IMG/VR virus record: IMGVR_UViG_3300032313_001465 | Coordinates: 64,001-128,000 of that record | Origin: a virus | DNA length: 64,000 nt | Strand: one strand, 5' to 3' | Shown here: piece by piece, positions 1 through 64,000 of the stretch | Numbering within the stretch: the first letter of the stretch is position 1 | Layout: each line of letters opens with the position of its first letter | The notes under the pieces: model-generated | Told to the model about the DNA's origin: nothing | Database searches by the model: none | The model's input: only the letters and a program-made list of their open reading frames with translations | Translations under genes and position numbers: made by a program

Positions 1-99
1 ATAGGGACTGAATTTCAAGTACGGTATCACTTTAGATATTAAGAAATGAAAAAACTAATGCAGGTGCAAGTCCTGTTCCCAACGCTAAAAACAAATAAA

Positions 100-321
100 A
101 TGAAAAACGAAAAAACAACATCAACCGGATTTGGACTTGGGACCGTCCTATTCTTAATATTTTTGGTCCTTAAACTAACTGGAGTTGGAATAGTAGCTAC
201 TTGGTCGTGGTGGTGGGTTTTATCCCCTCTTTGGATTCCTATAGTAATTACTCTCGGTATACTTATTTGTGTATTAGTATTTGTTAGTTTGTTAGCATTA
301 ATAGGAGCATTATTATCATGA
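100..321 (+). CDS. Small membrane protein (Tmemb_185A-like phage family)
   Basis: Hydrophobic FLIFLVLKLTG..WSWWWVLSPLWIP motif; ATG at 100 after an A-rich leader preferred over 46. Confidence 0.7.
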   Translation: MKNEKTTSTGFGLGTVLFLIFLVLKLTGVGIVATWSWWWVLSPLWIPIVITLGILICVLVFVSLLALIGALLS

Positions 322-551
322 AAAAAACAGCAATAAAAACATTTATGGATTGGTTCGCAACTGAATCAAACGCGGTAAAAACATTAACGGATAGTAATAT
401 CCAAGAAATTAATCAAAAGCTTAATCAATTACTTGACGTAGAAAAAGAATTTTTACAAGAAGTTCATAGAGATGGTATTGGATATCAAAGATATAATAGA
501 AAGTGGGGCAATGTAAGTACTGATGAAATTTGCGATAATTATAATAAATAA
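318..551 (+). CDS. Hypothetical protein, resembles 3413-3640
   Basis: ORF with ATGA overlap; KTA..W / EKE pattern shared with 3413-3640. Confidence 0.6.
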   Translation: MKKTAIKTFMDWFATESNAVKTLTDSNIQEINQKLNQLLDVEKEFLQEVHRDGIGYQRYNRKWGNVSTDEICDNYNK

Positions 552-557
552 TACGAT

Positions 558-830
558 ATGGCAGGAAAAATAGCAGAATTCAAGTTAGGAAATATAAATG
601 TAATGGGAGTGTTCCGCCACAAATGGGACTCACCAGAAAACTTATATACTACGATACATGAATATAAAACAAAGGAACTTGGTATATTCTACAGAAAAGA
701 TATGTGTCTTCATATAGGTAGAAAAAACCCAAAATATAATCTATATCCTTCTATCATGTTAGGTCTAAACTTAATATGGGCGAAATGTTGGATACAAATC
801 AACTATAATATACACCACTCAGAAGTGTAG
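558..830 (+). CDS. Hypothetical protein
   Basis: ORF track; tight operon spacing. Confidence 0.6.
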   Translation: MAGKIAEFKLGNINVMGVFRHKWDSPENLYTTIHEYKTKELGIFYRKDMCLHIGRKNPKYNLYPSIMLGLNLIWAKCWIQINYNIHHSEV

Positions 831-871
831 TCCCATACTACAGATTGTAGTTATTACGTCGTCTTATGAGG

Positions 872-936
872 CGTCATGTAAGCGTCATGCGAAAGATTTG
901 GCATTTCCGGATTTTGGTCGTATATTGACGCATAAT
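872..936 (+). promoter_or_regulatory. Early promoter copy 1 (CGTCAT-N5-CGTCAT-N8-TTTGG-N16-TCGTATATTGA)
   Basis: CGTCAT at 872 and 883, TTTGG at 897, TCGTATATTGA at 918; same spacing in all six copies. Confidence 0.85.
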
Positions 937-950
937 AAAAAACGTAAAAA

Positions 951-1160
951 ATGGAAAATATGTTCACAACAAAAGTTAGTTTAATAATTCTTAGCCACTT
1001 AGAAGATATGGAATTAGAAATTTCTACTAATCCGGAAATGGCTTATAAAAGAATGAGACTTGTTAGGATATTAATATCAGAATATCCAGATACTAATGTT
1101 AGGATTTCGGATGAAAAATTAGATGAACTTTGGAATGGATTAAGTTTAGGAGAATTTTAA
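951..1160 (+). CDS. Hypothetical early protein
   Basis: ORF directly downstream of promoter copy 1. Confidence 0.7.
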   Translation: MENMFTTKVSLIILSHLEDMELEISTNPEMAYKRMRLVRILISEYPDTNVRISDEKLDELWNGLSLGEF

Positions 1161-1165
1161 CAGAG

Positions 1166-1230
1166 CGTCATAACTGCGTCATGTAGTAGATTTGGCGAAG
1201 CGAAACACCGTTCGTATATTGATGTATAAT
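1166..1230 (+). promoter_or_regulatory. Early promoter copy 2
   Basis: CGTCAT at 1166 and 1177, TTTGG at 1191, TCGTATATTGA at 1212. Confidence 0.85.
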
Positions 1231-1251
1231 AAAAAATAAAAAATAAAGGTT

Positions 1252-1833
1252 ATGTATTTAAGCACAAGAGAAACAGCAGTAGGACCATTTAAAATCTATA
1301 AAGATGTAGATGGTAAATTTAGAAATTTTTCAATTGGTTGTAGAGTTTTACCTTCACCATTTTTCGAAAATGAGTATACCACAGTATTTACTTTAAAAAG
1401 AAAATACGAACCTGGTGAAAATAGTCAATTTAAAAACGGTGGTTTTGAAGTTTACGGTCCATCAGGTGAAATAAGAAACTTTGATTTAGATCAAGTAATC
1501 GTTCATCCTTTTGAGCTAAAAATGACTAAATTCTTTGAAAAAGAAGATAACGTTGCTGCTAAAAATGAAACTGTAAAGGATGGTGTTAAACGTAAAAGAG
1601 GTCGTCCATCACTTGGTTTAATGGTAAAAGAAAAAGTAGCATACGTTTCTACAGGTAATAAAAGAGGTCGTCCTGCATCTTTAACACCTAAAACACCTAA
1701 AGTTAGTAAAGGTGGTAAACGTGGTAGACCATCACTTAGTGATGCAGAAAAATTAATTCGTCAAGCAGAATTAGAAGCAAAAGCAAAGAAATCAGGTGGT
1801 AAAAGAGGTCGTCCTGCTAAAGCAAAAAGATAA
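1252..1833 (+). CDS. AT-hook repeat DNA-binding protein
   Basis: Four KRGRP motifs in a basic C-terminal half. Confidence 0.75.
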   Translation: MYLSTRETAVGPFKIYKDVDGKFRNFSIGCRVLPSPFFENEYTTVFTLKRKYEPGENSQFKNGGFEVYGPSGEIRNFDLDQVIVHPFELKMTKFFEKEDNVAAKNETVKDGVKRKRGRPSLGLMVKEKVAYVSTGNKRGRPASLTPKTPKVSKGGKRGRPSLSDAEKLIRQAELEAKAKKSGGKRGRPAKAKR

Positions 1834-1837
1834 TATT

Positions 1838-2062
1838 ATGACACAAAGTGGTTTAGTTGATATAATGCAGAAGCGTTTAGAGTGGTGTATTGAAACAGAA
1901 CATTATGAAATGGCTGCTAAATTAAGAGATTTAATTAAGTATGAAACAATTGATGATGAAAAATATAAACATCAATATTATCTAGAATTACTCAAAAAAT
2001 ATGCTCCCGAAACTCCAGAATTTTACGAACGAATGAAAGAAAAATATAATATCGAAGATTAA
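1838..2062 (+). CDS. UVR (UvrB/UvrC) coiled-coil motif protein
   Basis: CIETEHYEMAAKLRDLI matches the UVR motif; ATG at 1838 preferred over 1796. Confidence 0.7.
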   Translation: MTQSGLVDIMQKRLEWCIETEHYEMAAKLRDLIKYETIDDEKYKHQYYLELLKKYAPETPEFYERMKEKYNIED

Positions 2063-2070
2063 ATAATTAA

Positions 2071-2135
2071 CGTAATTTAAGTGTAATATGAAAGGTTTGG
2101 TTTTATATCAAATCTTTCGTATATTGATGTATAAT
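2071..2135 (+). promoter_or_regulatory. Early promoter copy 3 (degenerate upstream boxes)
   Basis: CGTAAT at 2071, TGTAAT at 2082, TTTGG at 2096, TCGTATATTGA at 2117. Confidence 0.75.
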
Positions 2136-2149
2136 CAAAAATAAAAATT

Positions 2150-2281
2150 ATGAGCTGTTCATCAGGTAAATCAACAAAAAAAGGTCGCTATAATAAAGCG
2201 AACAATCTAAAACAACCTATATCGTACACAATCGATTCAAAAGGTAATGTTAAACCAATTTATTCACTTAAAACAAAATAA
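2150..2281 (+). CDS. Small basic 43-aa protein (not in ORF track)
   Basis: Hand-translated MSCSSGKSTKKGRYNKANNLKQPISYTIDSKGNVKPIYSLKTK; lies right after promoter copy 3. Confidence 0.65.
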   Translation: MSCSSGKSTKKGRYNKANNLKQPISYTIDSKGNVKPIYSLKTK

Positions 2282-2540
2282 AAATTATGAAAGTATTAGT
2301 TAATAGAATCCTTAATTTAGATGGAACATGGCAAGGTTATAAATTAACCCCATCTCATGCTCATGCAAAAGTAACATGGTCTAATCCAGGTAAACAATTT
2401 GATTCATTAGATGAAGTAGTTGAATTTTACAAATTACAAAATGTACGTGAGTTAGGTGTAAAATATACTTACGATAATAAAAATCAAAAATATGGAATTG
2501 AAGAATGGGAAGCAATTTATTCACTTAAAACAAAATAAAA
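2256..2540 (+). repeat. 28-bp perfect direct repeat at the ends of two consecutive ORFs
   Basis: CAATTTATTCACTTAAAACAAAATAAAA at 2256-2283 and 2513-2540. Confidence 0.9.
2287..2538 (+). CDS. Hypothetical early protein
   Basis: ORF track; ends IYSLKTK like the preceding ORF. Confidence 0.7.
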   Translation: MKVLVNRILNLDGTWQGYKLTPSHAHAKVTWSNPGKQFDSLDEVVEFYKLQNVRELGVKYTYDNKNQKYGIEEWEAIYSLKTK

Positions 2541-2541
2541 T

Positions 2542-3330
2542 ATGATACGAAATAACTTAAATCTTATCCCGTTAAATAATAACATTGATAAGTTAGTAGC
2601 GTTTATTCCCTCTCTTAACAAAGATTGGCGAAATAATCAATTAATTAAATCAAAACCATTTCAAATCGAATCTTTAGATGCTATCAGAGAGTTTCAACGA
2701 CAAGGATGGTATATAAAAGGAGCAAATGAAATTAGAGATAAAGGACGAAAAATTAAAAATCACTTTATCAAAATGGAACACCCTGATTTTATGATTCGTA
2801 ATAAAAAAGGTCAAACCGAAGCAGTTGCTAATATGAATATTCAAAACAGTTGTGATGGTTCTAAACCTTTAGAAGTGGATTTAGGTGTATATCGTATGAT
2901 TTGTTCGAATGGAGCGATTGCTCATACATCTTATAGTAATGCTAAAGTATCTCATACTGAAAAAGGTTTGTATTCATTAAATGAAATCCTTTGTGATTTA
3001 GGTATTCGTACGCAAGGTGTAATTAATGAATTCGATAAATTAAAACATAAAGATTTATCACCTCGCCAAATGATGGCTTTAGCTAGTGATGCAGCAAATA
3101 TTCGTTTTGGTGTAGGTAATAAAGTAAATGCAGCACAATTACTTAATGTAGTACGTGACGAAGATAAAGGTAATGATATTTGGACAGTGTTTAATCGAAT
3201 TCAAGAAAATTTAACACAATCTAATCGTATTAAAGATGCGAATAAAAAATTATTAGGTGGTGTTAGTAACGTATATGAAGATACACGCATCAATAAAGAG
3301 TTATTTCAATTAGCACATTCGTACGCATAA
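2542..3330 (+). CDS. DUF932/DUF945-like protein
   Basis: NSCDGS..LGVYRMICSNG and DIWTVFNRIQENL motifs. Confidence 0.8.
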   Translation: MIRNNLNLIPLNNNIDKLVAFIPSLNKDWRNNQLIKSKPFQIESLDAIREFQRQGWYIKGANEIRDKGRKIKNHFIKMEHPDFMIRNKKGQTEAVANMNIQNSCDGSKPLEVDLGVYRMICSNGAIAHTSYSNAKVSHTEKGLYSLNEILCDLGIRTQGVINEFDKLKHKDLSPRQMMALASDAANIRFGVGNKVNAAQLLNVVRDEDKGNDIWTVFNRIQENLTQSNRIKDANKKLLGGVSNVYEDTRINKELFQLAHSYA

Positions 3331-3335
3331 CAAAG

Positions 3336-3400
3336 CGTCATAACTAAGTCATGCGAGAGATTTGGCATATTGCCAGATCTTTCGTATATTGACGTATAAT
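3336..3400 (+). promoter_or_regulatory. Early promoter copy 4
   Basis: CGTCAT at 3336, AGTCAT at 3347, TTTGG at 3361, TCGTATATTGA at 3382. Confidence 0.85.
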
Positions 3401-3412
3401 AAAAATAAAAAA

Positions 3413-3640
3413 ATGGAAAAGACACAAACAGCAGTAGAATGGTTAGAAAGTAATTTACCAACAGCATTTAAAGACTTGACTATTAATAAACAACTAATTG
3501 AACAAGCCAAACAAATGGAAAAGGAGCAGATATTAAATGCTTATAATTTTGGATATTGGGAAAGTGAAGATCCAACTAAAATTGCTGATATGTATTATAA
3601 TGAAACATTTGGAAAGCGTCACAACGACGTCATACAATAA
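3413..3640 (+). CDS. Hypothetical protein (QTAVEWL..QAKQMEKEQI type)
   Basis: ATG at 3413 downstream of promoter; the TTG at 3362 lies inside the promoter. Confidence 0.7.
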   Translation: MEKTQTAVEWLESNLPTAFKDLTINKQLIEQAKQMEKEQILNAYNFGYWESEDPTKIADMYYNETFGKRHNDVIQ

Positions 3641-3680
3641 ATTTGGCGAAGCGAAACAGGGTTCGTATATTGACGTATTA
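3617..3680 (+). promoter_or_regulatory. Early promoter copy 5
   Basis: CGTCAC at 3617, CGTCAT at 3628, TTTGG at 3642, TCGTATATTGA at 3663. Confidence 0.85.
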
Positions 3681-3703
3681 TTAAAATTAAAAAAATAAAG
3701 GTT

Positions 3704-4501
3704 ATGCAACAATTACAAAAAAGAAGAGGTCGTCCTTCAAAAACACAATTACCAATCGAAAGTTCATTTAACGCAGATTCAATTAAATTAATTAGAGGAA
3801 ACGAACTTAAATTCAATGATGCGTTATTTATACCAATGAAAACAAATAGTGAAGTTGATACTATTTTATCAACTGAAGGTGGTTTAATGCCAGGTACTAA
3901 TTTAGTTTTTGCTGGTGGTCCAGGTTCAGGTAAATCAACAATAGTGTTAGATATATTATCTAATTTAACACAACAAGGTTATAAATGTTTATTTGTTAGT
4001 GGTGAAATGGATGAAATAGCTCACTATAAGTATTGTAAACGTTTACCTAAATTTAATTGTGTTCAAACGTTGTTTTTGAAAAACTATTCACATTGTGTAA
4101 AAGAAACAATTGAACATGTATTTGATATGGGATATGATGTTATTGGTATTGATTCAATTGCTGAAGTAATAGATATGTATAAAGATGCTTATCGTACTAC
4201 TGAAAGCGCAGCTGAATATTGGTTTTTACAAATACAAGATAAAAATAAAAAAGGTGAAAATAAAGGTGGTTATAACACAACATTCCTTAACATACAACAA
4301 GTAACTAAGCAAGGTGATTTTGCAGGTTCGAACAGACTAAAACACATGACTGACGGAATGTGTCACATCGAAAGATCAAAGGATGGTTTACAACGTTCAA
4401 TGCATTTTAGTAAAAATAGAGATTGTGATAAAGATTTTAAAATGTATTTTTCATTTTATAATGATCAGGTTCAATATACTTATGAAACATTTAATGATTA
4501 A
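3704..4501 (+). CDS. RadA/Sms-like RecA-family ATPase with N-terminal AT-hook
   Basis: Walker A GGPGSGKST, VSGEM, IDSI Walker B, QVTKQGDFAGSNRLKHMTD; N-terminal RRGRP. Confidence 0.8.
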   Translation: MQQLQKRRGRPSKTQLPIESSFNADSIKLIRGNELKFNDALFIPMKTNSEVDTILSTEGGLMPGTNLVFAGGPGSGKSTIVLDILSNLTQQGYKCLFVSGEMDEIAHYKYCKRLPKFNCVQTLFLKNYSHCVKETIEHVFDMGYDVIGIDSIAEVIDMYKDAYRTTESAAEYWFLQIQDKNKKGENKGGYNTTFLNIQQVTKQGDFAGSNRLKHMTDGMCHIERSKDGLQRSMHFSKNRDCDKDFKMYFSFYNDQVQYTYETFND

Positions 4502-4503
4502 AA

Positions 4504-4953
4504 ATGATAATTGAGTTAGAAATATTAAAAAAGTATGCTGAGAGTTTCGGGTTCAAATTAAATTTGAACTCGAAATCTTCTGAGGTAACTTTTAAACGGG
4601 GCACATTAAATACTCCTAATAAAATTAATATTATTAATACTAACTCAATCCATCAATATTATTTGTTATTACATGAATTGGGTCATTGGGAATTGATGAA
4701 GGATTGGGGTTTATATAAGCAGAAATATTATTTTTCATCAATGGGTGAAGAATTTGCTCTTGATAAGATATATAAATATCGAAGACGAGTTGCATATAAG
4801 GTAGATATAATGAGAGAAGAATTTGATGCTTGGGAAGCTGGTAAGAATTTAGCTGATAGATTAAATCTTTTTTTGGATATAGTTGACTATAACCAATATA
4901 GCGTTTCATATTTATTTTCGTATATTAAATATTTAGGTAAAAAAAGTAAATAA
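4504..4953 (+). CDS. Putative HExxH zinc metallopeptidase (ImmA/IrrE-like)
   Basis: LLHELGH plus downstream EEFDAW. Confidence 0.6.
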   Translation: MIIELEILKKYAESFGFKLNLNSKSSEVTFKRGTLNTPNKINIINTNSIHQYYLLLHELGHWELMKDWGLYKQKYYFSSMGEEFALDKIYKYRRRVAYKVDIMREEFDAWEAGKNLADRLNLFLDIVDYNQYSVSYLFSYIKYLGKKSK

Positions 4954-4954
4954 A

Positions 4955-5257
4955 ATGGATTTAATTTGTATAAACGACACATACTCACCCGATACTTTAG
5001 AATTTTGGGCTAAAAACGGAGTTTGGTACCCTTGGAAAGATAGGATATATTCATTAAGAAATTCTCAAAGACATACAAACGGTAAGATAGGAATTAGAGT
5101 AAATGAAATTATTAATCCAGCGATTCCTGTAAAACACAATATCCTTACGCAAATTATAGTAGAGCCGACTTTCAATATTTTACGGTTTGCTTTATTAACA
5201 GGAGAAACATTAACTAAAGAAATAATAGAACAAGTAGAACATGAGATATCAAAATAA
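4955..5257 (+). CDS. Hypothetical protein
   Basis: ORF track. Confidence 0.65.
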   Translation: MDLICINDTYSPDTLEFWAKNGVWYPWKDRIYSLRNSQRHTNGKIGIRVNEIINPAIPVKHNILTQIIVEPTFNILRFALLTGETLTKEIIEQVEHEISK

Positions 5258-5495
5258 AGAACAAATGAGAGTAGATTATATTAGGATGAGAAGCGATAAT
5301 GCGCTTTACCTTGACCTATTCTATGAAATTTACCTTCATAAAAATCAAAAACAAAACTTAGATTTTAATACATTTGCTCATACATTTCAAATATACATGC
5401 ATTCTACCGGATTTTCGCTATTGAATGATATGGATATTTATTTTAATGTGGTTAAGGTCTTAGATAAAGATAAACATATTATTAAGTGGATGTAA
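5241..5495 (+). CDS. Hypothetical protein
   Basis: ORF track. Confidence 0.6.
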   Translation: MRYQNKEQMRVDYIRMRSDNALYLDLFYEIYLHKNQKQNLDFNTFAHTFQIYMHSTGFSLLNDMDIYFNVVKVLDKDKHIIKWM

Positions 5496-5496
5496 A

Positions 5497-5561
5497 CGTC
5501 ATGTAGACGTCATACGAGAAATTTGGCGAAGCGAAACAATGGTCGTATATTGATGTATAAT
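5497..5561 (+). promoter_or_regulatory. Early promoter copy 6
   Basis: CGTCAT at 5497 and 5508, TTTGG at 5522, TCGTATATTGA at 5543. Confidence 0.85.
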
Positions 5562-5576
5562 AAAAAAATAAAGGTT

Positions 5577-5822
5577 ATGACACAAACAACAATTAAATAC
5601 TACGAAGGTTCAGTTGAATTTTATACTGTTAATTCAGCAAATGAAGTTAAACAATTGAATAAGTATGTTTTAAGTACATTTAAACATAAGTGTGCTTCTA
5701 AGAAAAGAATTGATGGTGAGCTTTGGGCTGAGGTTTTTGAAAATGGTAAATCGATTTCTAGATTTATATATAATCCAAAACAAGGTTTAAAAGTATTTTC
5801 AACACAAGAATTATCTAAATAA
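5577..5822 (+). CDS. Hypothetical early protein
   Basis: ATG at 5577 after the AATAAAGGTT leader shared with 1252, 3704 and 7077. Confidence 0.7.
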   Translation: MTQTTIKYYEGSVEFYTVNSANEVKQLNKYVLSTFKHKCASKKRIDGELWAEVFENGKSISRFIYNPKQGLKVFSTQELSK

Positions 5823-5823
5823 T

Positions 5824-6252
5824 ATGGCTTTATACGATTGCACAATACAATACGACATGTTTAGTAGTGAAGTTAACCAAATAATATATTCAGAAGGTCC
5901 TTTAGCTTTACAACCTAAAAAACAAGGTATATCATCATCACATGTTAAACGTTTTTTCTATGAGGTAGAATCAATAGTAGCGCCTCAATTACTTAAGATA
6001 AGAGACCAAAAATACATTATTCCTAACTGGCAACCCGTTCATCTTAATACTGAATTAACTGATATTATTTGGATAAAACCAAAATCAGATAAAGTGATTG
6101 TTGAAAAAGAACAATGGGAATTTTTAGGATCTGATGGTGTAAGTAAATATTTTGTTAGAAAAACAGGTAATCAGTTTAAATGTACTTGTCCTGGATACTA
6201 TCGTTCATTTACTAGAGAATGTAAACATATTAAAGAATGTAAATTAAAATAA
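5824..6252 (+). CDS. SWIM zinc-finger protein
   Basis: C-terminal CTCPGY..RECKHI. Confidence 0.75.
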   Translation: MALYDCTIQYDMFSSEVNQIIYSEGPLALQPKKQGISSSHVKRFFYEVESIVAPQLLKIRDQKYIIPNWQPVHLNTELTDIIWIKPKSDKVIVEKEQWEFLGSDGVSKYFVRKTGNQFKCTCPGYYRSFTRECKHIKECKLK

Positions 6253-6253
6253 A

Positions 6254-6475
6254 ATGGAAACAGCACAATTGATTCAAAAAGTTTATAGAGTAAACTTTAT
6301 ATATAAAGGAGAAAATTATTTTTCAATAATTACCGAAGATCTTCTTTCTGATAAAGTTAATTTAGAAGTTATTATGAAGGAAAGAAATAGAGTAGCAATT
6401 GATAGCGATGAAGAAATTTATAAAAATCTTGAAAAAATAACATATGAGCAATATACAGCAACCAAAAAGAGGTAG
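6254..6475 (+). CDS. Hypothetical protein
   Basis: ORF track. Confidence 0.6.
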   Translation: METAQLIQKVYRVNFIYKGENYFSIITEDLLSDKVNLEVIMKERNRVAIDSDEEIYKNLEKITYEQYTATKKR

Positions 6476-6734
6476 ACCATCACGTGAAGATGCAGTAGTT
6501 GAGTCTAAATTTACTAGACGATTCGATGATGAAAATGGAGATTATTCAATTTGGACGTTTGATTTAAATAAAAATTCTAATGGACCAATAAAAACAGAAA
6601 CGTTTTATAAAAAAATCCCAACCACATTTGATCAAGATCAAGAGAAACTACCATTAACAAAACGAAAATTTGTTAATGAAGAAAATAATAAAGTAGTTTC
6701 GTATCAAAGAGCTAAAGCTTTAAATATCATATAA
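6444..6734 (+). CDS. Hypothetical protein with AT-hook-like motif
   Basis: N-terminal PKRGRPS. Confidence 0.6.
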   Translation: MSNIQQPKRGRPSREDAVVESKFTRRFDDENGDYSIWTFDLNKNSNGPIKTETFYKKIPTTFDQDQEKLPLTKRKFVNEENNKVVSYQRAKALNII

Positions 6735-7063
6735 TGGCAGAAAAAAGAGGTTGGACAGATAAAAGCATTTATGACTTTAACCCATCAGCATTTTTAGAGA
6801 TTTTACTCAATGAACAATGGTTTAGAGTAACTTGTGAGGACTTTAGAAGTTTTGATGGTCCTAGAAGAATTACTCATTGGAAAGATAGAGAAAAAATATG
6901 TTCTGATTACTATGGGCCCGTTTACTTTCATCGTACTAATAAAAAAGCAGATCCAACTAATAGTAATACAATATTATATATTTCTACTGACTTAAATAAG
7001 GTACAAAAGTTAAAGAATAGAGATATGAAACGTGGGAAATTGGAAGAAGATTATTACATTTAA
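6734..7063 (+). CDS. Hypothetical protein
   Basis: ORF with TAATG coupling. Confidence 0.7.
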   Translation: MAEKRGWTDKSIYDFNPSAFLEILLNEQWFRVTCEDFRSFDGPRRITHWKDREKICSDYYGPVYFHRTNKKADPTNSNTILYISTDLNKVQKLKNRDMKRGKLEEDYYI

Positions 7064-7076
7064 ATAAATAAAGGTT

Positions 7077-7445
7077 ATGAATAGAAAAGAAATAGTAGAA
7101 ACGTATTTAAAAAATACAATAGAGTTTTTAGAAGAAAATGAATTTTTTGAAGACGTTCTAAATGAAGATGGTATTCAAGATATTGATAAATTTAGGGAAT
7201 TATTTCTATACGAATTAGAAATTAAAATATTAGACGCTTATGATAAACATAAATCGCCTGTATTAACTGAAGAAGAGTTTCTTGATGCTACCAAGTTAGC
7301 TATTGTAGGGTGTCATTTAGAATCTTTAAAAGATAAAGGATTAATTCAATCTGAATTCGATTTAGAATCAGGAGAAATAGTTTACTCTTTAAATAAAGAT
7401 ATCTCTTTAGATGATGATGGCGGATATGGAATGTATGATCATTAA
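7077..7445 (+). CDS. Acidic hypothetical protein (possible winged-helix C-terminus)
   Basis: LESLKDKGLI..EIVYSL pattern. Confidence 0.6.
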   Translation: MNRKEIVETYLKNTIEFLEENEFFEDVLNEDGIQDIDKFRELFLYELEIKILDAYDKHKSPVLTEEEFLDATKLAIVGCHLESLKDKGLIQSEFDLESGEIVYSLNKDISLDDDGGYGMYDH

Positions 7446-7459
7446 TTAAAATAATATAA

Positions 7460-7786
7460 ATGCAAACACAAACTTACATAAACAACGACCAAATTATTAA
7501 ATTCAATATCTCTCCAGATCATAATTCAATTATTGTTATTTTGGAAGATATAGGAATGGGTGATGAATATATCTTAGCCAAGTTAATAGGAGGTAAATAT
7601 GAGTGGGTAAGTGAAAAAAATAAGAATTTATACTTTTCTTTATTCAGAAAATATATTTACTTAAAAAGGCACTTAAAAAAGGCAATTAAATTACTTGATA
7701 ATAGTAATACCGATAATGATCTAAAAATTAGAATGCAGTGTTTTAAAAGAAAATTTTCAATACAAGTATCAAAAATATTAAAATAA
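7460..7786 (+). CDS. Hypothetical protein
   Basis: ORF track. Confidence 0.55.
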   Translation: MQTQTYINNDQIIKFNISPDHNSIIVILEDIGMGDEYILAKLIGGKYEWVSEKNKNLYFSLFRKYIYLKRHLKKAIKLLDNSNTDNDLKIRMQCFKRKFSIQVSKILK

Positions 7787-7849
7787 AAGAAAAATAGTTG
7801 AGAACTTGGTAAAGAAAAAATGGGTTATATATATAATATAAATAAACAT

Positions 7850-7923
7850 GCTGCGTTAGGCAAATTGGTTAAGCCGCTACCCTTTCACGGTAGAAATTGA
7901 GGGTTCGAGCCCCTTACGCAGTA
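7850..7923 (+). tRNA. tRNA-Glu(TTC)
   Basis: Acceptor GCTGCGT/ACGCAGT, anticodon arm CTACC-CTTTCAC-GGTAG, T-loop TTCGAGC; no encoded CCA. Confidence 0.9.
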
Positions 7924-7931
7924 CTTTTTAT

Positions 7932-8003
7932 TGCCCTTTCGTCTAATTGGCAGGACAAATGATTTTGGTTCATTAAATTGGAGTTCGAATCTCTGAGGGG
8001 CAA
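7932..8003 (+). tRNA. tRNA-Gln(TTG)
   Basis: Acceptor TGCCCTT/AGGGGCA, anticodon arm AATGA-TTTTGGT-TCATT, T-loop TTCGAAT. Confidence 0.9.
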
Positions 8004-8008
8004 CATAT

Positions 8009-8084
8009 CGCGGGATAGGGCAGTTGGTAGCCCGCTAGGCTCATAACCTAGAGGTCGTGGGTTCGAATCCCACTCCCGCAACCA
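8009..8084 (+). tRNA. tRNA-Met(CAT), initiator type
   Basis: C1:A72 mismatch, anticodon arm CTAGG-CTCATAA-CCTAG, encoded CCA. Confidence 0.92.
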
Positions 8085-8473
8085 AGTAAGTAACAGTTCT
8101 TTGACATATAGGAGATAAAAACATGGAAATATTATCATTTGCTTTTGGTATGCTTTCGATGATTGCAGTAGGTTTAATTGCTGTAGTTGTTGTGGGTATA
8201 GTAAAGGTAATAAAAATGCAAAATCAAATAAACAATTTAGATCGTATGACTGAAAGTGGTCATGATCAAATTCACAATCGTGTTACCAACGAATACGAAC
8301 ACCTTAGTAATGTTATTGAGAGTGATCGTAGGGAGTTGAATTCAAGAATCGATGAACTACTCAGTCACGTTGATTCAAGAATCGATAAAACTGAAAACAA
8401 AATGAAAAACGGCAATATTGTCACAAAACAAACCATTAACGGTTAAAAATAGTTAATAGAGCTGTTACTTACT
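8085..8473. repeat. Long-range inverted repeat bracketing ORF 8123-8446
   Basis: AGTAAGTAACAGTTCT (8085-8100) pairs with AGAGCTGTTACTTACT (8458-8473), one G:U. Confidence 0.85.
8123..8446 (+). CDS. Membrane-anchored coiled-coil protein
   Basis: N-terminal hydrophobic helix followed by heptad-like region. Confidence 0.7.
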   Translation: MEILSFAFGMLSMIAVGLIAVVVVGIVKVIKMQNQINNLDRMTESGHDQIHNRVTNEYEHLSNVIESDRRELNSRIDELLSHVDSRIDKTENKMKNGNIVTKQTING

Positions 8474-8482
8474 ATCTTATAT

Positions 8483-8858
8483 GGGGGTGTCAAGGCATCG
8501 ATTGGCAGTCGTAGTTTTTTAGATGCAGGCAGGATAAGATGGAAATCCTTATAAGACTATCAAACAACAACCGCAGTAGAATTATCTACAATGACCTTCG
8601 AAGATGCAATGTCTTTTGTTGGTGCTGACTTAGCAGTAGCTGCCTAGTCGCTCCCGTATCACTCACGGGACTTAAAAAAGAAGTGAAGCTCAGGTGGAAA
8701 AGTGATTGAACCTAAAAATCGAATCACCTATTGTTTGTTGGTTGCCGATGGTAAAGAACCAACCGAATATTTTGTTAGTTAAGAAAAACTGACTAAGCCT
8801 GTGAATGAGTCTAAGAAATTAGCTGAGCAAGACGGAGATTCGAATTCTCCCACCTCCA
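8483..8858 (+). ncRNA. ssrA: tmRNA
   Basis: Acceptor GGGGGTG/CACCTCC-A with the G3:U alanine determinant; T-arm GGAGA-TTCGAAT-TCTCC; internal tag frame 8573-8647 ending LAVAA-stop. Confidence 0.92.
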
Positions 8859-8863
8859 CAAAT

Positions 8864-8891
8864 AAGCCTACTTTTAAGTGGGCTTTCTTTT
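8864..8891 (+). terminator. Intrinsic terminator after tmRNA
   Basis: AAGCCTACTT-TT-AAGTGGGCTT hairpin followed by a T-rich tract. Confidence 0.7.
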
Positions 8892-8931
8892 ACCTTTTAT
8901 TAAATTAACCATATTTATTATAAACGACATA

Positions 8932-9177
8932 ATGAAATTAATTAATTGGTTAAGTAATGCTTTAAAAGATGAAAAGGGTAATCCATCATCAAAAAGAATT
9001 GTAGGTATCATGTGTGCTATTGCTTTGTGCATAACAATGTATCACAATAGTTTTTCACCAACAGAAACCGCTCCTTCTACTGCCTTAGTAGACGCTGTAG
9101 CATTGTTAGCTTTTGGCTGTTTAGGACTATCTTCTGTAGATAAATTTACTAATAGAAAATCAAAAGACGAAAATTAA
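8932..9177 (+). CDS. Putative holin (2 TM)
   Basis: GNPSSKR then two hydrophobic segments, directly upstream of the endolysin; ATG at 8932. Confidence 0.65.
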   Translation: MKLINWLSNALKDEKGNPSSKRIVGIMCAIALCITMYHNSFSPTETAPSTALVDAVALLAFGCLGLSSVDKFTNRKSKDEN

Positions 9178-9178
9178 T

Positions 9179-9778
9179 ATGAACTTAGAAAAATTAAAAG
9201 GACACATTCCAGATAGTGTTATAGCCCAAATTCCAAGTATTCAAACCAAATTTGAAATTAATACCCCGTTACGTTTAGCTCACTTTTTAGCTCAATGTGG
9301 TCACGAATCAGGAGGGTTTAAAGTGTTAAGAGAAAATTTAAACTACGGAGCAAAGGGATTAAGAACTATTTTTGGTAAATATTTCCCAACTGATGCTTTA
9401 GCTTTACAATACGAAAGAAAACCTGAAAAAATAGCAAATAGAGTATATGCAAATCGAATGATGAATGGTGATGAAGCTTCAGGTGATGGGTATAAATTTT
9501 GTGGTAGAGGTTTTATTCAATTAACTGGGAAAGAAAATTATACTAATTTTGGTAAAGCTATTGAAGTAGATCTTACTGCAACTCCTGACTTAGTTGCTAC
9601 TCAATATCCACTATTATCTGCTGCTTGGTTCTTCCACAAAAATGGTTTACACAAACTTGCCGATGGTGGGGCTACTGATGCTGTAGTAACTTCTGTAACT
9701 AAAAGAGTAAATGGTGGAGTAATTGGTTTAGCTGATCGTATTAAACATTTTAATGAATATTATAGCTTACTTAAATAA
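9179..9778 (+). CDS. GH19 (chitinase-like) endolysin
   Basis: AHFLAQCGHESGG, GRGFIQLTGKENY, SAAWFF and TKRVNGG motifs. Confidence 0.92.
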   Translation: MNLEKLKGHIPDSVIAQIPSIQTKFEINTPLRLAHFLAQCGHESGGFKVLRENLNYGAKGLRTIFGKYFPTDALALQYERKPEKIANRVYANRMMNGDEASGDGYKFCGRGFIQLTGKENYTNFGKAIEVDLTATPDLVATQYPLLSAAWFFHKNGLHKLADGGATDAVVTSVTKRVNGGVIGLADRIKHFNEYYSLLK

Positions 9779-10077
9779 TGTTTAGTACTGGAAATGTATG
9801 GCTAACTACTTTTGCTGTAATGTTTGGCATTGCTTTTATAGCAGCTGGTGTGTATTATGTAAATAAACTTTTTATAAACTCTACAAAGGATATTCTTGTT
9901 AGGTTTATATTATTAGTATTTGCAGCATTAGTTGGTGTATTTATAGTAGATAAAGTAATAGCATTTGGAATGCCATTGCTATCTGATCACCAGAACGACC
10001 AACTATTTGACTTAATTAAGACTTTGACTTTAATGATATTCTCTTATTATTTTGGAACACAAAAACAAGAAAAATAA
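9778..10077 (+). CDS. 3-TM membrane protein (lysis-associated?)
   Basis: Three hydrophobic segments, C-terminal YYFGT. Confidence 0.6.
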   Translation: MFSTGNVWLTTFAVMFGIAFIAAGVYYVNKLFINSTKDILVRFILLVFAALVGVFIVDKVIAFGMPLLSDHQNDQLFDLIKTLTLMIFSYYFGTQKQEK

Positions 10078-10098
10078 ATATTTTTTAAATTAATATAA

Positions 10099-10130
10099 AA
10101 GACCCACACTATTTGTGGGTTCTTCTTTCT
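10099..10130 (+). terminator. Intrinsic terminator
   Basis: GACCCACA-CTATT-TGTGGGTT plus T-rich tail. Confidence 0.7.
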
Positions 10131-10146
10131 TATAATATTTATCAAT

Positions 10147-10563
10147 ATGGATGTAAATAAAATTTTTGATTTATTTGGTGACAAATATGATGAAGGCGAT
10201 AAAAAGACCATAAACAACGTTTTAATCGACTTCACTCGGTTACCTGAATATAATGCGCGAATGTTTATAAAATCGTTTTTAAACAGTGAGGTATTAGAAA
10301 AGAAAATGGATAAACTTTTAAAAAATACCAATATCGACGAATTGGATATTGCTGAGATTAGTAATAAATTGGTCTATAATATGGCATGGAAATATATCTC
10401 AGAATTAGATTTAGATCAAGAATATGATATCATGGTAATTAAAAATATAAAGGAAAAAGAATTTGATATTGGATTAAATAATTCAATGAAATATTTTGAA
10501 AGAATGGAGGAATATGAGAAATGTGCTTTCATATGTAAAATAAAGAACCTTCGAGAAGATTAA
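10147..10563 (+). CDS. Hypothetical protein with C-terminal UVR-like motif
   Basis: YFERMEEYEKCAFI. Confidence 0.65.
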   Translation: MDVNKIFDLFGDKYDEGDKKTINNVLIDFTRLPEYNARMFIKSFLNSEVLEKKMDKLLKNTNIDELDIAEISNKLVYNMAWKYISELDLDQEYDIMVIKNIKEKEFDIGLNNSMKYFERMEEYEKCAFICKIKNLRED

Positions 10564-10570
10564 AGAAAAA

Positions 10571-10600
10571 TTTGGAGACCCAAGAAATCTTCATTAACTT
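10571..10600 (+). promoter_or_regulatory. Host sigma-A-type promoter (Bacteroidota -33/-7 geometry)
   Basis: TTTGG at 10571 and TAACTT 24 nt later, the same offset as in the early promoters. Confidence 0.6.
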
Positions 10601-10633
10601 AAGAAAATTATAAACAATTAAACATATTAAATA

Positions 10634-10834
10634 ATGAGAAACAGAAACACAGTTTTAAAAAAAGTAGAAAATATAGAAGGGAAATTAAAACAATTAAAGT
10701 TTTGTGTCCAAAGAGGAGCTGAATTAAATGAATATTTAGACGCTTTGGCATTAGCAGAGGAAGAATTATCAGAATTAAAATCATGTATTGAAAGAGAGCC
10801 AATGTCTCCTGAAGAAATGAATCCATACCTTTAA
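10634..10834 (+). CDS. Small coiled-coil hypothetical protein
   Basis: ORF downstream of promoter. Confidence 0.65.
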   Translation: MRNRNTVLKKVENIEGKLKQLKFCVQRGAELNEYLDALALAEEELSELKSCIEREPMSPEEMNPYL

Positions 10835-10848
10835 AATATAAAATAGTT

Positions 10849-11526
10849 ATGAAATTAGCCCAAGAAAAACCATTAGAAGGTGTTATTTATATAACAACAA
10901 ATTTAATTAATGGGAAAAAATATATTGGGTCGGATTCTAATAATGATAAATATTATTATGGTTCAGGGGTTAATTTAAAACTAGCAATTAAGAAATATGG
11001 AAAATCTAACTTTAAAAAAGATATTTTATGTTATTGCCCCTTAGATAAATTAAGGGAAATGGAAGAATATTACTGTCACTATTATAATGTAGAGAAAAGT
11101 CAACTATTTTATAATTGTACTAATAAAGGGTTAGGTTCAATAAAAGGAATTCCTCATAAAAGAAATAAAAAAGTGTTGCAGTATGATTTACAAGGTAATT
11201 TCCTTCAGGAGTGGGATTCATATACTGATGTATGTAGTAAATTAAATATTAAAACATTAGGATCTGCTTTAAAAGGAGAACAAAAAACTGCAGGTGGGTT
11301 TATTTGGAAATATAAAACAAATGAAGACTTTCCAAAAGTAATATCATCCTTTAAAGATGATAGACTTAAAGATAAACCTATATTACAAATTGATTCAAAT
11401 GGTATTGTGATTAATGAATTTTATTCAATGTGGGAAACTAGAAAAACATTTAAAGAACCTTCTAATATACGAAATGCTTTAATAAAAGGATGTAAAGCTT
11501 ATAATTTTTATTGGAAATTTAAATAA
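10849..11526 (+). CDS. Free-standing GIY-YIG homing endonuclease with NUMOD1-like repeats
   Basis: VIY..NLINGKKYIG, YYGSG, KVLQYDLQG..GGFIWKY. Confidence 0.85.
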   Translation: MKLAQEKPLEGVIYITTNLINGKKYIGSDSNNDKYYYGSGVNLKLAIKKYGKSNFKKDILCYCPLDKLREMEEYYCHYYNVEKSQLFYNCTNKGLGSIKGIPHKRNKKVLQYDLQGNFLQEWDSYTDVCSKLNIKTLGSALKGEQKTAGGFIWKYKTNEDFPKVISSFKDDRLKDKPILQIDSNGIVINEFYSMWETRKTFKEPSNIRNALIKGCKAYNFYWKFK

Positions 11527-11543
11527 ATAAATACAAACAAAAT

Positions 11544-12317
11544 ATGAAACAAATATACACCCCAGAAGAAACACAAAAAATGTGGGATAGATTAATTAAT
11601 TATATTAATAATTATATAACTTCCCCCCGCAAAGAAAAACTAATAGAATTCTATCAGAAATATCAAGAAAGAATACTTTTTATGCCTGCCAGTCATTTAA
11701 AACAATATCATAACTGTCATGTATCAGGATATATAGATCATGTGTTAAGAGTTATTGAATGTGCTTTAGACTTACATAAACTTTGGGAAAAACATGGTGT
11801 AGATACTTCAACATATACTCTTGAAGAATTAGTATTCGCAGCATTAAATCATGACTTGGGAAAGTTAGGTGATGAAGAAAATGAAGCATATATCCCACAA
11901 ACCGATACATGGAGGAAAGATAAATTAGGTGAAGACTATATGTTTAATACTAAATTACCTTTTGCATCTGTTCCTGATAGAGGATTATATCTACTACAAT
12001 CACATGGAATTCAATATTCATTTAATGAAATGATTACTATTCAGATACATGATGGTTTATATGATGAAGCTAATAAAAAATATTTAATGGCTTTTACTCC
12101 CGAACAAAAACCAAGGACATCATTACCTTATATCGTTCATCAAGCTGATTTAATGGCAGCTAGAATAGAATTTGAAGTAGAATATTTGCCTAAATTCAGA
12201 AATGATACTCCTAAAAAAGAGAATAATTTTTCTATTAAAAAGGAAAATGGAAATAAGAGTAAAGCATTAGGTTCTATAAAGAGTGAAGGTTTAAAAAATA
12301 TGTTAAACAATATTTAA
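11544..12317 (+). CDS. HD-domain phosphohydrolase
   Basis: H..GYIDHVLRV, NHDLGK, IHDG, HQAD. Confidence 0.85.
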   Translation: MKQIYTPEETQKMWDRLINYINNYITSPRKEKLIEFYQKYQERILFMPASHLKQYHNCHVSGYIDHVLRVIECALDLHKLWEKHGVDTSTYTLEELVFAALNHDLGKLGDEENEAYIPQTDTWRKDKLGEDYMFNTKLPFASVPDRGLYLLQSHGIQYSFNEMITIQIHDGLYDEANKKYLMAFTPEQKPRTSLPYIVHQADLMAARIEFEVEYLPKFRNDTPKKENNFSIKKENGNKSKALGSIKSEGLKNMLNNI

Positions 12318-12319
12318 TT

Positions 12320-12592
12320 ATGATTTATTTTATTATTCTCTTATTACTAATTATTGGGGTCTTAGTATTTATTCTTCTTAACCTTTTGAAGAAACAAGAA
12401 AAGATGGAAGACGCTGTCATTTCATATCAGGAGTATATTACCAAACTCACAAACGCTATTAATGAGTCAGATAAACTACTAAATAAGGTAGATGAAAGAG
12501 GAACATTTAGAAGTGATGATGAAGTTGGTTTTTTCTTTACATTTATTAAAAAAATTCAATCCGAGTTGAATGTATTTAAAATTGATCTATAA
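12320..12592 (+). CDS. Membrane-anchored hypothetical protein
   Basis: N-terminal TM helix. Confidence 0.7.
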   Translation: MIYFIILLLLIIGVLVFILLNLLKKQEKMEDAVISYQEYITKLTNAINESDKLLNKVDERGTFRSDDEVGFFFTFIKKIQSELNVFKIDL

Positions 12593-12594
12593 TT

Positions 12595-13374
12595 ATGGTT
12601 GAATTAAAAAGAAAGAAAAAAAGTAAAAATTACTTTACGCAAGAAACAGAAGACGCAATTGTACTATATAATAATACTATAGATACAGATGTTCGCAGTA
12701 AAATATATGGTGATAAAATTCACTATGCTTTTTTTAAGTTAACTGAAAATATAATTCACACCTTTAAATTTTACTATACTGAAGTAGATAATATTGAGGA
12801 TCTTCAGCATGAGATTATAACTTTCCTATTATCTAAAATTCATCTATTCAATCCAGCAAGAGGAGCAAAAGCATACTCATATTTTGGAACTATTGTAAAA
12901 CGATATTTAATTTTAAATAATAAGAAAAATTATAAAAAAAGAATTGAAGTAATTTCAATGAATGGTCATAGTGAAAAAGATAAGGAAAAACTTGAAGAAA
13001 ATATTGCTATAAATTCTTTAAACTCAAATCTAATAGAAAATGAAACGGAAATAGATATTAATGATCCATTATATTCTGATTATACACCAGTAGATAAATT
13101 ATCTAAATTTACTGATTTATGGATAAACTATTGTTCCGATAATTTATTTACTTTATTCCCTAAACCCCAAGATGCTTGTGTGGCAGATGCTATTTTAGAA
13201 TTATTTCGTAGTAGAGAAACTATAGATATTTTTAATAAAAAAGCATTATACATTTATATAAGAGAAATAATAGATGTTAAAGCTCCAAAAATAACTAAAA
13301 TATCAAATATACTACGTGATAATTTTAAAGAAAAATATACATTCTATTTAGAATATGGTTATTTTAAGTTTTAA
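12595..13374 (+). CDS. Phage sigma factor for late transcription (T4 gp55-like)
   Basis: KNYF..; EDLQHE..IHLFNPARGAKAYSYFGTIVKRYLI resembles sigma region 2. Confidence 0.7.
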   Translation: MVELKRKKKSKNYFTQETEDAIVLYNNTIDTDVRSKIYGDKIHYAFFKLTENIIHTFKFYYTEVDNIEDLQHEIITFLLSKIHLFNPARGAKAYSYFGTIVKRYLILNNKKNYKKRIEVISMNGHSEKDKEKLEENIAINSLNSNLIENETEIDINDPLYSDYTPVDKLSKFTDLWINYCSDNLFTLFPKPQDACVADAILELFRSRETIDIFNKKALYIYIREIIDVKAPKITKISNILRDNFKEKYTFYLEYGYFKF

Positions 13375-13395
13375 ATTGTGTAATATTTATTATAA

Positions 13396-13761
13396 ATGAA
13401 ACCTAAAAGTCTAGACGCAATAATATTTGGGAAAAAGAAATTCGGAGATATTTTGGAGGAGATTTATACTAACCAAAAGAAGAAAGAAAATCAAATCTCA
13501 AATTTAATAAATGAATTGAAACCCCTAATCTCGGAAATAGGAGATGCTACTTTAGTGGTTCCCTTAATCAGAGACTATTTAGAAATGGGTATTAAAAATG
13601 ATGAGCAGCTTATAAAAATGGCTACTATTATTCAAAGATCTTTACAATCCTCAGGAACATCATCTGATGAATCATTTGGTATATCAGAAGAAGAAAAACA
13701 ACAACTTTTATCTGATATAAATAAACTTCACGATAAAAATAAAGATAATGGCGAAAAGTAG
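13396..13761 (+). CDS. Hypothetical helical protein
   Basis: ORF after late-promoter motif. Confidence 0.7.
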   Translation: MKPKSLDAIIFGKKKFGDILEEIYTNQKKKENQISNLINELKPLISEIGDATLVVPLIRDYLEMGIKNDEQLIKMATIIQRSLQSSGTSSDESFGISEEEKQQLLSDINKLHDKNKDNGEK

Positions 13762-14995
13762 GTATGGGTTTAGTGCATTAAATAATAATTTAAATTCATC
13801 TACTTCTAATTTAGGAAATAACTTACCTAATGTTAGTGCTAATAATACTGCGGTAAGAGTAAAAAGCATAGTTTTAGATGAAAATCATCCAAGATTTGAT
13901 GAGTTAGGAGGATGGAATGGGTTAGGAACTATAGAATTTCAAAGTGTTGAAAATCCTTTAGAATTAGCTATATATCCTACTGCTCGACCTATTTACCCTA
14001 ATGTAAAAAACTATCCATTAGAAAATGAGATTGTATTTTTAATGTCAATGCCTAATACTGGAATAGGTTCATCAACAACAAGTACTCAAAATTATTATAT
14101 AAGTGTAATATCTCTTTGGAATCATCCACATCATAATGGATATCCTTCAAACCCTAATACACCACCCCCTTCACAACAAAAAGACTATCAACAAACAGGA
14201 GATGGAAGTGTTAGAAGAGTAACAGATCAATCAACTGAAATAAATTTAGGAAAAACATTTAAAGAAAGATCAAATATTCACCCCCTATTACCATTTGAAG
14301 GAGATGTAATTCATGAAGGAAGATGGGGTAATAGTATTAGAATAGGTTCAACTGTTAAAAATACATCCAATACTTGGTCAAATAATGGTACGGATGGTGA
14401 TCCAATATTAATTATTAGAAATGGACAATCAGTAAATGTTAGTCCTGAAGGGTGGATTCCTATTATTGAAGATATTAATAATGATATATCATCACTATAT
14501 ATTACTAGTACTCAAAAATTACCATTAAAATCATCTACTCCTACTGATTATTTTAGTTATAAAATCGACAAACCTGATTCACCTAATCAATATAGTGGTC
14601 CTCAAATAATACTAAATTCAGGTCGTTTAGTATTTAATTCTAAAACAGATCATATATTATTAAGTTCTAAAAAATCAATAAATTTAAATGCTGTTGATTC
14701 TATAAATTTTGATACTGCAGGAAATGTAATAATACAATCTGGAAAATTATTCTTAGGATCAAAAGATGCTACTGAACCTGTATTATTAGGGGATACAACT
14801 ATTAAATTTCTAACAGAATTAGTTAATAGTTTAAATCAATTTATGATTGTATGTTCTAATGCAGTTTCAACAACTCCAGGCACTCCTATAGGTACATTAA
14901 ATGCAGCTGCTACTCAGATGAATGTATTTTTAGAAGATATAATTTCAAACAAAAAGCTTGAAGGTGCCAAGTCTAATAATAACTATACAATATAA
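13748..14995 (+). CDS. Baseplate hub/spike protein (gp5/VgrG-like)
   Basis: YPLENEIV OB-fold-like N-terminus, EGRWGNSIRIGS, C-terminal beta-rich EPVLLGD; baseplate context. Confidence 0.6.
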   Translation: MAKSRYGFSALNNNLNSSTSNLGNNLPNVSANNTAVRVKSIVLDENHPRFDELGGWNGLGTIEFQSVENPLELAIYPTARPIYPNVKNYPLENEIVFLMSMPNTGIGSSTTSTQNYYISVISLWNHPHHNGYPSNPNTPPPSQQKDYQQTGDGSVRRVTDQSTEINLGKTFKERSNIHPLLPFEGDVIHEGRWGNSIRIGSTVKNTSNTWSNNGTDGDPILIIRNGQSVNVSPEGWIPIIEDINNDISSLYITSTQKLPLKSSTPTDYFSYKIDKPDSPNQYSGPQIILNSGRLVFNSKTDHILLSSKKSINLNAVDSINFDTAGNVIIQSGKLFLGSKDATEPVLLGDTTIKFLTELVNSLNQFMIVCSNAVSTTPGTPIGTLNAAATQMNVFLEDIISNKKLEGAKSNNNYTI

Positions 14996-15930
14996 TGACA
15001 ACATCTAGAAAAACATCTCAAGAAATAGATGCTGAAATTAAAAAGAAAGCAGAAAAAGTTAGAATATCATTAGAAGGATTAAAAACATCTAGTGCTAAAG
15101 ATATTTTAAATGCCGTTCCTACTTCTTTAAAACTAACAGGTACCGCAAAAGTTCCAAAATTAATTTTAAGTTTAGGAATTCAAATATCAACATTATTACT
15201 TCCGCAAGCTTTAAGTTTATTACAAAAATTAAATGTATGTCCTACTGATGCTAAGTTAAAAGAAATAATAAATATAAGAAATGGAATAGTTAGATCACTT
15301 AATAGTATTTCAAAAACATTAAGTGTTTTGACAAAAATAATAGATGGAATTAATACTACTATTTCAACATTAACTGGAATTATTACTGGATTACAAGTAG
15401 CAAAAACAGTAGCTTCAGCCGCAGCCAAGGCATCCCCAGTAGTACCTGGAGCTATTCCTGCAACTTTAAGTGATTTAGGAGATCTTATTAATAAGTTAAC
15501 ATTTTCTACTACAGGTAAAGCTATTATAGAAAACTATAAATCAATAGTAGCTTCTGCCTCGTTATCTATATCAATGGTTAATAAAAATATTCTTCAGATT
15601 ATAACTGTTTTAAATAATATCGATAGTAAAATTAAAACATGTAATAAATATGTTTCAAACGATTTATCAACGATTTCCCCAGATTTAATCAAAATAGCCG
15701 ACCTACAAAAACAAGCAGAAAAAACGCAGAATAATACAACATACAGTGGCTTTATTATTGAAATAGAAAAAGTACCATATACTCCCACTGTAGATCGTAA
15801 ACGTGCAGTAGGTAAAAATCAAGACAACATTACATTAATTCAAACACCACTATCTTTTACAACCGATGATCAGATTTTAATAGAAGAACTCAAAATCATA
15901 ATTGATAAAGATAGCTTAAAAGCGTATTAA
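14995..15930 (+). CDS. Hypothetical virion-associated helical protein
   Basis: ORF in structural operon. Confidence 0.6.
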   Translation: MTTSRKTSQEIDAEIKKKAEKVRISLEGLKTSSAKDILNAVPTSLKLTGTAKVPKLILSLGIQISTLLLPQALSLLQKLNVCPTDAKLKEIINIRNGIVRSLNSISKTLSVLTKIIDGINTTISTLTGIITGLQVAKTVASAAAKASPVVPGAIPATLSDLGDLINKLTFSTTGKAIIENYKSIVASASLSISMVNKNILQIITVLNNIDSKIKTCNKYVSNDLSTISPDLIKIADLQKQAEKTQNNTTYSGFIIEIEKVPYTPTVDRKRAVGKNQDNITLIQTPLSFTTDDQILIEELKIIIDKDSLKAY

Positions 15931-15957
15931 AAGTTTTTTAATCAAATATTTATAAAC

Positions 15958-16302
15958 ATGGACGTAACAAAATTTAAAAAAATAATCAAAGAAGCAGTAA
16001 GAGAATCAATTCAAGAAGAATTAAAAGATATTCTTTTAGAAGCATTAAAATCACCAAAAGGAAATATGGTTAATGAGCAGATAAGAACAACCCCATTATT
16101 AGGCAGTTCTCAAGGTGAAATGAGTCCAATTGATCGTAGAACAGCAATCCAAAATATCTTAGGAGAAACTCAAAGAGCGTTTACTTCTAATGATGTTAAA
16201 ACTTTTGTTCCCACAAGTGTAGACCCAGTAAATGGAACTCTTCCTTCAGGAGATTTAGGTATGGATCAAATAATGAGTTTAATAGGTAAGAATAATAAAT
16301 AG
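15958..16302 (+). CDS. Hypothetical protein with FKKIIKEAV leader
   Basis: N-terminus resembles the class B leaders at 31864, 32193, 44719 and 47698. Confidence 0.65.
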   Translation: MDVTKFKKIIKEAVRESIQEELKDILLEALKSPKGNMVNEQIRTTPLLGSSQGEMSPIDRRTAIQNILGETQRAFTSNDVKTFVPTSVDPVNGTLPSGDLGMDQIMSLIGKNNK

Positions 16303-16709
16303 TGGCATATAATCCTCGTAGAATATTTCCAATTGATACTAAGCCAAGTACGGCTGTTGGGGTTTCTCTTCCTTTTAATGCTCCAGGAACTTTTTTTTCA
16401 ACCTATACTACTCAAGATGCTATTAGAAATAATTTATTAAATTTTTTCCTTACAAATAGTACAGAGAGATTTTTAAATCCTGATTTTGGAGCTAATCTTA
16501 GATCTTTTATTTTTGAACAAATATCTAATGGAAATATTGAAGGATTAAAAGAAGATATTCAAAGTCAAGTAGCAATATACTTTCCTTCAGTTTCTATAGT
16601 TACTTTGGAAGTACTACAAAATCCGGATAATAATGAAATAATAGTTACTATGCAATATCAAGTAATACACACAGGGATAGTTGATCAAATTCAAATATCA
16701 TTTATATAA
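16302..16709 (+). CDS. gp25: Baseplate wedge protein gp25/GPW-like
   Basis: IRNNLLNFFLT..ERFLNPDFGANLRSFIFEQ. Confidence 0.88.
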   Translation: MAYNPRRIFPIDTKPSTAVGVSLPFNAPGTFFSTYTTQDAIRNNLLNFFLTNSTERFLNPDFGANLRSFIFEQISNGNIEGLKEDIQSQVAIYFPSVSIVTLEVLQNPDNNEIIVTMQYQVIHTGIVDQIQISFI

Positions 16710-16710
16710 A

Positions 16711-18564
16711 ATGGCAGTAAAAAGAAATATAAAATATCTTAATAAAGATTTTACAGAATTTAGAGCTAGTCTTATTGATTATGCTAGAACATATTTTCCA
16801 ACAACCTATAATGACTTCAGTCCATCATCTCCAGGAATGATGTTTATGGAAATGGCAGCATATGTTGGTGATGTTTTATCTTTTTACCTTGATAATCAAA
16901 TTCAAGAAAATTATTTACAATATGCTCGTCAAAATAATAATTTATTTGAGTTAGCATATATGTTAGGATATAAACCCAACGTTACTCAAGTTGCTACTGC
17001 GGATATTGATTTTTTCCAACAGGTCCCATCAAAATTATCAGGTAGTACTTATATTCCTGATTTTGACTATACTCTTTTTATAAACGAGAATGCAGTAATT
17101 TCATCTCCATTAACAGGTGCTTCTAATTTTATTATAGAAGATCCCATAGATTTCTCAGTATCTAGTTCGGCTGATCCTACTGAAGTAAGTGTATATGCTA
17201 TCTCAGCTGGAAACCCAACATTTTTCCTTTTAAAGAAAACAAGAAAAGCAATTTCATCCACAATTAACACTACTACTTTTAGCTTTGGTAGTCCGGTTAA
17301 ATTTTCAACGGTTAATATTAATGCAAATAGAATAGTAGGAATATTAGATGTGATGGATTCTGATAATAATGAATGGTATGAGGTAGATTATTTAGCACAA
17401 GAAACAATTTATGATTCTATAAAGAATACAAATGCGAATGATCCTAATTTTAGTTCGGCAGGAGATACTCCGTATTTATTAAAATTAAAAAAAGTACAAA
17501 GGAGATTTGCAACAAGGTTTATAGATTCTGGATCTTTACAGTTACAATTTGGTGCAGGAACTTCTAGTGATACAGACGAAACAGTAGTACCTAATCCTGA
17601 TAATGTAGGTTTAGGATTGCCATTTGAAAGGCAAAAACTTAATACAGCATATTCTCCTTCTAACTTTATTTTTACTAAAACATATGGAATTGCTCCCTCC
17701 AATACTACTCTAACTGTTAGATATTTAACTGGAGGAGGAGCAACAGCAAATACTCCAGCAAATACATTAACTAAAATCTCAGGAGATATTAAATTTCTTA
17801 AAAACAATCTAAATACAAGTACTGCTAATTATATTTTTGCATCATTAGCAGTAAACAATGCATCCGCAGCTGATGGAGGAGGGGATGGAGATACAATAGA
17901 AGAAATTCGTCAAAATGCCTCTGCTAATTTTAGTACCCAATTAAGAAACGTAACATCAGATGATTATTTAGTTAGAGTACTATCAATGCCTGCCAAATAT
18001 GGAGCCATTGCTAAGGCATTTGTTGAAACAACAAAAGCACAAAACATCTCAGTAGGTGAAACTAATTCAATTTTAGATTTATATGCTTTGAGTTATAATG
18101 CTGATAAAACATTACGAGTCCCTTCTACTGCCCTAAAACAAAACATTTCAACTTATTTATCTCAATATAGAATGATAAATGATGTCGTAAATATAAAAGA
18201 CGGATTTATAATTAATATTGGAGTTAACTTTGAAATAATAGTATTACCCGATTATAATAATAACGAAGTTTTAATTAATTGCATTACTGCTTTAAAAAAT
18301 TATTTTGCTATAGATAACTGGCAAATAAATCAACCTATTCTTTTAAAAGATTTAAATTTATTACTAGATAGAATAGAAGGAGTACAAACAGTAAATAAAG
18401 TAGAAATAGTAAATAAAGTAGGAGAAAATTTAGGATATAGTAAATATGCATATGATATACAAGCAGCAACTATTAATAATGTAGTTTATCCTAGTTTAGA
18501 CCCCAGTATTTTTGAAGTTAAGTATCTCAATACAGATATTGTTGGAAGAGTTAGTAGTTTTTAG
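16711..18564 (+). CDS. gp6: Baseplate wedge protein gp6/J-like
   Basis: KDFTEFRASL, GG.DGDTIEEIRQNA..QLRNVTSDDY; ATG at 16711. Confidence 0.85.
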   Translation: MAVKRNIKYLNKDFTEFRASLIDYARTYFPTTYNDFSPSSPGMMFMEMAAYVGDVLSFYLDNQIQENYLQYARQNNNLFELAYMLGYKPNVTQVATADIDFFQQVPSKLSGSTYIPDFDYTLFINENAVISSPLTGASNFIIEDPIDFSVSSSADPTEVSVYAISAGNPTFFLLKKTRKAISSTINTTTFSFGSPVKFSTVNINANRIVGILDVMDSDNNEWYEVDYLAQETIYDSIKNTNANDPNFSSAGDTPYLLKLKKVQRRFATRFIDSGSLQLQFGAGTSSDTDETVVPNPDNVGLGLPFERQKLNTAYSPSNFIFTKTYGIAPSNTTLTVRYLTGGGATANTPANTLTKISGDIKFLKNNLNTSTANYIFASLAVNNASAADGGGDGDTIEEIRQNASANFSTQLRNVTSDDYLVRVLSMPAKYGAIAKAFVETTKAQNISVGETNSILDLYALSYNADKTLRVPSTALKQNISTYLSQYRMINDVVNIKDGFIINIGVNFEIIVLPDYNNNEVLINCITALKNYFAIDNWQINQPILLKDLNLLLDRIEGVQTVNKVEIVNKVGENLGYSKYAYDIQAATINNVVYPSLDPSIFEVKYLNTDIVGRVSSF

Positions 18565-18587
18565 TATAATAAATAAATAAATAAAGA

Positions 18588-19700
18588 ATGGCTGTATATA
18601 AAATTTTCCCTGAAAAAGACGCAACTCTATATTCATTATATGAAGAAATGAATACCGGATTGGATGAAATCCTAGAGGCATCATTAGTTGTAGGAGATTT
18701 AGGTAAACCTGCTCCTCAAGCAAGTAGGTTTTTGATCCAATTTTTCACAAGTGAAATTAACGATGTAATAAACACTAAAATTTCAAGTTCAACTTGGCAA
18801 TCTAATCTAAGATGTTTTGTGGCCAATGAAGACGGATTAAATTTAGATACCACAATTGTGGTATTTCCAGTATCCGGATCATGGAATATGGGAACAGGTA
18901 AGTTTTCTAACTCACCTGAAACTCAAAATGGATGTAGTTGGGTATGGAGAGATTATCAAGGTTCTACTAGATGGACAACTTCTTCTTTTGCAGCTGGAAG
19001 TACAGGTTCATATTCTACATCATCAGATGCTGGTGGAGGAACTTGGTATATTTCAGGTTCATATAGTGGTTCTCAAACATTTGGATATTGGAGTGATAAA
19101 GATATAAACATAAATGTAACTAATGTAGTAAGTGCTTGGTATTCTGGTTCTATTCCTAATAATGGATTTATCCTAAAACAAGATTTAGAATTTGTTGATA
19201 ATGTAAATGTACAACCAAATATAAAATATTTTTCAGTAGATACCCACACTATTTATCCTCCATGTTTAGAATTTAAATGGATAGATTTTACATTTAATAC
19301 TGGTTCATCAACTCAAACTATCATAAATACTATCCCTGCTACTATCTCAGTAGCCGAAAACCCAGGTATTTTTTATCCAAGTAGTATTAATAAATTTAGA
19401 GTAAATGCTAGGCCTACTTACCCTAATAGAGTATTCTCAACATCCTCATATTTTACAAATAATTATTATTTACCTACAAGTTCATATTATGCTGTAAAGG
19501 ATTTGACTACTAATGACTATATAATAGATTTTGATACCCAATATACTAAATTAAGTGCTGATGCTACTAGTAGCTATTTTAATCTTGATATGAGTGGATT
19601 TGAAAAAGAAAGATATTATGAAATCTTTATAAAAACCACTATAGATGGTTCAACATTTGAATTTAATGATAATTTTTATTTTAAAATAGTAAATGGATAA
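18588..19700 (+). CDS. Virion structural protein (beta-rich)
   Basis: KDATLY N-terminus, NNGFILK..PCLEFKW; baseplate operon. Confidence 0.6.
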   Translation: MAVYKIFPEKDATLYSLYEEMNTGLDEILEASLVVGDLGKPAPQASRFLIQFFTSEINDVINTKISSSTWQSNLRCFVANEDGLNLDTTIVVFPVSGSWNMGTGKFSNSPETQNGCSWVWRDYQGSTRWTTSSFAAGSTGSYSTSSDAGGGTWYISGSYSGSQTFGYWSDKDININVTNVVSAWYSGSIPNNGFILKQDLEFVDNVNVQPNIKYFSVDTHTIYPPCLEFKWIDFTFNTGSSTQTIINTIPATISVAENPGIFYPSSINKFRVNARPTYPNRVFSTSSYFTNNYYLPTSSYYAVKDLTTNDYIIDFDTQYTKLSADATSSYFNLDMSGFEKERYYEIFIKTTIDGSTFEFNDNFYFKIVNG

Positions 19701-20025
19701 GATTAATTTAACAAAAAAAGTATATAGTAAGAATCAATACCCAAAAGTAATTGATACTTCATTTACACAACTAATCGATCCAGTTGTAGATGTTACTCAA
19801 CCTACTATTTCAGTTGAAGATTTCTTTAACTATTATCAGGAATTATTTTATATTATACCTCAGTTTGGAGATATAAATTCTCATGAGTATCTTATAAAAA
19901 CAAGTACTGCATATATAGGTAACGCTCAAAATGATGAATTAATACAATCGTTATTAGAAGAAATAACACAACTTAAAGGTGAAAATGTAAGTTTACTTCA
20001 AACAATTACAACTTTACAAAAATAA
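19693..20025 (+). CDS. Hypothetical structural-operon protein
   Basis: ORF track. Confidence 0.65.
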   Translation: MDKINLTKKVYSKNQYPKVIDTSFTQLIDPVVDVTQPTISVEDFFNYYQELFYIIPQFGDINSHEYLIKTSTAYIGNAQNDELIQSLLEEITQLKGENVSLLQTITTLQK

Positions 20026-20026
20026 A

Positions 20027-23000
20027 ATGGCCAAAATAGTTAATATAAACCCAATAGATCCAATAACTTTTGAATATCAAGAATATTCATCAGAAGATAA
20101 CAATTTAATAGCATCAACAAACATTGATGTTGCATTTGATCCTTCAACTGATTATCTTGAGTATTTTATTTTAGATAGTAATCAAAATATTTTAAGTTCA
20201 AATGTTTTTGGTTATCCCAACTATAAGTTAATAGACAACGTTGTAACTATAGATCCTGAAGGAGATTTACAATCATTTGGATACGACATAGGAAATTACA
20301 ATACAGTATATAATTTTCTAAGAAAAAGACTAAGTTCTTCAGTAACCAATAAATATTATATTGATCAAATTAGTCCTGATAGAACTGAAATTAGGTTAAA
20401 TACTACTTCTATTACAAACACAGAGGTAGTAAGTTCAACTAATGATTTTATCTCTTACATACAAAATGATCCTGGAGGATATTTAGACTTTTATTTAGAT
20501 TTTAATGATAATAAATTATTAATAGCAAATAATATTTTATTAGATAATACTAATCCGGATGACCCAACAGTTTTAATTAAATTATATGAGCCCCTACCTG
20601 CAGAATTTGATATTAAAAGTGAATGTTGGGTAGTAGAAAAAATATCGGATACTATAGCTTATTCTATTAATTCTTTTGAAACGTTTGAATTTACAGACAA
20701 TAATATTTATTTATCTGGACCTAATACAAATATAGGAATAAAAGACCAAATAAATAATTCTACAGGGTATAGTAATTATAATTCATTAACTTCTAATACT
20801 TCAGTGTTAGGAACGGGAAGTTTATTTTATCAAGCAAAAAGTATTTTAGCCGAAAAAGGAATTGAAATTAATATAGATTACTCAGATTATTCTCAATTTG
20901 TAAACTTCTCATCAGCATATACTAGATTAGAAAACTTCTACTATAAACTTTCACTATTAGAACAATATCAAGTAAGTTCTAGTTTTGGAGGATCTTCGGG
21001 TTATTATTTATCTTCTAGTAATGATTTATGGTTAAATAAAATAAATGACATCATAACTAATTTTGATGGTTATGAATATTATTTATATTTTGAGTCATCA
21101 AGTACCGCTTGGCCTAAAAGTAATAGTGTATTTCCATACAGAAATGTTATATCAACTTCAGCAGCCGGATTAACCTGGTTATCAGGACAATTAAGTACAG
21201 CATCACTATATGATGAAGAAAATTCAAACTATTTAATAAATACAATACCTGAATATTTAAGAGAAGATTCAAATAACGATAAGTATAAATTATTTGTTGA
21301 GATGATAGGACAACACTTTGATAGTGTTTGGGTTTATCTTAAGGATGTAACTAATAAATCTAATGCTGATAATCGTTTAGATTATGGAGTATCAAAAGAT
21401 ATAGTAGCTGATATTTTAAGAGATTTAGGTGTAAAAATATACCAAAATAATTTTTCAACAAACGATCTATATTCAGCTTTAATAGGTATAACACCAACCG
21501 GAAATTTATATAACTTACCATATACAACAGGTTCGTTACCTACTCCAAGTGAATATGAATATATAAATTCTTATGTAACTTCTAACGCAACTGGATCTCT
21601 TGTTCCTGTTGATGATATTAATAAAGAAATTTATAAAAGAATTTATCATAATTTACCATATCTTCTTAAGAAAAAAGGCACAGTAGAAGGATTAAGAGCA
21701 TTAATTACAACTTATGGAATACCTGATACTATTTTAAGAATAAATGAATTTGGAGGAAAAGACAAAAATAGTAATACTTGGGATAGTTGGCAAGATGTAT
21801 ATGATTATGCTCTTAGATTTACTACATATGGAAGTGTATATGGTTCTTTTATTTTAAATAGTTTATGGCCTACTACGTTTGGAAATACACCTAACACAAT
21901 ACAATTTAGATTTAAAACTGACGGAGCCCCAACAGGTTCATATATTACATCGTCTTTAAACCAAAGTTTATTTTATGGAGATATGGGTATATATCTCTCA
22001 TTAAGATATAATGGGTCTGGTTCAACTACAGGCTCATACTCTGGAGCTCCTATTGACCCATATAACAAATATGGATATCTAGATCTTTCAATAGATGGAT
22101 TTACATCTCAAAGTTTATATTTACCATTCTTTAATGGTGATTGGTGGTCAGTTCAAGTTACTAAAACCGATATTAATAACCTTACTGGAAGTTTTGTTTT
22201 ATATTCTGCCAACAAACAGTATATCGGAGAGGATGGAAATATAATAGGTTTTAATAGTTCATCTTCTATGAACTCAGACCCATCAGGGTGGAATACAAGT
22301 ACATCTTGGCAAATGGGATATACTGGAGGTCCTGTATTTAAAGGAAATATACAAGAACTAAGATTTTATAGTCAAATTTTAAATAAAGATTCATTCTTTA
22401 AATATACTATGAATCCTAATTCTATTGAAGTTAATGAAATAAATGGTGCTGGAAATCATCTAGCTTTTAGAGCTTCTTTAGGTGGTGAATTATATACTGG
22501 TTCAAAATCCATTCATCCAAAAGTAACTGGTTCATGGGTTTCTACTTCATCTTTTGCATCTAATAGTAATTTTACAATAGATAGTTGTTCATTTGAATCT
22601 AATACTGAAGTAATATTTTATGATCAAGTAACATCTGGTATTAGGAACGCAATATCAAACAAGATAAAACAAAAATCAAACATTTTACCATATAGTGGTA
22701 GCGACTCCAATACCTTCAATTCAGATGTATTATCACCGTTTAAATCGCTTCAACAATCGTTTTCAATAAGTGAAAGTTATACTAGAGATATAGATTATGT
22801 TGAAATAGCATTTTCCCCTCAAAATGAAATAAATGAAGATATTAATTCTTCAATTGGGTATTTTAATATTGGAGAATATATAGGAGATCCAAGAAATCAA
22901 AGTACAGATTTAACTTATTATCCGGATTTAAATGTTTTAAGAGATGAATATTTTAAAAAATATACTCATAACTATGATATATGGGATTATACAAGATTAA

Positions 23001-25576
23001 TCAAATATCTTGATAATTCATTATTTAAAATGTTACAAGATTGGGTTCCAGCTCACACAGACTTAGCATCCGGCATTGTTATTAAACAACATTTACTTGA
23101 AAGAAATAAATATCCAGTACCTCAATTAACTCAATCTCAATATTACTATACAGCATCTATAGGAAGTTCGGGTTCAATGTTAAATGATCAAAAAATATAT
23201 ATTTCATCAACAGATCAACAATCATTTCCATTAGAAACTTTTGGTGGTGGTACAGCAGGTGTTATGCCGGATTTACCAGGAACTTCTTCTATTAATTTAT
23301 TTGTAAATATAAACCAAAACTGGTCAGGTTCTAATAATACAGTTTTAGGTATAGTTCCATTTATTCATAAAACACAAGACGAATTTTATAATGGAGAATT
23401 TAGTGGTTCTATTCTTCAAGTATCTCATCAAAGTCTTGTTGATATTGATTGTTTAGAATTATTACATGCCTCATCAACAGCTACTAGTTATAAAACAATA
23501 TATTATAGAACTACTGATTTTGAAATACCATCTGGTTCTGCTTGGTATTCAGCATCTTTCCCTTTATTAAATAGTGTTAATGCCGTTAATAATCAAATTA
23601 ATTCATTCCTTAACTCTAATACCTCACCAAATAGTGGTGAAATATATATCTTTCAAAGAAATCCAACTGGCTATTTCTCTGGATTACCATCAGCAACTGA
23701 TATAACGAGATATCCTCAATTTCAACCATATGGAGTTAATTATATTAAAATAAGCAAAACAGATTCAACAGGATTAGATAATACTATTCCTTTAGGATTA
23801 GTAGATAATATAAGGATAAAATTTACAGATATTTTAGCAGGTGTAGATCATGCTGTTTTAAGCATAACTGAATATCCTACTTATTACTTATATAATATTT
23901 CTCCAGCACAAGATATTATTTCAACAAACACTGAAATATTAAATTATAGATCATCTGCTTCTTTTTCAGGTACAAAAGTAATAAATTCCCCTTTTAAAAC
24001 AATAATAGATAATTATAATTCAATAAGCGGAAATACACTTAGTTATTTTAACACTAGTTCGGGTTTATATACATTAAATAATACTCCAAATATCCCAACA
24101 ATATTTTCAGCATCAATAACCACAGACGTTAATAACCCAGGTACTCCTGGGGATGTAGGATATGTTTATATAGTAAAAAAAGACTCAAGTGGATTAGAAA
24201 CTATTCTTAAAACTGAAATTTTTAATATAGTATCTGTAACTTCAATAAATACTAATATTTCTGCTTCTTATTTTGGAATCAAAGGAGACACTATAGGTTT
24301 ATATTCTGCCGCCGGAATAGGCTTGTCATTCAATATGCGTAATGCTAGTTTTTTAATAACTCAATCTATAACCCCAATATCTGGCACAGTTAATCCTTTA
24401 ATAATACCTGAACCATATATTGTAGAAGCAGGATACTATAATAGTGATTGTAATCCACTAATTAATAATGTTTTAGAAGCAAGTTCTAATAATGGTTTAT
24501 ATATGGATGTCGATTATTCTGATAATAATATAATAGCATTAAATCAATCTGGAATTTTAGCGGGTACAGCAACTTTAGCAAATATAAACTTATGGAATTA
24601 TTCATATGATTCACATATTAATGCTCGATATGTAGGAACAAAACAATTCCAAACTGCAAGTAATAAATATACTGCTGGAGATACAGCCTTTGGTAAAGAA
24701 CCACTTATTCAATCTTTAGATTCTTGTATATATGAAAAACTATGGGGAGGTAGTGGTTATCCTGAAAATACATCTGGAGGTAATATTCAATTATCAAATA
24801 TTTTATTAGTAGGAGATAATAAAGATAGTATAACTGTAATCTCACCTTCTGACCCAGCATATAATGATACTATAGGAAGAGGCTTTAAACAATCTGTAGG
24901 ACAAGCAGCATCAATGCAAAATTTCCAATATAATAATACAACTAATTTAATTTCACCACTACCTATTTTACACACAAATTTAGCAATGCAAGATGCAGCA
25001 TATTGGGTTCCAACAAATTATGATAAACCAGTAGGTAGTCCTGTAGCTAATGTAGTAGTTTCTGAAAATAAAATGTATCTTACAGCATCAAGTAATATCC
25101 AACTTGCTACAAGAAATTCTTCCAATCAACAAGTTTCATCTTCTACTACAGTTACAATGGGTGCAGCTTCAATGGTTATTACTAGTTCATTTTATAATGG
25201 TGATAGGTGGTTTGTAAGTTTTTATAATAATTTAGGAGGCATAGCTACAGGAAATTTATATGCGGGCGGAGTATTTTATGGTCCACCTTGGGAAATAACA
25301 TACGCTGGAACTCCTGGTTCATACAATACTTATAATATAATAAATCCTCCAGGATATAACATTGCTGATTATTTAAGTGATTTCCAAATAGGAGTTGGTA
25401 CTGGTATATTATTATTTAAAGGAATCCCATCTCCAGGTACTATGGTAATTTACGGCCCAGGTGGTGATAGATTCAGTAATTCAGGTCCGGGATACATGTT
25501 AGATTTATATCCGAAAAAAATAATTACTGATAATGTTCAATACATTACTAAAACTTATGGTTCAAACCCTAATTAA
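20027..25576 (+). CDS. Large baseplate/tail structural protein (gp7/P2-I-like segment)
   Basis: 1849 aa, S/T/N-rich; LLKKKGTVEGLRALITTYG motif. Confidence 0.7.
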   Translation: MAKIVNINPIDPITFEYQEYSSEDNNLIASTNIDVAFDPSTDYLEYFILDSNQNILSSNVFGYPNYKLIDNVVTIDPEGDLQSFGYDIGNYNTVYNFLRKRLSSSVTNKYYIDQISPDRTEIRLNTTSITNTEVVSSTNDFISYIQNDPGGYLDFYLDFNDNKLLIANNILLDNTNPDDPTVLIKLYEPLPAEFDIKSECWVVEKISDTIAYSINSFETFEFTDNNIYLSGPNTNIGIKDQINNSTGYSNYNSLTSNTSVLGTGSLFYQAKSILAEKGIEINIDYSDYSQFVNFSSAYTRLENFYYKLSLLEQYQVSSSFGGSSGYYLSSSNDLWLNKINDIITNFDGYEYYLYFESSSTAWPKSNSVFPYRNVISTSAAGLTWLSGQLSTASLYDEENSNYLINTIPEYLREDSNNDKYKLFVEMIGQHFDSVWVYLKDVTNKSNADNRLDYGVSKDIVADILRDLGVKIYQNNFSTNDLYSALIGITPTGNLYNLPYTTGSLPTPSEYEYINSYVTSNATGSLVPVDDINKEIYKRIYHNLPYLLKKKGTVEGLRALITTYGIPDTILRINEFGGKDKNSNTWDSWQDVYDYALRFTTYGSVYGSFILNSLWPTTFGNTPNTIQFRFKTDGAPTGSYITSSLNQSLFYGDMGIYLSLRYNGSGSTTGSYSGAPIDPYNKYGYLDLSIDGFTSQSLYLPFFNGDWWSVQVTKTDINNLTGSFVLYSANKQYIGEDGNIIGFNSSSSMNSDPSGWNTSTSWQMGYTGGPVFKGNIQELRFYSQILNKDSFFKYTMNPNSIEVNEINGAGNHLAFRASLGGELYTGSKSIHPKVTGSWVSTSSFASNSNFTIDSCSFESNTEVIFYDQVTSGIRNAISNKIKQKSNILPYSGSDSNTFNSDVLSPFKSLQQSFSISESYTRDIDYVEIAFSPQNEINEDINSSIGYFNIGEYIGDPRNQSTDLTYYPDLNVLRDEYFKKYTHNYDIWDYTRLIKYLDNSLFKMLQDWVPAHTDLASGIVIKQHLLERNKYPVPQLTQSQYYYTASIGSSGSMLNDQKIYISSTDQQSFPLETFGGGTAGVMPDLPGTSSINLFVNINQNWSGSNNTVLGIVPFIHKTQDEFYNGEFSGSILQVSHQSLVDIDCLELLHASSTATSYKTIYYRTTDFEIPSGSAWYSASFPLLNSVNAVNNQINSFLNSNTSPNSGEIYIFQRNPTGYFSGLPSATDITRYPQFQPYGVNYIKISKTDSTGLDNTIPLGLVDNIRIKFTDILAGVDHAVLSITEYPTYYLYNISPAQDIISTNTEILNYRSSASFSGTKVINSPFKTIIDNYNSISGNTLSYFNTSSGLYTLNNTPNIPTIFSASITTDVNNPGTPGDVGYVYIVKKDSSGLETILKTEIFNIVSVTSINTNISASYFGIKGDTIGLYSAAGIGLSFNMRNASFLITQSITPISGTVNPLIIPEPYIVEAGYYNSDCNPLINNVLEASSNNGLYMDVDYSDNNIIALNQSGILAGTATLANINLWNYSYDSHINARYVGTKQFQTASNKYTAGDTAFGKEPLIQSLDSCIYEKLWGGSGYPENTSGGNIQLSNILLVGDNKDSITVISPSDPAYNDTIGRGFKQSVGQAASMQNFQYNNTTNLISPLPILHTNLAMQDAAYWVPTNYDKPVGSPVANVVVSENKMYLTASSNIQLATRNSSNQQVSSSTTVTMGAASMVITSSFYNGDRWFVSFYNNLGGIATGNLYAGGVFYGPPWEITYAGTPGSYNTYNIINPPGYNIADYLSDFQIGVGTGILLFKGIPSPGTMVIYGPGGDRFSNSGPGYMLDLYPKKIITDNVQYITKTYGSNPN

Positions 25577-25618
25577 AAAACATAAAATTTATATATTTAT
25601 AACAAAAACATAAAATAA

Positions 25619-26272
25619 ATGGGATATCTTAACTCTTCTATTGTAACAATAGATGCAATTCTTACAACAAAAGGTAGACAGCTTTTAGCTAAAGGAGACG
25701 GCACTTTTAAAATAACTCAATTTGCATTAGCAGATGATGAAATTGATTATACATTATATAATCCGTCTCATCCATCTGGATCAGCATATTACGGTGAAGC
25801 TATTGAAAACATGCCTATTCTAGAAGCATTTCCCCAAGAAACACAAGTTATGAAATATAAACTTATAACTTTACCAAGAGGAACAGCAAAATTACCAATT
25901 CTAGATTTAGGTTATACTTCGATTGTTATTAAACAAGGAGCATCATTAGCAATTACTCCACAAACATTAAATTATTTAGGAGGAAACACATTTGAATCTA
26001 GTGGATATACGGCAACAATATCTGATGTTAGATTGATGCAAACATTTGAAGGTGTTGGTATTAATACACCTCAGGCAACATCTTTAAATTCGACAACAAC
26101 ATTGGGAACAAATGTATCTAAAACAGTTGTAGGTACTACAATCAACATTAGAGCAACAACCGTAAATACATTGTTTGGTTCTAATACCTCATTATATGCA
26201 ACTTTAACAGTTGAAGGACGTGATTCAGGGAGCCGTTTAACAATTCCAATTACTGTAACTCGAGTATCTTAA
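25619..26272 (+). CDS. Baseplate/tail-fibre attachment protein
   Basis: ILTTKGRQLLAKG..KITQFALAD resembles a P2 gpH N-terminal-type domain. Confidence 0.6.
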   Translation: MGYLNSSIVTIDAILTTKGRQLLAKGDGTFKITQFALADDEIDYTLYNPSHPSGSAYYGEAIENMPILEAFPQETQVMKYKLITLPRGTAKLPILDLGYTSIVIKQGASLAITPQTLNYLGGNTFESSGYTATISDVRLMQTFEGVGINTPQATSLNSTTTLGTNVSKTVVGTTINIRATTVNTLFGSNTSLYATLTVEGRDSGSRLTIPITVTRVS

Positions 26273-26304
26273 TAAAAATAATTAAATCAAAAATATATTA
26301 AAAA

Positions 26305-27345
26305 ATGAGCTTTAAAAGATTAGATGCAGAAGATTTTGTAGTTAGTTCGGATACTATTTCCGCTACTTTATGGTCATCAGCTTCCCCAACATTATCAACT
26401 TTCTTTACTTCATCCACCCAAGAAGCAGGATCCTCAGGTAATTATTATTTAAACATATACCAAACTTCATCATCAGATACTAGCGCAGCCATCCAATTTG
26501 CTTTAGCTTATGGAAATAACAATGGTAGTGGTAGTTTAAATTATAATAATGCGGTGAATGGAAGATCACCAACGTCAACTATATATGGTCAATATCAAAA
26601 CCTAGTGATAGGAGATGAAAACACAAATTTTGCTTTTGGTTCTGTAGTTTCAGATGAATTTTATGTTTTATCAATTGATAGAACAAGATATAAAGAGAAA
26701 TTATTATTAGGATCTTTAGCATTAACAATATCTGGTTCATCCGGTTCTATAACATTAACAGATAATAGCGCATATGTCCCTTCAATTTCATTTAATGAAG
26801 CAGGTAGAGTATTTCAATTAATTACAGGGTCTCAAGGATTAATAGGCCCTACTTCCGCAGGAAACACAGCAGATGGATATTCTAAGAACTCAGGATCTTA
26901 CGGTTGGTTCTTACCGGATATTGGAACTATAATTTTAAACTCTAAAGCATTAGCCGACTATGCTGTGAGTGGGGGCATAGGACTACAATATAGTGGTTCA
27001 TCAACAGGTTCAGTAACACCTAATAGAACTCCAAATGCAAGTTTATACACAGCCATAAGTGGAGGAGCCAATTTTAAATTAAATAGTCAAGAAACAATAA
27101 CTTCAGATTATATATTTATTAGAGCTAGAAATGCAGAATTTAATTATTCAGAAAATCCAAGTTACATCTCGGGTTCAACTGGAGAAATAGTATATAGTTC
27201 ATTTATTAATGCACCACAAACCTATATAACTACAGTTGGTCTTTATAATGATACTAATGAATTATTGGCTGTTGCAAAGATATCTAGACCTTTATTAAAA
27301 GACTTTACGAAAGAAGCACTTTTGAGGCTGAAGTTAGATTTTTAG
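26305..27345 (+). CDS. Baseplate structural protein
   Basis: C-terminal YITTVGLYNDTNELLAVAK..PLLK. Confidence 0.65.
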   Translation: MSFKRLDAEDFVVSSDTISATLWSSASPTLSTFFTSSTQEAGSSGNYYLNIYQTSSSDTSAAIQFALAYGNNNGSGSLNYNNAVNGRSPTSTIYGQYQNLVIGDENTNFAFGSVVSDEFYVLSIDRTRYKEKLLLGSLALTISGSSGSITLTDNSAYVPSISFNEAGRVFQLITGSQGLIGPTSAGNTADGYSKNSGSYGWFLPDIGTIILNSKALADYAVSGGIGLQYSGSSTGSVTPNRTPNASLYTAISGGANFKLNSQETITSDYIFIRARNAEFNYSENPSYISGSTGEIVYSSFINAPQTYITTVGLYNDTNELLAVAKISRPLLKDFTKEALLRLKLDF

Positions 27346-27369
27346 TATATACTTATATAAAAATAATAT

Positions 27370-28320
27370 ATGAGTGCCTATAAACCATTTTTAGCATCTA
27401 ACATAATTGTTACTCCCTTTGAGGTAAATAAAAATTTTACATTCACTGGAAGTTTAACATCATCTATAGGTAGATATTTAGGTACAAATATTACAACATC
27501 CCTTTTTTCTCCAACAACTGACCCAACATCTAATGGTCAATATCAAAGATTAATTTATAATTCTATAAAAGAATTATATTATTCAAATTATTTGAGTTCA
27601 AGTTATGGAGATCCTGTTAATAGAGCTACTTTAATTCCTGGGAGAGATTCTGAAGGAGATAGATACGTAGGAAGTCCTCAAGCTCCAGGAATGTATGAAA
27701 ACTATCAACCCACAACATTAACATTCCCTAAAAATTTTCCAACGGCATCTAATAGTGAAATAGCTGTTATTTCAATTCCTTCCACTTATTACGGGAACTA
27801 CGTCAAGCCGTCTACATTCGTTTTTAAATGTCAGAGTGGTTCATTTTATGATGATGGAGAAGGAAATATAAAATCAGGTAGTATAAGCTTACCTTATTCT
27901 AAATCCTTATCTTATGGTAATATATTTTATGAACATGGGATAGCAATTATATATGGATTACCTTCACCATCATTATATAATATTACAAGCTCAGTTCAAA
28001 GTACAACTTGTTCATTCCAATCCTCTCTTACTATTTACGAAACTCAATATAAATGTACTATAAGAGAAAGTGAATTTAATTTTACATTAAATCCATCAGT
28101 AACTTCTGGAAGTACACCTATAACCGGGTCATTTTATAATTATTACCCTCCCTCAGAAAACTTAAATGATTTTGCTACAGGTTCAGTATTTCAACCTTAT
28201 ATAACTACTATTGGATTATATAATGATAATAAAGAATTATTAGCAATAGCTAAACTTGCTCAACCCTTACCCCTATCCAAAACAACGGATACGAATATCG
28301 TCGTATCATTGGATCGTTAA
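27370..28320 (+). CDS. Baseplate structural protein, paralogue of 26305
   Basis: C-terminal YITTIGLYNDNKELLAIAK..PL. Confidence 0.65.
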   Translation: MSAYKPFLASNIIVTPFEVNKNFTFTGSLTSSIGRYLGTNITTSLFSPTTDPTSNGQYQRLIYNSIKELYYSNYLSSSYGDPVNRATLIPGRDSEGDRYVGSPQAPGMYENYQPTTLTFPKNFPTASNSEIAVISIPSTYYGNYVKPSTFVFKCQSGSFYDDGEGNIKSGSISLPYSKSLSYGNIFYEHGIAIIYGLPSPSLYNITSSVQSTTCSFQSSLTIYETQYKCTIRESEFNFTLNPSVTSGSTPITGSFYNYYPPSENLNDFATGSVFQPYITTIGLYNDNKELLAIAKLAQPLPLSKTTDTNIVVSLDR

Positions 28321-28333
28321 AAATAAATAAAAA

Positions 28334-28774
28334 ATGTGGTTATATAAAGAAAAAGAGGTTACATCTATATCAGATATGCCGGACAACACTTTTGGATTCA
28401 TATATCAAATAGTTCACTTAGAAACCGGTCAATTTTACATTGGACGTAAAAATCTCCAACTAAAAAAGACTAAAAAGATAGGAAAAAAAGCCCAAGCATT
28501 GCAAGAAGGAAAAGGACGTAAAAAAACTAAAGAAGTAAAATACGAAGAAAGTGACTGGATAACATATTGGTCATCTTCTAAAATAATACATAAAATGGTA
28601 GAGGAACAAGGCCCACAAGTATTTAGAAGAGAAATATTAGAATACGCATATCATCCTAAACAATTAAGTTTCTTAGAAGCTGAATATCAATTTAAAGCAG
28701 ATGTGTTACGCAACCCAAAAGCACTTAATGAAAATATACAAGCTAGATATTTTAGAAAAGATTTGGAGAACTAA
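28334..28774 (+). CDS. GIY-YIG nuclease (T4 endonuclease II/DenA-like)
   Basis: FGFIY..FYIGRK, ESDWITYWSSS, LNENI. Confidence 0.75.
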   Translation: MWLYKEKEVTSISDMPDNTFGFIYQIVHLETGQFYIGRKNLQLKKTKKIGKKAQALQEGKGRKKTKEVKYEESDWITYWSSSKIIHKMVEEQGPQVFRREILEYAYHPKQLSFLEAEYQFKADVLRNPKALNENIQARYFRKDLEN

Positions 28775-28791
28775 AATATTATCATTATATT
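28762..28791 (+). promoter_or_regulatory. Host sigma-A-type promoter
   Basis: TTTGG at 28762, TATATT at +24. Confidence 0.6.
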
Positions 28792-28798
28792 AATAAGC

Positions 28799-29731
28799 AT
28801 GACTAATCAGTTATTAATAAATCTAGTAAACTCAGTTTTGGGTGTTGGTAAAGCTACATCACGTAATAATTATGCTTATCATTGTCCGTTTTGCCATCAT
28901 AGTAAGAAGAAATTAGAAATTAACTTTACTGAAAATCAGGAGGGATTAAACCCATGGAATTGTTGGACTTGTCTTACTAAAGGTAAAAAAATATATAGTT
29001 TATTTAAAAAAATAGGGGTAGCTCCTGAGAAATATGATGAACTAAGAAAATTAGTTACGTCTACTTCTTCATTTAACCCCACCACTCAACCTATCCATAA
29101 ATTAGTATTACCTACTGAATTTAAATCATTGATTAATGTTCCTAAAAGTAATATAATTGCTAAACACGCTCTTTTATACCTTAAAAAACGAGGAGTAAAT
29201 GAACACGATATTATGAAACATAATATAGGATTTTGCGAATCCGGAGAATATAACAATATGATAATTATCCCATCATACGATGCAGATGGTAAAATTAATT
29301 ATTTTACAGCCCGTTCCTTTAATAAAGATTCATTTATAAAATTTAAAAATCCTGAAGTATCAAGAGATATAATAGCTAATGAATTATTTATAAATTGGGA
29401 TTTACCCATAATAATATGTGAGGGGATGTTTGATGCACTAGCAATTAAACGTAATGTTATTCCACTATTAGGAAAAAACATCCAAAATAGTTTAATGAAA
29501 AAATTAATCACTTCTAAAGTAAAAAAAATATATATAGCACTTGACAAAGATGCTATTAAACAATCTGTTAAGTTTTGTGAAAATCTAATTAATGAAGGAA
29601 AGGAAGTATATTTAGTAAAAATAGACGGAAAAGATCCAAGTGAATTAGGCTTCAATAGATTTACAGAATTAATTCAACATACAAACCCGTTAAGTTATTT
29701 TGATTTAATGGAAGCAAAATTATCATTATAA
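28799..29731 (+). CDS. DNA primase (Zn-finger + TOPRIM)
   Basis: CPFCHH..CWTC, CEGMFDAL, ALDKDA, KDPSELG. Confidence 0.9.
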   Translation: MTNQLLINLVNSVLGVGKATSRNNYAYHCPFCHHSKKKLEINFTENQEGLNPWNCWTCLTKGKKIYSLFKKIGVAPEKYDELRKLVTSTSSFNPTTQPIHKLVLPTEFKSLINVPKSNIIAKHALLYLKKRGVNEHDIMKHNIGFCESGEYNNMIIIPSYDADGKINYFTARSFNKDSFIKFKNPEVSRDIIANELFINWDLPIIICEGMFDALAIKRNVIPLLGKNIQNSLMKKLITSKVKKIYIALDKDAIKQSVKFCENLINEGKEVYLVKIDGKDPSELGFNRFTELIQHTNPLSYFDLMEAKLSL

Positions 29732-30522
29732 TGTTAATAGAAAAAGATACACATGTTTATAAAAAAACAATCACAAGAATTCTAGAAATAGATCAAAAGG
29801 CAAAACAAGTTAATTTTTTAGACTCTCGTTTCTACAAAAGAAATAACTCATACTATCCTTCTATCACATCAGTATTACAATATTTTCCAAAAGGTAAATT
29901 TTTTGAAGACTGGATTAAGCAAGTAGGTTCTAATGCTGAACATATAGCATATAAATCAGCCAAAGAGGGTACTCATACACATGATGCTATTGAAAGATAT
30001 CTTAAAGGAGAAGAAATATTGTGGGTAAATGAATATGGTAATGCTAATTATTCCTTAGAAGTATGGAAAATGATATTAAGATTTGCTGATTTTTGGGAAA
30101 CATATAAACCAAAACTAATACATTCAGAAATACATCTCTTTTCAGACGTCCATAAAATAGCAGGTACCTGTGATTTAGTATTAGAAATAAATGGAAAAAT
30201 TTGGTTATTAGATATAAAAACATCAAACAATCTTCATACATCATATGATTTACAAACCGCGGCATATGCCGTATGTTGGAATGAAACATTTGAAGAAAAA
30301 ATAGAAAACACAGGCATAATATGGTTAAAATCAGGTAAAAGAGGACCTGATAAAAATCAGAAAATAATGTGTGGAAAGGGATGGGAAATCTATGAATCTC
30401 CTCGTTCTATTCAAGAAAATTGGAATTTCTTTTCAAGTATATTAGATATATATAGAATGGAAAACAAAAACAATAAACCCGCTTTTGAGTCATTTCCTAC
30501 CAGTGTAAAACTTAAAAATTAG
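29731..30522 (+). CDS. PD-(D/E)xK exonuclease
   Basis: YPSITSVL, GTHTH, AGTCDL..LLDIKTS, QTAAY. Confidence 0.85.
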   Translation: MLIEKDTHVYKKTITRILEIDQKAKQVNFLDSRFYKRNNSYYPSITSVLQYFPKGKFFEDWIKQVGSNAEHIAYKSAKEGTHTHDAIERYLKGEEILWVNEYGNANYSLEVWKMILRFADFWETYKPKLIHSEIHLFSDVHKIAGTCDLVLEINGKIWLLDIKTSNNLHTSYDLQTAAYAVCWNETFEEKIENTGIIWLKSGKRGPDKNQKIMCGKGWEIYESPRSIQENWNFFSSILDIYRMENKNNKPAFESFPTSVKLKN

Positions 30523-30557
30523 ATTTAACTATTATATTATCTGTCATATTTATGGGT

Positions 30558-31316
30558 ATGATTAAATTACTAAGTCTTTTAAAAGAAATAAAAGGTAAAC
30601 CTAAAGCTATCTTTTTATCGGGTCCTGCAGGATCTGGGAAAACATTTATTTCTAAAAAATTAATCTCTTTAGACAAATTTCAAGTAATTAATATAGATGA
30701 TACTTATGAGGAACTATTAAAATCTTCGGGTATGGGGATGAATCAAAAGAATTTTAGTCCTGAAGAGTTATCTCAAGCTACTAAATTAATGGGTCGTGCT
30801 CAAGCAGTAACTAAAGAAAAATATGCTAAAGCACTTGAAGGATTAAACAATGTTATTATAGATGGTACAGGTGCTGCTTCAAAACCACTAATAAAGAAAA
30901 AATCAGAATTAGAAGCACTAGGATATGATACATTCATGTTAATAATTTGGACATCCCCTATAACTTCTTTATCTAGAAATGCAGAACGTGAACGTTCATT
31001 AATGCCAAGTATTGTGTTACGTACTTGGAGAGACATTAATAAAAATATAGATTTATATAAACAAGCATTTGGAGATAATATAGCTATAATCAATAATGAT
31101 CCTGAAGGTTTAGAAACCAAATTTGATGTTGAAGATATTAAGAAAAAATATTTTACAAAACAAATGGGAAAACCAAAAACACCTGCAGAGCAAGAAAAAT
31201 CTAAAAAAGAAACAGAACAGTTGAATAAAGATATAGAACAATTTATTAAAGAAAAACCACAATTCAACACCTTATCAGACGCTCAATCCAAAATAAATAA
31301 ATTCATAAACAGCTAA
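30558..31316 (+). CDS. P-loop kinase (zeta-toxin/AAA_33-like) with MIKL..LKE leader
   Basis: GPAGSGKT, INIDD, IIDGTG, RNAERER. Confidence 0.8.
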   Translation: MIKLLSLLKEIKGKPKAIFLSGPAGSGKTFISKKLISLDKFQVINIDDTYEELLKSSGMGMNQKNFSPEELSQATKLMGRAQAVTKEKYAKALEGLNNVIIDGTGAASKPLIKKKSELEALGYDTFMLIIWTSPITSLSRNAERERSLMPSIVLRTWRDINKNIDLYKQAFGDNIAIINNDPEGLETKFDVEDIKKKYFTKQMGKPKTPAEQEKSKKETEQLNKDIEQFIKEKPQFNTLSDAQSKINKFINS

Positions 31317-31852
31317 TGATAAAACTTTTAGACCTCTTACGCGAAGAAAAACTAAATATTCTTAAACCTAGACGTTCCCCGGAAGAACGCCAATCTAACT
31401 TTCTTATTATAACCAATAAGAAAATTGAACAGTACATGAAGGATGGAGGCAAAGGTGATCTTGATTTAGCTAATACTAAAATTACCTCACTACCAAATGG
31501 TCTAAAGGTTGGCGGTTTTCTGGATTTAAGAAATTCTTCCATCACTACATTACCAAATGGTTTAACGGTTGGAGATTATCTTTATTTAAGAGATACTAAA
31601 ATTACATCATTACCCAATGATTTAACGGTTGGGGGTGAACTTGATTTAGCTAATATTAAAATTACTTCATTACCAAATGATCTAACGGTTAGGGGTGATC
31701 TTAATTTAAGAGATACTAAAATTACATCATTACCAAATGGTCTAACAGTTGGAGGTAATCTTGATTTAGAAAATACTCCAATAAGTAAAAAACATTCCGA
31801 AGAAGAAATTAAAAAAATGGTTCCGGGAGTAAAAGGCAATATTTATATATAA
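31316..31852 (+). CDS. Leucine-rich repeat protein A (20-aa units)
   Basis: 5 full and 1 partial xLxLxxTKITSLPNxLxVGG units; leader MIKLLDLLREE. Confidence 0.85.
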   Translation: MIKLLDLLREEKLNILKPRRSPEERQSNFLIITNKKIEQYMKDGGKGDLDLANTKITSLPNGLKVGGFLDLRNSSITTLPNGLTVGDYLYLRDTKITSLPNDLTVGGELDLANIKITSLPNDLTVRGDLNLRDTKITSLPNGLTVGGNLDLENTPISKKHSEEEIKKMVPGVKGNIYI

Positions 31853-31863
31853 ACATAAAACAA

Positions 31864-32187
31864 ATGAAAAAATCAGAATTAAGACAAATTATTAAAGAGG
31901 AAATTAGTAAGGTGTTGAGTGAGATACAAACACCAATAGCTAATAAAACAGACAAATTTTTATTATATAGAAAGCCATCATCTTCCCCTAGTCCGGGTCA
32001 TGGTGCATATCTATTTTCATCTGGAAATACCCTAGATGAGTTATTTGATAATTGGATATTAACTATGCAATCCGGAGGATATGGGTATAAAGGTCAATAT
32101 TTAGATAATGAGCGCAAACGATTTGATATTGAACAAGAAAAATATTGGTCATCTCCTAGTTCATTTTACACACTCAAAATAAAATAA
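31864..32187 (+). CDS. Hypothetical protein with MKKSELRQIIKEEI leader
   Basis: Leader nearly identical to the next gene's; remainder unrelated. Confidence 0.7.
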   Translation: MKKSELRQIIKEEISKVLSEIQTPIANKTDKFLLYRKPSSSPSPGHGAYLFSSGNTLDELFDNWILTMQSGGYGYKGQYLDNERKRFDIEQEKYWSSPSSFYTLKIK

Positions 32188-32192
32188 ATATA

Positions 32193-32585
32193 ATGAAAAA
32201 ATCAGAATTAAGACAACTTATTAAAGAAGAAGTTGAATCTATAGTAAATGAGACACGTACTAAAGATTTTGAAGTAAAAGATGAAATTGGTAAATTTTTT
32301 GTAGTTACATCCCCATATAAAGATAGTACTAAAGAAGATATATTATTTGATTCTGATGTTTTTCATTTTGCAAATCAAGTTAAAGAAGGACTATCATTAC
32401 ATGATGTTATAGGATTATACAAAAACAAATCAGATGCCAATAGAATAGCAACTGAAGCCTTAAAAGAACGTGATACCCATTTAGATGAATTAAAATCATC
32501 AATGGAAGAATTCAGAAACCATAAAAAAGAAACAGAAGATAAAAAATCAAAAGCTAAGGAATTAATTCAAAAATTAAAAAAATAA
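32193..32585 (+). CDS. Hypothetical protein with MKKSELRQLIKEEV leader
   Basis: Shared leader. Confidence 0.7.
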   Translation: MKKSELRQLIKEEVESIVNETRTKDFEVKDEIGKFFVVTSPYKDSTKEDILFDSDVFHFANQVKEGLSLHDVIGLYKNKSDANRIATEALKERDTHLDELKSSMEEFRNHKKETEDKKSKAKELIQKLKK

Positions 32586-33637
32586 TGAATTCTTTAGTAG
32601 AATATTTAATTATGCCTATTATAGGAGAATCTACCTATAAACCGGGAGTAGTATTACTTCCAGGAGCATTCAAACCCCCAACCGAAGGACATTTTAATTT
32701 AGTTAAGGAATTGGCTATGGATCCTAGAACAAAAGAACTAATAATTATTATATCCTCAGGTCAGAGAGAAAATATAGGTTCTGAAGAATCTGAAAAAATA
32801 TGGAAAATATATCTTAAACATCTTCCAAGTAATGTTAAAGTAATGATATCTCCTGAAAGTTCTCCAGTTAAAGCAGCATATAGTATTATAAAAGATAATC
32901 CCGATACTCATTATTTAGTAGCAGTAGGATATAGAAATGAAAAAGATAAAAAGGATATCGATAGAATCAAATCCTCAGAAAAATATCCAAATGCTGAAGG
33001 ATTAGTATATAAAACAGATTCATCCACAAGAGCTATAGACGCCCGAAAAGAACTAGAGTCAAATAATCAAGAAGGATTTAATGAATATTTACCATCTCAA
33101 CTTACCCCATCTGAAAAAAATAAAGTGTGGAATATATTAACTAAACCCCCAATCCAAGAGTCGGATCGAAAAGGAATTAAAGCATTTTCCCGTGAAATTA
33201 TAACAACCAATGAATCACAATCTAAAGATTTTTCATTTTCATTAGAGGGGGGTTGGCTTCTTAAAGATGGGTTATTATCTTTATCAAATTCCATGATTGA
33301 AAGTGGAATAAATATTAAGCCGCTTCCTAAAGTTATATTAATAGAAGATGATAAAAGCAATGCATCTAATATTTTAGGTAAAACCGCTTATTATGATCCA
33401 CAGAATAAAACAATAGTGCTTTATACTTTAAATCGTCATCCTATTGATGTGATGAAGAGCTTTTGTCATGAAATGTGGCATCATCATCAAAACCTAGAAG
33501 GTAGATTAAACAATATAAATACTACTAATACTAATGAAGATGATTATTTAAATGAAATAGAAAAAGAAACATACTTAAATAGTCAGATTATATATAGGAA
33601 TTGGGCTGATAAAATGAGAAAATTAAATAATGATTAA
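32585..33637 (+). CDS. (H/T)xGH nucleotidyltransferase fused to an HExxH zincin-like domain
   Basis: PGAFKPPTEGH; C-terminal CHEMWHHHQ..EKE. Confidence 0.75.
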   Translation: MNSLVEYLIMPIIGESTYKPGVVLLPGAFKPPTEGHFNLVKELAMDPRTKELIIIISSGQRENIGSEESEKIWKIYLKHLPSNVKVMISPESSPVKAAYSIIKDNPDTHYLVAVGYRNEKDKKDIDRIKSSEKYPNAEGLVYKTDSSTRAIDARKELESNNQEGFNEYLPSQLTPSEKNKVWNILTKPPIQESDRKGIKAFSREIITTNESQSKDFSFSLEGGWLLKDGLLSLSNSMIESGINIKPLPKVILIEDDKSNASNILGKTAYYDPQNKTIVLYTLNRHPIDVMKSFCHEMWHHHQNLEGRLNNINTTNTNEDDYLNEIEKETYLNSQIIYRNWADKMRKLNND

Positions 33638-34148
33638 ATTGAAAGACATATTCGAAAACGAAGTAATAGATCAGGTATTTCAAATATATTGTGATCTTGA
33701 TGGGGTGTTAGCAGATTTTGATAAACGATTCGAATATTTTGCAGGGATGTCTCCTTCTGAATATGAAAAAGCATTCGGAACTAAAAAGTTTTGGGAACTG
33801 ATAGACGAAAAAGTAGGTGTAAAATTTTGGACAGGAATACCGTGGATGTCGGATGGTAAAACACTTTGGGAATTTCTTCAACCACACAATCCTATACTTT
33901 TATCCGCTCCCTCTAGAAATGAATCAAGTAAAATGGGTAAAAGAATTTGGGTTAAACGAAACATGCCTGGAACTAAACTTATTTTAGCAAGTAGAAGTAA
34001 TAAACAAAACTATTCTGATAAGTCTAACATACTTATCGACGATAGATTAGACACAATTGAAGAATGGAGAGCAAGAGGAGGAATAGGGATCCATCATACT
34101 TCAGCCGCATCAACAATAGCACAATTAAAAAAATTAGGATTTAAATAA
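33630..34148 (+). CDS. HAD 5'(3')-deoxyribonucleotidase-like phosphatase
   Basis: CDLDGVLADF, LSAP, LIDDR; leader MIKLKDIFENE. Confidence 0.85.
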   Translation: MIKLKDIFENEVIDQVFQIYCDLDGVLADFDKRFEYFAGMSPSEYEKAFGTKKFWELIDEKVGVKFWTGIPWMSDGKTLWEFLQPHNPILLSAPSRNESSKMGKRIWVKRNMPGTKLILASRSNKQNYSDKSNILIDDRLDTIEEWRARGGIGIHHTSAASTIAQLKKLGFK

Positions 34149-34154
34149 ATAAAT

Positions 34155-34550
34155 ATGAATATAAGATTAGTAGGTGATACCAAAGAAGATTTACAAGCCA
34201 TTGTTAAAGACATTAAAGATTACTTTAAAAATGTTAACAAAGATTTTACAAGTAAATTTACAACCGAAAAACGTAAATTTGCAGAAGATGGAAAAATTGT
34301 TGAAAAATCAATAGATTTTATTACCGCTAAAGATAATGTTAATGGTAAAGAAACAACCATAAAACTTATTCCTATGTTAAACCCAACTGAAATGAAAATT
34401 GAATTGGGAAATGAAGGAGAATCTGTTATTAAAGGTAAAATCAAAAATCAACTTAAGGGTCGTGGTAAGATTAAATCGTATACTAAGGATGCTAAAAAAC
34501 CAATGAATGAAACACATTTATTGACTATAATCAAATCTATAATGAAATAA
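34155..34550 (+). CDS. Hypothetical protein
   Basis: ORF track. Confidence 0.65.
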   Translation: MNIRLVGDTKEDLQAIVKDIKDYFKNVNKDFTSKFTTEKRKFAEDGKIVEKSIDFITAKDNVNGKETTIKLIPMLNPTEMKIELGNEGESVIKGKIKNQLKGRGKIKSYTKDAKKPMNETHLLTIIKSIMK

Positions 34551-35122
34551 TGAGTGAAAATGTTTTAAAAAAGGAATTTAATCCTAAAGATGTAAGTAGA
34601 TTACGAAACCTTATCCAAGGTAAATATGGAGATAACACAATCACAGGAGTAGGTTATGCTAAGCCATTTATTTATAGAGAAGAAAATGATGTGTGGGAAG
34701 AAGATGGTAGAAGATGGACTATAAAAAACGGAATTAAACAAAATGTTACTAAATTAGACGAGGCTAAAAAAACACATCTTTTACCTTTATTATGTCCTTC
34801 TTGTAAATCACCAATGTCACCTCATAGAGATAGATCATTTTATAATATTCATAAGATGTGTTTAAATTGTGTTTCTGTAATGGAAACTAAAATACGTCGT
34901 GAAGGAAAGTGGGAAGAATACGAAAGAAATATCCACAACAATGAAATAGATAATCTTATAAGAGAATTTAAGTTATGGGTAGAAGATGATTCAAAAGATA
35001 AAAACCAATCATATATCACGGAAGCTGGTGATCTTGAGAAATGGGTTGGGGGTTCTAGTACTGAACAAAAAGAACAACAAATTCAAGAAACCCTCAAATA
35101 TTTAGAAAATTTAAAGAAATGA
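34550..35122 (+). CDS. Zinc-ribbon protein
   Basis: CPSC..CLNC. Confidence 0.65.
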   Translation: MSENVLKKEFNPKDVSRLRNLIQGKYGDNTITGVGYAKPFIYREENDVWEEDGRRWTIKNGIKQNVTKLDEAKKTHLLPLLCPSCKSPMSPHRDRSFYNIHKMCLNCVSVMETKIRREGKWEEYERNIHNNEIDNLIREFKLWVEDDSKDKNQSYITEAGDLEKWVGGSSTEQKEQQIQETLKYLENLKK

Positions 35123-35742
35123 ACATAACTTCTATTACATTATTATCTTCAATTTTAGTAGCACTAATTACTTCAGTATTAGGTCCCGTATTATTAGTAT
35201 GGGTTCGAAGTAAATTTGATAATACTAAGAAAATCGATACATTAGGTGAAGCGTTTAAAGTCAATGAAGAAGTAGACCATCAATTAGATATTATGATGGA
35301 CAAACTAAAATGTGATAGAATATGGATAGCTCAATTTCATAATGGAGGGCATTTTTACCCTACAGGAAAATCTATTCAAAAATTCTCTATTTTCTACGAA
35401 AAAATATCACCACTAATAGTTCCAGTTAGAAACATATTCCAAAATATCCCGACCTCATTATTTCCTAAAACATTAGTTAAACTACACAATGATGGGGAAC
35501 TCATAATTCATGATAATGAAATAAGTAATTATCAAGATATATCCTATTTATTTGATAATTGTAAAGCTAAATCATTATATATGATAGCCATAGAAGACTT
35601 AGAAGGACATTTTATAGGAATGATTTCAGTATCATATGAAAATAGTAAACATGTTCTGAATCAAGAAGAATGGATATTCTTACGTCAAAAAATAGGAGCA
35701 ATTGGAAGTATATTAACTAATTATTTAAACCCACAAAAATAA
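35119..35742 (+). CDS. TM + GAF-like domain protein (T4 holin T-like architecture?)
   Basis: N-terminal TM; CDRIWIAQFHNG..KSLYMIAIEDLEGHFIGMISV. Confidence 0.6.
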   Translation: MNITSITLLSSILVALITSVLGPVLLVWVRSKFDNTKKIDTLGEAFKVNEEVDHQLDIMMDKLKCDRIWIAQFHNGGHFYPTGKSIQKFSIFYEKISPLIVPVRNIFQNIPTSLFPKTLVKLHNDGELIIHDNEISNYQDISYLFDNCKAKSLYMIAIEDLEGHFIGMISVSYENSKHVLNQEEWIFLRQKIGAIGSILTNYLNPQK

Positions 35743-35749
35743 AACAAAA

Positions 35750-35947
35750 ATGGATAATTTTAGCGTAACTAAATGGAATAGAGAAAGATATATTGATGAA
35801 AACAAAGATGTTAAATCAACTAAAAAAATACAAGAAGCATATAATTCATTAATTTCTATGATTGAGAAAAAATCAAAACAATTAAATGATGATGAATTAT
35901 ATGAATTACATGAAAAAATGAAATCGTTTTTTACAAAATCAATTTAA
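35750..35947 (+). CDS. Hypothetical protein
   Basis: ORF track. Confidence 0.6.
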   Translation: MDNFSVTKWNRERYIDENKDVKSTKKIQEAYNSLISMIEKKSKQLNDDELYELHEKMKSFFTKSI

Positions 35948-35989
35948 CTTTTATACTATTTTACATATTTATTAATAAACAATAACATA

Positions 35990-36517
35990 ATGAACAACGA
36001 ATTTGATTTCAAAGGGTATTTAAAAAATAACCCACTATTAAAAGAAACTAATATTAATATCAATATTAACGAATCTAAACTTAGAGAAAGAGTAAAAGCC
36101 GAAATTTTATCTGCATTAAAAGAAAATGATGCATATGAAGGAATTGGGGAATTTGATAGTAATAAATCCGCTCGTATTAAAGAATTTATTATAGCACTTA
36201 ATAGGCTTGTAGATGAATATCACGCAGAATTATACTTAAATGATAGTGTATTTGATGCTATTTCAATGGTGATAAAATATGCTCAAGAAGAAGCAATGAA
36301 TATGAATGAAGCTGAAGAAAAAGACCAACCAGAAGAAGAAGAAACTCCAGAAGTAGCAGACGTAGAACCTGAAATTACGGGTGATGAAAAAATAGTACAA
36401 GACGCTTTAACAAAGGCATATGAAACTGCTAGTAAAATGGGTGATAAAAAATTATTAGACCAAATAGGAAACACTATTACATTTTTTACCCGTACTCACA
36501 TTGTAAGTAACAAATAA
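35990..36517 (+). CDS. Acidic hypothetical protein with multiple (L/I/M)xE sites
   Basis: LKE, INE, LKE, MNE; late-promoter motif upstream. Confidence 0.65.
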   Translation: MNNEFDFKGYLKNNPLLKETNINININESKLRERVKAEILSALKENDAYEGIGEFDSNKSARIKEFIIALNRLVDEYHAELYLNDSVFDAISMVIKYAQEEAMNMNEAEEKDQPEEEETPEVADVEPEITGDEKIVQDALTKAYETASKMGDKKLLDQIGNTITFFTRTHIVSNK

Positions 36518-36545
36518 AATTTTTATAAACCAAAACCAATCATTT

Positions 36546-36722
36546 ATGAACACACAGGACTTAATTACCAGAATGCAAGAAGTATTTGAAACTCTAATTC
36601 ATGAGGGCTCAAGTAAATTCAAATCAGGAAAAGCTAAAGCTAGAAAAGCAGCAAGTGAATTAAAAAAATTAGCAGGTGAATACAAAAGAGCATCTTTAGA
36701 AGAAAGCAAAACCACAATCTAA
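36546..36722 (+). CDS. Histone H1-like (Hc1-type) small protein (not in ORF track)
   Basis: Hand-translated 58 aa, ..[30 protein letters not shown]..; TAATG-coupled to the next gene. Confidence 0.7.
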
Positions 36723-38350
36723 TGACCCAAACATCAGGCCTCATCGTAAAAGGTGTAAATCCTATAGATAATCATGAAATAAGTAATGTTGTCCAAAGTG
36801 GTACATTTTACGGTGAGTGGTTTCCTGATAAAAATTATTGGTTTTTTCCTTTTGATGAGCAAAATTATGCATCATTAAGAGATGATTTAGAACAAAAATT
36901 TATTGATACTGGAATTCATGCAGTATATACTGAAGTTAATGTTGATGTAGAATTAAACGAGTCTCTATCTAAAAAAGTAATGGATGCTAGAGAGAAAATT
37001 CTTAAAAACATGAAATCAAATAAAAGAGAATTAGTAAAGCGATATGGTGCTGATGCTGAAAAAGTTATGTATGGTAGAGCAACAAATTTAGCAAAAAAAC
37101 AAATAAATAAAATGAATACAGAAAAATTAAGAGAACTTATAAAAAGTAAACTTCTAGAAGCTCCTAAAAAAGATCTAAATAACGACGGAGAAATAAACTC
37201 AAAAGACTATTTAATGGCTCGTGATAAAGCTATTAAGGCAAATATGGGTACAAACGAAGCTGAAGAAGGTGATTATGTTTCTGATTTTATTAAAGCATTA
37301 GAAGATGTTAAAAGTGTTTTTTTATCTAAAGCCAAAAATAACAAAATAAAAGGCCCAATTTTAAAAGCATTTAATGAATTTATTGACGAAATTGATAGAC
37401 TTGCCCCTCAAAAATTAAAAGAAGACGAAAATGAATATCCAGAATTAACTGAAGCATATGTTCCAGATAATATTAAAGAATTTTCCAAGAGAAAGGGTAT
37501 TACTTCTTTAGTTAATAAAGCAGCAGGATGGGCTGAAAAAATAGGCAAAAGAATTACTGGAGGTACTGCTATTGGTAAAAACTATGGTACATTAGTATTA
37601 GATATGGGTTATCAAAAGGGAGAAATTAGAATTAATATTGAAGATGAAATAATTGAATTATATGGTGAAGAAGTTAATAGCTTTCCTGAATTCAAACAAG
37701 TATATATGGATGAAAACGATAGTAAAGAATCGGAATCATTAAATGAAGATGATTATTTACAATCAGATGACGAATCAGATATGGCTAAGTCGCAATTAAT
37801 ATCAATTCAATCTAGCGTTTCTAAATTAATGAATATGATTAAAGATAATGATCAACTAGACGCTTGGGTACAAGCTAAATTAACTAAAGCAGAAGATTAT
37901 CTTGATTCAGTATCAGGATATTTAGAGGGTGAAAGTAGTTTAACTGAAAATGAAAAAGGATGGGATGTTAAAAAAGATACTCCAGAAATTAAAGCGTTAA
38001 TGGTTACTGCAGATGATACATCAAAAACCCCATCAGAAAGAGATAAAGCAAGACAAAAAGCATACGATTTACGTAATAAAATGTCTAAAGGTAAAATGGA
38101 AGAGAATGTAAGCTTAAGAAAAAATGATATTGTTATTTATAAAGGTAAAAAATTTAAAATAGGCATGATTGAAAATACTGGTGATTTTGATTTAGTTTAT
38201 CTAAATACTATGGATGGTCAACCTGCCGAAGGTCCTAATGGAGGTTATTTAAGAGTACACGCTGATGGGTTACAAAAACAATTGAAAGAGAATGATTTTG
38301 CTAAAACATTAGCTGAAAAATTAGCTAAACAAATTAAAGGAAATGACTAA
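36722..38350 (+). CDS. Multi-module putative internal head protein
   Basis: Segments separated by LNE/LLE/LKE/LTE; [13 protein letters not shown] loop; [22 protein letters not shown] module. Confidence 0.65.
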
Positions 38351-38780
38351 AACTGATCTTCGAAATTTAATTAGAAGTATAGCTCAACCTATTCTAAAGA
38401 CTCCACCATCTACAGAAATACCAAATGTAGAATATGAGGAATTAGAAAAATTTCCTGAATTAAAAAAAACAATCGTCGATTTACTTACTCAAGACTATGC
38501 TCGTTTTTTAGATGGAATTGATTGGGTTGCTCCTCGCCCTACTACATTTAGAGTAAATTTATTAAATGGTCAAAATTTTTATTTAATTTATGGAAAACGT
38601 AGCTGGATAGCTCAAGTTGAAGGTAAAAAATATTATCTTCTAAATTTAAACGAAGAAGAATCAGCATGCCAAGCAATTGCAAGGATATTAAGGTTTGGTG
38701 CTAAAAATGAACCAGTAGCAGAAGGAGAAGAAGAACCACCAAAAGAAGAAAAACCACCAAAAGAAGAAACCCCCGAATAA
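38343..38780 (+). CDS. Hypothetical protein
   Basis: ORF; leader [11 protein letters not shown]. Confidence 0.7.
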
Positions 38781-38783
38781 AAT

Positions 38784-39995
38784 ATGGACGTATTTGATAA
38801 ATTTTTTAAAAGATATTCATATAAATTTCCAAAAGGATATCCTGACATGAAAAATGAGCAGGATGTTTTACTATTAGAGAATATACTTTATAATTTACTA
38901 GAAGAAAGAATTGTACTTAATGAGGCTTCTGCTAATAAATTTGCTAAAAATACATTATTATCTAAGAATCCTAAAGTATTTAGTGATACTGCTACTAATG
39001 ATAGAATAGCAAATAAAGCTAACATATCAAATGATGAATTTGTTAAGCTAATTAAAAATACTTTTAAAGTAAAAAACGTTAAAGTTACACCTCCTAAACA
39101 AAAACCAAACCCTTCAAGTAAGTTTTCACTTTTCTCATTTGATACAAGTGAAGGTCCTGCTAATATTATTTTAGCGCTTCCTGCTACAGCAAATAAAGGA
39201 GTTGATTTTGAAAAAGGATTAACAAAAAGTCTACAAGATTATGCGGGTTATCCATTAGATGAAATTGATAATGAAATAGTAAAAAAAATATATAAAGATC
39301 TAAAAATAAACCCCGAATTATTATCTCCTGAAGACATAATAAATGCAGGAGAAACTGATACTAAACGTCCTATTAGTTTTAATGGACCTCAATCTAGAGG
39401 AAAACAAATTGCTGATATTGTAATCACATATCAAAATAAACCATATTATTTATCCATTAAAGATCCTAAAGGCTCAGGAATATATAATGGTGGAACTTTA
39501 AAATCCATTAAATATAATAAGGATGAAACCAAAGTTATATTTGATGAAGGTGAATATAATTCTGATAAATTTAAAAAAGAAGTATTGGATGCATTTGGTG
39601 TTAATCCTAAAAGAATAGTAAAAGGCCTGAATGAATATTTAAACACTCAAGCTGGAATTAAATCAGGTAAACCTACCAATTTCGAAAGCACAAATGCTGA
39701 TTTAGATAAAATATCAAAGTTCTTAGGCTCAGCACTAGATTATGGATATTATTATATAAGAAAAATTAATGATAATGACGTAAAAATATACAATATAAAT
39801 TCAGCTAAAACAGCAAATCAATTAATGGGTACTCCAACAAGTGTTGAGGTAAAATATCCAGGTCCTACCACAAAAATAACAGCAGTAAAAGTAAACTTAT
39901 CAGATTCAATATTTGGATTGAAAAATGCTACTCTAAACATTAGAAATGATCATGGTGGAGTAACAACCCCCGCTTTTAAAGTAACTATTAATTAA
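38784..39995 (+). CDS. Putative restriction-endonuclease-fold nuclease
   Basis: NKGVDFE and IADIVI..YLSIKD resemble a PD-(D/E/S)xK core. Confidence 0.5.
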   Translation: MDVFDKFFKRYSYKFPKGYPDMKNEQDVLLLENILYNLLEERIVLNEASANKFAKNTLLSKNPKVFSDTATNDRIANKANISNDEFVKLIKNTFKVKNVKVTPPKQKPNPSSKFSLFSFDTSEGPANIILALPATANKGVDFEKGLTKSLQDYAGYPLDEIDNEIVKKIYKDLKINPELLSPEDIINAGETDTKRPISFNGPQSRGKQIADIVITYQNKPYYLSIKDPKGSGIYNGGTLKSIKYNKDETKVIFDEGEYNSDKFKKEVLDAFGVNPKRIVKGLNEYLNTQAGIKSGKPTNFESTNADLDKISKFLGSALDYGYYYIRKINDNDVKIYNINSAKTANQLMGTPTSVEVKYPGPTTKITAVKVNLSDSIFGLKNATLNIRNDHGGVTTPAFKVTIN

Positions 39996-40000
39996 ATAAG

Positions 40001-40813
40001 ATGAACAATAGACTCACTCGACTAATTAAAGAAGTATTATCATCCCCACCTAAAAAAGATTGTGGATGTGGTTGTCATGGAAAATGTACCAAATCCCCTA
40101 CATTAAACGAAAATTTAGGAGTTAAAGTAATTATGACTGAAAATATGAAGTATCATATTGATAACAAAAAACCACTAATCGAAAATACATTCCGCTATGG
40201 TTCAAAAGCATTTTTAGATTTATGGGCTGAAGCTAGATACTTATATTCACGTGATGCTATTGATTTAAGTGAATCTGATAAACAAATTATTTTAGAAACA
40301 CATTTAGGAGAACGTGGTTTATTTAATGGTGAATTAGTTCCATTAGATTTACCTATGGAAGAATTAGACGAAAATACAGATGATGTAGTGGCAGTATTGA
40401 ATAATCCTAACATAGCTGACGACGTAAAGTCAATGTTATTCAACGCATATAAAAACGGACAATTAACATCTACCCAAGTAATCAATATAATTAAAAAAAC
40501 CGTTAAAGAGCATTTAAACGAAGCAGAATTTAAAGGTAAAGAAGTACAATTAGGTAAACCTAAACGTGGCGGTTCTAAAAAATTCTTTGTATATGTAAAA
40601 GATCCTAAAACCAAGAAAGTTAAAAAAGTATCATTTGGAGATACAACTGGATTGTCAACTAAAATAAATAACCCCAAAGCAAGACAAGCTTTTGCCGCTC
40701 GTCATAAGTGTGGTACTGGGGAACCTAAAACAAGTGCTAAATATTGGTCATGTCGTTTACCTCGTTACAGCAAGCTTTTAGGATTAAAGAATTCATTTTC
40801 AGGATTTTGGTAG
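40001..40813 (+). CDS. Multi-module protein with a basic C-terminal domain
   Basis: LNE-separated modules; KKVSFGD..ARQAFAARHKC..YWSC. Confidence 0.65.
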   Translation: MNNRLTRLIKEVLSSPPKKDCGCGCHGKCTKSPTLNENLGVKVIMTENMKYHIDNKKPLIENTFRYGSKAFLDLWAEARYLYSRDAIDLSESDKQIILETHLGERGLFNGELVPLDLPMEELDENTDDVVAVLNNPNIADDVKSMLFNAYKNGQLTSTQVINIIKKTVKEHLNEAEFKGKEVQLGKPKRGGSKKFFVYVKDPKTKKVKKVSFGDTTGLSTKINNPKARQAFAARHKCGTGEPKTSAKYWSCRLPRYSKLLGLKNSFSGFW

Positions 40814-40870
40814 ACTCATATATTCCAGTAAACTGCCTTAATCCTGTCATATGTATGATAAATACATAAT

Positions 40871-41656
40871 ATGACAAAAATATATTATTTACATAGAGGA
40901 AACAACATTCCATTTTATATTGGGAAAACTATAAATGAAAAGGATAGAAAACACCAACATAAAAACAAGTTAGGGAAAGATGTAACTTTAGAAATTATAG
41001 ATGAAATTCCCACAAAGGAATGGAGATATTGGGAAGAATTTTATATTTCACTTTTTAAACATTGGGGATTTAAATTAGAAAATAAAAATAATGGTGGTTG
41101 TGGTAGTATAGGAGGTTATAAAAACCCCTTAACCTCAGAAGCCCATAAAGGGAGAATTAGCCCAAATAAAAATAAAGGGAAAAAAATAATCCAATATGAC
41201 TTAACAGGAAAATTTATTAATGAATGGGATAACATAAATGAGGCCATACTCACCTTAAATCTTACAATAACTAATGAAAGTATTCGTCAATGTTTAATTG
41301 GTAAAAGTAAAAAATCAGCTAATTTTATCTGGAGAAATTTAACCCAAGATTACCCAATCCATTTATCTAGTAACGAAGTAGAATATATATTAAAAAAAAC
41401 AAATGGTCCTAAAGGTCAAAAACTTAATACCGGAGAAAAAATCAGCCAATCTTTAAAAGGAAAACGAAAATCCCCTCAATTCATAAAAAATATAAGTAAA
41501 CCTGTAGCTCAATATGATAAACAAGGAAACTATCTTACACAATATAAAAGTATCACAGAAGCCGCTTTGGCTGTTAATGGATGGAACGAAAACATATGTC
41601 AGTGTTGTAAAGGAAACAAAAAATCATCAGCTGGATATTTTTGGCAATATTTATAA
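40871..41656 (+). CDS. GIY-YIG homing endonuclease with NUMOD repeats
   Basis: KIY..PFYIGKT, LENKNNGG, IIQYDLTG, ISQSLKG, AGYFWQY. Confidence 0.85.
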   Translation: MTKIYYLHRGNNIPFYIGKTINEKDRKHQHKNKLGKDVTLEIIDEIPTKEWRYWEEFYISLFKHWGFKLENKNNGGCGSIGGYKNPLTSEAHKGRISPNKNKGKKIIQYDLTGKFINEWDNINEAILTLNLTITNESIRQCLIGKSKKSANFIWRNLTQDYPIHLSSNEVEYILKKTNGPKGQKLNTGEKISQSLKGKRKSPQFIKNISKPVAQYDKQGNYLTQYKSITEAALAVNGWNENICQCCKGNKKSSAGYFWQYL

Positions 41657-41659
41657 TAA

Positions 41660-42076
41660 ATGATAAAACTTTTAGATCTTTTACGCGAAGAAAAGCTTGA
41701 TATCCTTAAACCTAGACGCTCTGAGGAAGAACGCCAAGCTAACTTTCTCATTGCAACCAATAAAAAAATTGAACAATACATAAAGGATGGAGGCAAAGGT
41801 GATCTTAATCTACAAAATACCCCAATTACTACATTACCAAATGATTTAACAGTTGGAGGTAATCTTTATTTAGATGGTAGTAAAATTACTACATTACCAA
41901 ATGGTCTAAAGGTTGGTGGTTATCTTGATTTAGATAATACTAAAATTTCCACATTACCAAATGATCTAAAAGTTGGTAGTGATCTTGATTTAAGAAATAC
42001 TCCAATAAGTGAAAAATATTCCGAAGAAGAAATTAAAAAAATGGTTCCCGGAGTAAAAGGCGATATTTATACATAA
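41660..42076 (+). CDS. Leucine-rich repeat protein B, paralogue of 31316
   Basis: Near-identical N- and C-caps; 3 full and 1 partial repeat. Confidence 0.85.
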   Translation: MIKLLDLLREEKLDILKPRRSEEERQANFLIATNKKIEQYIKDGGKGDLNLQNTPITTLPNDLTVGGNLYLDGSKITTLPNGLKVGGYLDLDNTKISTLPNDLKVGSDLDLRNTPISEKYSEEEIKKMVPGVKGDIYT

Positions 42077-42086
42077 ACATAAAATA

Positions 42087-42632
42087 ATGAACAAACTAAA
42101 CAACTTAAACGAAATTACATCAGCTAACCAAGCTGATATCAAAATCCCAAATACTCTATCCCCAGATGTAACTAAAATGTTAATCGAAAGAATAGGAGAT
42201 GAATATACTGCTCATTATTTTTATAGAAATGCATCTAACTGGTGTGATGATAAAGCATATAAAAAAGCAGCCGCATTTTTTAAAGCCGAAGCTGAAAGCG
42301 AATTAACACATGCCGAAAAATTACAAACATATTTAACAGGATGGAATATAATGCCTATCATTCCTCCAGTAAAAATGATCCCTTCATTCACTAATCTTAT
42401 TGATATAGTAAACAAAGCATATGAAATGGAATACAATTTATTCTTATCATACAATTCAAATTCATCATCTGTTTTTCCTACTGACTTAGCAACTTTTGAT
42501 TTTTTACAAGAATTAAGACAAATCCAAAACCAGGCAATAGCTGAATATTCTGATTTATTAAATGCAGCTCAATTAGTTAATGTGTCTAATAATTTTGAAT
42601 TATTATACTTCGAAGGAAAATATTTTAAATAA
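42087..42632 (+). CDS. Ferritin-like protein
   Basis: E..AHYFY, AAFF..EAESELTHAEKL, AYEMEY, Q..AIAE ferroxidase-type pattern. Confidence 0.8.
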   Translation: MNKLNNLNEITSANQADIKIPNTLSPDVTKMLIERIGDEYTAHYFYRNASNWCDDKAYKKAAAFFKAEAESELTHAEKLQTYLTGWNIMPIIPPVKMIPSFTNLIDIVNKAYEMEYNLFLSYNSNSSSVFPTDLATFDFLQELRQIQNQAIAEYSDLLNAAQLVNVSNNFELLYFEGKYFK

Positions 42633-43007
42633 GTGATTAAGCTTATAGACATATTCAATCAACTTCTTCAAGAAGAAAAAGAAAAACGTGATAGATGTTT
42701 ACGTATTGCTGATCGCAAATACGATAAACCATCTGCTTATAAATCAGGAGCCGTTGTAAGGTGTCGTAAAGGAGAGATTTGGAAAGACTTAAAAGAAGAA
42801 GAATCACTCCATAAATGGTTTAAACGTTCTGGTCCTAAAGGTAAAGAAGGTGGATGGGTAGATTGCAACGCACCTGATGGTAGTGGAGGATATAAAGCAT
42901 GTGGTAGAAAAAAAGGTGAAAAACGTTCTAAATACCCATCTTGTCGTCCTACACCTGCACAATGTAAATCACCTGGAAAAGGTAAAAAATGGGGAAAAAC
43001 AAAATGA
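42633..43007 (+). CDS. Basic Cys-rich protein with MIKL leader
   Basis: PSAYKSGAVVRCRK, LHKWF, WVDC, CGR, YPSCRP. Confidence 0.7.
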   Translation: MIKLIDIFNQLLQEEKEKRDRCLRIADRKYDKPSAYKSGAVVRCRKGEIWKDLKEEESLHKWFKRSGPKGKEGGWVDCNAPDGSGGYKACGRKKGEKRSKYPSCRPTPAQCKSPGKGKKWGKTK

Positions 43008-43702
43008 TCAAACTATCAGATATCTTAAAAGAAATTATTGAGGGAACTTGTGGATATAATACAGATGTTAAAACAGGTAAAAAATTAGATACACCTGGTG
43101 GATTAAAAGAAGTAGATCCTAAAAAAGGAACAGGTAAAAAACCTAAGGGATCAGGTCGTCGTTTATACACAGATGAAAATCCAAAAGATACTGTATCTAT
43201 TAAATTCAAAACTAAAGAAGATATAGTTGATACATTAAATAAAGATTCATTTAAAGCTAAATCCCACGCTCGCCAATCCCAAATTATTAATTTAATACAC
43301 CAACGCGTTAGAGCTGCATATGGTAAAGCAAAAGATCCTGAAGTAAAATCTAGATTAAAACGCGCTCTAGACTATATTGAATCTCGTAAAGAATCATCTA
43401 AAAAGAAAACAGAACGTTTAAATAAGCTAAAAGAAACATCAGACCCACAATCAGGTAAAGCAGCACCTTATGGTTCAGGATATGCTCCTGTTAAAGAATT
43501 AGTAACAGATACAGAAGTTATCTGTGATAACTGTGGATGGGAATGGGATATTGAAGATGGAGGGGAAGATTTATATATTTGTCATAAATGTGGTCATGAT
43601 AATACTCCAGAACAATTAAATGAAAAATGTTGGAAAGGATATACTCAAAAAGGTATGAAAACAATGTTTGGTAAAAAATATCCAAATTGTGTAAAAAAAT
43701 AA
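43004..43702 (+). CDS. Multi-module basic protein with Zn-ribbon
   Basis: Leader MIKLSDILKE (ATG 43004); CDNC..CHKC; terminal CWKGY..PNCVK. Confidence 0.7.
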   Translation: MIKLSDILKEIIEGTCGYNTDVKTGKKLDTPGGLKEVDPKKGTGKKPKGSGRRLYTDENPKDTVSIKFKTKEDIVDTLNKDSFKAKSHARQSQIINLIHQRVRAAYGKAKDPEVKSRLKRALDYIESRKESSKKKTERLNKLKETSDPQSGKAAPYGSGYAPVKELVTDTEVICDNCGWEWDIEDGGEDLYICHKCGHDNTPEQLNEKCWKGYTQKGMKTMFGKKYPNCVKK

Positions 43703-43720
43703 CATATTTATAATTAAACA

Positions 43721-44038
43721 ATGGTAAAACTACTTCAATTACTAACTGAAGCTAAAGAAAGCTTTGAACAATTTGCTACAAATCGTTTAGCAGGTGCTGA
43801 AAAAATTATAGCTAATGCCAAAGAAAAGGGTGGTGATGCTTTATTAACATACACCCACTTTAAAATAAAACCATCTTACTATAAAAAAGCTATAGATGGG
43901 AAATTTGATAAAGAATCCGCTAAAAAAGAATTTGAGCAAACATACAAAAAAATATCATTAGATATGACTCAAACTGAATTTCAAAGAGAGGTTGGTCGTT
44001 TAGAAGTATTAGGTGAACTATTAATAAGAGAAAAATAA
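43721..44038 (+). CDS. Hypothetical protein with MVKLLQLLTE leader
   Basis: Shared leader; late-promoter motif upstream. Confidence 0.7.
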   Translation: MVKLLQLLTEAKESFEQFATNRLAGAEKIIANAKEKGGDALLTYTHFKIKPSYYKKAIDGKFDKESAKKEFEQTYKKISLDMTQTEFQREVGRLEVLGELLIREK

Positions 44039-44039
44039 T

Positions 44040-44459
44040 ATGATTAAATTAACAGATATATTAAACGAAGCAGAGATAAATAAATGTCCGTCTCCAACTC
44101 AAAGTATTGAGTTAAACCTTCAAAATAGACAGAAGGCAATTAATGAATATGGATATGGTCCCTTAAATCCTAATGAACCTAATGAAAAGTTTTGGCAAGC
44201 TAAAGCAGATATGTGGAAACTTGATTCTGTAAAAGAGGCTAAAACATCACGTTGTGGTAATTGTGCGGCATTTGATGTTACAGAAAAAACACTAAATTGT
44301 ATAGCTAAAGGAATAGGAAACGATGAAGGATCAGAAGATCCATTTGACGTAATTAAAGCAGGACAATTAGGATATTGTAGGTTTTTAAAATTCAAATGTG
44401 CTGCTGCTCGAACTTGCGATGCTTGGGTTGTTGGTGGTCCAATTAAAGATCCAATGTAA
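44040..44459 (+). CDS. Cys-rich protein (HiPIP-like Cys spacing?) with MIKLTDILNE leader
   Basis: CGNCAAF..GYC..KC..TCDAW. Confidence 0.6.
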   Translation: MIKLTDILNEAEINKCPSPTQSIELNLQNRQKAINEYGYGPLNPNEPNEKFWQAKADMWKLDSVKEAKTSRCGNCAAFDVTEKTLNCIAKGIGNDEGSEDPFDVIKAGQLGYCRFLKFKCAAARTCDAWVVGGPIKDPM

Positions 44460-44722
44460 TGAAACCATATACTGACGTTTTAACAACGGAAAATACAATT
44501 ATTAGGGAGTTTGGTGATAACATAGACCCCGTTGAATTAAAATGGCATATGGACTCTTCTTCCCGCCACGTTACCATTTTAGAGGGTAAAGGATGGAAAT
44601 ATCAAGAAGATAATAAATTACCTTTGGAACTTAACGAAGGGGATTGTATATTTATACCAAAACAAACATTTCACCGTATTTATAAAGGAACAACCCCATT
44701 AAAAATAAAAATTAAACAATGA
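44459..44722 (+). CDS. Cupin-domain protein
   Basis: WHMD, EGDCIFIPKQTFHRI. Confidence 0.75.
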   Translation: MKPYTDVLTTENTIIREFGDNIDPVELKWHMDSSSRHVTILEGKGWKYQEDNKLPLELNEGDCIFIPKQTFHRIYKGTTPLKIKIKQ

Positions 44723-45009
44723 AAAAACCAGAATTAAAGCAAATTATTAAAGAAGAAATACAAAAGATATTAAGTGAACAGCAAAAACGTATGCAAAAGC
44801 TTGCAGGTATTAACGAAGATAACACATTTAGTGACAATTACACAGTTAGTAATGAACAATATAAATTGATGGATAGTTATGTAAATCAACGTGCACTCCG
44901 TGATTTTCTAAATGCCGCTGAAAACATGATGGAAGATTTTCATGAAGCAGGATTTCCGGCAAGAGATGCATTTTATTGGTTTTATACTAAGCTAACTGCA
45001 AATATTTAG
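44719..45009 (+). CDS. Hypothetical protein with double leader (MKKPELKQIIKEEI + RMQKLAGI)
   Basis: Both motifs visible in the translation. Confidence 0.7.
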   Translation: MKKPELKQIIKEEIQKILSEQQKRMQKLAGINEDNTFSDNYTVSNEQYKLMDSYVNQRALRDFLNAAENMMEDFHEAGFPARDAFYWFYTKLTANI

Positions 45010-45044
45010 GTAGATTATATAACAGATAAAATAAGAAATGCATA

Positions 45045-45326
45045 ATGGCAAAATTAAACAAACAATTCCGACGTATGCAAAAGCTTGCAGGAATTCTTAA
45101 CGAAAACGAGGAAATAGATAATTTTATTGATGTATTAACAGATATGGCTATTAAAGCTAACATCATTAAAGACAAAGATATAAATAAAGACGAAGTAATA
45201 GATGCATTATATGATACATGGGAAGATATGGGATTTGATGATTATGAAGAAACAGGACAGGGGATTAGTACATCAGATTATAATAGATCTTTAGAAATAT
45301 TTACCAATTATATTAAAGATAAATAA
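45045..45326 (+). CDS. Acidic hypothetical protein with RMQKLAGILNE leader
   Basis: DNA ACGTATGCAAAAGCTTGCAGG shared with the previous gene. Confidence 0.7.
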   Translation: MAKLNKQFRRMQKLAGILNENEEIDNFIDVLTDMAIKANIIKDKDINKDEVIDALYDTWEDMGFDDYEETGQGISTSDYNRSLEIFTNYIKDK

Positions 45327-45337
45327 TAAAACATTTA

Positions 45338-45420
45338 AACCGATTTCATAGCCGGTTGCTCTAACAAGAGATAAAAATATGGAAGCTGTGGCTCCGATCG
45401 AAAGATTGGCGCCACTTTTA
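45338..45420 (+). ncRNA. Candidate structured RNA (pseudoknot + terminator hairpin)
   Basis: AACCG/CGGTT stem; its loop TTTCATA pairs with TATGGAA; inserted CTCT/AGAG hairpin; GAAA-capped terminal hairpin + TTTT. Confidence 0.5.
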
Positions 45421-45450
45421 CTTGGAAATTTAAACAAAATTTATTACATT
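45421..45450 (+). promoter_or_regulatory. Host sigma-A-type promoter
   Basis: CTTGG at 45421, TACATT at +24. Confidence 0.6.
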
Positions 45451-45476
45451 AAAATATAAGTTAAAATAAAGAAATA

Positions 45477-46820
45477 ATGAAAAGAGACAAAATTGTAATT
45501 GTAGGTGGAGGAGTTGCAGGTATTAGTGCTGCTACTAAACTTGTAGATAATGGTTATCCTGGAGAACTTATCACAATAATTGATATGGGTAAGGATCCAT
45601 ATAAAAGATTACCTGAAGAAGTAATGACAGGTTTCCTAGGTGCTGGAGGTTGGAGTGATGGTAAATTGACTTACCACACAGCAATTGGAGGTCAATTATC
45701 AAAATATACAGGCGAGGATAAAGCAATGGAATTAATGGATCAAGTGATTACCAATTTTAAACGTTTTCATCCTAAACCTGAAGAAGTACAATGTTCAAAT
45801 CCTGTTGAGGAACCTGAATTTATAAAACCATATTTTGGTTTACGATTGTTCCCTGTATGGCACGTTGGCACAGATTATCTATCTGAAATTGCTAAAAATT
45901 GGTACGATTATTTAGTAGAGAAAGGTGTACAATTTCACTGGGAAACTAAGGTAAATTATATTGATTTTAATGATAATTATGTTGTTGGAGAAGTTCAAGA
46001 AAAAAATATAGATTGGCATTATGATGAACTTATTTTTGCTGTAGGTAAATCAGGTATTGATTTTGCTCAAGAATTAGCTAATCAATATCAACTACCAGAC
46101 GAACCTAAATCAGTACAAATTGGTGTTCGATTTGAAGCACCACAACACCATTTCCAAAAACTAATCGATATTTCATATGATTTTAAACTTTATAGAAAAT
46201 TTGAAGATAAAGGCGTTTCGCTTCGCTCTTTTTGTACAAACAACAATGCTGCTTATGTTGCTGTAGAAGAAACATATGGAGACCATTCATATAATGGACA
46301 TGCTAAGAAAGACGAAGCATATAGAAACAATATGACTAACTTTGGTATTTTGATGGAAATTAAAGGTATTGAAGACCCATTTACTTGGTCACGTGAGGTA
46401 GTAAATAAATTACAATCAAACAACACAGGTTTATATTACAGCCCGTCTCGTACTCCTTCAATTACATCTGAAGGCAATAATGTAAGCGTAACTCAAATTA
46501 GTACTGAGGAATATTATGAGATGAAGAAAAATTTTGGAAAATATTTCAAATATGTTGAAGATTTTATAGTAGATATGAAAAAAGTATTCCCAACATTAGG
46601 TGATGATTGGGGTATTTATATTCCTGAGGTAAAATATTTATCACCTGAAGTAAAAGTAGATTACTCTAGTTTATCTCTAATAGATTACCCAAATGTACAC
46701 TTTGTTGGAGATGCTTTATCAGCTCGTGGTATAACAGTAGCAGGTTCTCAAGGTGTTTACGTAGCAGAACATATCCTTCAAAATACAGATTTCCCTGATT
46801 TTATAGAAAATTTTAATTAA
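45477..46820 (+). CDS. FAD-dependent oxidoreductase (COG2509-like)
   Basis: VGGGVAG, GAGGWSDGKL, IGVRFE, RSFC, FVGD..ARGI. Confidence 0.85.
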   Translation: MKRDKIVIVGGGVAGISAATKLVDNGYPGELITIIDMGKDPYKRLPEEVMTGFLGAGGWSDGKLTYHTAIGGQLSKYTGEDKAMELMDQVITNFKRFHPKPEEVQCSNPVEEPEFIKPYFGLRLFPVWHVGTDYLSEIAKNWYDYLVEKGVQFHWETKVNYIDFNDNYVVGEVQEKNIDWHYDELIFAVGKSGIDFAQELANQYQLPDEPKSVQIGVRFEAPQHHFQKLIDISYDFKLYRKFEDKGVSLRSFCTNNNAAYVAVEETYGDHSYNGHAKKDEAYRNNMTNFGILMEIKGIEDPFTWSREVVNKLQSNNTGLYYSPSRTPSITSEGNNVSVTQISTEEYYEMKKNFGKYFKYVEDFIVDMKKVFPTLGDDWGIYIPEVKYLSPEVKVDYSSLSLIDYPNVHFVGDALSARGITVAGSQGVYVAEHILQNTDFPDFIENFN

Positions 46821-46825
46821 AATAT

Positions 46826-47101
46826 ATGTCTAAAAAAGAAAAATACTTCGAAACCAAAACCATGAAGATAGGAGGAGCACTCCATCATTTCTTTAGAACT
46901 GAGGAATCACCAAATTGGAAATACCATAATTTCTCAGGTCCTGCTATTGAACCTGTAGAAAGTGGAAGTACATTTAAGAAATCATATTACTTATATGGTA
47001 TTCAATATACATCTGAACAATTTAAAGAAGCAGTTAGAGATAGAGAAGGTCTTCCATTCCACAAAACGGCAGCATTTAAACAAGGATCTAACAGAACTTA
47101 G
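46826..47101 (+). CDS. Hypothetical protein
   Basis: HNFSGPAIE..YYLYG. Confidence 0.65.
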   Translation: MSKKEKYFETKTMKIGGALHHFFRTEESPNWKYHNFSGPAIEPVESGSTFKKSYYLYGIQYTSEQFKEAVRDREGLPFHKTAAFKQGSNRT

Positions 47102-47130
47102 TTGGGAGTATAAATAAAATTTATTATCTT
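47101..47130 (+). promoter_or_regulatory. Host sigma-A-type promoter
   Basis: GTTGG at 47101, TATCTT at +24. Confidence 0.55.
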
Positions 47131-47145
47131 ATAAAAAAATAAGTT

Positions 47146-47676
47146 ATGAAAATAGGATTTGTAGGAAGCATCAGTGTTGGGAAAACCACTTTAGTAAATG
47201 AATTAGCTAAATTAGAGCAATTTAAAGAATATTATATAGCAACTGAACGTTCTAAATATTTGAGAGATTTAGGCATTCCATTAAATACAGACTCTACTTT
47301 ATTAGGTCAAACTATATTCTTATCAGAACGTTGTTCTGAATTATTAAGGGATAAGGTATTAACAGATAGAAGTATAATTGATGTAATGGCATTTACTTCT
47401 TTATCTAAATCAATGTCAAGAATAGAAATATTATCATTTTGTGATTATGCATCAAATTTTATATCTTTATACGATCATATATTTTATGTGTCTCCGGAAG
47501 GTGTAAAGTTAGAGGACAATGGAGTGAGAGCGGTTGATGCAGAATATAGAGATCAAATTGATGAAGAAATTAAATATTTATTAGGAATTTACAAATCTAA
47601 AATTAAAAACTTTCACGTAATATCAGGTACTGTTGAAGAACGTATAAAACAAGTTAAACAAGCACTTTCTTTATAA
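47146..47676 (+). CDS. AAA_28 (NadR/Ttd14-like) P-loop kinase
   Basis: GSISVGKTTL, TDRSIID, EDNGVR, SGTVEERI. Confidence 0.8.
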   Translation: MKIGFVGSISVGKTTLVNELAKLEQFKEYYIATERSKYLRDLGIPLNTDSTLLGQTIFLSERCSELLRDKVLTDRSIIDVMAFTSLSKSMSRIEILSFCDYASNFISLYDHIFYVSPEGVKLEDNGVRAVDAEYRDQIDEEIKYLLGIYKSKIKNFHVISGTVEERIKQVKQALSL

Positions 47677-47697
47677 TATTTATCATAAAAACATATA

Positions 47698-48597
47698 ATG
47701 AAGAAATCTGATCTTAAAAAACATATTAAAGAAGAAATACTTTCGATCCTAAAAGAAGCATCAACAGCATTAGTAACTACTAAAGGAGGAACAAAACCTG
47801 TATCATTCTCATCCCCTTCAGAATTAAGCGCTCTTAAAACGGATGCTAACGTATCATCAATCACAACAACAGCAGGGCAAAAGATTAAAGAAACTAAAAA
47901 AGAAATGAAAGAAGATAAATTCGATGATAAAATAACAAATCTTGAAAAATATACTTATACTGTAAATGGGAAAAAAGTAACTCCGGAAATTGGTTATTTT
48001 GATCATTCATTAAAAGCTATGATATCCACTCCAAGAAGTGGTGATGAGTATTTTGATTATGAATTTTATAGAATTGGCGAACCTGATGAAAGTGGTAATA
48101 TTGAATTATCTCCTGAAAAAGGTAAAAAAGGAATGTATACTGAAGAAATGGATACTTCAGGATTTAAATCTGGTAGAGAATTTATTAATATAAAATTACA
48201 AAAATATCCTAAAGCTGTAGCTAAAATTAATCAATTAATTAATATGATTGGTGAAGATAAATTCACAATGGAAATGGCTAAATGGTTGTTTGATTTCTTT
48301 AATAATGCTTCATACGAAAGTCCAGTTAACGAAGCAAAAATTGAATCTGATTTTTTTGAACGAGAACCTAAATCTAAAGATATTGAGAAAGGAGAAGGCA
48401 TAATAGCTAAAACTACAAAGCTTTTAAAATTTCAAAAAGAATTAAAAACATTATCTAAAGATATGCAAGATTTAGCTGCTGAATATAGAGAAGCTGAAGG
48501 ATCTGATAAAGATGAAATTTTACGAACATTAAAAGTTAAAACTGCTGCTAAAAAGGAATTAGAGAAAAAAATAGAACAACTTGAAAGATATGTATAG
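47698..48597 (+). CDS. Multi-module protein with MKKSDLKKHIKEEI leader
   Basis: Leader plus LKE/IKE/MKE/VNE sites. Confidence 0.7.
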   Translation: MKKSDLKKHIKEEILSILKEASTALVTTKGGTKPVSFSSPSELSALKTDANVSSITTTAGQKIKETKKEMKEDKFDDKITNLEKYTYTVNGKKVTPEIGYFDHSLKAMISTPRSGDEYFDYEFYRIGEPDESGNIELSPEKGKKGMYTEEMDTSGFKSGREFINIKLQKYPKAVAKINQLINMIGEDKFTMEMAKWLFDFFNNASYESPVNEAKIESDFFEREPKSKDIEKGEGIIAKTTKLLKFQKELKTLSKDMQDLAAEYREAEGSDKDEILRTLKVKTAAKKELEKKIEQLERYV

Positions 48598-49252
48598 TAT
48601 AGTATTAGGTGTATTAAAAAATATTTTAGTATTTCTAAAAAAATTAGATTTTAAATCTTTATTAATCATAGCACTAATCTTAATAATTTTATTTATTAAA
48701 GGATGTGGAGGTAATCACCCACCAACACCTACAAAAATTATTAAAATTGATGGAAAAAAATATAGCGTACTTAAACATACTATTGATACTACATATATTC
48801 CAAAAAATACAGTTATATATCGTAAAGGTAAAGACATTGTTATTGAAAAAGAAATCCCAATCTATATTCCTCTAAACATAGATACTTCAGCAATAATTAA
48901 AGATTATTATACAAGTAGATTATATAAAGATACACTTACATTAGATTCATTGTCGTTTGTTGTTATTAATGATACTATAGCAAAAAATAGAATAGAATCG
49001 AGAAAATTCACTTCACATATAGTATATCCTATTATTAAGGAAACTACAATAGTAAAAGAATTACCAAAAAATCAATTCTTCTTAGGCGCAACTCTTGGAT
49101 TTGATAAAACAAACATAGTAAATTTCGCAGGTCCTTCATTTATATTTAAAAGTAAAAAAGATTATTTATACTCTTTTGGAATAGGTTATAGTAATGCTAA
49201 AACCGTTAGTATACAGGGAGGAATGCTTTTTAAAATTAAATTAAAGAAATAA
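48590..49252 (+). CDS. Membrane protein, candidate spanin
   Basis: TM followed by KGC; C-terminal alternating beta strands. Confidence 0.5.
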   Translation: MYSIVLGVLKNILVFLKKLDFKSLLIIALILIILFIKGCGGNHPPTPTKIIKIDGKKYSVLKHTIDTTYIPKNTVIYRKGKDIVIEKEIPIYIPLNIDTSAIIKDYYTSRLYKDTLTLDSLSFVVINDTIAKNRIESRKFTSHIVYPIIKETTIVKELPKNQFFLGATLGFDKTNIVNFAGPSFIFKSKKDYLYSFGIGYSNAKTVSIQGGMLFKIKLKK

Positions 49253-49255
49253 GTT

Positions 49256-50836
49256 TTGGAATCTCAAATAAAAGACATAATGAGACAGGAATATATAAAA
49301 TGTCTCCAAGATCCTGCCCATTTCATGAAAAAATATTGTTACATTAGTCATCCTCAAAGAGGAAGAATTATGTTTCACTTATATCCATTTCAAGAAAAGG
49401 TATTAGGTTTATTTCAAAAAAATCCATACTCCATAATACTTAAATCTCGTCAGTTAGGTATATCTACATTAGCTGGTGGGTATGCTTTATGGTTAATGTT
49501 ATTCCATAAAGACAAGAATATTTTATGTATTGCAACTAAACAGGATACAGCTAAAAATATGGTTACTAAGGTAAAATTTATGTACGATAATTTACCTTCA
49601 TGGTTAAAAGAAAAAGGTAAACCCTTAGAAGACAATAAACTAACTCTCAAACTAAATAACGGCTCTCAAATTAAAGCAACGTCTGCCTCGAGTGATGCAG
49701 GTAGATCAGAAGCTGTGTCCTTACTATTAGTAGATGAGGCCGCTTTTATTGAGAATATAGGAGAGATTTGGGCATCCGCTCAACAAACATTAGCAACAGG
49801 AGGAGGAGCAATTGTTCTTAGTACTCCATATGGAACTGGAAACTGGTTCCATCAAACTTGGGTTAAAGCAGAATCATCTGAAAATGATTTCTTACCTATC
49901 AGACTTCCATGGTATGTTCATCCTGAAAGAGATCAAACATGGAGAGATAAACAAAATGACTTATTAGGAGATCCAAGATTAGCAGCCCAAGAGTGTGATT
50001 GCGACTTTTCAAATTCAGGAGATACTGTATTACATCCTGAATATATAAAATACTATGAAGAAACTTATATTAAGGAACCGTTGGAGAGGCGAGGAGTTGA
50101 TCGTAACTTATGGGTATGGGAATCTCCAGATTATACTCGTCAGTATTTATTAGTAGCGGATGTAGCTCGAGGTGATGGAAAAGATTTCTCAGCATTTCAC
50201 GTTATTGATGTAGAAACTAATACACAAGTAGCTGAATATAAAGGGCAAATTGGAACTAGAGAGTTTGGGTATTTATTAGTGGGAGTAGCTACTGAATATA
50301 ATAATGCTTTATTAGTAGTAGAAAATGCAAATATAGGATGGAGTACATTACAAACCATTCAAGAAAGAAACTATGCTAATCTATATTATTCTCCAAAAAA
50401 TGGAGAAATTACCGCAGATTCGTATTTTGATCAATTTATGGATTCAAGTAAAACAGTAGCTGGATTTACAATGTCTTTAAGAACAAGACCTATGGTAATA
50501 GGTAAATTCCAAGAATATGTTGGTGATAGATCAGTAGTTATTCAATCTAAAAGATTATTAGAAGAAATGAAAGTATTTGTTTGGAAAAATGGTAGAGCTG
50601 AAGCTCAACAAGGATATAATGATGATTTAATTACATCATTTTCTATTGCTATGTTTTTAAGAGATACAGCATTTAAGTTTAAACAACAAGGTCTAGATTT
50701 AACTAGAACCGCATTAAATAATTTTTCAACCGGAAAAAGTCAATACCAAGGAGCATATTTCGCAAGAGGAACAGATAACCCATATTCTATGAATATAAAG
50801 GGCCAAAGCGAAGATTTAACATGGTTAACAAGATAA
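49256..50836 (+). CDS. gp17: Terminase large subunit (T4 gp17-like)
   Basis: LYPFQ, KSRQLGIST, LLVDEAAF, STPYG, ADVARGDGKD, NDD. Confidence 0.95.
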   Translation: MESQIKDIMRQEYIKCLQDPAHFMKKYCYISHPQRGRIMFHLYPFQEKVLGLFQKNPYSIILKSRQLGISTLAGGYALWLMLFHKDKNILCIATKQDTAKNMVTKVKFMYDNLPSWLKEKGKPLEDNKLTLKLNNGSQIKATSASSDAGRSEAVSLLLVDEAAFIENIGEIWASAQQTLATGGGAIVLSTPYGTGNWFHQTWVKAESSENDFLPIRLPWYVHPERDQTWRDKQNDLLGDPRLAAQECDCDFSNSGDTVLHPEYIKYYEETYIKEPLERRGVDRNLWVWESPDYTRQYLLVADVARGDGKDFSAFHVIDVETNTQVAEYKGQIGTREFGYLLVGVATEYNNALLVVENANIGWSTLQTIQERNYANLYYSPKNGEITADSYFDQFMDSSKTVAGFTMSLRTRPMVIGKFQEYVGDRSVVIQSKRLLEEMKVFVWKNGRAEAQQGYNDDLITSFSIAMFLRDTAFKFKQQGLDLTRTALNNFSTGKSQYQGAYFARGTDNPYSMNIKGQSEDLTWLTR

Positions 50837-50847
50837 AATAAACAAAA

Positions 50848-52749
50848 ATGGCAGATAAAAGTGTATTTACAAGACTAAAAAGGTTATTTTCTACGGATGT
50901 AATCATCAGAAACCAAGGTGGGAATAACATTCGTGTAATAGATGTTAATCACATCCAAACTACTGGAGAAATTGAAACTAATTCACTTCAAGATAGATTT
51001 AATCGAATATATAGTAGCACAAACCCATCATCTTTATATGGAGCTCAATTTAATCTTAACTATCAATATTTAAGAACACAAATGTATTCTGAATATGATG
51101 TTATGGATACTGATGCTATTATAGCCTCTGCTCTAGATATTATTGCAGATGAAAGCACATTAAAAAATGAACAAGGAGAAGTATTACAAATTGTAAGTAG
51201 TGATGAAGATGTTCAAAAAATATTATATAACTTATTTTATGATGTATTAAATATAGAATTTAATATGTGGTCATGGGTAAGACAAATGTGTAAATATGGT
51301 GACTTTTTCTTAAAATTAGAGATAGCTGATAAATTTGGAGTATATAATGTTATCCCATATACTGCATATCATATTGAAAGACAAGAAGGATACGATAAAG
51401 CAAATCCTGCTTCTATAAGATATGCATTTTCACCTGATGGTTTTGCTGGGGGTAGTTATGGTTACTATAACTTACCAAATCAACCTACTAATTCAAATCG
51501 AATTTATTTTGATAACTATGAGATGGCTCATTTCAGACTAATCTCAGATGTAAATTATTTACCTTACGGAAGAGCATATATTGAACCAGCGCGTAAATTA
51601 TATAAACAATACTCTTTAATGGAAGATAGCATGCTTATCCATAGAATAGTTAGAGCGCCGGAAAAACGTGTATTTTATATTAATATTGGAGGCATTCCAC
51701 CTAATGAAGTAGAAGCATTTATGCAAAAAACAATTTCTGCTATGAAACGTACTCCATATATTGATCCTGAAACTGGAGAATATAATTTGAAGTATAATAT
51801 GCAGAATATGATGGAAGATTTCTATATTCCAGTTCGTGGGAATGATGCAACTACTAAAATTGATACTACAAAAGGTTTAGAGTATGATGGTATTAAGGAT
51901 GTTGAGTATTTAAGAGATAAAATGTTTGCTGCCTTAAAAGTTCCAAAAGCTTTTATGGGTTATGAGAAAGATTTAACTGGAAAAGCTACATTAGCAGCCG
52001 AAGATATTAGATTTGCTCGTACAATTGATAGAATACAGAGAATAATATTATCTGAACTTGAAAAAATTGCTTTAATCCATTTATATACACAAGGATATGA
52101 TGGTGAACAGTTAACTAATTTTAAATTATCTCTTACTACTCCTTCAATTATATACGATCAAGAACGTTTAGCTCTTTTAAAAGAAAAAGTAGATTTAGCT
52201 GTAACTATTTTCGAAAACGATGTTTTACCATCTGATTGGGTTTACACTAACGTATTCCATTTAAGTGAAAGTGAATTTGGTGAAATGAGAGATCTAAATG
52301 TGGAAGACGCAAAACGTAGATTTAGACTAAAACAAATATCAGAAGAAGGAAATGATCCATTAGAAACAGGTAAATCATATGGTACACCTCATGATTTAGC
52401 AACACTATATGGCACAGGAAGATATGATAATACAGCTGATGTTCCTGCTGGATATAATGAAAAAGCTACTTTAGGTCGTCCTGTAGAAAAAAGTTCAAAT
52501 ATAAATACTCAAGGCAATGCTTTTGGTAGAGATAGATTGGGGGTTGCTGCTATGAAAAAAGATGATCAACCATCATTTGGTAAAACCAATTATAAAGGAG
52601 GTTCACCTCTAGCATTAGAAGGAACCAAAAAATCTTATTTTCAAAATAGAAAATTATTAGAGAATATGAAAGTAGAACGCAAAGTAATGATTTTTGAATC
52701 AGACAAAAACAAAGAGTCATTACTAGATGATTCTCAGTTACTACCTTAA
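50848..52749 (+). CDS. gp20: Portal protein (T4 gp20-like)
   Basis: MEDSMLIHRIVRAPEKRVFYI, EDFYIPVRG, ALKVP, EDIRFAR. Confidence 0.93.
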   Translation: MADKSVFTRLKRLFSTDVIIRNQGGNNIRVIDVNHIQTTGEIETNSLQDRFNRIYSSTNPSSLYGAQFNLNYQYLRTQMYSEYDVMDTDAIIASALDIIADESTLKNEQGEVLQIVSSDEDVQKILYNLFYDVLNIEFNMWSWVRQMCKYGDFFLKLEIADKFGVYNVIPYTAYHIERQEGYDKANPASIRYAFSPDGFAGGSYGYYNLPNQPTNSNRIYFDNYEMAHFRLISDVNYLPYGRAYIEPARKLYKQYSLMEDSMLIHRIVRAPEKRVFYINIGGIPPNEVEAFMQKTISAMKRTPYIDPETGEYNLKYNMQNMMEDFYIPVRGNDATTKIDTTKGLEYDGIKDVEYLRDKMFAALKVPKAFMGYEKDLTGKATLAAEDIRFARTIDRIQRIILSELEKIALIHLYTQGYDGEQLTNFKLSLTTPSIIYDQERLALLKEKVDLAVTIFENDVLPSDWVYTNVFHLSESEFGEMRDLNVEDAKRRFRLKQISEEGNDPLETGKSYGTPHDLATLYGTGRYDNTADVPAGYNEKATLGRPVEKSSNINTQGNAFGRDRLGVAAMKKDDQPSFGKTNYKGGSPLALEGTKKSYFQNRKLLENMKVERKVMIFESDKNKESLLDDSQLLP

Positions 52750-52776
52750 TATTTATATATATTTATAAAAAACACA

Positions 52777-53628
52777 TTGATGAAACATAATAGGACAAAA
52801 AATACAGGTATACTATTTGAATTATTAACAAGACAGATTACTTCAGATATTCTATCAGGTAAAGATTCACCTGCATCAAAAATAATCAAATCTCATTTTG
52901 TTAATACTGAATTAGGGAAAGAATACAAGTTATATGAGTCTATTTTTAAAAATAACTTTGTTAGCGAAGCTAAAGCTAATATGGTTATAAACACGGTATT
53001 AGAATCTTCTAAAAAGTTAAATCGTACAACTTTAAGAAAACAAAAATACAATTTAATTAAGGAAATAAAAGACCACTATAACTTAGACGAATTTTTTAAA
53101 ACTAAAGTTTCAAACTACAAAGAATTAGCATCTATATATGTTTTATTTGAAGTACATAGTGATCCAACATATTCAAATCCACAAATTACTATAAATAATA
53201 AAACTACTCTTTTAGAATATTTAACAAAACCCAAAAGGGAAAAAGAACACACCCAAACCATTATTGAGGAGTTTCAAACATACGACAAAGATTTACGTAT
53301 TTTAACTTACAAGATTTTACTTGATAAATTTAATACAAAACATGCTCATTTAAATGAGAACCAAAAATTAGTACTCAAAGAATTTATCAACTCAATAGAT
53401 TCAGCTCCAAAATTGATGAGATTTTATAATGATAAGATAAACGAAATCAAATCTGAAATAAAAACTCAAATCAACAAAACAGAAGATGCTGTTGTTAAAA
53501 TTAAATTAAAGGAAGTAAGTAAACTACTAACTGAAGTTGATAAGAATCAAAAAGTTAAAACAAATAATTTAGTTGACTTACTTCAATATTTTGAACTTTT
53601 AGAAGAATTAAAACATACTAATGGATAA
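52777..53628 (+). CDS. Hypothetical head-assembly protein
   Basis: Between portal and protease; KNTGILFELL. Confidence 0.65.
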   Translation: MMKHNRTKNTGILFELLTRQITSDILSGKDSPASKIIKSHFVNTELGKEYKLYESIFKNNFVSEAKANMVINTVLESSKKLNRTTLRKQKYNLIKEIKDHYNLDEFFKTKVSNYKELASIYVLFEVHSDPTYSNPQITINNKTTLLEYLTKPKREKEHTQTIIEEFQTYDKDLRILTYKILLDKFNTKHAHLNENQKLVLKEFINSIDSAPKLMRFYNDKINEIKSEIKTQINKTEDAVVKIKLKEVSKLLTEVDKNQKVKTNNLVDLLQYFELLEELKHTNG

Positions 53629-54034
53629 TTTAAAAGGGAAAATTAAAAAGATATGTCAAGAATATCTTAAAAAACTAAAAGAAGAATCTACAACAGGTGG
53701 TGGAACAGCTAGTAGTGCCGGAATGACTACAGGTACTGGAGAACAATATGCTACACCATTTGCCTTTAATCCAAATAAAAAAGCTAAAGGTACAGCCAGT
53801 AATTACTACTATAAGTTAGGATATAAATTGGCACCTAACCAAGTAACTGAAATAGATAAATCTACATATGGAACCGGAAATTTAGGACCGGGTCCAAAAG
53901 CAACTGAACGTGGAGTAGAAGATAATTATTATGTAAAGGCGTTTGGTTACAAAGTAGTTGATCGTAAAAAACAAGCAGACGCTTCTAAAGCTGTAGATTA
54001 TAAAGATTTATGGGGAAAAACATATAAATATTAA
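53621..54034 (+). CDS. Hypothetical head-region protein
   Basis: LKEES site; YATPFAF. Confidence 0.65.
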   Translation: MDNLKGKIKKICQEYLKKLKEESTTGGGTASSAGMTTGTGEQYATPFAFNPNKKAKGTASNYYYKLGYKLAPNQVTEIDKSTYGTGNLGPGPKATERGVEDNYYVKAFGYKVVDRKKQADASKAVDYKDLWGKTYKY

Positions 54035-54035
54035 T

Positions 54036-54275
54036 ATGTATAGATATAAATTAAAAGAAGAAACACCACAAACTCCTAAACAATATCAACAAACCCGCTT
54101 AAACGGATTTGATGAAGTTATAGATTTAATAGGACAAATACAACCTCTTTTAAAAGAAGCTAGACAAAAAACGATAGAATATTATAATGATAATCCTGAG
54201 TCGTATGATGTAGTATATGGTACTGATTTAATAAAAGATTACTTATTAGATATAACAAAAATATTAAAAAAATAA
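54036..54275 (+). CDS. Hypothetical head-region protein
   Basis: ORF; LKEE near N-terminus. Confidence 0.65.
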   Translation: MYRYKLKEETPQTPKQYQQTRLNGFDEVIDLIGQIQPLLKEARQKTIEYYNDNPESYDVVYGTDLIKDYLLDITKILKK

Positions 54276-54282
54276 AACAAAC

Positions 54283-54561
54283 ATGGTAAATATCCCAGTA
54301 AATTTAGGAGGAACATTTTTAACAGCCAGTCAATCAGCCACTGGAGCATTCTCAGGAATGATATGTTTAGGAACAGGATCAGCAACAGCAATAACAGGTT
54401 CAATTATTTCAGGTATTAAATATGGATATGCGTTTGCTAACAACAAAGTTTCAGAAGCTGTAGGGGTACCATTTACAATGGCTCCAGGAACTACATTTCC
54501 TATGGTTATAACTTCTTGTAGTTTAGCAGCAGGTAGCGCTCCAGTATTTTTATATTCATAA
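54283..54561 (+). CDS. Small G/S/T/A-rich protein (possible head decoration)
   Basis: Composition like the outer structural proteins. Confidence 0.55.
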   Translation: MVNIPVNLGGTFLTASQSATGAFSGMICLGTGSATAITGSIISGIKYGYAFANNKVSEAVGVPFTMAPGTTFPMVITSCSLAAGSAPVFLYS

Positions 54562-54574
54562 TTTTAAATAAACA

Positions 54575-55786
54575 ATGAAAACATTACAAACACAATATAA
54601 TCTTATTAAAGAAGGAAAAGGAAGTAAACATGTATTTTTAAAGGAAGCAAAAAGCTTATATCCTGACATGATTACTAATTTTTCAACTTTTGAACAAACT
54701 GAAAAAATTCTTAAAAATAGAGGAGTAATTAACGAAAATTTTGTTGGATTACAACCTATTAACGATTGGGAACCATCTCCAAAACAAGACTATGAAATAG
54801 CATTTAAAAAATTCTTATCTGAAGTAGAAGAAGAAAAAGTTAAAGCTGATACTAAAAAAGTGTCTAAATATGTAGAAGATACTGATGCTCATAGTTTTGA
54901 TAATAAAGATCGTAAAAATATTGATAATTTAAGTGGTCAAGAAGTACTTAATGGGTTTTATACCGAATTAAAAGCGCCTAAAAACGCAGATAAAACGAAA
55001 GACGAATTAATGGATATCGTTACTAAAAATCTATCAAAAGATCCGTTATACTACATTAAAAACGGCCAATTTGGAACTGAAGGAGTGGGATATACTGAAG
55101 ACGCTCCAGGTTTAGGTAAGCCTAAAGAAGCAAAAGGTAAATATAAATCAAGTGGATATGGCGATTTAGATAATAAACAAACAGCTCCAAAATCAAACGT
55201 TAAGGATTCAGGAAAAAGTGAATACAAAACTGGTATGCCTAAGAAAGTAAAAGAAATGGATATGAAAGCTCAATCTTCTAAAGGTGTACAAAAAATGGCT
55301 ACTCCTGGTAAACCAAAAACTATAAAACTAAATGAAATAGGAATGTTTCATGATCCTATGGGATATAATAAAGGAGCAAAATCTCAAAAGGAAGTAGCTC
55401 GTGATATATTAATGAATGCTGGATTGTCTGATGAAGAAATAAAAAAGTTCATTAGTGATAATATGTTTAAAAAAGGAAGATTAGATGATTTAGCTAAAGA
55501 ATATATTAAATCCCTTAAAGGACTAAATGAAAATCAAGAATCAAATACAGATGTATTAAAAGATTTAATATCAAGACATGATTGGTACTTTGAAATGAGT
55601 GATGATAATAGAAAATATAAAGATGGTCAAGCATCTGAAAAGAAAATTATGGATTTAGTAAATAGAATGGGAGATGAAGGCAAAAAAATCTATAATTCAA
55701 TGGCACCAAAAGATAGACAATTAAAAGAATCCGTAGTTGATAGAATAATAGAATCTATTCTTGAAAGACTTAAGAAAATTAAATAA
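54575..55786 (+). CDS. Putative prohead core/internal protein
   Basis: Multiple IKE/INE/LSE/LNE/LKE sites; directly upstream of the protease. Confidence 0.6.
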   Translation: MKTLQTQYNLIKEGKGSKHVFLKEAKSLYPDMITNFSTFEQTEKILKNRGVINENFVGLQPINDWEPSPKQDYEIAFKKFLSEVEEEKVKADTKKVSKYVEDTDAHSFDNKDRKNIDNLSGQEVLNGFYTELKAPKNADKTKDELMDIVTKNLSKDPLYYIKNGQFGTEGVGYTEDAPGLGKPKEAKGKYKSSGYGDLDNKQTAPKSNVKDSGKSEYKTGMPKKVKEMDMKAQSSKGVQKMATPGKPKTIKLNEIGMFHDPMGYNKGAKSQKEVARDILMNAGLSDEEIKKFISDNMFKKGRLDDLAKEYIKSLKGLNENQESNTDVLKDLISRHDWYFEMSDDNRKYKDGQASEKKIMDLVNRMGDEGKKIYNSMAPKDRQLKESVVDRIIESILERLKKIK

Positions 55787-55787
55787 A

Positions 55788-56408
55788 ATGAGTAAACAAC
55801 TTCTAATAGAAACTAGACCATTCCAAGTTAATCCAATGCAACTTGTTGAAGGAACCAAAGGATCTTCAGGAAATCCATTAGTAGAAGGTATTTTAGCTAC
55901 AGTAGAAGTAAAAAATGGAAATGGAAGATACTACAAGAGAGAGTTATGGGAAAGGGAATTAGAAACATACATGCAAAGTATTAAAGAAAATCGTGCAACT
56001 GGAGAATTAGATCACCCCAGCACTGAAGTTATTAACTTAAAAAATGTATCTCATGCTATCAAAGATATTTGGTGGGATGGGGACAACATAATGGGTAAAA
56101 TCGAAATTCTACCTACCCCATCAGGTAATATCCTAAAAGCACTTATAGAAAGCAATATCTCAGTAGGAGTATCTTCAAGAGGAATGGGTACTTTAAAACA
56201 AGAAGGCGATTTAATGGAAGTACAAGATGATTTTACATTAACATGTTGGGATTTTGTATCTACTCCTTCTAATCCAGGTAGCTGGATGCATCCAATAAAT
56301 GGAATGATGAACGAAGGTTTACAATCAATTAAAACAAATAAGTATTCTAAAGTAAATTCTATTCTTTTTGAAATATTATGCGCTCACGGCACTTGCCCAA
56401 TAATTTAA
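55788..56408 (+). CDS. gp21: Prohead protease (T4 gp21-like)
   Basis: KNGNGRYY, GELDHP, TPSGNI, GVSSRGMG, DFVSTPS; ATG at 55788. Confidence 0.93.
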   Translation: MSKQLLIETRPFQVNPMQLVEGTKGSSGNPLVEGILATVEVKNGNGRYYKRELWERELETYMQSIKENRATGELDHPSTEVINLKNVSHAIKDIWWDGDNIMGKIEILPTPSGNILKALIESNISVGVSSRGMGTLKQEGDLMEVQDDFTLTCWDFVSTPSNPGSWMHPINGMMNEGLQSIKTNKYSKVNSILFEILCAHGTCPII

Positions 56409-56438
56409 AATCTATCATAAAATAATATTTTAGAACTG

Positions 56439-56470
56439 ATGTCTCCCCTAAAAAGGAGACATTTTTTTTT
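56439..56470 (+). terminator. Intrinsic terminator
   Basis: ATGTCTCC..GGAGACAT + T run. Confidence 0.8.
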
Positions 56471-56609
56471 CTTCAAAACGCGACTTTGACAAAAATGCGA
56501 CATACGTATAGCTATAATGTACTATTCTCATTCTACTATATAGTACCAAACAATCATAACCCCAATTACAATTACTAATAATTGTATTTCCAAAACAAAT
56601 TTAAGGAAA

Positions 56610-57677
56610 ATGTCAACAAACAGAGATTTATTAAAAGAAGCGATCGCTGACGCTAAAGCAGTAAAAGATACAGCAATTGCAAACGCAAAAATGGCTCTTG
56701 AAGAAGCATTTACTCCACATTTAAAATCTATGTTCTCCGCTAAAATCAACGAGATGGAAGAGGAAGATATGGATGAAGATATGGATTACAATGACGAAAA
56801 CATAGAGCAAAACGAAGCCAAAAAAAGAGGTGGAAAAAATGAAAAGGTTGTTAAAGAATTCTATTTAGAAGAAGACGAAATCAATCTAGAAGAACTTATG
56901 TCTGAATTAGAAAAAGATGAAATGGAAGAAGTAATTAATGATCCTAGAGGTCCTAGAGCTCACGGTAATATAGCTTCTGGAGGAATGTCAGATGATGCTT
57001 TAATGGAAGCCGAAGAAGAAACTGAGGAAGAAATGAGTATTGAAGACATGTCTGAAGAAGATTTAAAAGATTTCATTGAAAGTGTAATTAAAGACATGGT
57101 TGAAGCTGGAGAAATTGAAGCTGGTTCTGAAGAAGAAGAAGAAGAAGAAGAAGAAGGTGAAAGTATTGATGAGTTCTTAAACGAAATGGAAGGTGATGAC
57201 CTTAAAGAATATGGTCAAGAACAACCTATATCAGTTGAAGACGCTTTATCAATTGTATGTAAATCATATCCAAACAATGCATTATGTAAAGGAATGAAAG
57301 AAGGCAAAGGTGCAAAAGAAAAATCAAACAAAGAATTAGAAGAAGCATACAGAGTTATTAGATCAATGAAAAAAGACATTAACGAAGTTAACTTACTAAA
57401 CGCAAAATTACTTTACACCAATAAAATCTTCAGAGGTAAGAGCTTAACTGAATCTCAAAAGATTAATGTATTAGGTGCTTTTGACAGAGCAACAACCGCT
57501 AAAGAAGCTAAACTGGTATATGAATCATTGTTGAGTAATTTAAAAACACCAACAAGAAACATTCAAGAAAATTTAGGTAGAGCTTCCAAGTCAGTAACTG
57601 TTCCTCAAACAAAACAACCTATTATTGAATCAAATGATATGGTAGCAAGGTTCCAAAAATTAGCAGGTATTATTTAA
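56610..57677 (+). CDS. Prohead scaffold/core protein (gp22-like)
   Basis: Highly acidic coiled coil between protease and capsid genes; ends RFQKLAGII. Confidence 0.8.
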   Translation: MSTNRDLLKEAIADAKAVKDTAIANAKMALEEAFTPHLKSMFSAKINEMEEEDMDEDMDYNDENIEQNEAKKRGGKNEKVVKEFYLEEDEINLEELMSELEKDEMEEVINDPRGPRAHGNIASGGMSDDALMEAEEETEEEMSIEDMSEEDLKDFIESVIKDMVEAGEIEAGSEEEEEEEEEGESIDEFLNEMEGDDLKEYGQEQPISVEDALSIVCKSYPNNALCKGMKEGKGAKEKSNKELEEAYRVIRSMKKDINEVNLLNAKLLYTNKIFRGKSLTESQKINVLGAFDRATTAKEAKLVYESLLSNLKTPTRNIQENLGRASKSVTVPQTKQPIIESNDMVARFQKLAGII

Positions 57678-57717
57678 AATTAACAAACAAACAAACAAAA
57701 ACAAAACAACAGAAAAA

Positions 57718-59361
57718 ATGGCAAACATTCAAAACTTACTCGAATCAGCTAACCCGTATAAATCACTACAAGGTGATGCGGCTAGATTAGCAAACAAATG
57801 GAGTAGAACAGGATTGTTAGAAGGTATCAAAAATGAAACCGAGAAAAACAATATGTCTATGATCCTTGAAAACCAAGCAAAACAATTGGTAATTGAAGCC
57901 TCTCAAACAGGAGGTGGTACTTCTTCAACAGCTACTTTTACAGCAGGTGTTGGTGAACAATGGGCAGGTGTAGCTCTTCCGTTAGTTCGTAAGATCTTCG
58001 GTCAAATTGCATCAAAAGAATTCGTTAGTGTTCAACCAATGAACTTACCTTCAGGTCTAGTGTTTTTCTTAGATTTCCAATATGGTACATCTAAAAATCC
58101 ATTTACAGCAGGTAAATCAATGTATGGTGATACTGGTTCTAACTTTGGTAATACAAACACTGGTGGTCTATATGGTGCTGGTAGATTTGGTTACTCAGTT
58201 AACAACACTTCATCTATTCAGGCAGCAACAACTGGTTCAGCTACTTGGTCTACTTTTGATCTAGATAGTGATTATTCAGCTTCAGCAGCCGCTGGTTCTT
58301 GGAAAACATTAACTGTAACTTTATCATCTACAACTGATTTCTTAGCAGCTAGATCATTTACTCTTACTTCTGCTTCTAACATCGCAGTAACAGATAACTT
58401 ACCTGCATTTACTACTTTTAATACAGCAAATAACACTGTAACTTTCGTTATTACTGGTTCAAAAATAACTGATGCTTTTGCTCCAGCTGGTTCATTACCA
58501 AACGTTACTTGTTCATATTCATTACAACCAACTGATAAATACAGAGGTGATTTTGAAGATGCTAACACTGCTTTGAACGCAAACAACAGTTCAATTACAA
58601 TTCCTCAAATCAACGTTCAAATGAGATCTGAAGCAATTGTTGCTAAAACAAGAAAATTAAAAGCAGCATGGACTCCGGAATTCGCTCAAGATTTAAATGC
58701 CTACCATGCATTAGATGCTGAAGCTGAATTAACTAGCATTATGAGTGAATACATCAGTTTAGAAATTGACTTAGAAATTTTGGATATGTTGATCGAAACA
58801 GCAGCCGCAGGTACTGAATATTGGTCAGCAGTAAATAACCAAAGTTTAAGTGTAAGTGGTACTACTGTAACTAACAACCCATCTTTAGGTTTCTTTAACA
58901 CACAAGGACAATGGTTCCAAACTTTAGGAACTAAAATCCAAAAATTATCAAACGCAATTCACCAAAGAACATTAAGAGGTGGTGCAAACTTCATCGTTTG
59001 TTCTCCAACAGTAGCAACTATCTTGGAATCAATCCCAGGTTTTGCAAGTACTTCTGATGGTGAAGCTTCAAAAATGACTTATGCATTTGGTGTACAAAAA
59101 ATGGGTCAATTGAATGGTAGATATCAAGTATACAAAAATCCATACATGACAGAAAACACTATATTGATGGGTTACAGAGGTCAACAATTCTTGGAAACAG
59201 GTGCAGTTTTTGCTCCATATATTCCATTGATCATGACTCCGTTAGTGTACGATCCAAACACATTTACTCCTAACAAAGGTCTATTAACTAGATATGCAAA
59301 GAAAATGGTAAGACCTGAGTTTTATGCAAAGATCTTCGTTTCAGGTTTAAATACTCTATAG
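57718..59361 (+). CDS. gp23: Major capsid protein (T4 gp23-like)
   Basis: VQPMNLPSGLVF, AKTRKLKAAWT.E.AQDL..H..DAEAEL, APYIPL, TRY. Confidence 0.96.
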   Translation: MANIQNLLESANPYKSLQGDAARLANKWSRTGLLEGIKNETEKNNMSMILENQAKQLVIEASQTGGGTSSTATFTAGVGEQWAGVALPLVRKIFGQIASKEFVSVQPMNLPSGLVFFLDFQYGTSKNPFTAGKSMYGDTGSNFGNTNTGGLYGAGRFGYSVNNTSSIQAATTGSATWSTFDLDSDYSASAAAGSWKTLTVTLSSTTDFLAARSFTLTSASNIAVTDNLPAFTTFNTANNTVTFVITGSKITDAFAPAGSLPNVTCSYSLQPTDKYRGDFEDANTALNANNSSITIPQINVQMRSEAIVAKTRKLKAAWTPEFAQDLNAYHALDAEAELTSIMSEYISLEIDLEILDMLIETAAAGTEYWSAVNNQSLSVSGTTVTNNPSLGFFNTQGQWFQTLGTKIQKLSNAIHQRTLRGGANFIVCSPTVATILESIPGFASTSDGEASKMTYAFGVQKMGQLNGRYQVYKNPYMTENTILMGYRGQQFLETGAVFAPYIPLIMTPLVYDPNTFTPNKGLLTRYAKKMVRPEFYAKIFVSGLNTL

Positions 59362-59383
59362 TAATAACCTTACTTTTTAAATT

Positions 59384-59411
59384 AAGCCGAACTTTTAGTT
59401 CGGCTTTTTTT
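59384..59411 (+). terminator. Intrinsic terminator after capsid gene
   Basis: AAGCCGAACT..AGTTCGGCTT + T run. Confidence 0.85.
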
Positions 59412-59469
59412 ATCCTAAAAAATATTTTGTATATTTATAAACGACAAGATGTGTTAAATAAATAGTAGG

Positions 59470-60969
59470 ATGAAAAAACAATATAATTCAAAAATTATAC
59501 AATATTCAATATCTGGGGATGTTATAAATATATTTAATTCACCACATGATGCTGTACATATTGTTAATTATGATTCTATAATTAGTTGTTGCAAGGGAAA
59601 ATATAAAACAGCAGGTGGATTTATATGGGAATTTGAAGATAATAAAATTCCAAATATATCTAAGGACGGAGACATACAATGTAAAATATGCAAATCCAAA
59701 GAATCAGTACGTTCTATGGCTATGCATTTAAGGTGGGTACATAACATAAAAACAAATGAATATGTAAAGGAGTTTGGAGAATTTAGACCTAAAGAACTAA
59801 AATCAAATACAAAAAAACAAGAATCTGGGTTTGAATGTAAGGAATGTGGTGAAAAATTAAAAAGTAATCAAAATTTAATGTATCATATTACAAAGTCTCA
59901 CCCTGAAATAACTAAACATGACTATATAATTAAACATTTATATAAGGAAATCCATCCAACTTGTAAATGTGGATGTGGGGAGGAGGTAACAATATTAGAA
60001 AACGGTAAAAATTGTGATTTAGGTAAAGAAACGTATTCTAGAGACTATATAAAAGGACACTGGGATTGGGAAGTATTTTCAAACATAGGGAAACAATCTA
60101 AAGAAGAAATAAAATTAGTAGATTTCATAAAAACAATATATTCAGGTGAAATCCAAACCAGTGTTAGGGGGATAATCCCTAAATCAGAAATAGATATATA
60201 TTTACCTGAATTAAATATTGGAATTGAATATAATGGATTATATTGGCACTCTGAAAAAGGAGGGAGATTTAAAGAATATCATTTAGAAAAATTAAAAAAA
60301 GCTAATGAAGTAAATATTAGATTAATACAAATATTTTCAGATGAGTGGTTAAATAAAAATGAGATTACTAAAAATAAACTAATATCAATCATTCAGCCTA
60401 AATCAAATAGAGTATATGCTCGAAAGTGTAATATAAAAGAAATATCATCAACTGATAAAAATATTTTTTTAAATAAATATCATATTCAAGGTGAAGATAG
60501 AAGTACATATAAGTTAGGAATTTTTAATTTAGATGAATTGATAGGAGTTATGACTTTTTCCAAACCTAGAATATCATTAGGAGGTAATATAAAATTAGAA
60601 GATACTTATGAATTATCAAGGTACGCCTCTTCAACATATATTGTTGGTGGAGCTGCTAAATTAATAAAATATTTTAAAAAACTCATCAACCCAAAATTAA
60701 TATATTCATATTCAGATAATAGATGGACTAATCCTAACAATAATATGTACCTGAAATTAGGGTTTAAACATGTTAAAACTTCCTCCCCTAATTATTTTTA
60801 TACAAAAAATTATCTAACACGAATTCATAGATATAATTTTAATAAATTTAATCTTAAAAAAATGGGAGCAGATGTACAAAATCATACTGAGTTTCAAATT
60901 ATGGAAGGATTGGGATATACTAAAATATGGGACTGTGGTTCTTCTAGGTATGAGTTAAAATTTAGTTAA
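59470..60969 (+). CDS. Hef-like homing endonuclease (NUMOD1, Zn fingers, Vsr/DUF559-like nuclease, GNAT-like C-terminus)
   Basis: KTAGGFIW, C2H2-like fingers, EIDIY..IEYNGLYWH, VYARKC..ELSRY..IWDCG. Confidence 0.7.
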   Translation: MKKQYNSKIIQYSISGDVINIFNSPHDAVHIVNYDSIISCCKGKYKTAGGFIWEFEDNKIPNISKDGDIQCKICKSKESVRSMAMHLRWVHNIKTNEYVKEFGEFRPKELKSNTKKQESGFECKECGEKLKSNQNLMYHITKSHPEITKHDYIIKHLYKEIHPTCKCGCGEEVTILENGKNCDLGKETYSRDYIKGHWDWEVFSNIGKQSKEEIKLVDFIKTIYSGEIQTSVRGIIPKSEIDIYLPELNIGIEYNGLYWHSEKGGRFKEYHLEKLKKANEVNIRLIQIFSDEWLNKNEITKNKLISIIQPKSNRVYARKCNIKEISSTDKNIFLNKYHIQGEDRSTYKLGIFNLDELIGVMTFSKPRISLGGNIKLEDTYELSRYASSTYIVGGAAKLIKYFKKLINPKLIYSYSDNRWTNPNNNMYLKLGFKHVKTSSPNYFYTKNYLTRIHRYNFNKFNLKKMGADVQNHTEFQIMEGLGYTKIWDCGSSRYELKFS

Positions 60970-60989
60970 TATTTATAATAAAAATACTT

Positions 60990-61688
60990 ATGTCTGATTA
61001 TAACAAATCTAAAGAAGCACAAGAAGTTTTTAAAAATAAAACTAAACCAAAAACTCCAATTAAATTCGGAATTTCATTAAATGAAGAACAAAAAGAGGGC
61101 AAAAAAATTATTCTAGATAATACCATATCTGTACTTAAGGGTAAAGCAGGTTCTGGAAAAACTCTTACAGCAATTCAAATAGGTTTAGATTTATTATTTC
61201 AAAAAGAAATAGACAAAATAATAATAGCTAGACCCTATATTACTGCTGGAGAAGATATAGGATTTTTACCTGGAGGGGTGGATGAAAAATTAGCATACTT
61301 AACAGCTCCTATATATAATATTATGCATGATCTAATTGGTATCCAGAAAACAGAGAGTTTAGTAGCAGAAGGAAAAATCATAATAGCACCATTTGGGTTT
61401 CTTAGAGGAAATACATTTTCATCTTGTTATGTTATAATAGATGAGGCCCAAAATGCAACTCACGGTCAAATAGAGTTAATGTTAGGGAGACTAGGATTAA
61501 ATAGTAAAATGATATTTTGTGGTGATATGTCTCAATGTGACCTAAAAGACAAAAAATCTTCAGGATTTGATTTCTTTTCAAGACTAGAAACTAATGTAGA
61601 TCAAATCAAAATCATAAGTTTAAAACAAAACCATAGACATCCAATAGTAGATAAAATATTAGATGTGTATAATGAATATAGAAATTAA
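60990..61688 (+). CDS. phoH: PhoH-family ATPase
   Basis: GKAGSGKT, IGFLPG..EK, LRGNTF, DEAQN, GDMSQCD, RHPIV. Confidence 0.93.
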   Translation: MSDYNKSKEAQEVFKNKTKPKTPIKFGISLNEEQKEGKKIILDNTISVLKGKAGSGKTLTAIQIGLDLLFQKEIDKIIIARPYITAGEDIGFLPGGVDEKLAYLTAPIYNIMHDLIGIQKTESLVAEGKIIIAPFGFLRGNTFSSCYVIIDEAQNATHGQIELMLGRLGLNSKMIFCGDMSQCDLKDKKSSGFDFFSRLETNVDQIKIISLKQNHRHPIVDKILDVYNEYRN

Positions 61689-61724
61689 ATTTTATAATAT
61701 TTATAACGAACCAATAAACAAACA

Positions 61725-62111
61725 ATGGGCGCAGGTAGGTATTCATTCACAATTGAACAAGGTTCAACATTAAATTTTGAATTACAGTATAAAAACGCAA
61801 CAGGTAGTGCCATAAACTTATCAGGATATAGTGGTAAAATGCAAATTAAATCAAATTATGCCGATAATTCTCCTACAATATATCTTACATTAAGTAGTTC
61901 CCTTCAAGCAGATGGAACAGGACTAAATTTCAGCGGATCTAACGGCTCTACTCCAACGGCTTCAGGTTCTATTGGGGTATTTATATCAGCTGCTACTTCG
62001 TCGTTACTTATGTTTGATACCGCTTTATACGATTTAGAAATTACATCAGGTAGTATAGTAACAAGAATTTTAGAAGGACAAGTAAAATTATCAAAAGAAG
62101 TAACTAGATAA
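61725..62111 (+). CDS. Tail/baseplate-associated beta-sandwich protein
   Basis: IEQGST..INLSGY..YDLEI..RILEG pattern; precedes the fibre gene. Confidence 0.65.
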   Translation: MGAGRYSFTIEQGSTLNFELQYKNATGSAINLSGYSGKMQIKSNYADNSPTIYLTLSSSLQADGTGLNFSGSNGSTPTASGSIGVFISAATSSLLMFDTALYDLEITSGSIVTRILEGQVKLSKEVTR

Positions 62112-64000
62112 TGGCAGATTGTGCAAAACCAATAAATATTATTCCAAATAATAATACTGTTAAGATAGTAAATACTAATAATACTATCAAGATAATAGAT
62201 AATGATTGCTGTAAAACGGTTAGTGTTGAACAGCCCATTACTAGCGTCGTTCAGGTATTAACTGGTCCATTAGGTTTACCAGGAAACACGGGACCTTCAG
62301 GATCGCAAGGTCCTTCTGGTTCACAGGGACCTTCCGGTTCACAAGGACCTTCAGGATCGCAAGGTCCTTCCGGTTCACAAGGACCTTCAGGATCGCAAGG
62401 ACCTTCTGGTTCACAGGGGCCTTCCGGTTCACAAGGTATCCAAGGTCCTTCCGGTTCACAGGGACCTTCCGGTTCACAAGGACCTTCCGGTTCACAAGGT
62501 ATCCAAGGTCCTTCCGGTTCATCTGCTCCATTTATATTTGTTGGGGGAAATGTTTGGAACACAACAAGTAGTATTGAAATTACAGGCTCATTTACAGTTT
62601 CAGGATCTTCTACTTTTACAAATATAGGACCTGCTATTTTTAGTGGTAGCGTAACATCAACACAAGGATTTACAGGTTCATTGCTTGGAACTTCTAGCTA
62701 TGCATTAACAGCTTCATACGTTGAAAATGCACAAAGTGCATCTTATGTTTTAAATGCAGTATCAAGTTCTTTTGCAATTACCGCATCATATGCTTTAAAT
62801 GGAGGAGTAACACAATTACTAGCAGGACCAAATGTATTATTATCACCAACCAATGGTTTAGGACAAGTTACAATCTCATCAACTAGTGGCGGAGGTGGAT
62901 TTAACACAGCGACAGGATCATATGGGTCATTTTACTCTACTCAAACTCAAACCAATGTTGCTGGTACTGCTCGTTCAATGTCTCTTAATACAACAGACAT
63001 TACAAACGGAGTATCTATCTCAGGATCAACAAATCCATATAACACATATATTAAAGTAGAAAATGCCGGTGTATATGATATACAATTTTCTGCTCAAGTA
63101 GATAAAAGCGATGCTGGAGCAGACGAGATATGGATATGGCTTAGAAAAAATGGAACAAATTTAACAGATACTGCAACCTCGATAAAATTAACTGGTAATG
63201 CGGATCATCAAGTAGCAGCATGGAATTTCTTTGCTAATGCAGCTGCAAATGATTACTTTCAATTAATGTGGTATTCACCAGACGCAAATGTTCGTTTACA
63301 TGCAGAACCTGCATTCGGAGTAGTACCAGGTATTCCTTCTTTAATAGTAACAGTAAATAGAGTAGATCAATTTTTAAGTAATACCGGATCATTTAGTGGA
63401 TCGTTTGTTGGGATTGCAACTACTGCATCATTTGCTCAAACCGCTTCATACGTCCAAAATGCACAAAGTGCATCTTATGTTTTAAATGCAGTATCAAGTT
63501 CTTTTGCAATTACCGCATCATATATTCAGTTTGAAGGAAAACCTTTATCTCCTGGGTATCCCAATAACTACATACTTCCAGTTCGAACTTCAACTGGAAT
63601 AATAAGCTTAGCAGCAGGTAATTTATTAGATTCTCCCGCTAACATAAGATACTATCCTATCCAACTATCAAGAGATACTTTGGTATCATCTATTGGAGCA
63701 CTTGTAAGAGGAACTTTATCAACTACCACAGGTTCATATAGATTAGGAATTTACAATAGTACTGAAGCATCTTCATCATTATTACAAGGAGCTACTGCAC
63801 TTCCCGGAACGTTATTAGGAGATTATGGTGTAGTCCGTCAAATAGGAGTAGCACAAGCATTTGTTGAAATATTATTTGCACCTGCAAATAGACCAACCTT
63901 AAAAAAAGGAGAAATATACTGGTTAGCAATCTCACCTTCAGGAAGCACAACAACCGCAGTAAATCCAACTAATGGTACTGTATGGAATGATTATTTTGGC
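62111..64000 (+). CDS. Tail fibre with collagen-like repeat (3' truncated by window)
   Basis: Frame from ATG 62111 appears open to the window end; G-X-Y tract and TAS/SAS fibre repeats. Confidence 0.8.
   Translation, partial: MADCAKPINIIPNNNTVKIVNTNNTIKIIDNDCCKTVSVEQPITSVVQVLTGPLGLPGNTGPSGSQGPSGSQGPSGSQGPSGSQGPSGSQGPSGSQGPSGSQGPSGSQGIQGPSGSQGPSGSQGPSGSQGIQGPSGSSAPFIFVGGNVWNTTSSIEITGSFTVSGSSTFTNIGPAIFSGSVTSTQGFTGSLLGTSSYALTASYVENAQSASYVLNAVSSSFAITASYALNGGVTQLLAGPNVLLSPTNGLGQVTISSTSGGGGFNTATGSYGSFYSTQTQTNVAGTARSMSLNTTDITNGVSISGSTNPYNTYIKVENAGVYDIQFSAQVDKSDAGADEIWIWLRKNGTNLTDTATSIKLTGNADHQVAAWNFFANAAANDYFQLMWYSPDANVRLHAEPAFGVVPGIPSLIVTVNRVDQFLSNTGSFSGSFVGIATTASFAQTASYVQNAQSASYVLNAVSSSFAITASYIQFEGKPLSPGYPNNYILPVRTSTGIISLAAGNLLDSPANIRYYPIQLSRDTLVSSIGALVRGTLSTTTGSYRLGIYNSTEASSSLLQGATALPGTLLGDYGVVRQIGVAQAFVEILFAPANRPTLKKGEIYWLAISPSGSTTTAVNPTNGTVWNDYFG
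62264..62524 (+). repeat. Collagen-like tract, 29 G-X-Y triplets (mostly GPSGSQ)
   Basis: 18-bp tandem unit GG(A/T/G)CCTTCnGG(A/T)TC(A/G)CA(A/G). Confidence 0.92.
62724..63523 (+). repeat. 68-bp perfect in-frame direct repeat inside the fibre gene
   Basis: 62724-62791 equals 63456-63523, 732 nt apart. Confidence 0.9.

Follow-up and report, generated by a model that had tools for sequence, protein, structure and literature searches.

The window analysed here is a stretch of 64,000 nucleotides from the genome of an uncultured, T4-like lake phage of 148.6 kb, a relative of the Far-T4/Immutovirus phages for which Flavobacterium phage immuto represents a cultured relative. The window harbors a series of genes whose products begin with short, shared N-terminal leaders and continue into payloads that are otherwise unrelated. 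Across the genome there are 21 such leader genes, or 22 when w15958 is counted, and the leaders fall into four N-terminal classes, A to D. Genes are designated by their start in window coordinates (w-numbers), and numbers preceded by "genome" refer to the whole 148.6-kb record. The leader genes of the window and the relevant head genes are as follows.

15958..16302, + strand: member of a conserved class B family, adjoining baseplate genes; late-type promoter motif 12 nt upstream
30558..31316, + strand: P-loop kinase (AAA_33 / Zeta-toxin-like), class A leader; ORF opens at 30552, leader Met at 30558
31316..31852, + strand: LRR-like protein, class A leader; paralogue of 41660 and genome 387
31864..32187, + strand: class B leader (20 aa) and payload; late-type promoter motif 25 nt upstream
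32193..32585, + strand: class B leader and payload
33630..34148, + strand: NT5C-like HAD 5'-nucleotidase, class A-like leader (Glu at 9 and 11)
35990..36517, + strand: class D leader and payload; late-type promoter motif 25 nt upstream
40001..40813, + strand: Cys-rich payload, variant leader ending in LIKE; payload family has class A or B in other phages
41660..42076, + strand: LRR-like protein, class A leader; late-type promoter motif 13 nt upstream
42633..43007, + strand: DUF5872 protein with a GTG start; class A leader whose cutting motif, LQE, spans 12-14
43004..43702, + strand: class A leader and payload; ORF opens at 42989, leader Met at 43004
43721..44038, + strand: small helical bundle, class A leader; most conserved tagged family
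44040..44459, + strand: Cys-rich payload, class A leader; payload family has class D in L031, L049 and L058
44719..45009, + strand: tandem leader (class B, then class C) and payload
45045..45326, + strand: class C leader (copy of the scaffold C-terminal peptide, then I/L-x-Glu) and payload
47698..48597, + strand: class B leader and 299-aa payload; late-type promoter motif 22 nt upstream
53621..54034, + strand: small protein of the head module, encoded between portal and protease, leader ending in LKE
55788..56408, + strand: prohead protease of the T4 gp21 family (Peptidase_S77); ORF 55761-56408, Met at 55788
56610..57677, + strand: scaffold protein; N-terminal 10 aa end in DLLKE, in the class A register; C-terminal peptide ..RFQKLAGII is the class C core
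57718..59361, + strand: major capsid protein (Gp23 family); LLE at 7-9, GLLE at 33-36, LVIE at 57-60

A preliminary description of this DNA had listed eight class A starts (30558, 31316, 33630, 41660, 42633 with its GTG, 43004, 43721 and 44040) and four class B starts (31864, 32193, 44719 and 47698), and a leader is present at every one. Its looser class B sites hold at 15958 (a conserved family), 40001 (a variant leader) and 53621 (an LKE leader); the site at 38343 is doubtful, as the hydrophobic-x-Glu end is absent and 28 of 29 homologues have no recognizable leader. Both of the classes it recognized are real, but it missed class C (45045 and 44719) and class D (35990). The block from 30558 to 48597, which it proposed as a candidate cargo system, does contain many leader genes, although leaderless genes (ferritin-like, cupin, FAD oxidoreductase, AAA_28 kinase and homing endonuclease) are interspersed with them and further leader genes are found elsewhere in the genome. 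Nine of these lie outside the window, including genome 387, 20582, 44218, 146358, 147109, 147521 and 148074. The phage also encodes GroES and GroEL, with one class B gene directly upstream of the pair, and MKK starts are common across this genome.

All four leader classes terminate in the same hydrophobic-x-Glu motif. The class A leader is 10 aa long, MIKLxDILxE, with L/F at position 4, I/L at 7, L at 8 and E at 10, and the class B leader is 20 aa long. Class C leaders are of around 22 aa, with a core that corresponds to the C-terminal peptide of the scaffold protein, and class D leaders are FDLKKFL-like and 12-19 aa in length. The class A and B motifs are found 8 and 9 times, respectively, at N-termini of the proteome, against 0 internal matches in approximately 36,000 positions, more than chance would give. 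When loci were chosen other than by the class A pattern, and Glu10 was not required, Glu10 was nonetheless present in 14 of the 15 ORFs that start M[IV][KR][LF]xx[IL][LFIV], compared with a background Glu frequency of 7.3%. Among the 139 IMG/VR proteins listed for class A, entropy stays at 0-3 bits over the first 10 positions and is 3.6-4.1 bits from position 11 on. For class B, the 129 listed proteins are hydrophobic at positions 14, 17 and 18, which the search pattern had left unfixed, and 92 of them have Glu at position 20, beyond which entropy climbs. Of the matches listed, 118 of the 148 for class A and 118 of the 144 for class B have no more than 10 open codons upstream. The leaders are amphipathic, charged helices in which a Lys, Glu or Asp recurs every 2-3 residues, and in an AlphaFold model of w43721 the leader forms a separate, low-confidence helix (pLDDT 59 for residues 1-10) ahead of a payload bundle at 88-99, for which a fold match was sought and none was found. 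Sec, Tat or lipoprotein signal peptides were considered and rejected, since there is no hydrophobic core of 7-15 residues behind a basic N-region.

The similarity between leaders ends at the Glu, and the payloads beyond it are unrelated by BLAST, in agreement with the earlier observation that unrelated domains follow the tag. A catalogue of payloads across related genomes, as previously recommended, returned at least 120 IMG/VR loci and at least 66 BLAST-unrelated payload clusters for class A, and at least 120 loci and at least 78 such clusters for class B. Nearly all of the listed loci belong to the clade of this phage, with which other genes are shared at 110 of the 120 for class A and at 118 of the 120 for class B, and the largest class B payload cluster among the listed matches is the w15958 family, with 31 members. 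The same payload can be found behind different tags: both the LRR payload and the LYHFT family occur behind class A or class B leaders, and the DUF5872 payload of w42633 lies behind a class B-like leader in immuto and several contigs. The immuto counterpart of w53621 likewise has a class B-like leader, starting MKKSQ. Homologues of the w30558 kinase carry a class A leader in 12 of 17 loci, as do those of w33630, whose payload shares 36% identity with the NT5C protein of immuto, in 6 of 21. Homologues of the leaderless neighbour families are themselves leaderless, with a leader in, for example, 0 of 31, 0 of 30 and 0 of 26.

The tagged proteins are mostly of 90-300 aa and have one domain. Some domain fusions are seen among tagged proteins of relatives, and w36722 is a mosaic. 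The expectation of well over a dozen tagged enzymes is too high for the window, where only the P-loop kinase and the NT5C-like hydrolase look enzymatic; its other payloads are two LRR-like proteins, one DUF5872 protein and a remainder without assigned function. Both enzymes have intact motifs, Walker A in the kinase and DxDG in the HAD hydrolase. In related contigs, tags are also found on lysozyme and on a Kinase-PolyVal-like domain (a weak match). Payloads have a median pI of 5.85, no different from the 5.92 of other proteins (p = 0.38), and acidic ones are numerous. They are not the small, basic, DNA-associated payloads by which the T4 system might be recognized, although the criterion is a loose one, given that the capsid-targeting sequence (CTS) also packages T4 Alt and foreign proteins.

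In the phage's own proteome the only internal match to the class C core is the scaffold C-terminus. Among 121 IMG/VR matches, 91 are at the C-terminus of scaffold-like proteins and 25 are at the N-terminus of diverse small proteins, where I/L-x-Glu follows.

The phage encodes a protease that could remove such leaders. The gp21-like protease previously noted at 55788 matches Peptidase_S77 (PF03420) with an E value of 3.8e-29, aligns to the T4 gp21 structure 5JBL (E 4e-15) and keeps the residues that line up with the GELNHP and SRG segments of T4; a gp21-type (S77) protease is present in 9 of 9 large related records. The LLE and LKE motifs reported at the capsid and scaffold N-termini are present, and the protease has an LIE of its own, in an N-terminus ending QLLIE and followed by T, as in T4 gp21. 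The capsid LVIE site at 57-60 lies approximately 4 residues or less from where the mature N-terminus of T4 gp23 aligns, and the motif sites of scaffold, protease and capsid recur across the clade. Late-promoter motifs had also been claimed for the block, and a late-type motif, ATATTTAT, is indeed found upstream of leader genes as well as of the tail sheath, tube and hub genes. It lies immediately before 10 of the 21 leader genes versus 24 of the 173 others (p = 7e-4), including some leader genes located among early genes. In immuto, no enrichment of the late motif was seen directly upstream of leader genes (2 of 19 versus 18 of 197).

What the sequences show directly is the anatomy and modularity of the tags, their spread through the clade, their resemblance to T4 propeptides and to head proteins of this phage, and that the protease is encoded. 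The agreement with T4 propeptides in position, length and register, the phage's own S77 protease, the motifs of its head proteins, class C, the exchange of leaders and the late promoters together support a modular address, and every sequence-level test favors the suggestion that it is swappable and ends in a gp21-type cutting site. The leaders are best read as probable T4-type capsid-targeting propeptides that have been expanded and diversified, to which we assign a probability of around 0.6. From this reading we infer docking, cleavage, packaging and ejection. The leader would form a short N-terminal amphipathic helix by which the new protein docks onto the assembling prohead core, with classes A, B and D probably binding the scaffold, and class C probably binding the same partner as the scaffold's own C-terminal tail. 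After closure of the shell, the S77 prohead protease would cut on the C-terminal side of the Glu in the closing hydrophobic-x-Glu, freeing the payload within the head, from which it could exit with the DNA at infection. Recombination may swap tags and payloads, as is suggested by their being separate modules, giving rise to a clade-wide library of tagged proteins. An anti-defence or metabolic role for the payloads is speculation.

Not all of the evidence sits easily with a capsid address, among it the non-basic payloads and the lack of late-motif enrichment in immuto. Hydrophobic-x-Glu is a frequent motif (2.1% of positions), the N-terminus of the protease has Asp in place of Glu in some relatives, and the kinase and 5'-nucleotidase are ordinary metabolic enzymes with no obvious need for packaging. 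The N-terminus of TerL (terminase) fits the class B pattern though TerL is not an internal head protein, and w15958 lies within the baseplate module. These last two points would also fit docking helices for a non-capsid partner, such as GroEL/GroES, a membrane, a host protein or the tail/baseplate assembly, removed or not, as would the amphipathic character of the leaders, the non-basic payloads and the class B gene next to the phage GroES/GroEL pair. We consider such a partner unlikely, as it leaves unexplained the protease motif at a fixed position in every class, the scaffold-tail copy in class C, and a class A register shared with T4 propeptides and the phage's own scaffold N-terminus. Entry into the prohead as assembly helpers or core filler, to be degraded and expelled like scaffold fragments rather than to act as effectors, is less probable again. 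The precedent is T4 gp22, gp67 and gp68, which are fragmented and mostly exit the head (PMC9026906), and many payloads do have internal hydrophobic-x-Glu sites; folded enzymes with intact motifs and many unrelated families are nevertheless poorly suited to a structural role.

The two remaining explanations place the origin of the similarity elsewhere. Were it imposed at the nucleic-acid level, through translation-initiation bias in an AT-rich, Shine-Dalgarno-poor phage or through a recombination-promoting DNA cassette, the common MKK starts and the codon preferences of class A (Asp6 is GAC in 63%, Ile7 is ATA in 95%) would fit. However, conservation in the 30 nt upstream is at most 0.15 bits, 140 class A leaders among the matches listed are encoded by 127 distinct DNA strings, synonymous codons match body usage at 5 of 7 fixed residues, leaderless neighbour families never gain a leader, and conservation stops exactly at the Glu, all of which makes this very improbable. 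It is scarcely credible that the leaders represent the remnant of a single family that has diverged everywhere except at its N-terminus: the three LRR-like proteins are true paralogues, but the remaining payloads have no BLAST similarity and differ in fold and domain, and one payload family can have several leader classes.

The reading of the leaders as capsid-targeting propeptides can be extended, tentatively and with the odds somewhat against it, to a multi-address code for capsid loading in Far-T4/Immutovirus-type phages, in which at least four removable classes, one of them a scaffold-tail copy, pre-load well over 100 payload families as injected takeover or counter-defence tools. Within such a code, the classes may differ in the docking site, copy number or order of release that they specify, and the payload pool may include kinases, nucleotidases, NUDIX proteins, an exonuclease, a peptidoglycan hydrolase, LRR binders and many proteins without assigned function. 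If true, an aquatic phage group that is both large and abundant would have a general delivery system with several tag types and a very large exchanged payload set, and a location and time of action would be assigned to about one tenth of these phages' genes, most of which are otherwise uninterpretable. It would also provide a natural set of tag variants for studies of capsid-cargo recognition, including the scaffold-tail copy, and a pointer to proteins active at the very start of infection, within its first seconds. The literature searched yielded neither a virion proteome nor N-terminal sequences for this phage or its only cultured relatives; the existence of a cultured relative, Flavobacterium phage immuto, makes capsid loading directly testable.

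The kind of system is already known from T4, whose tag is in use for packaging foreign proteins in engineered T4, and the multi-class, scaffold-mimicking, clade-wide form of the tag was not found in the literature searched. The cargo-loading peptides of encapsulins are short modular peptides that send unrelated enzymes into an HK97-fold shell. They are, however, usually C-terminal and not removed, with neither DNA nor protease involved, and offer an analogy only. In the giant phages phiKZ, 201phi2-1 and SPN3US, a diverged gp21 homologue cuts many head-internal or ejected proteins after Glu (PMC9026906, PMC7411985), but the motif is S/A-x-Glu, the proteins form large paralogous families, and no short shared N-terminal address is described. 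Polyvalent proteins (Iyer et al. 2017, PMC5512222) share the proposed purpose, in that effector domains are delivered with the DNA; identity with them was rejected, as they have 2-15 domains per chain, whereas here there are mostly single domains with their own short address.

The closest comparison is with T4 itself, where the CTS is found on IPI, IPII, IPIII and Alt and is cut off by gp21, the prohead protease (Mullaney and Black; PMC9026906, PMC3012670), which cleaves after L/I-x-E; in IPIII, residues 4 and 7 act in targeting and 8 and 10 in processing (PMC9026906). Both systems have an N-terminal propeptide (10-19 aa in T4) that ends in L/I-x-Glu and precedes unrelated payloads, and in both a gp21-family protease gene adjoins the scaffold and capsid genes. 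The propeptides of T4 IPII, IPIII and gp24 are 10 aa long, hydrophobic at 4, 7 and 8, acidic at 6 and Glu at 10, a layout that is the same in class A, and the gp24 peptide, ending LLRE, matches class A in register at 6 of 10 positions. T-even phages similarly have polymorphic internal proteins with the CTS as their sole common part. In contrast, T4 has three or four tagged proteins, as against around 22 tagged genes here for which packaging is predicted from sequence, and its gp24, gp22 and gp21 are structural or assembly proteins encoded by single-copy genes, whereas here the peptide is found on many accessory genes. The tags described here also differ in sequence from MKTYQEFIAE, come in at least four classes of 10-22 aa, with two in tandem on one gene and one class copying the scaffold C-terminus, and are attached to mostly non-basic payloads that include enzymes.

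The leader pattern in this phage is real. From its sequence, it is best read as a putative T4-style capsid-targeting system that would have been diversified into several classes of tag and expanded to about one-tenth of the genes. The whole contig represents a single phage of 148,581 bp with around 29% G+C, of which bases 64001-128000 form the window. Two of its head genes are:

57718-59361, major capsid protein, T4 Gp23 family
55761-56408, prohead protease, Peptidase_S77 (E 3.8e-29)

The capsid protein shares 59% identity with that of the cultured Flavobacterium phage immuto, with weaker matches in Microcystis phage Mel-JY01 and Rhodothermus phage RM378; its family and closest matches place the phage in the Far-T4/Immutovirus part of the T4 superfamily. 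The head genes are ordered terminase (49256), T4-type portal (50848), protease, scaffold (56610) and capsid. The gp21-like protease that the preliminary description located at 55788 is borne out by the Peptidase_S77 match and by an alignment to the T4 gp21 crystal structure 5JBL (E 4e-15), in which the His-Pro and Ser-Arg-Gly segments are retained. No nucleotide similarity was detected between the tagged block and cultured phages, among which the protein family of the tagged gene at 43721 was found solely in immuto phages.

All of the leader starts listed in the preliminary description are present in the sequence. Class A comprises 10 residues with the consensus MIKLxDILxE, and class B comprises 20 residues that start with MKKSELRQIIKEE and end hydrophobic-hydrophobic-x-Glu. 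Two classes had been overlooked: class C, with the core RMQKLAGI followed by I/L-x-Glu, occurs at 45045 and also makes up the latter half of the leader at 44719, and class D, which is FDLKKFL-like, is found at 35990. Among the looser class B sites, 15958 stands as a conserved family and 40001 and 53621 as variant leaders, whereas 38343 is doubtful. Extending the survey to the entire genome yields further members at genome positions 387, 20582, 44218, 146358, 147109, 147521 and 148074, which brings the total to 21 clear cases, or 22 with the 15958 family, the two variants being additional. N-termini contain 8 copies of the class A motif and 9 of the class B motif, against none at about 36,000 internal positions; the class C core has one internal copy, which forms the final residues of the scaffold protein.

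Some of the added members belong to a second array of tagged genes outside the window (genome 146358-148412 and 387-791), with leader classes arranged as B, C, B, C and, once the contig ends are crossed, another B. The genes of this array are preceded by A/C-rich repeats (caaaaacaatcaaaaacaa) resembling the DNA ahead of the capsid gene. Within the window, a nucleotidyltransferase-like protein (32585-33637; ..PTEGHF) has a conserved N-terminal peptide that ends hydrophobic-hydrophobic-x-Glu before the first strand. The same peptide is present in the related phage loci L049 and L105, and it may constitute a fifth leader class.

The tag system is common to a whole clade of aquatic phages. IMG/VR was scanned with degenerate DNA patterns for classes A and B, each of which was found at 120 loci or more. 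For class A (at least 120 loci), 148 matches were listed, with no more than 10 open codons upstream in 118 of them; they represent 139 distinct proteins, whose positional entropy is 0-3 bits over the first 10 residues and 3.6-4.1 bits thereafter. For class B (at least 120 loci), 129 proteins were listed, in which positions that the pattern did not fix are nonetheless hydrophobic (14, 17 and 18) or predominantly Glu (position 20, in 92 of 129). Payload diversity in related genomes, which the preliminary description had proposed cataloguing, amounts among the matches listed to 66 BLAST-unrelated clusters for class A and 78 clusters for class B. Genes besides the leaders are shared with our phage at 110 of the 120 loci listed for class A and 118 of the 120 listed for class B, mostly from the same block and from the head and baseplate modules, and all nine large related records tested encode an S77 protease. 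By a strict pattern the phage has 20 tagged genes, against 13 in immuto and 8-9 in two complete relatives, so the set is expanded in the phage under study.

Leaders and payloads behave as separable modules. An LRR payload is found twice behind class A and once behind class B, and a DUF5872 payload follows class A in the phage but in immuto a leader resembling class B. The full immuto genome has the same four leader classes on partly different payloads; its leader-bearing genes include those at 24569, 102294, 111675 and 112261. Tagged payload families remain tagged, sometimes with a switch of class (the 44040 family has A or D, the family with a QVGxLYHFT motif A or B), while the leaderless genes of the block (primase, nuclease, the genes at 32585 and 34550, cupin, FAD oxidoreductase and AAA_28) have only leaderless homologues.

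As to what the payloads are, the claim of well over a dozen enzymes and binders goes too far for the window, where only two payloads look like enzymes; Pfam matched just a few of the tagged window proteins and PHROGs gave nothing useful. AlphaFold predicts the 43721 protein as a confident helical bundle with the leader helix detached in front at low confidence, and this model has no fold match in the PDB at E < 0.001; the model of the 44040 protein, with a pLDDT of 42, was of too low quality to interpret. Across the clade, class A payloads include NUDIX, RNase T-like exonuclease, M23 peptidase plus phage lysozyme, Zeta-toxin-like kinases, HAD hydrolases and DUF5824. Three class A payloads from related loci are notable:

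L082:1725-2969, M23 peptidase plus phage lysozyme
L113:96-635, weak 2H-phosphoesterase/Acb1-like match, below the Pfam cut-off
L029:7606-8097, QVGxLYHFT-motif family, no Pfam match

The kinase (30558) and NT5C-like protein (33630) are encoded by separate tagged genes in the window. Relatives carry fused kinase/NT5C or NMNAT/NT5C proteins (L007:4723 on the minus strand, L054:4342 and L021:1846; L042:2023 and L105), the kinase and NT5C-like fusions having 406-411 aa and a single class A leader. Together with the NMNAT-like fusions to NT5C, they suggest one nucleotide or NAD-related pathway. The 542-aa mosaic ORF at 36722-38350 resembles a polyprotein that could be cleaved: ORFs that are separate in other phages start exactly after its LNE (residues 78-80), and in L008 and L011 its segment 336-406 follows a class A leader on its own. 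The block also contains a homing-endonuclease-like gene (40871-41656) with NUMOD1 domains and a GIY-YIG-like N-terminus, which has paralogues at genome 24216 and 130030.

No word is more enriched upstream of genes than the 8-mer ATATTTAT, found 12-40 nt ahead of the genes for tail sheath, tube, hub and tape measure in both the phage and immuto. Of the 21 leader genes, 10 have it directly upstream, compared with 24 of 173 others (p = 7e-4); the 10 include the leader genes at genome 20582 and 44218, which are situated among early genes. Enrichment of the motif before leader genes is not significant in immuto, where both tagged genes of the early region have it.

The similarity of the leaders might reflect translation-initiation bias, as the preliminary description had allowed, or a DNA cassette. 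Both are rejected, since the leaders vary freely at synonymous sites, the DNA upstream of their start codons is unconserved, and leaderless controls argue the same way. A nucleotide-level constraint on class A nevertheless points the other way: at IMG/VR loci L005-L124, Asp at codon 6 is GAC in 63% of cases compared with 17% in gene bodies, and Ile at codon 7 is ATA in 95% compared with 46%, the remaining fixed residues having the codon use of gene bodies. Residual paralogy is rejected, as the tagged proteins of the phage and immuto have no mutual BLAST similarity beyond their first 26 residues, the exceptions being three LRR-like paralogues and a small number of orthologous pairs. Secretion signals are likewise rejected because the leaders have no hydrophobic core.

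Capsid targeting has points against it. The N-terminus of TerL (..IKQIIREEY..), which is no internal head protein, fits the class B pattern across the clade (window 49256-50836, L099, G003:117371 and G005:607), and payloads, which would be expected to be basic as in T4, are not, and do not differ in charge from other proteins.

[quoted passage not shown] Read directly from the T4 genes, internal proteins IPII and IPIII begin MKTYQEFIAE and gp24 begins MAKINELLRE, with ..LIAE in gp22 and ..QLLIE in gp21. Class A matches the T4 propeptides in length and layout, with hydrophobic residues at 4, 7 and 8, an acidic residue at 6 and Glu at 10, the last present in 14 of 15 class A-like starts at loci not selected via class A. 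The head proteins conform as well: the first 10 scaffold residues end in DLLKE, the protease shares with its T4 counterpart an N-terminal ..QLLIE and the Thr after it, and LVIE at 57-60 of the capsid protein lies no more than about four residues from where the mature T4 gp23 N-terminus aligns; these motifs recur in relatives. At the level of sequence, class C provides the strongest link between leaders and head, in that, among 121 matches to its core in IMG/VR, 91 form the C-terminal end of scaffold-like proteins and 25 lie close to the N-terminus of various small proteins, with a cutting motif next. The 221-aa proteins of L257 and L259 have a class B-like N-terminus and the scaffold tail peptide at their end, and thus appear to be addressed at both ends.

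In the literature searched, we found neither the multi-class form, the scaffold-tail tag and the present scale, nor a virion proteome of RM378, Mel-JY01 or immuto, and the Far-T4 genome paper makes no mention of shared leaders. Capsid-targeting tags are already known as a kind, and reviews suggest that the T4 sequence lets T4-like phages load varied proteins; some of the domain types behind class A are reminiscent of proteins whose delivery alongside phage DNA has been proposed (PMC5512222).

Follow-up and report, generated by a model that had tools for sequence, protein, structure and literature searches.

The C-terminal peptide of a T4-type head scaffold recurs on unrelated small phage proteins as a candidate prohead-addressing tag

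The head scaffold protein of a T4-like virus in IMG/VR ends in the peptide RFQKLAGII, and nearly the same sequence, RMQKLAGI, is reused on small non-scaffold proteins of this and many other viruses, mostly at their N-termini, where predicted sites for the gp21-type prohead protease lie on either side of it. We somewhat favor the view that it is a prohead-addressing peptide common to the scaffold and to cargo proteins, which would be cut out by the protease. The window examined here is the whole stretch of 64,000 nucleotides that was analyzed (positions 64,001 to 128,000 of record IMGVR_UViG_3300032313_001465), and it belongs to a genome of 148,581 bp.

Scaffold and tagged genes in the window

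The scaffold gene (56610-57677, on the plus strand like all window features below; 355 amino acids) is found at the gp22 position, with the protease on one side and the major capsid protein (MCP) on the other, in the order Peptidase_S77 (gp21-type) protease, scaffold ORF, and Gp23-family capsid protein. The T4 gp21-type prohead maturation protease (55761-56408) was recognized by Pfam Peptidase_S77 (E 3.8e-29) and by PHROG 207, head maturation protease (E 1.8e-58). The MCP of T4 gp23 type (57718-59361; Pfam Gp23, E 2.6e-78) is a candidate docking partner of the peptide. A portal is also encoded in the genome (Portal_T4, Pfam E 7.3e-65). The scaffold has a net charge of -43 and 14 [IL]xE sites, a density of 3.9 per 100 amino acids vs 1.4 genome-wide, and is homologous to proteins of Flavobacterium phage immuto and Microcystis phage Mel-JY01. 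Its similarity to T4 gp22 is limited to a weak hhalign match (probability 34%, E 4e-4) of 51 columns around LTESQK, with the C-terminus outside the alignment. As the initial annotation had stated, the ORF ends in the motif (..QPIIESNDMVARFQKLAGII and stop); more precisely, a predicted gp21-type cleavage site, IIE (57621-57629), is directly followed by the terminal peptide SNDMVARFQKLAGII (57630-57674), in which RFQKLAGII covers 57648-57674, and then by the stop codon.

This end is strongly conserved. An alignment of 44 scaffolds shows no variation at R, Q, K, L, A, G, and I. In 150 representative scaffolds, which were collected by profile and not by an exact match to the motif, R, L, and A hardly vary, whereas Q, I, R, V, or F may replace K. 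A profile of the scaffold C-domain matches 4172 clusters. In an AF2 model of the last 125 amino acids (mean pLDDT 80), three helices are followed by a tether (residues 94-109, pLDDT below 50) and a terminal helix of about 10 residues (DMVARFQKLA, residues 113-122), after which GII is non-helical. The motif is thus predicted to form a short terminal helix plus a hook on a disordered tether, an arrangement that, as modeled, is the same as the helix-and-hook of the 80alpha scaffold and SaPI1 CpmB. When PDB sequences were searched by profile for a homologous solved scaffold peptide, only a chance-level match to APC16 (E 0.46) was obtained.

Across the six frames of the window, QKLAGI occurs three times, at the scaffold end and in two small ORFs, and the whole genome has five occurrences. 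The ORF at 44719-45009 (96 amino acids) reads MKKPELKQIIKEEIQKILSE-QQKRMQKLAGINE-DNTF.., that is, a class B leader (MKKPELKQIIKEEIQKILSE), the motif-bearing segment QQKRMQKLAGINE, and a 63-residue acidic body; RMQKLAGI and the following NE, which form the predicted cleavage site INE, lie at 44788-44817. The ORF at 45045-45326 (93 amino acids) reads MAKLNKQFRRMQKLAGILNE-NEE.., with MAKLNKQFRRMQKLAGILNE as the tag, RMQKLAGI plus the predicted site LNE at 45072-45104, and a 73-residue body (net charge -13). Neither Pfam nor PHROG yielded a family for this protein, and the protein atlas was uninformative. An in-frame stop is present shortly upstream of both starts, and the two ORFs have the exact 21-mer ACGTATGCAAAAGCTTGCAGG in common. 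Hence, the class B leader followed by KRMQKLAGINE in the former ORF, the motif near the start of the latter, and the 21 identical nucleotides in the two are all present as initially annotated. Two additional tagged ORFs, at positions 147109-147507 and 148074-148412 of the genome, both begin with MKKQILSEQFRRMQKLAGIINE.

Distribution of the motif in viral contigs

IMG/VR was scanned with a degenerate DNA pattern for RMQKLAGI, which was found in at least 120 stretches, far above the roughly ten matches that we estimate for chance. All 121 exact RMQKLAGI matches listed are in frame and 120 of them are at a protein end. A survey of motif position in related genomes had been suggested in the initial annotation; among the matches listed, 94 of 121 lie no more than four residues from a stop codon; the others comprise 26 at the N-terminus and one within the protein. 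In a widened set, scaffold homologues account for 88 of 99 C-terminal cases, and a gp23-like MCP gene is located directly downstream in at least 52 loci among the matches listed. The tag co-occurs with the scaffold motif and with T4-type head genes: in each of the five large genomes that carry tags (128-172 kb), the profile matches a scaffold as far as its C-terminal end, and in four of the five the scaffold motif could be read straight from the sequence. The tag is widespread in uncultured T4-like phages, a scope that was understated at first reading. Because the Mel-JY01 genome has the scaffold motif and tagged genes were not found in it, tagging is optional; this genome counts against an addressing role.

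The peptide itself is under selection, since synonymous codons vary freely: the 121 matches comprise 72 distinct 24-mers, and both arginine codon families and five to six leucine codons are used among the matches listed. The positions conserved are the same in scaffold and tag (a hydrophobic residue at -3, R, M/F/W, Q, L, A, G, and I), and the lysine position is variable in both. Tag variants, such as RMNQLAG, RMQLLAG, and KMKKLAG, differ at the same places as scaffold motifs do. This agreement bears out the proposal that small proteins mimic the scaffold end, and it strongly supports the notion that non-scaffold proteins copy the C-terminal peptide of the scaffold. Within individual genomes, no covariation of tag with scaffold motif that would support a common partner was seen, because the tags keep RMQKLAG whereas the scaffold motif changes (RF, RW, RWQI); the missing covariation is a point against the addressing reading.

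The proteins that carry the tag are diverse. From viral contigs, 113 distinct N-terminal tag contexts were collected, 104 of which are distinct full-length proteins that fall into 61 blastp clusters; for the 61 cluster representatives and the two tagged ORFs of the window, only single borderline Pfam or PHROG matches were obtained. The tag has the form of a conserved 22-residue leader with two sites, MKKQILSE/EFRRMQKLAGIITE/ (slashes mark predicted cuts), and all 29 distinct ORFs beginning with MKKQILSEEF go on into the motif. The same cargo body was found with differing leader versions and the same leader on unrelated bodies. For instance, homologues of the ORF at 44719 keep its body behind shorter leaders (MKKPILSE-, MAKLNE-, or MLNE- ahead of QQKRMQKLAGINE), and its composite leader is also present on the unrelated body P0156. 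Tagged genes include tandem cassette arrays and polyproteins, and some non-scaffold proteins carry the tag at an internal position or at their C-terminus. The bodies are mostly acidic, with a median net charge of -11; such strongly acidic cargo would be awkward beside packed DNA and is a further observation that counts against loading.

Predicted cleavage sites flank the motif in both contexts. Downstream, [ILVMQ]xE with its E three to six residues past the G of KLAG is present in 109 of 113 distinct N-terminal tags, as would be expected from the earlier suggestion that passengers are released at an (I/L)NE following the tag, compared with a background rate of 1.8% per position. Upstream, [ILVM]xE lies just before the tag in 102 of 113, and it is found within the 12 residues preceding the motif in 70 of 77 distinct C-terminal (scaffold) cases; the upstream spacing is exactly six residues in 69 of 94 C-terminal cases among the matches listed. 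Taken as sequence evidence, this strongly supports the bracketing of the peptide copy by putative gp21-type (I/L)xE sites, and we infer that the gp21-type protease is the enzyme that would cut there.

Proposed function and alternative explanations

In the model that we somewhat favor, RMQKLAGI would be the core of a prohead-addressing peptide of approximately 15 residues, comprising an invariant R, a short amphipathic helix whose hydrophobic face would be made up of F/V (-3), M/F/W (0), L (+3), A (+4), and I (+7), and a G-I-I(-K) hook. In the scaffold, this peptide would form the very C-terminal end on its disordered tether and connect the acidic scaffold core with a different component of the prohead, for which the gp23-like capsid protein (its inner face or its N-terminal region) is the most likely candidate. 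The same peptide would be reused as a portable tag, mostly N-terminal (MKKQILSE/EFRRMQKLAGIITE/) and sometimes between polyprotein modules or at the C-terminus of non-scaffold proteins, so that tagged proteins would co-assemble into the prohead. Once activated, the gp21-type protease would cut the (I/L)xE sites on either side of the peptide, thereby freeing scaffold fragments and cargo bodies from the shell and leaving a small basic peptide able to escape. Binding of the peptide, its partner, cleavage, and encapsidation of the tagged proteins are the parts that we infer; by analogy, the tag peptide may bind the capsid protein, as in the helix-and-hook of 80alpha SP/CpmB and in P22, phi29, and herpesviruses, and tagged proteins may be encapsidated. 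The tag peptide has no free C-terminus, unlike the scaffold peptide, which weighs against the model.

An addressing signal might also have a partner other than the capsid protein, such as the scaffold itself (through pseudo-scaffold co-polymerization) or another core or portal component, which we consider unlikely. T4 proteins bearing a capsid targeting sequence (CTS) are described as being in the scaffolding core and not on the shell (PMC9958956), the three confidently modeled helices of the scaffold C-domain could form a receptor, and the tagged bodies are acidic, as the scaffold is. However, loading via the portal would be limited to 12 copies, and the MCP propeptide (predicted residues 1-60, 57718-57897, ending in ..QLVIE) is unusually conserved: its mean column conservation of 0.72 is about that of the core fold (0.76-0.78), with 0.46 for the insertion domain. 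Moreover, the scaffold C-terminal peptide contacts the coat in P22, phi29, and herpesviruses and, to our knowledge, in every scaffold system solved so far, which also argues against a non-capsid partner; for 80alpha, this contact is documented in PMC5644958. It is less probable still that the gp21-type protease uses the peptide for docking, as an exosite element, or as a product-like ligand, so that the enzyme is recruited to the core or the neighboring (I/L)xE bonds are presented to it. Such a role would fit the presence of predicted cleavage sites beside the motif (on one side or on both) in N-terminal, internal, and C-terminal contexts, as well as the fact that the scaffold stops about where the tag is cut (..AGII and stop vs ..AGIIxE/). 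Nevertheless, other predicted substrates (the MCP propeptide, class A and B leaders, and the 13 other sites of the scaffold) lack the motif, a tethered, invariant helix that ends the protein throughout the scaffolds would rather be expected of a structural anchor, and the ratio would be poor in T4, with about 55 protease vs about 580 scaffold copies (PMC9546572).

We regard it as quite improbable that the tagged acidic proteins are regulators or decoys competing for the site of the scaffold peptide and thereby tuning prohead size, timing, or core composition, despite a precedent in SaPI1 CpmB, which copies the 80alpha scaffold C-terminal peptide and competes for its coat site (PMC5644958), and despite a lower variability of the tags than of the scaffold motif, which would suit strong competitors. 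That the bodies fall into 61 unrelated families, and that tandem cassette arrays and polyproteins occur, favors payload diversity over one regulatory function; the tagged genes are the phage's own, and the cleavable design would free the body. Finally, the shared stretch could be a functionless by-product of cassette recombination, i.e., of a common leader and ribosome-site DNA, an idea suggested by the 21 nucleotides common to the window pair and by 76 identical nucleotides, upstream A-rich spacer included, in two tagged genes of the genome. This explanation is hardly credible: it is largely refuted already because synonymous codons vary across phages at fixed amino acids (the 72 distinct 24-mers among the 121 matches listed). 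In addition, the flanking sites are conserved, and in thousands of clusters an essential scaffold ends in the motif, which is conserved there.

Relation to known systems and implications

The closest functional parallel is the CTS of T4 IPII and IPIII (Mullaney and Black 1996, as reported in PMC9958956). Like the CTS, the tag is a short leader at the N-terminus of small, non-essential proteins, ends in (L/I)xE, is portable to unrelated proteins, and occurs in a genome with gp20/gp21/gp23-type head genes; the two tagged ORFs of the window and the two elsewhere in the genome all have it N-terminally on non-shell proteins. On the other hand, it is about twice as long, has two cleavage sites, may also be internal or C-terminal, and has a core that copies the scaffold's own C-terminal peptide, a relation undescribed for the CTS; the bodies are acidic whereas those of T4 are basic, and their loading is a prediction. 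T4 internal proteins are known to be basic, and the IPII/IPIII leader, MKTYQEFIAE, bears no evident resemblance to MKKQILSEEFRRMQKLAGIITE. We know of no T4 tag that copies the gp22 C-terminus. The scaffold resembles gp22 in its gene position between gp21 and gp23 and in being acidic, helical, and (L/I)xE-rich, but the gp22 end, ..VYAKVASRF, is only loosely similar to the peptide described here. In T4, the N-terminal region of gp23 is thought to contact the gp22 core, and protein localization to the core "remains mysterious" (PMC9546572, PMC9958956); how the core is held on the shell is likewise unresolved (PMC9958956).

Outside T4, the last ~16 residues of the 80alpha scaffold form an 11-residue amphipathic helix and a short hook ending I-I-K (RIIK motif) (PMC5644958), and the helix-and-hook of this scaffold and of SaPI1 CpmB binds the N-arm of the capsid protein (PMC5644958; PDB 6B0X, 6B23). 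Here too, a second, unrelated protein carries the scaffold peptide, with a predicted helix DMVARFQKLA followed by GII(K); yet the copy is on dozens of families, mostly N-terminal and flanked by protease sites, sequence homology is undetectable, and the purpose would be loading rather than size redirection. By analogy with P22 gp8, phi29 gp7, and herpesvirus pre-VP22a, the scaffold C-terminus may serve as a shell anchor, and artificial fusion to the gp8 C-terminus is said to load foreign proteins into the P22 procapsid in nanocage work; the fusions seen here are natural, their removal by protease is predicted, and the T4-type scaffold is degraded and not recycled. The tag may also be likened to encapsulin cargo-loading peptides, which are short conserved terminal peptides on flexible linkers that bring diverse cargo to the interior of an HK97-fold shell, although these have another consensus and encapsulins lack protease release, DNA, and a scaffold-shared peptide.

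A broader interpretation is tentative and rather doubtful at present: by scaffold mimicry, the anchor peptide would have been copied as a natural, position-independent, protease-removable tag with which a very large clade of phages from water loads dozens of unrelated small acidic proteins, possibly DNA-mimic or anti-defense effectors, for delivery with the DNA, which may also explain the T4 CTS. The motif provides a concrete, short, highly conserved peptide that is portable in nature and stands at the scaffold end in thousands of protein clusters, so that the open question of core localization in T4-type heads becomes accessible to simple experiments, and a large set of small acidic phage proteins that could not be annotated by other means become candidates for effectors delivered with the virion. 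Should the peptide function in the proposed way, nature would have provided a loading tag that could be used as it stands to engineer T4-like capsids.

Motif copies and the head module in the viral genome

The virus record (148,581 bp, G+C content approximately 30%), of which the window forms part, carries a T4-type head module on the plus strand at 49-60 kb of the window. On this strand lie the genes for the large terminase (49256-50836), a Portal_T4 portal protein (50848-52749), a gp21-type protease of the Peptidase_S77 family (55761-56408), an acidic protein of 355 residues in the position of T4 gene 22 (56610-57677) and the Gp23-family major capsid protein (57718-59361). The acidic ORF is accepted here as the scaffold. 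It has a net charge of -43 and 14 [IL]xE sites (3.9 per 100 residues versus 1.4 genome-wide), and its profile is weakly linked to T4 gp22 (hhalign probability 34%, E 4e-4), with the C-terminus outside the match. No near relatives of the region 44000-58000 were visible by megablast against phage records.

The scaffold ends in ..QPIIE-SNDMVARFQKLAGII directly before its stop codon, and its terminal motif recurs in two small ORFs, 44719-45009 (96 aa; MKKPELKQIIKEEIQKILSE-QQKRMQKLAGINE-DNTF..) and 45045-45326 (93 aa; MAKLNKQFRRMQKLAGILNE-NEE..), which have the exact 21-mer ACGTATGCAAAAGCTTGCAGG in common. When all six frames of the window were scanned, QKLAGI was found in these three places only, and everything that the initial annotation had stated about the scaffold end, the motif in both small ORFs and the 21 shared nucleotides proved correct. 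Two further tagged ORFs lie outside the window, at genome positions 147109-147507 and 148074-148412; both begin with MKKQILSEQFRRMQKLAGIINE and are identical over 76 nucleotides at the start, upstream spacer included. The same two ORFs also end in the same poly-Asp tail (..DDDDDDY) and differ in unrelated middles, and such a constant head and tail would fit cassette exchange.

Distribution of the motif in scaffolds and tagged proteins

A scan of IMG/VR with a degenerate DNA pattern for RMQKLAGI returned at least 120 stretches, compared with a chance expectation estimated at about 10. All 121 matches listed are in frame and show a strikingly bimodal distribution of position: 94 lie no more than four residues from the stop of an ORF of 220-600 residues, 26 lie within approximately 20 residues of a start codon and one is internal. 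This survey of motif position in related genomes had been suggested as a check on the proposal that the scaffold's C-terminal motif is reused as an N-terminal tag, and its outcome agrees with that proposal. When the fetched loci were scanned more widely, alignment with the scaffold C-domain over at least 80 residues was possible for 88 of 99 C-terminal cases, and a gp23-like capsid gene directly follows the motif-bearing gene in 52 loci. The same scaffold end is present in the closest cultured relatives, Flavobacterium phage immuto (..ISE-VSEQVSRWQKLAGIIK, then stop) and Microcystis phage Mel-JY01 (..LNE-SNNVVERMKKLAGIVK, then stop), and immuto gp083 starts with MKKQILSEQFRRMQKLAGIITE. Immuto infects Flavobacterium sp. 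LMO8. A search of 1.84 billion representative proteins with a profile covering the final 125 residues of the scaffold recovered 4172 clusters (E up to 1e-3); among the best 150 of these, the scaffold end reads R-[MFWL]-[QKR]-x-[LIF]-A-[GNA]-[IL], with R, L and A nearly fixed and the lysine position free. Diverged ends were found in the uncultured jumbo phage LR756508 (..SRMQKLADIS) and in Rhodothermus phage RM378 p142 (..ERIKRLAGL), each followed by the stop.

A scaffold that is profile-matched to its C-terminal end is encoded in each of five large virus records with tags (128-172 kb; completeness 78-100%), and the motif could be read directly from the scaffold sequence in four of them. No covariation of tag and scaffold was seen within genomes, because the tags stay RMQKLAG throughout while the scaffolds vary (RF, RW or RWQI). 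No tagged genes were found in Mel-JY01, in which KLAGI occurs in the scaffold only; scaffold use is thus primary and tag use optional. Judged by these sequence comparisons, the scaffold-end motif and the tag are a general feature and not a quirk of one genome.

Two additional scans, one for EEFxRMQKLAGI and one for MKKQILSEEF on its own, brought the number of distinct N-terminal tag contexts to 113 and that of distinct full-length tagged proteins to 104. The tag consensus consists of M-K-K-Q-I-L-S-E followed by E-F-x-R-M-Q-K-L-A-G-I-I-(T/N)-E, with a putative cut after each part, and all 29 distinct ORFs opening with MKKQILSEEF continue as x[RK]M[QK]xLAG. An [ILVM]xE site is located just before the motif in 102 of the 113 tags, and an [ILVMQ]xE site ends 3-6 residues past the G in 109; scaffold ends have [ILVM]xE upstream in 70 of 77 cases, typically six residues before the R. 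In the cargo bodies (the remainders of the tagged proteins), such sites occur at a background rate of 1.8% per position. The specificity of T4 gp21 is (L/I)xE, and a gp21-type protease is encoded in the same genome as the tags. With the upstream cut site, the hydrophobic residue three positions before M/F/W and the residues R, M/F/W, Q, L, A, G and I in common, tag and scaffold end thus resemble each other over approximately 20 residues.

About eleven motifs are truly internal; they always read xNE-(E/A)F-x-RMQKLAGI-IxE and lie where modules of larger proteins meet, and two tandem internal copies are present in one protein. Six proteins other than scaffolds have the motif C-terminally, and the motif is independent of position. 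The 121 matches listed comprise 72 different 24-mers, in which arginine is encoded by codons of both families and leucine by five or six different codons; selection thus acts on the peptide. Given this synonymous variation, the identical DNA stretches within this genome reflect recent cassette duplication and are not the cause of conservation, and a recombination leader operating purely at the DNA level, without a peptide function, is rejected.

Cargo bodies and exchange of leaders

The 104 tagged proteins form 61 blastp clusters. Pfam and PHROG scans of 63 tagged proteins, comprising the 61 cluster representatives and the two tagged ORFs of the window, gave nothing beyond one borderline hit per database, and a search of a protein atlas with ORF 45045 returned nothing above noise level. 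The cargo bodies (tagged proteins from loci L008-L212) have a median length of 111 residues and a median net charge of -11, 52% of them being at or below -10, versus a median of -1 and 12% for the small ORFs of this genome. One possible reading is that these acidic bodies are DNA-mimic-like effectors; the internal proteins of T4 are basic. The density of [IL]xE sites is 1.0 per 100 residues in the bodies versus 3.9 in the scaffold, a scarcity that would fit proteins meant to survive the protease.

Elsewhere, the body of ORF 44719 is found with MKKPILSE-, MAKLNE- or MLNE- before QQKRMQKLAGINE, and the composite leader of this ORF is also present on an unrelated body. In view of these alternative leaders, ORF 44719 carries an ordinary tag whose MKKP and ILSE are separated by an inserted segment of class B, one of two other cleavable leader classes. 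Likewise, the 148074 ORF has a body that occurs elsewhere behind the variant tag MKEIIRMNQLAGIITE and within a two-module polyprotein; leaders and bodies recombine. The homologues P0162-P0164 of this cargo carry, after MKEIIRMNQLAGIITE, a second linker that is conserved and cleavable, (A/Q)(R/K)KM(I/M)xILNE, which in P0164 joins the two modules of the polyprotein. At least eleven further ORFs open with the two other leader classes, MIKLxD(I/L)LxE and MKK(S/P)ELxQ(I/L)IKEE(I/V)xx(I/V)(L/V)xE (class B); they are located at 41660-44459 and 47698-48597 in the window and at 95316-98148 and 146358-148042 in the genome. MKKQILSE, the first half of the tag, resembles a class B leader reduced to its minimum.

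Possible role of the peptide

The AlphaFold2 model of the aligned last 125 scaffold residues (mean pLDDT 80) contains three confident helices, and a tether with pLDDT below 50 (residues 94-109) leads to a terminal helix, DMVARFQKLA, and a non-helical GII. In a helix projection numbered from M/F/W as position 0, a single hydrophobic face is made up of the conserved positions -3 (F/V), 0, +3 (L), +4 (A) and +7 (I), with the variable K directed away from it. The 80alpha scaffold ends in 16 residues that fold into an 11-residue amphipathic helix and a hook containing RIIK (PMC5644958), and the modelled scaffold end shares this architecture. Comparison of the scaffold C-terminal profile with PDB sequences gave only a chance-level match to APC16 and no homology to a solved chain.

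In the best-supported reading, the peptide would be the tethered anchor of the scaffold to another prohead component, copies of it would direct other proteins to the prohead during assembly, and the gp21-type protease would cut it out on both sides, releasing scaffold fragments and cargo. Docking on the capsid protein and encapsidation of the cargo are what we infer within this scheme. To our knowledge, the scaffold C-terminus binds the coat protein in the solved systems. In T4, the N-terminal region of gp23 is considered to be turned towards the gp22 core (PMC9546572), and the 60 residues predicted as propeptide in the capsid protein studied here are conserved to the same degree as its core fold. 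On these grounds, the capsid protein would, by analogy, be the most likely partner. A complex prediction for it with the last 70 scaffold residues, run without controls, scored 0.00, a value that counts neither for nor against binding. It is unlikely that the peptide docks instead on the scaffold itself or on another part of the core, and a role as an exosite for the protease that would excise it is more doubtful still.

In 80alpha, the scaffold peptide binds the N-arm of the capsid protein, and CpmB of SaPI1 copies this peptide and competes for the same site (PMC5644958). That the tagged proteins are competitors of the CpmB kind is very improbable; the anchoring and addressing proposed here would work like this mimicry, except that dozens of protein families and release by a protease are involved. 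It would also work like the T4 capsid targeting sequence, with the difference that the present leader is of greater length, contains two sites and reproduces the scaffold C-terminus. A recent T4 review describes core localisation as 'mysterious' (PMC9958956). In the literature searched, no paper contains the string QKLAGI and none was found on Mel-JY01, and no title or abstract among the papers mentioning immuto points to proteomics of its virion.

Distant candidates and other ORFs of the head module

C-termini loosely resembling R-x-x-K-x-x-G-L occur in the T4 locus (L123) and in L223, L224 and L220, the proteins being T4 gp68 (..KRRKALGLS), Vibrio D527 gp68 (..MKKRKQMGL), Stenotrophomonas Moby gp68 (..MRFRKAQGLK) and RM378 p142. 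T4 gp68 did not match the scaffold profile, and profile comparison thus gives gp68 no support; RM378 p142 aligned over its last 8 residues only (E 0.07). T4 gp22 matched the profile weakly and not at its C-terminus, and homology of the motif to T4 core proteins may be regarded as a lead only.

ORF 53621-54034 (plus strand, 137 aa) sits between the portal and protease genes, and its residues 5-44 align with residues 43-83 of the capsid protein (46% identity, E 2e-7), a stretch that runs across the predicted maturation site (VIE/ASQTGGGT..) into the beginning of the mature N-arm. This ORF is a second instance of a small protein copying part of a head protein. Immediately after the capsid gene lies ORF 59470-60969 (plus strand, 499 aa), which has Cys/His-rich repeats at its N-terminus and occupies the position that the homing endonuclease gene segD has downstream of gene 23 in T4.
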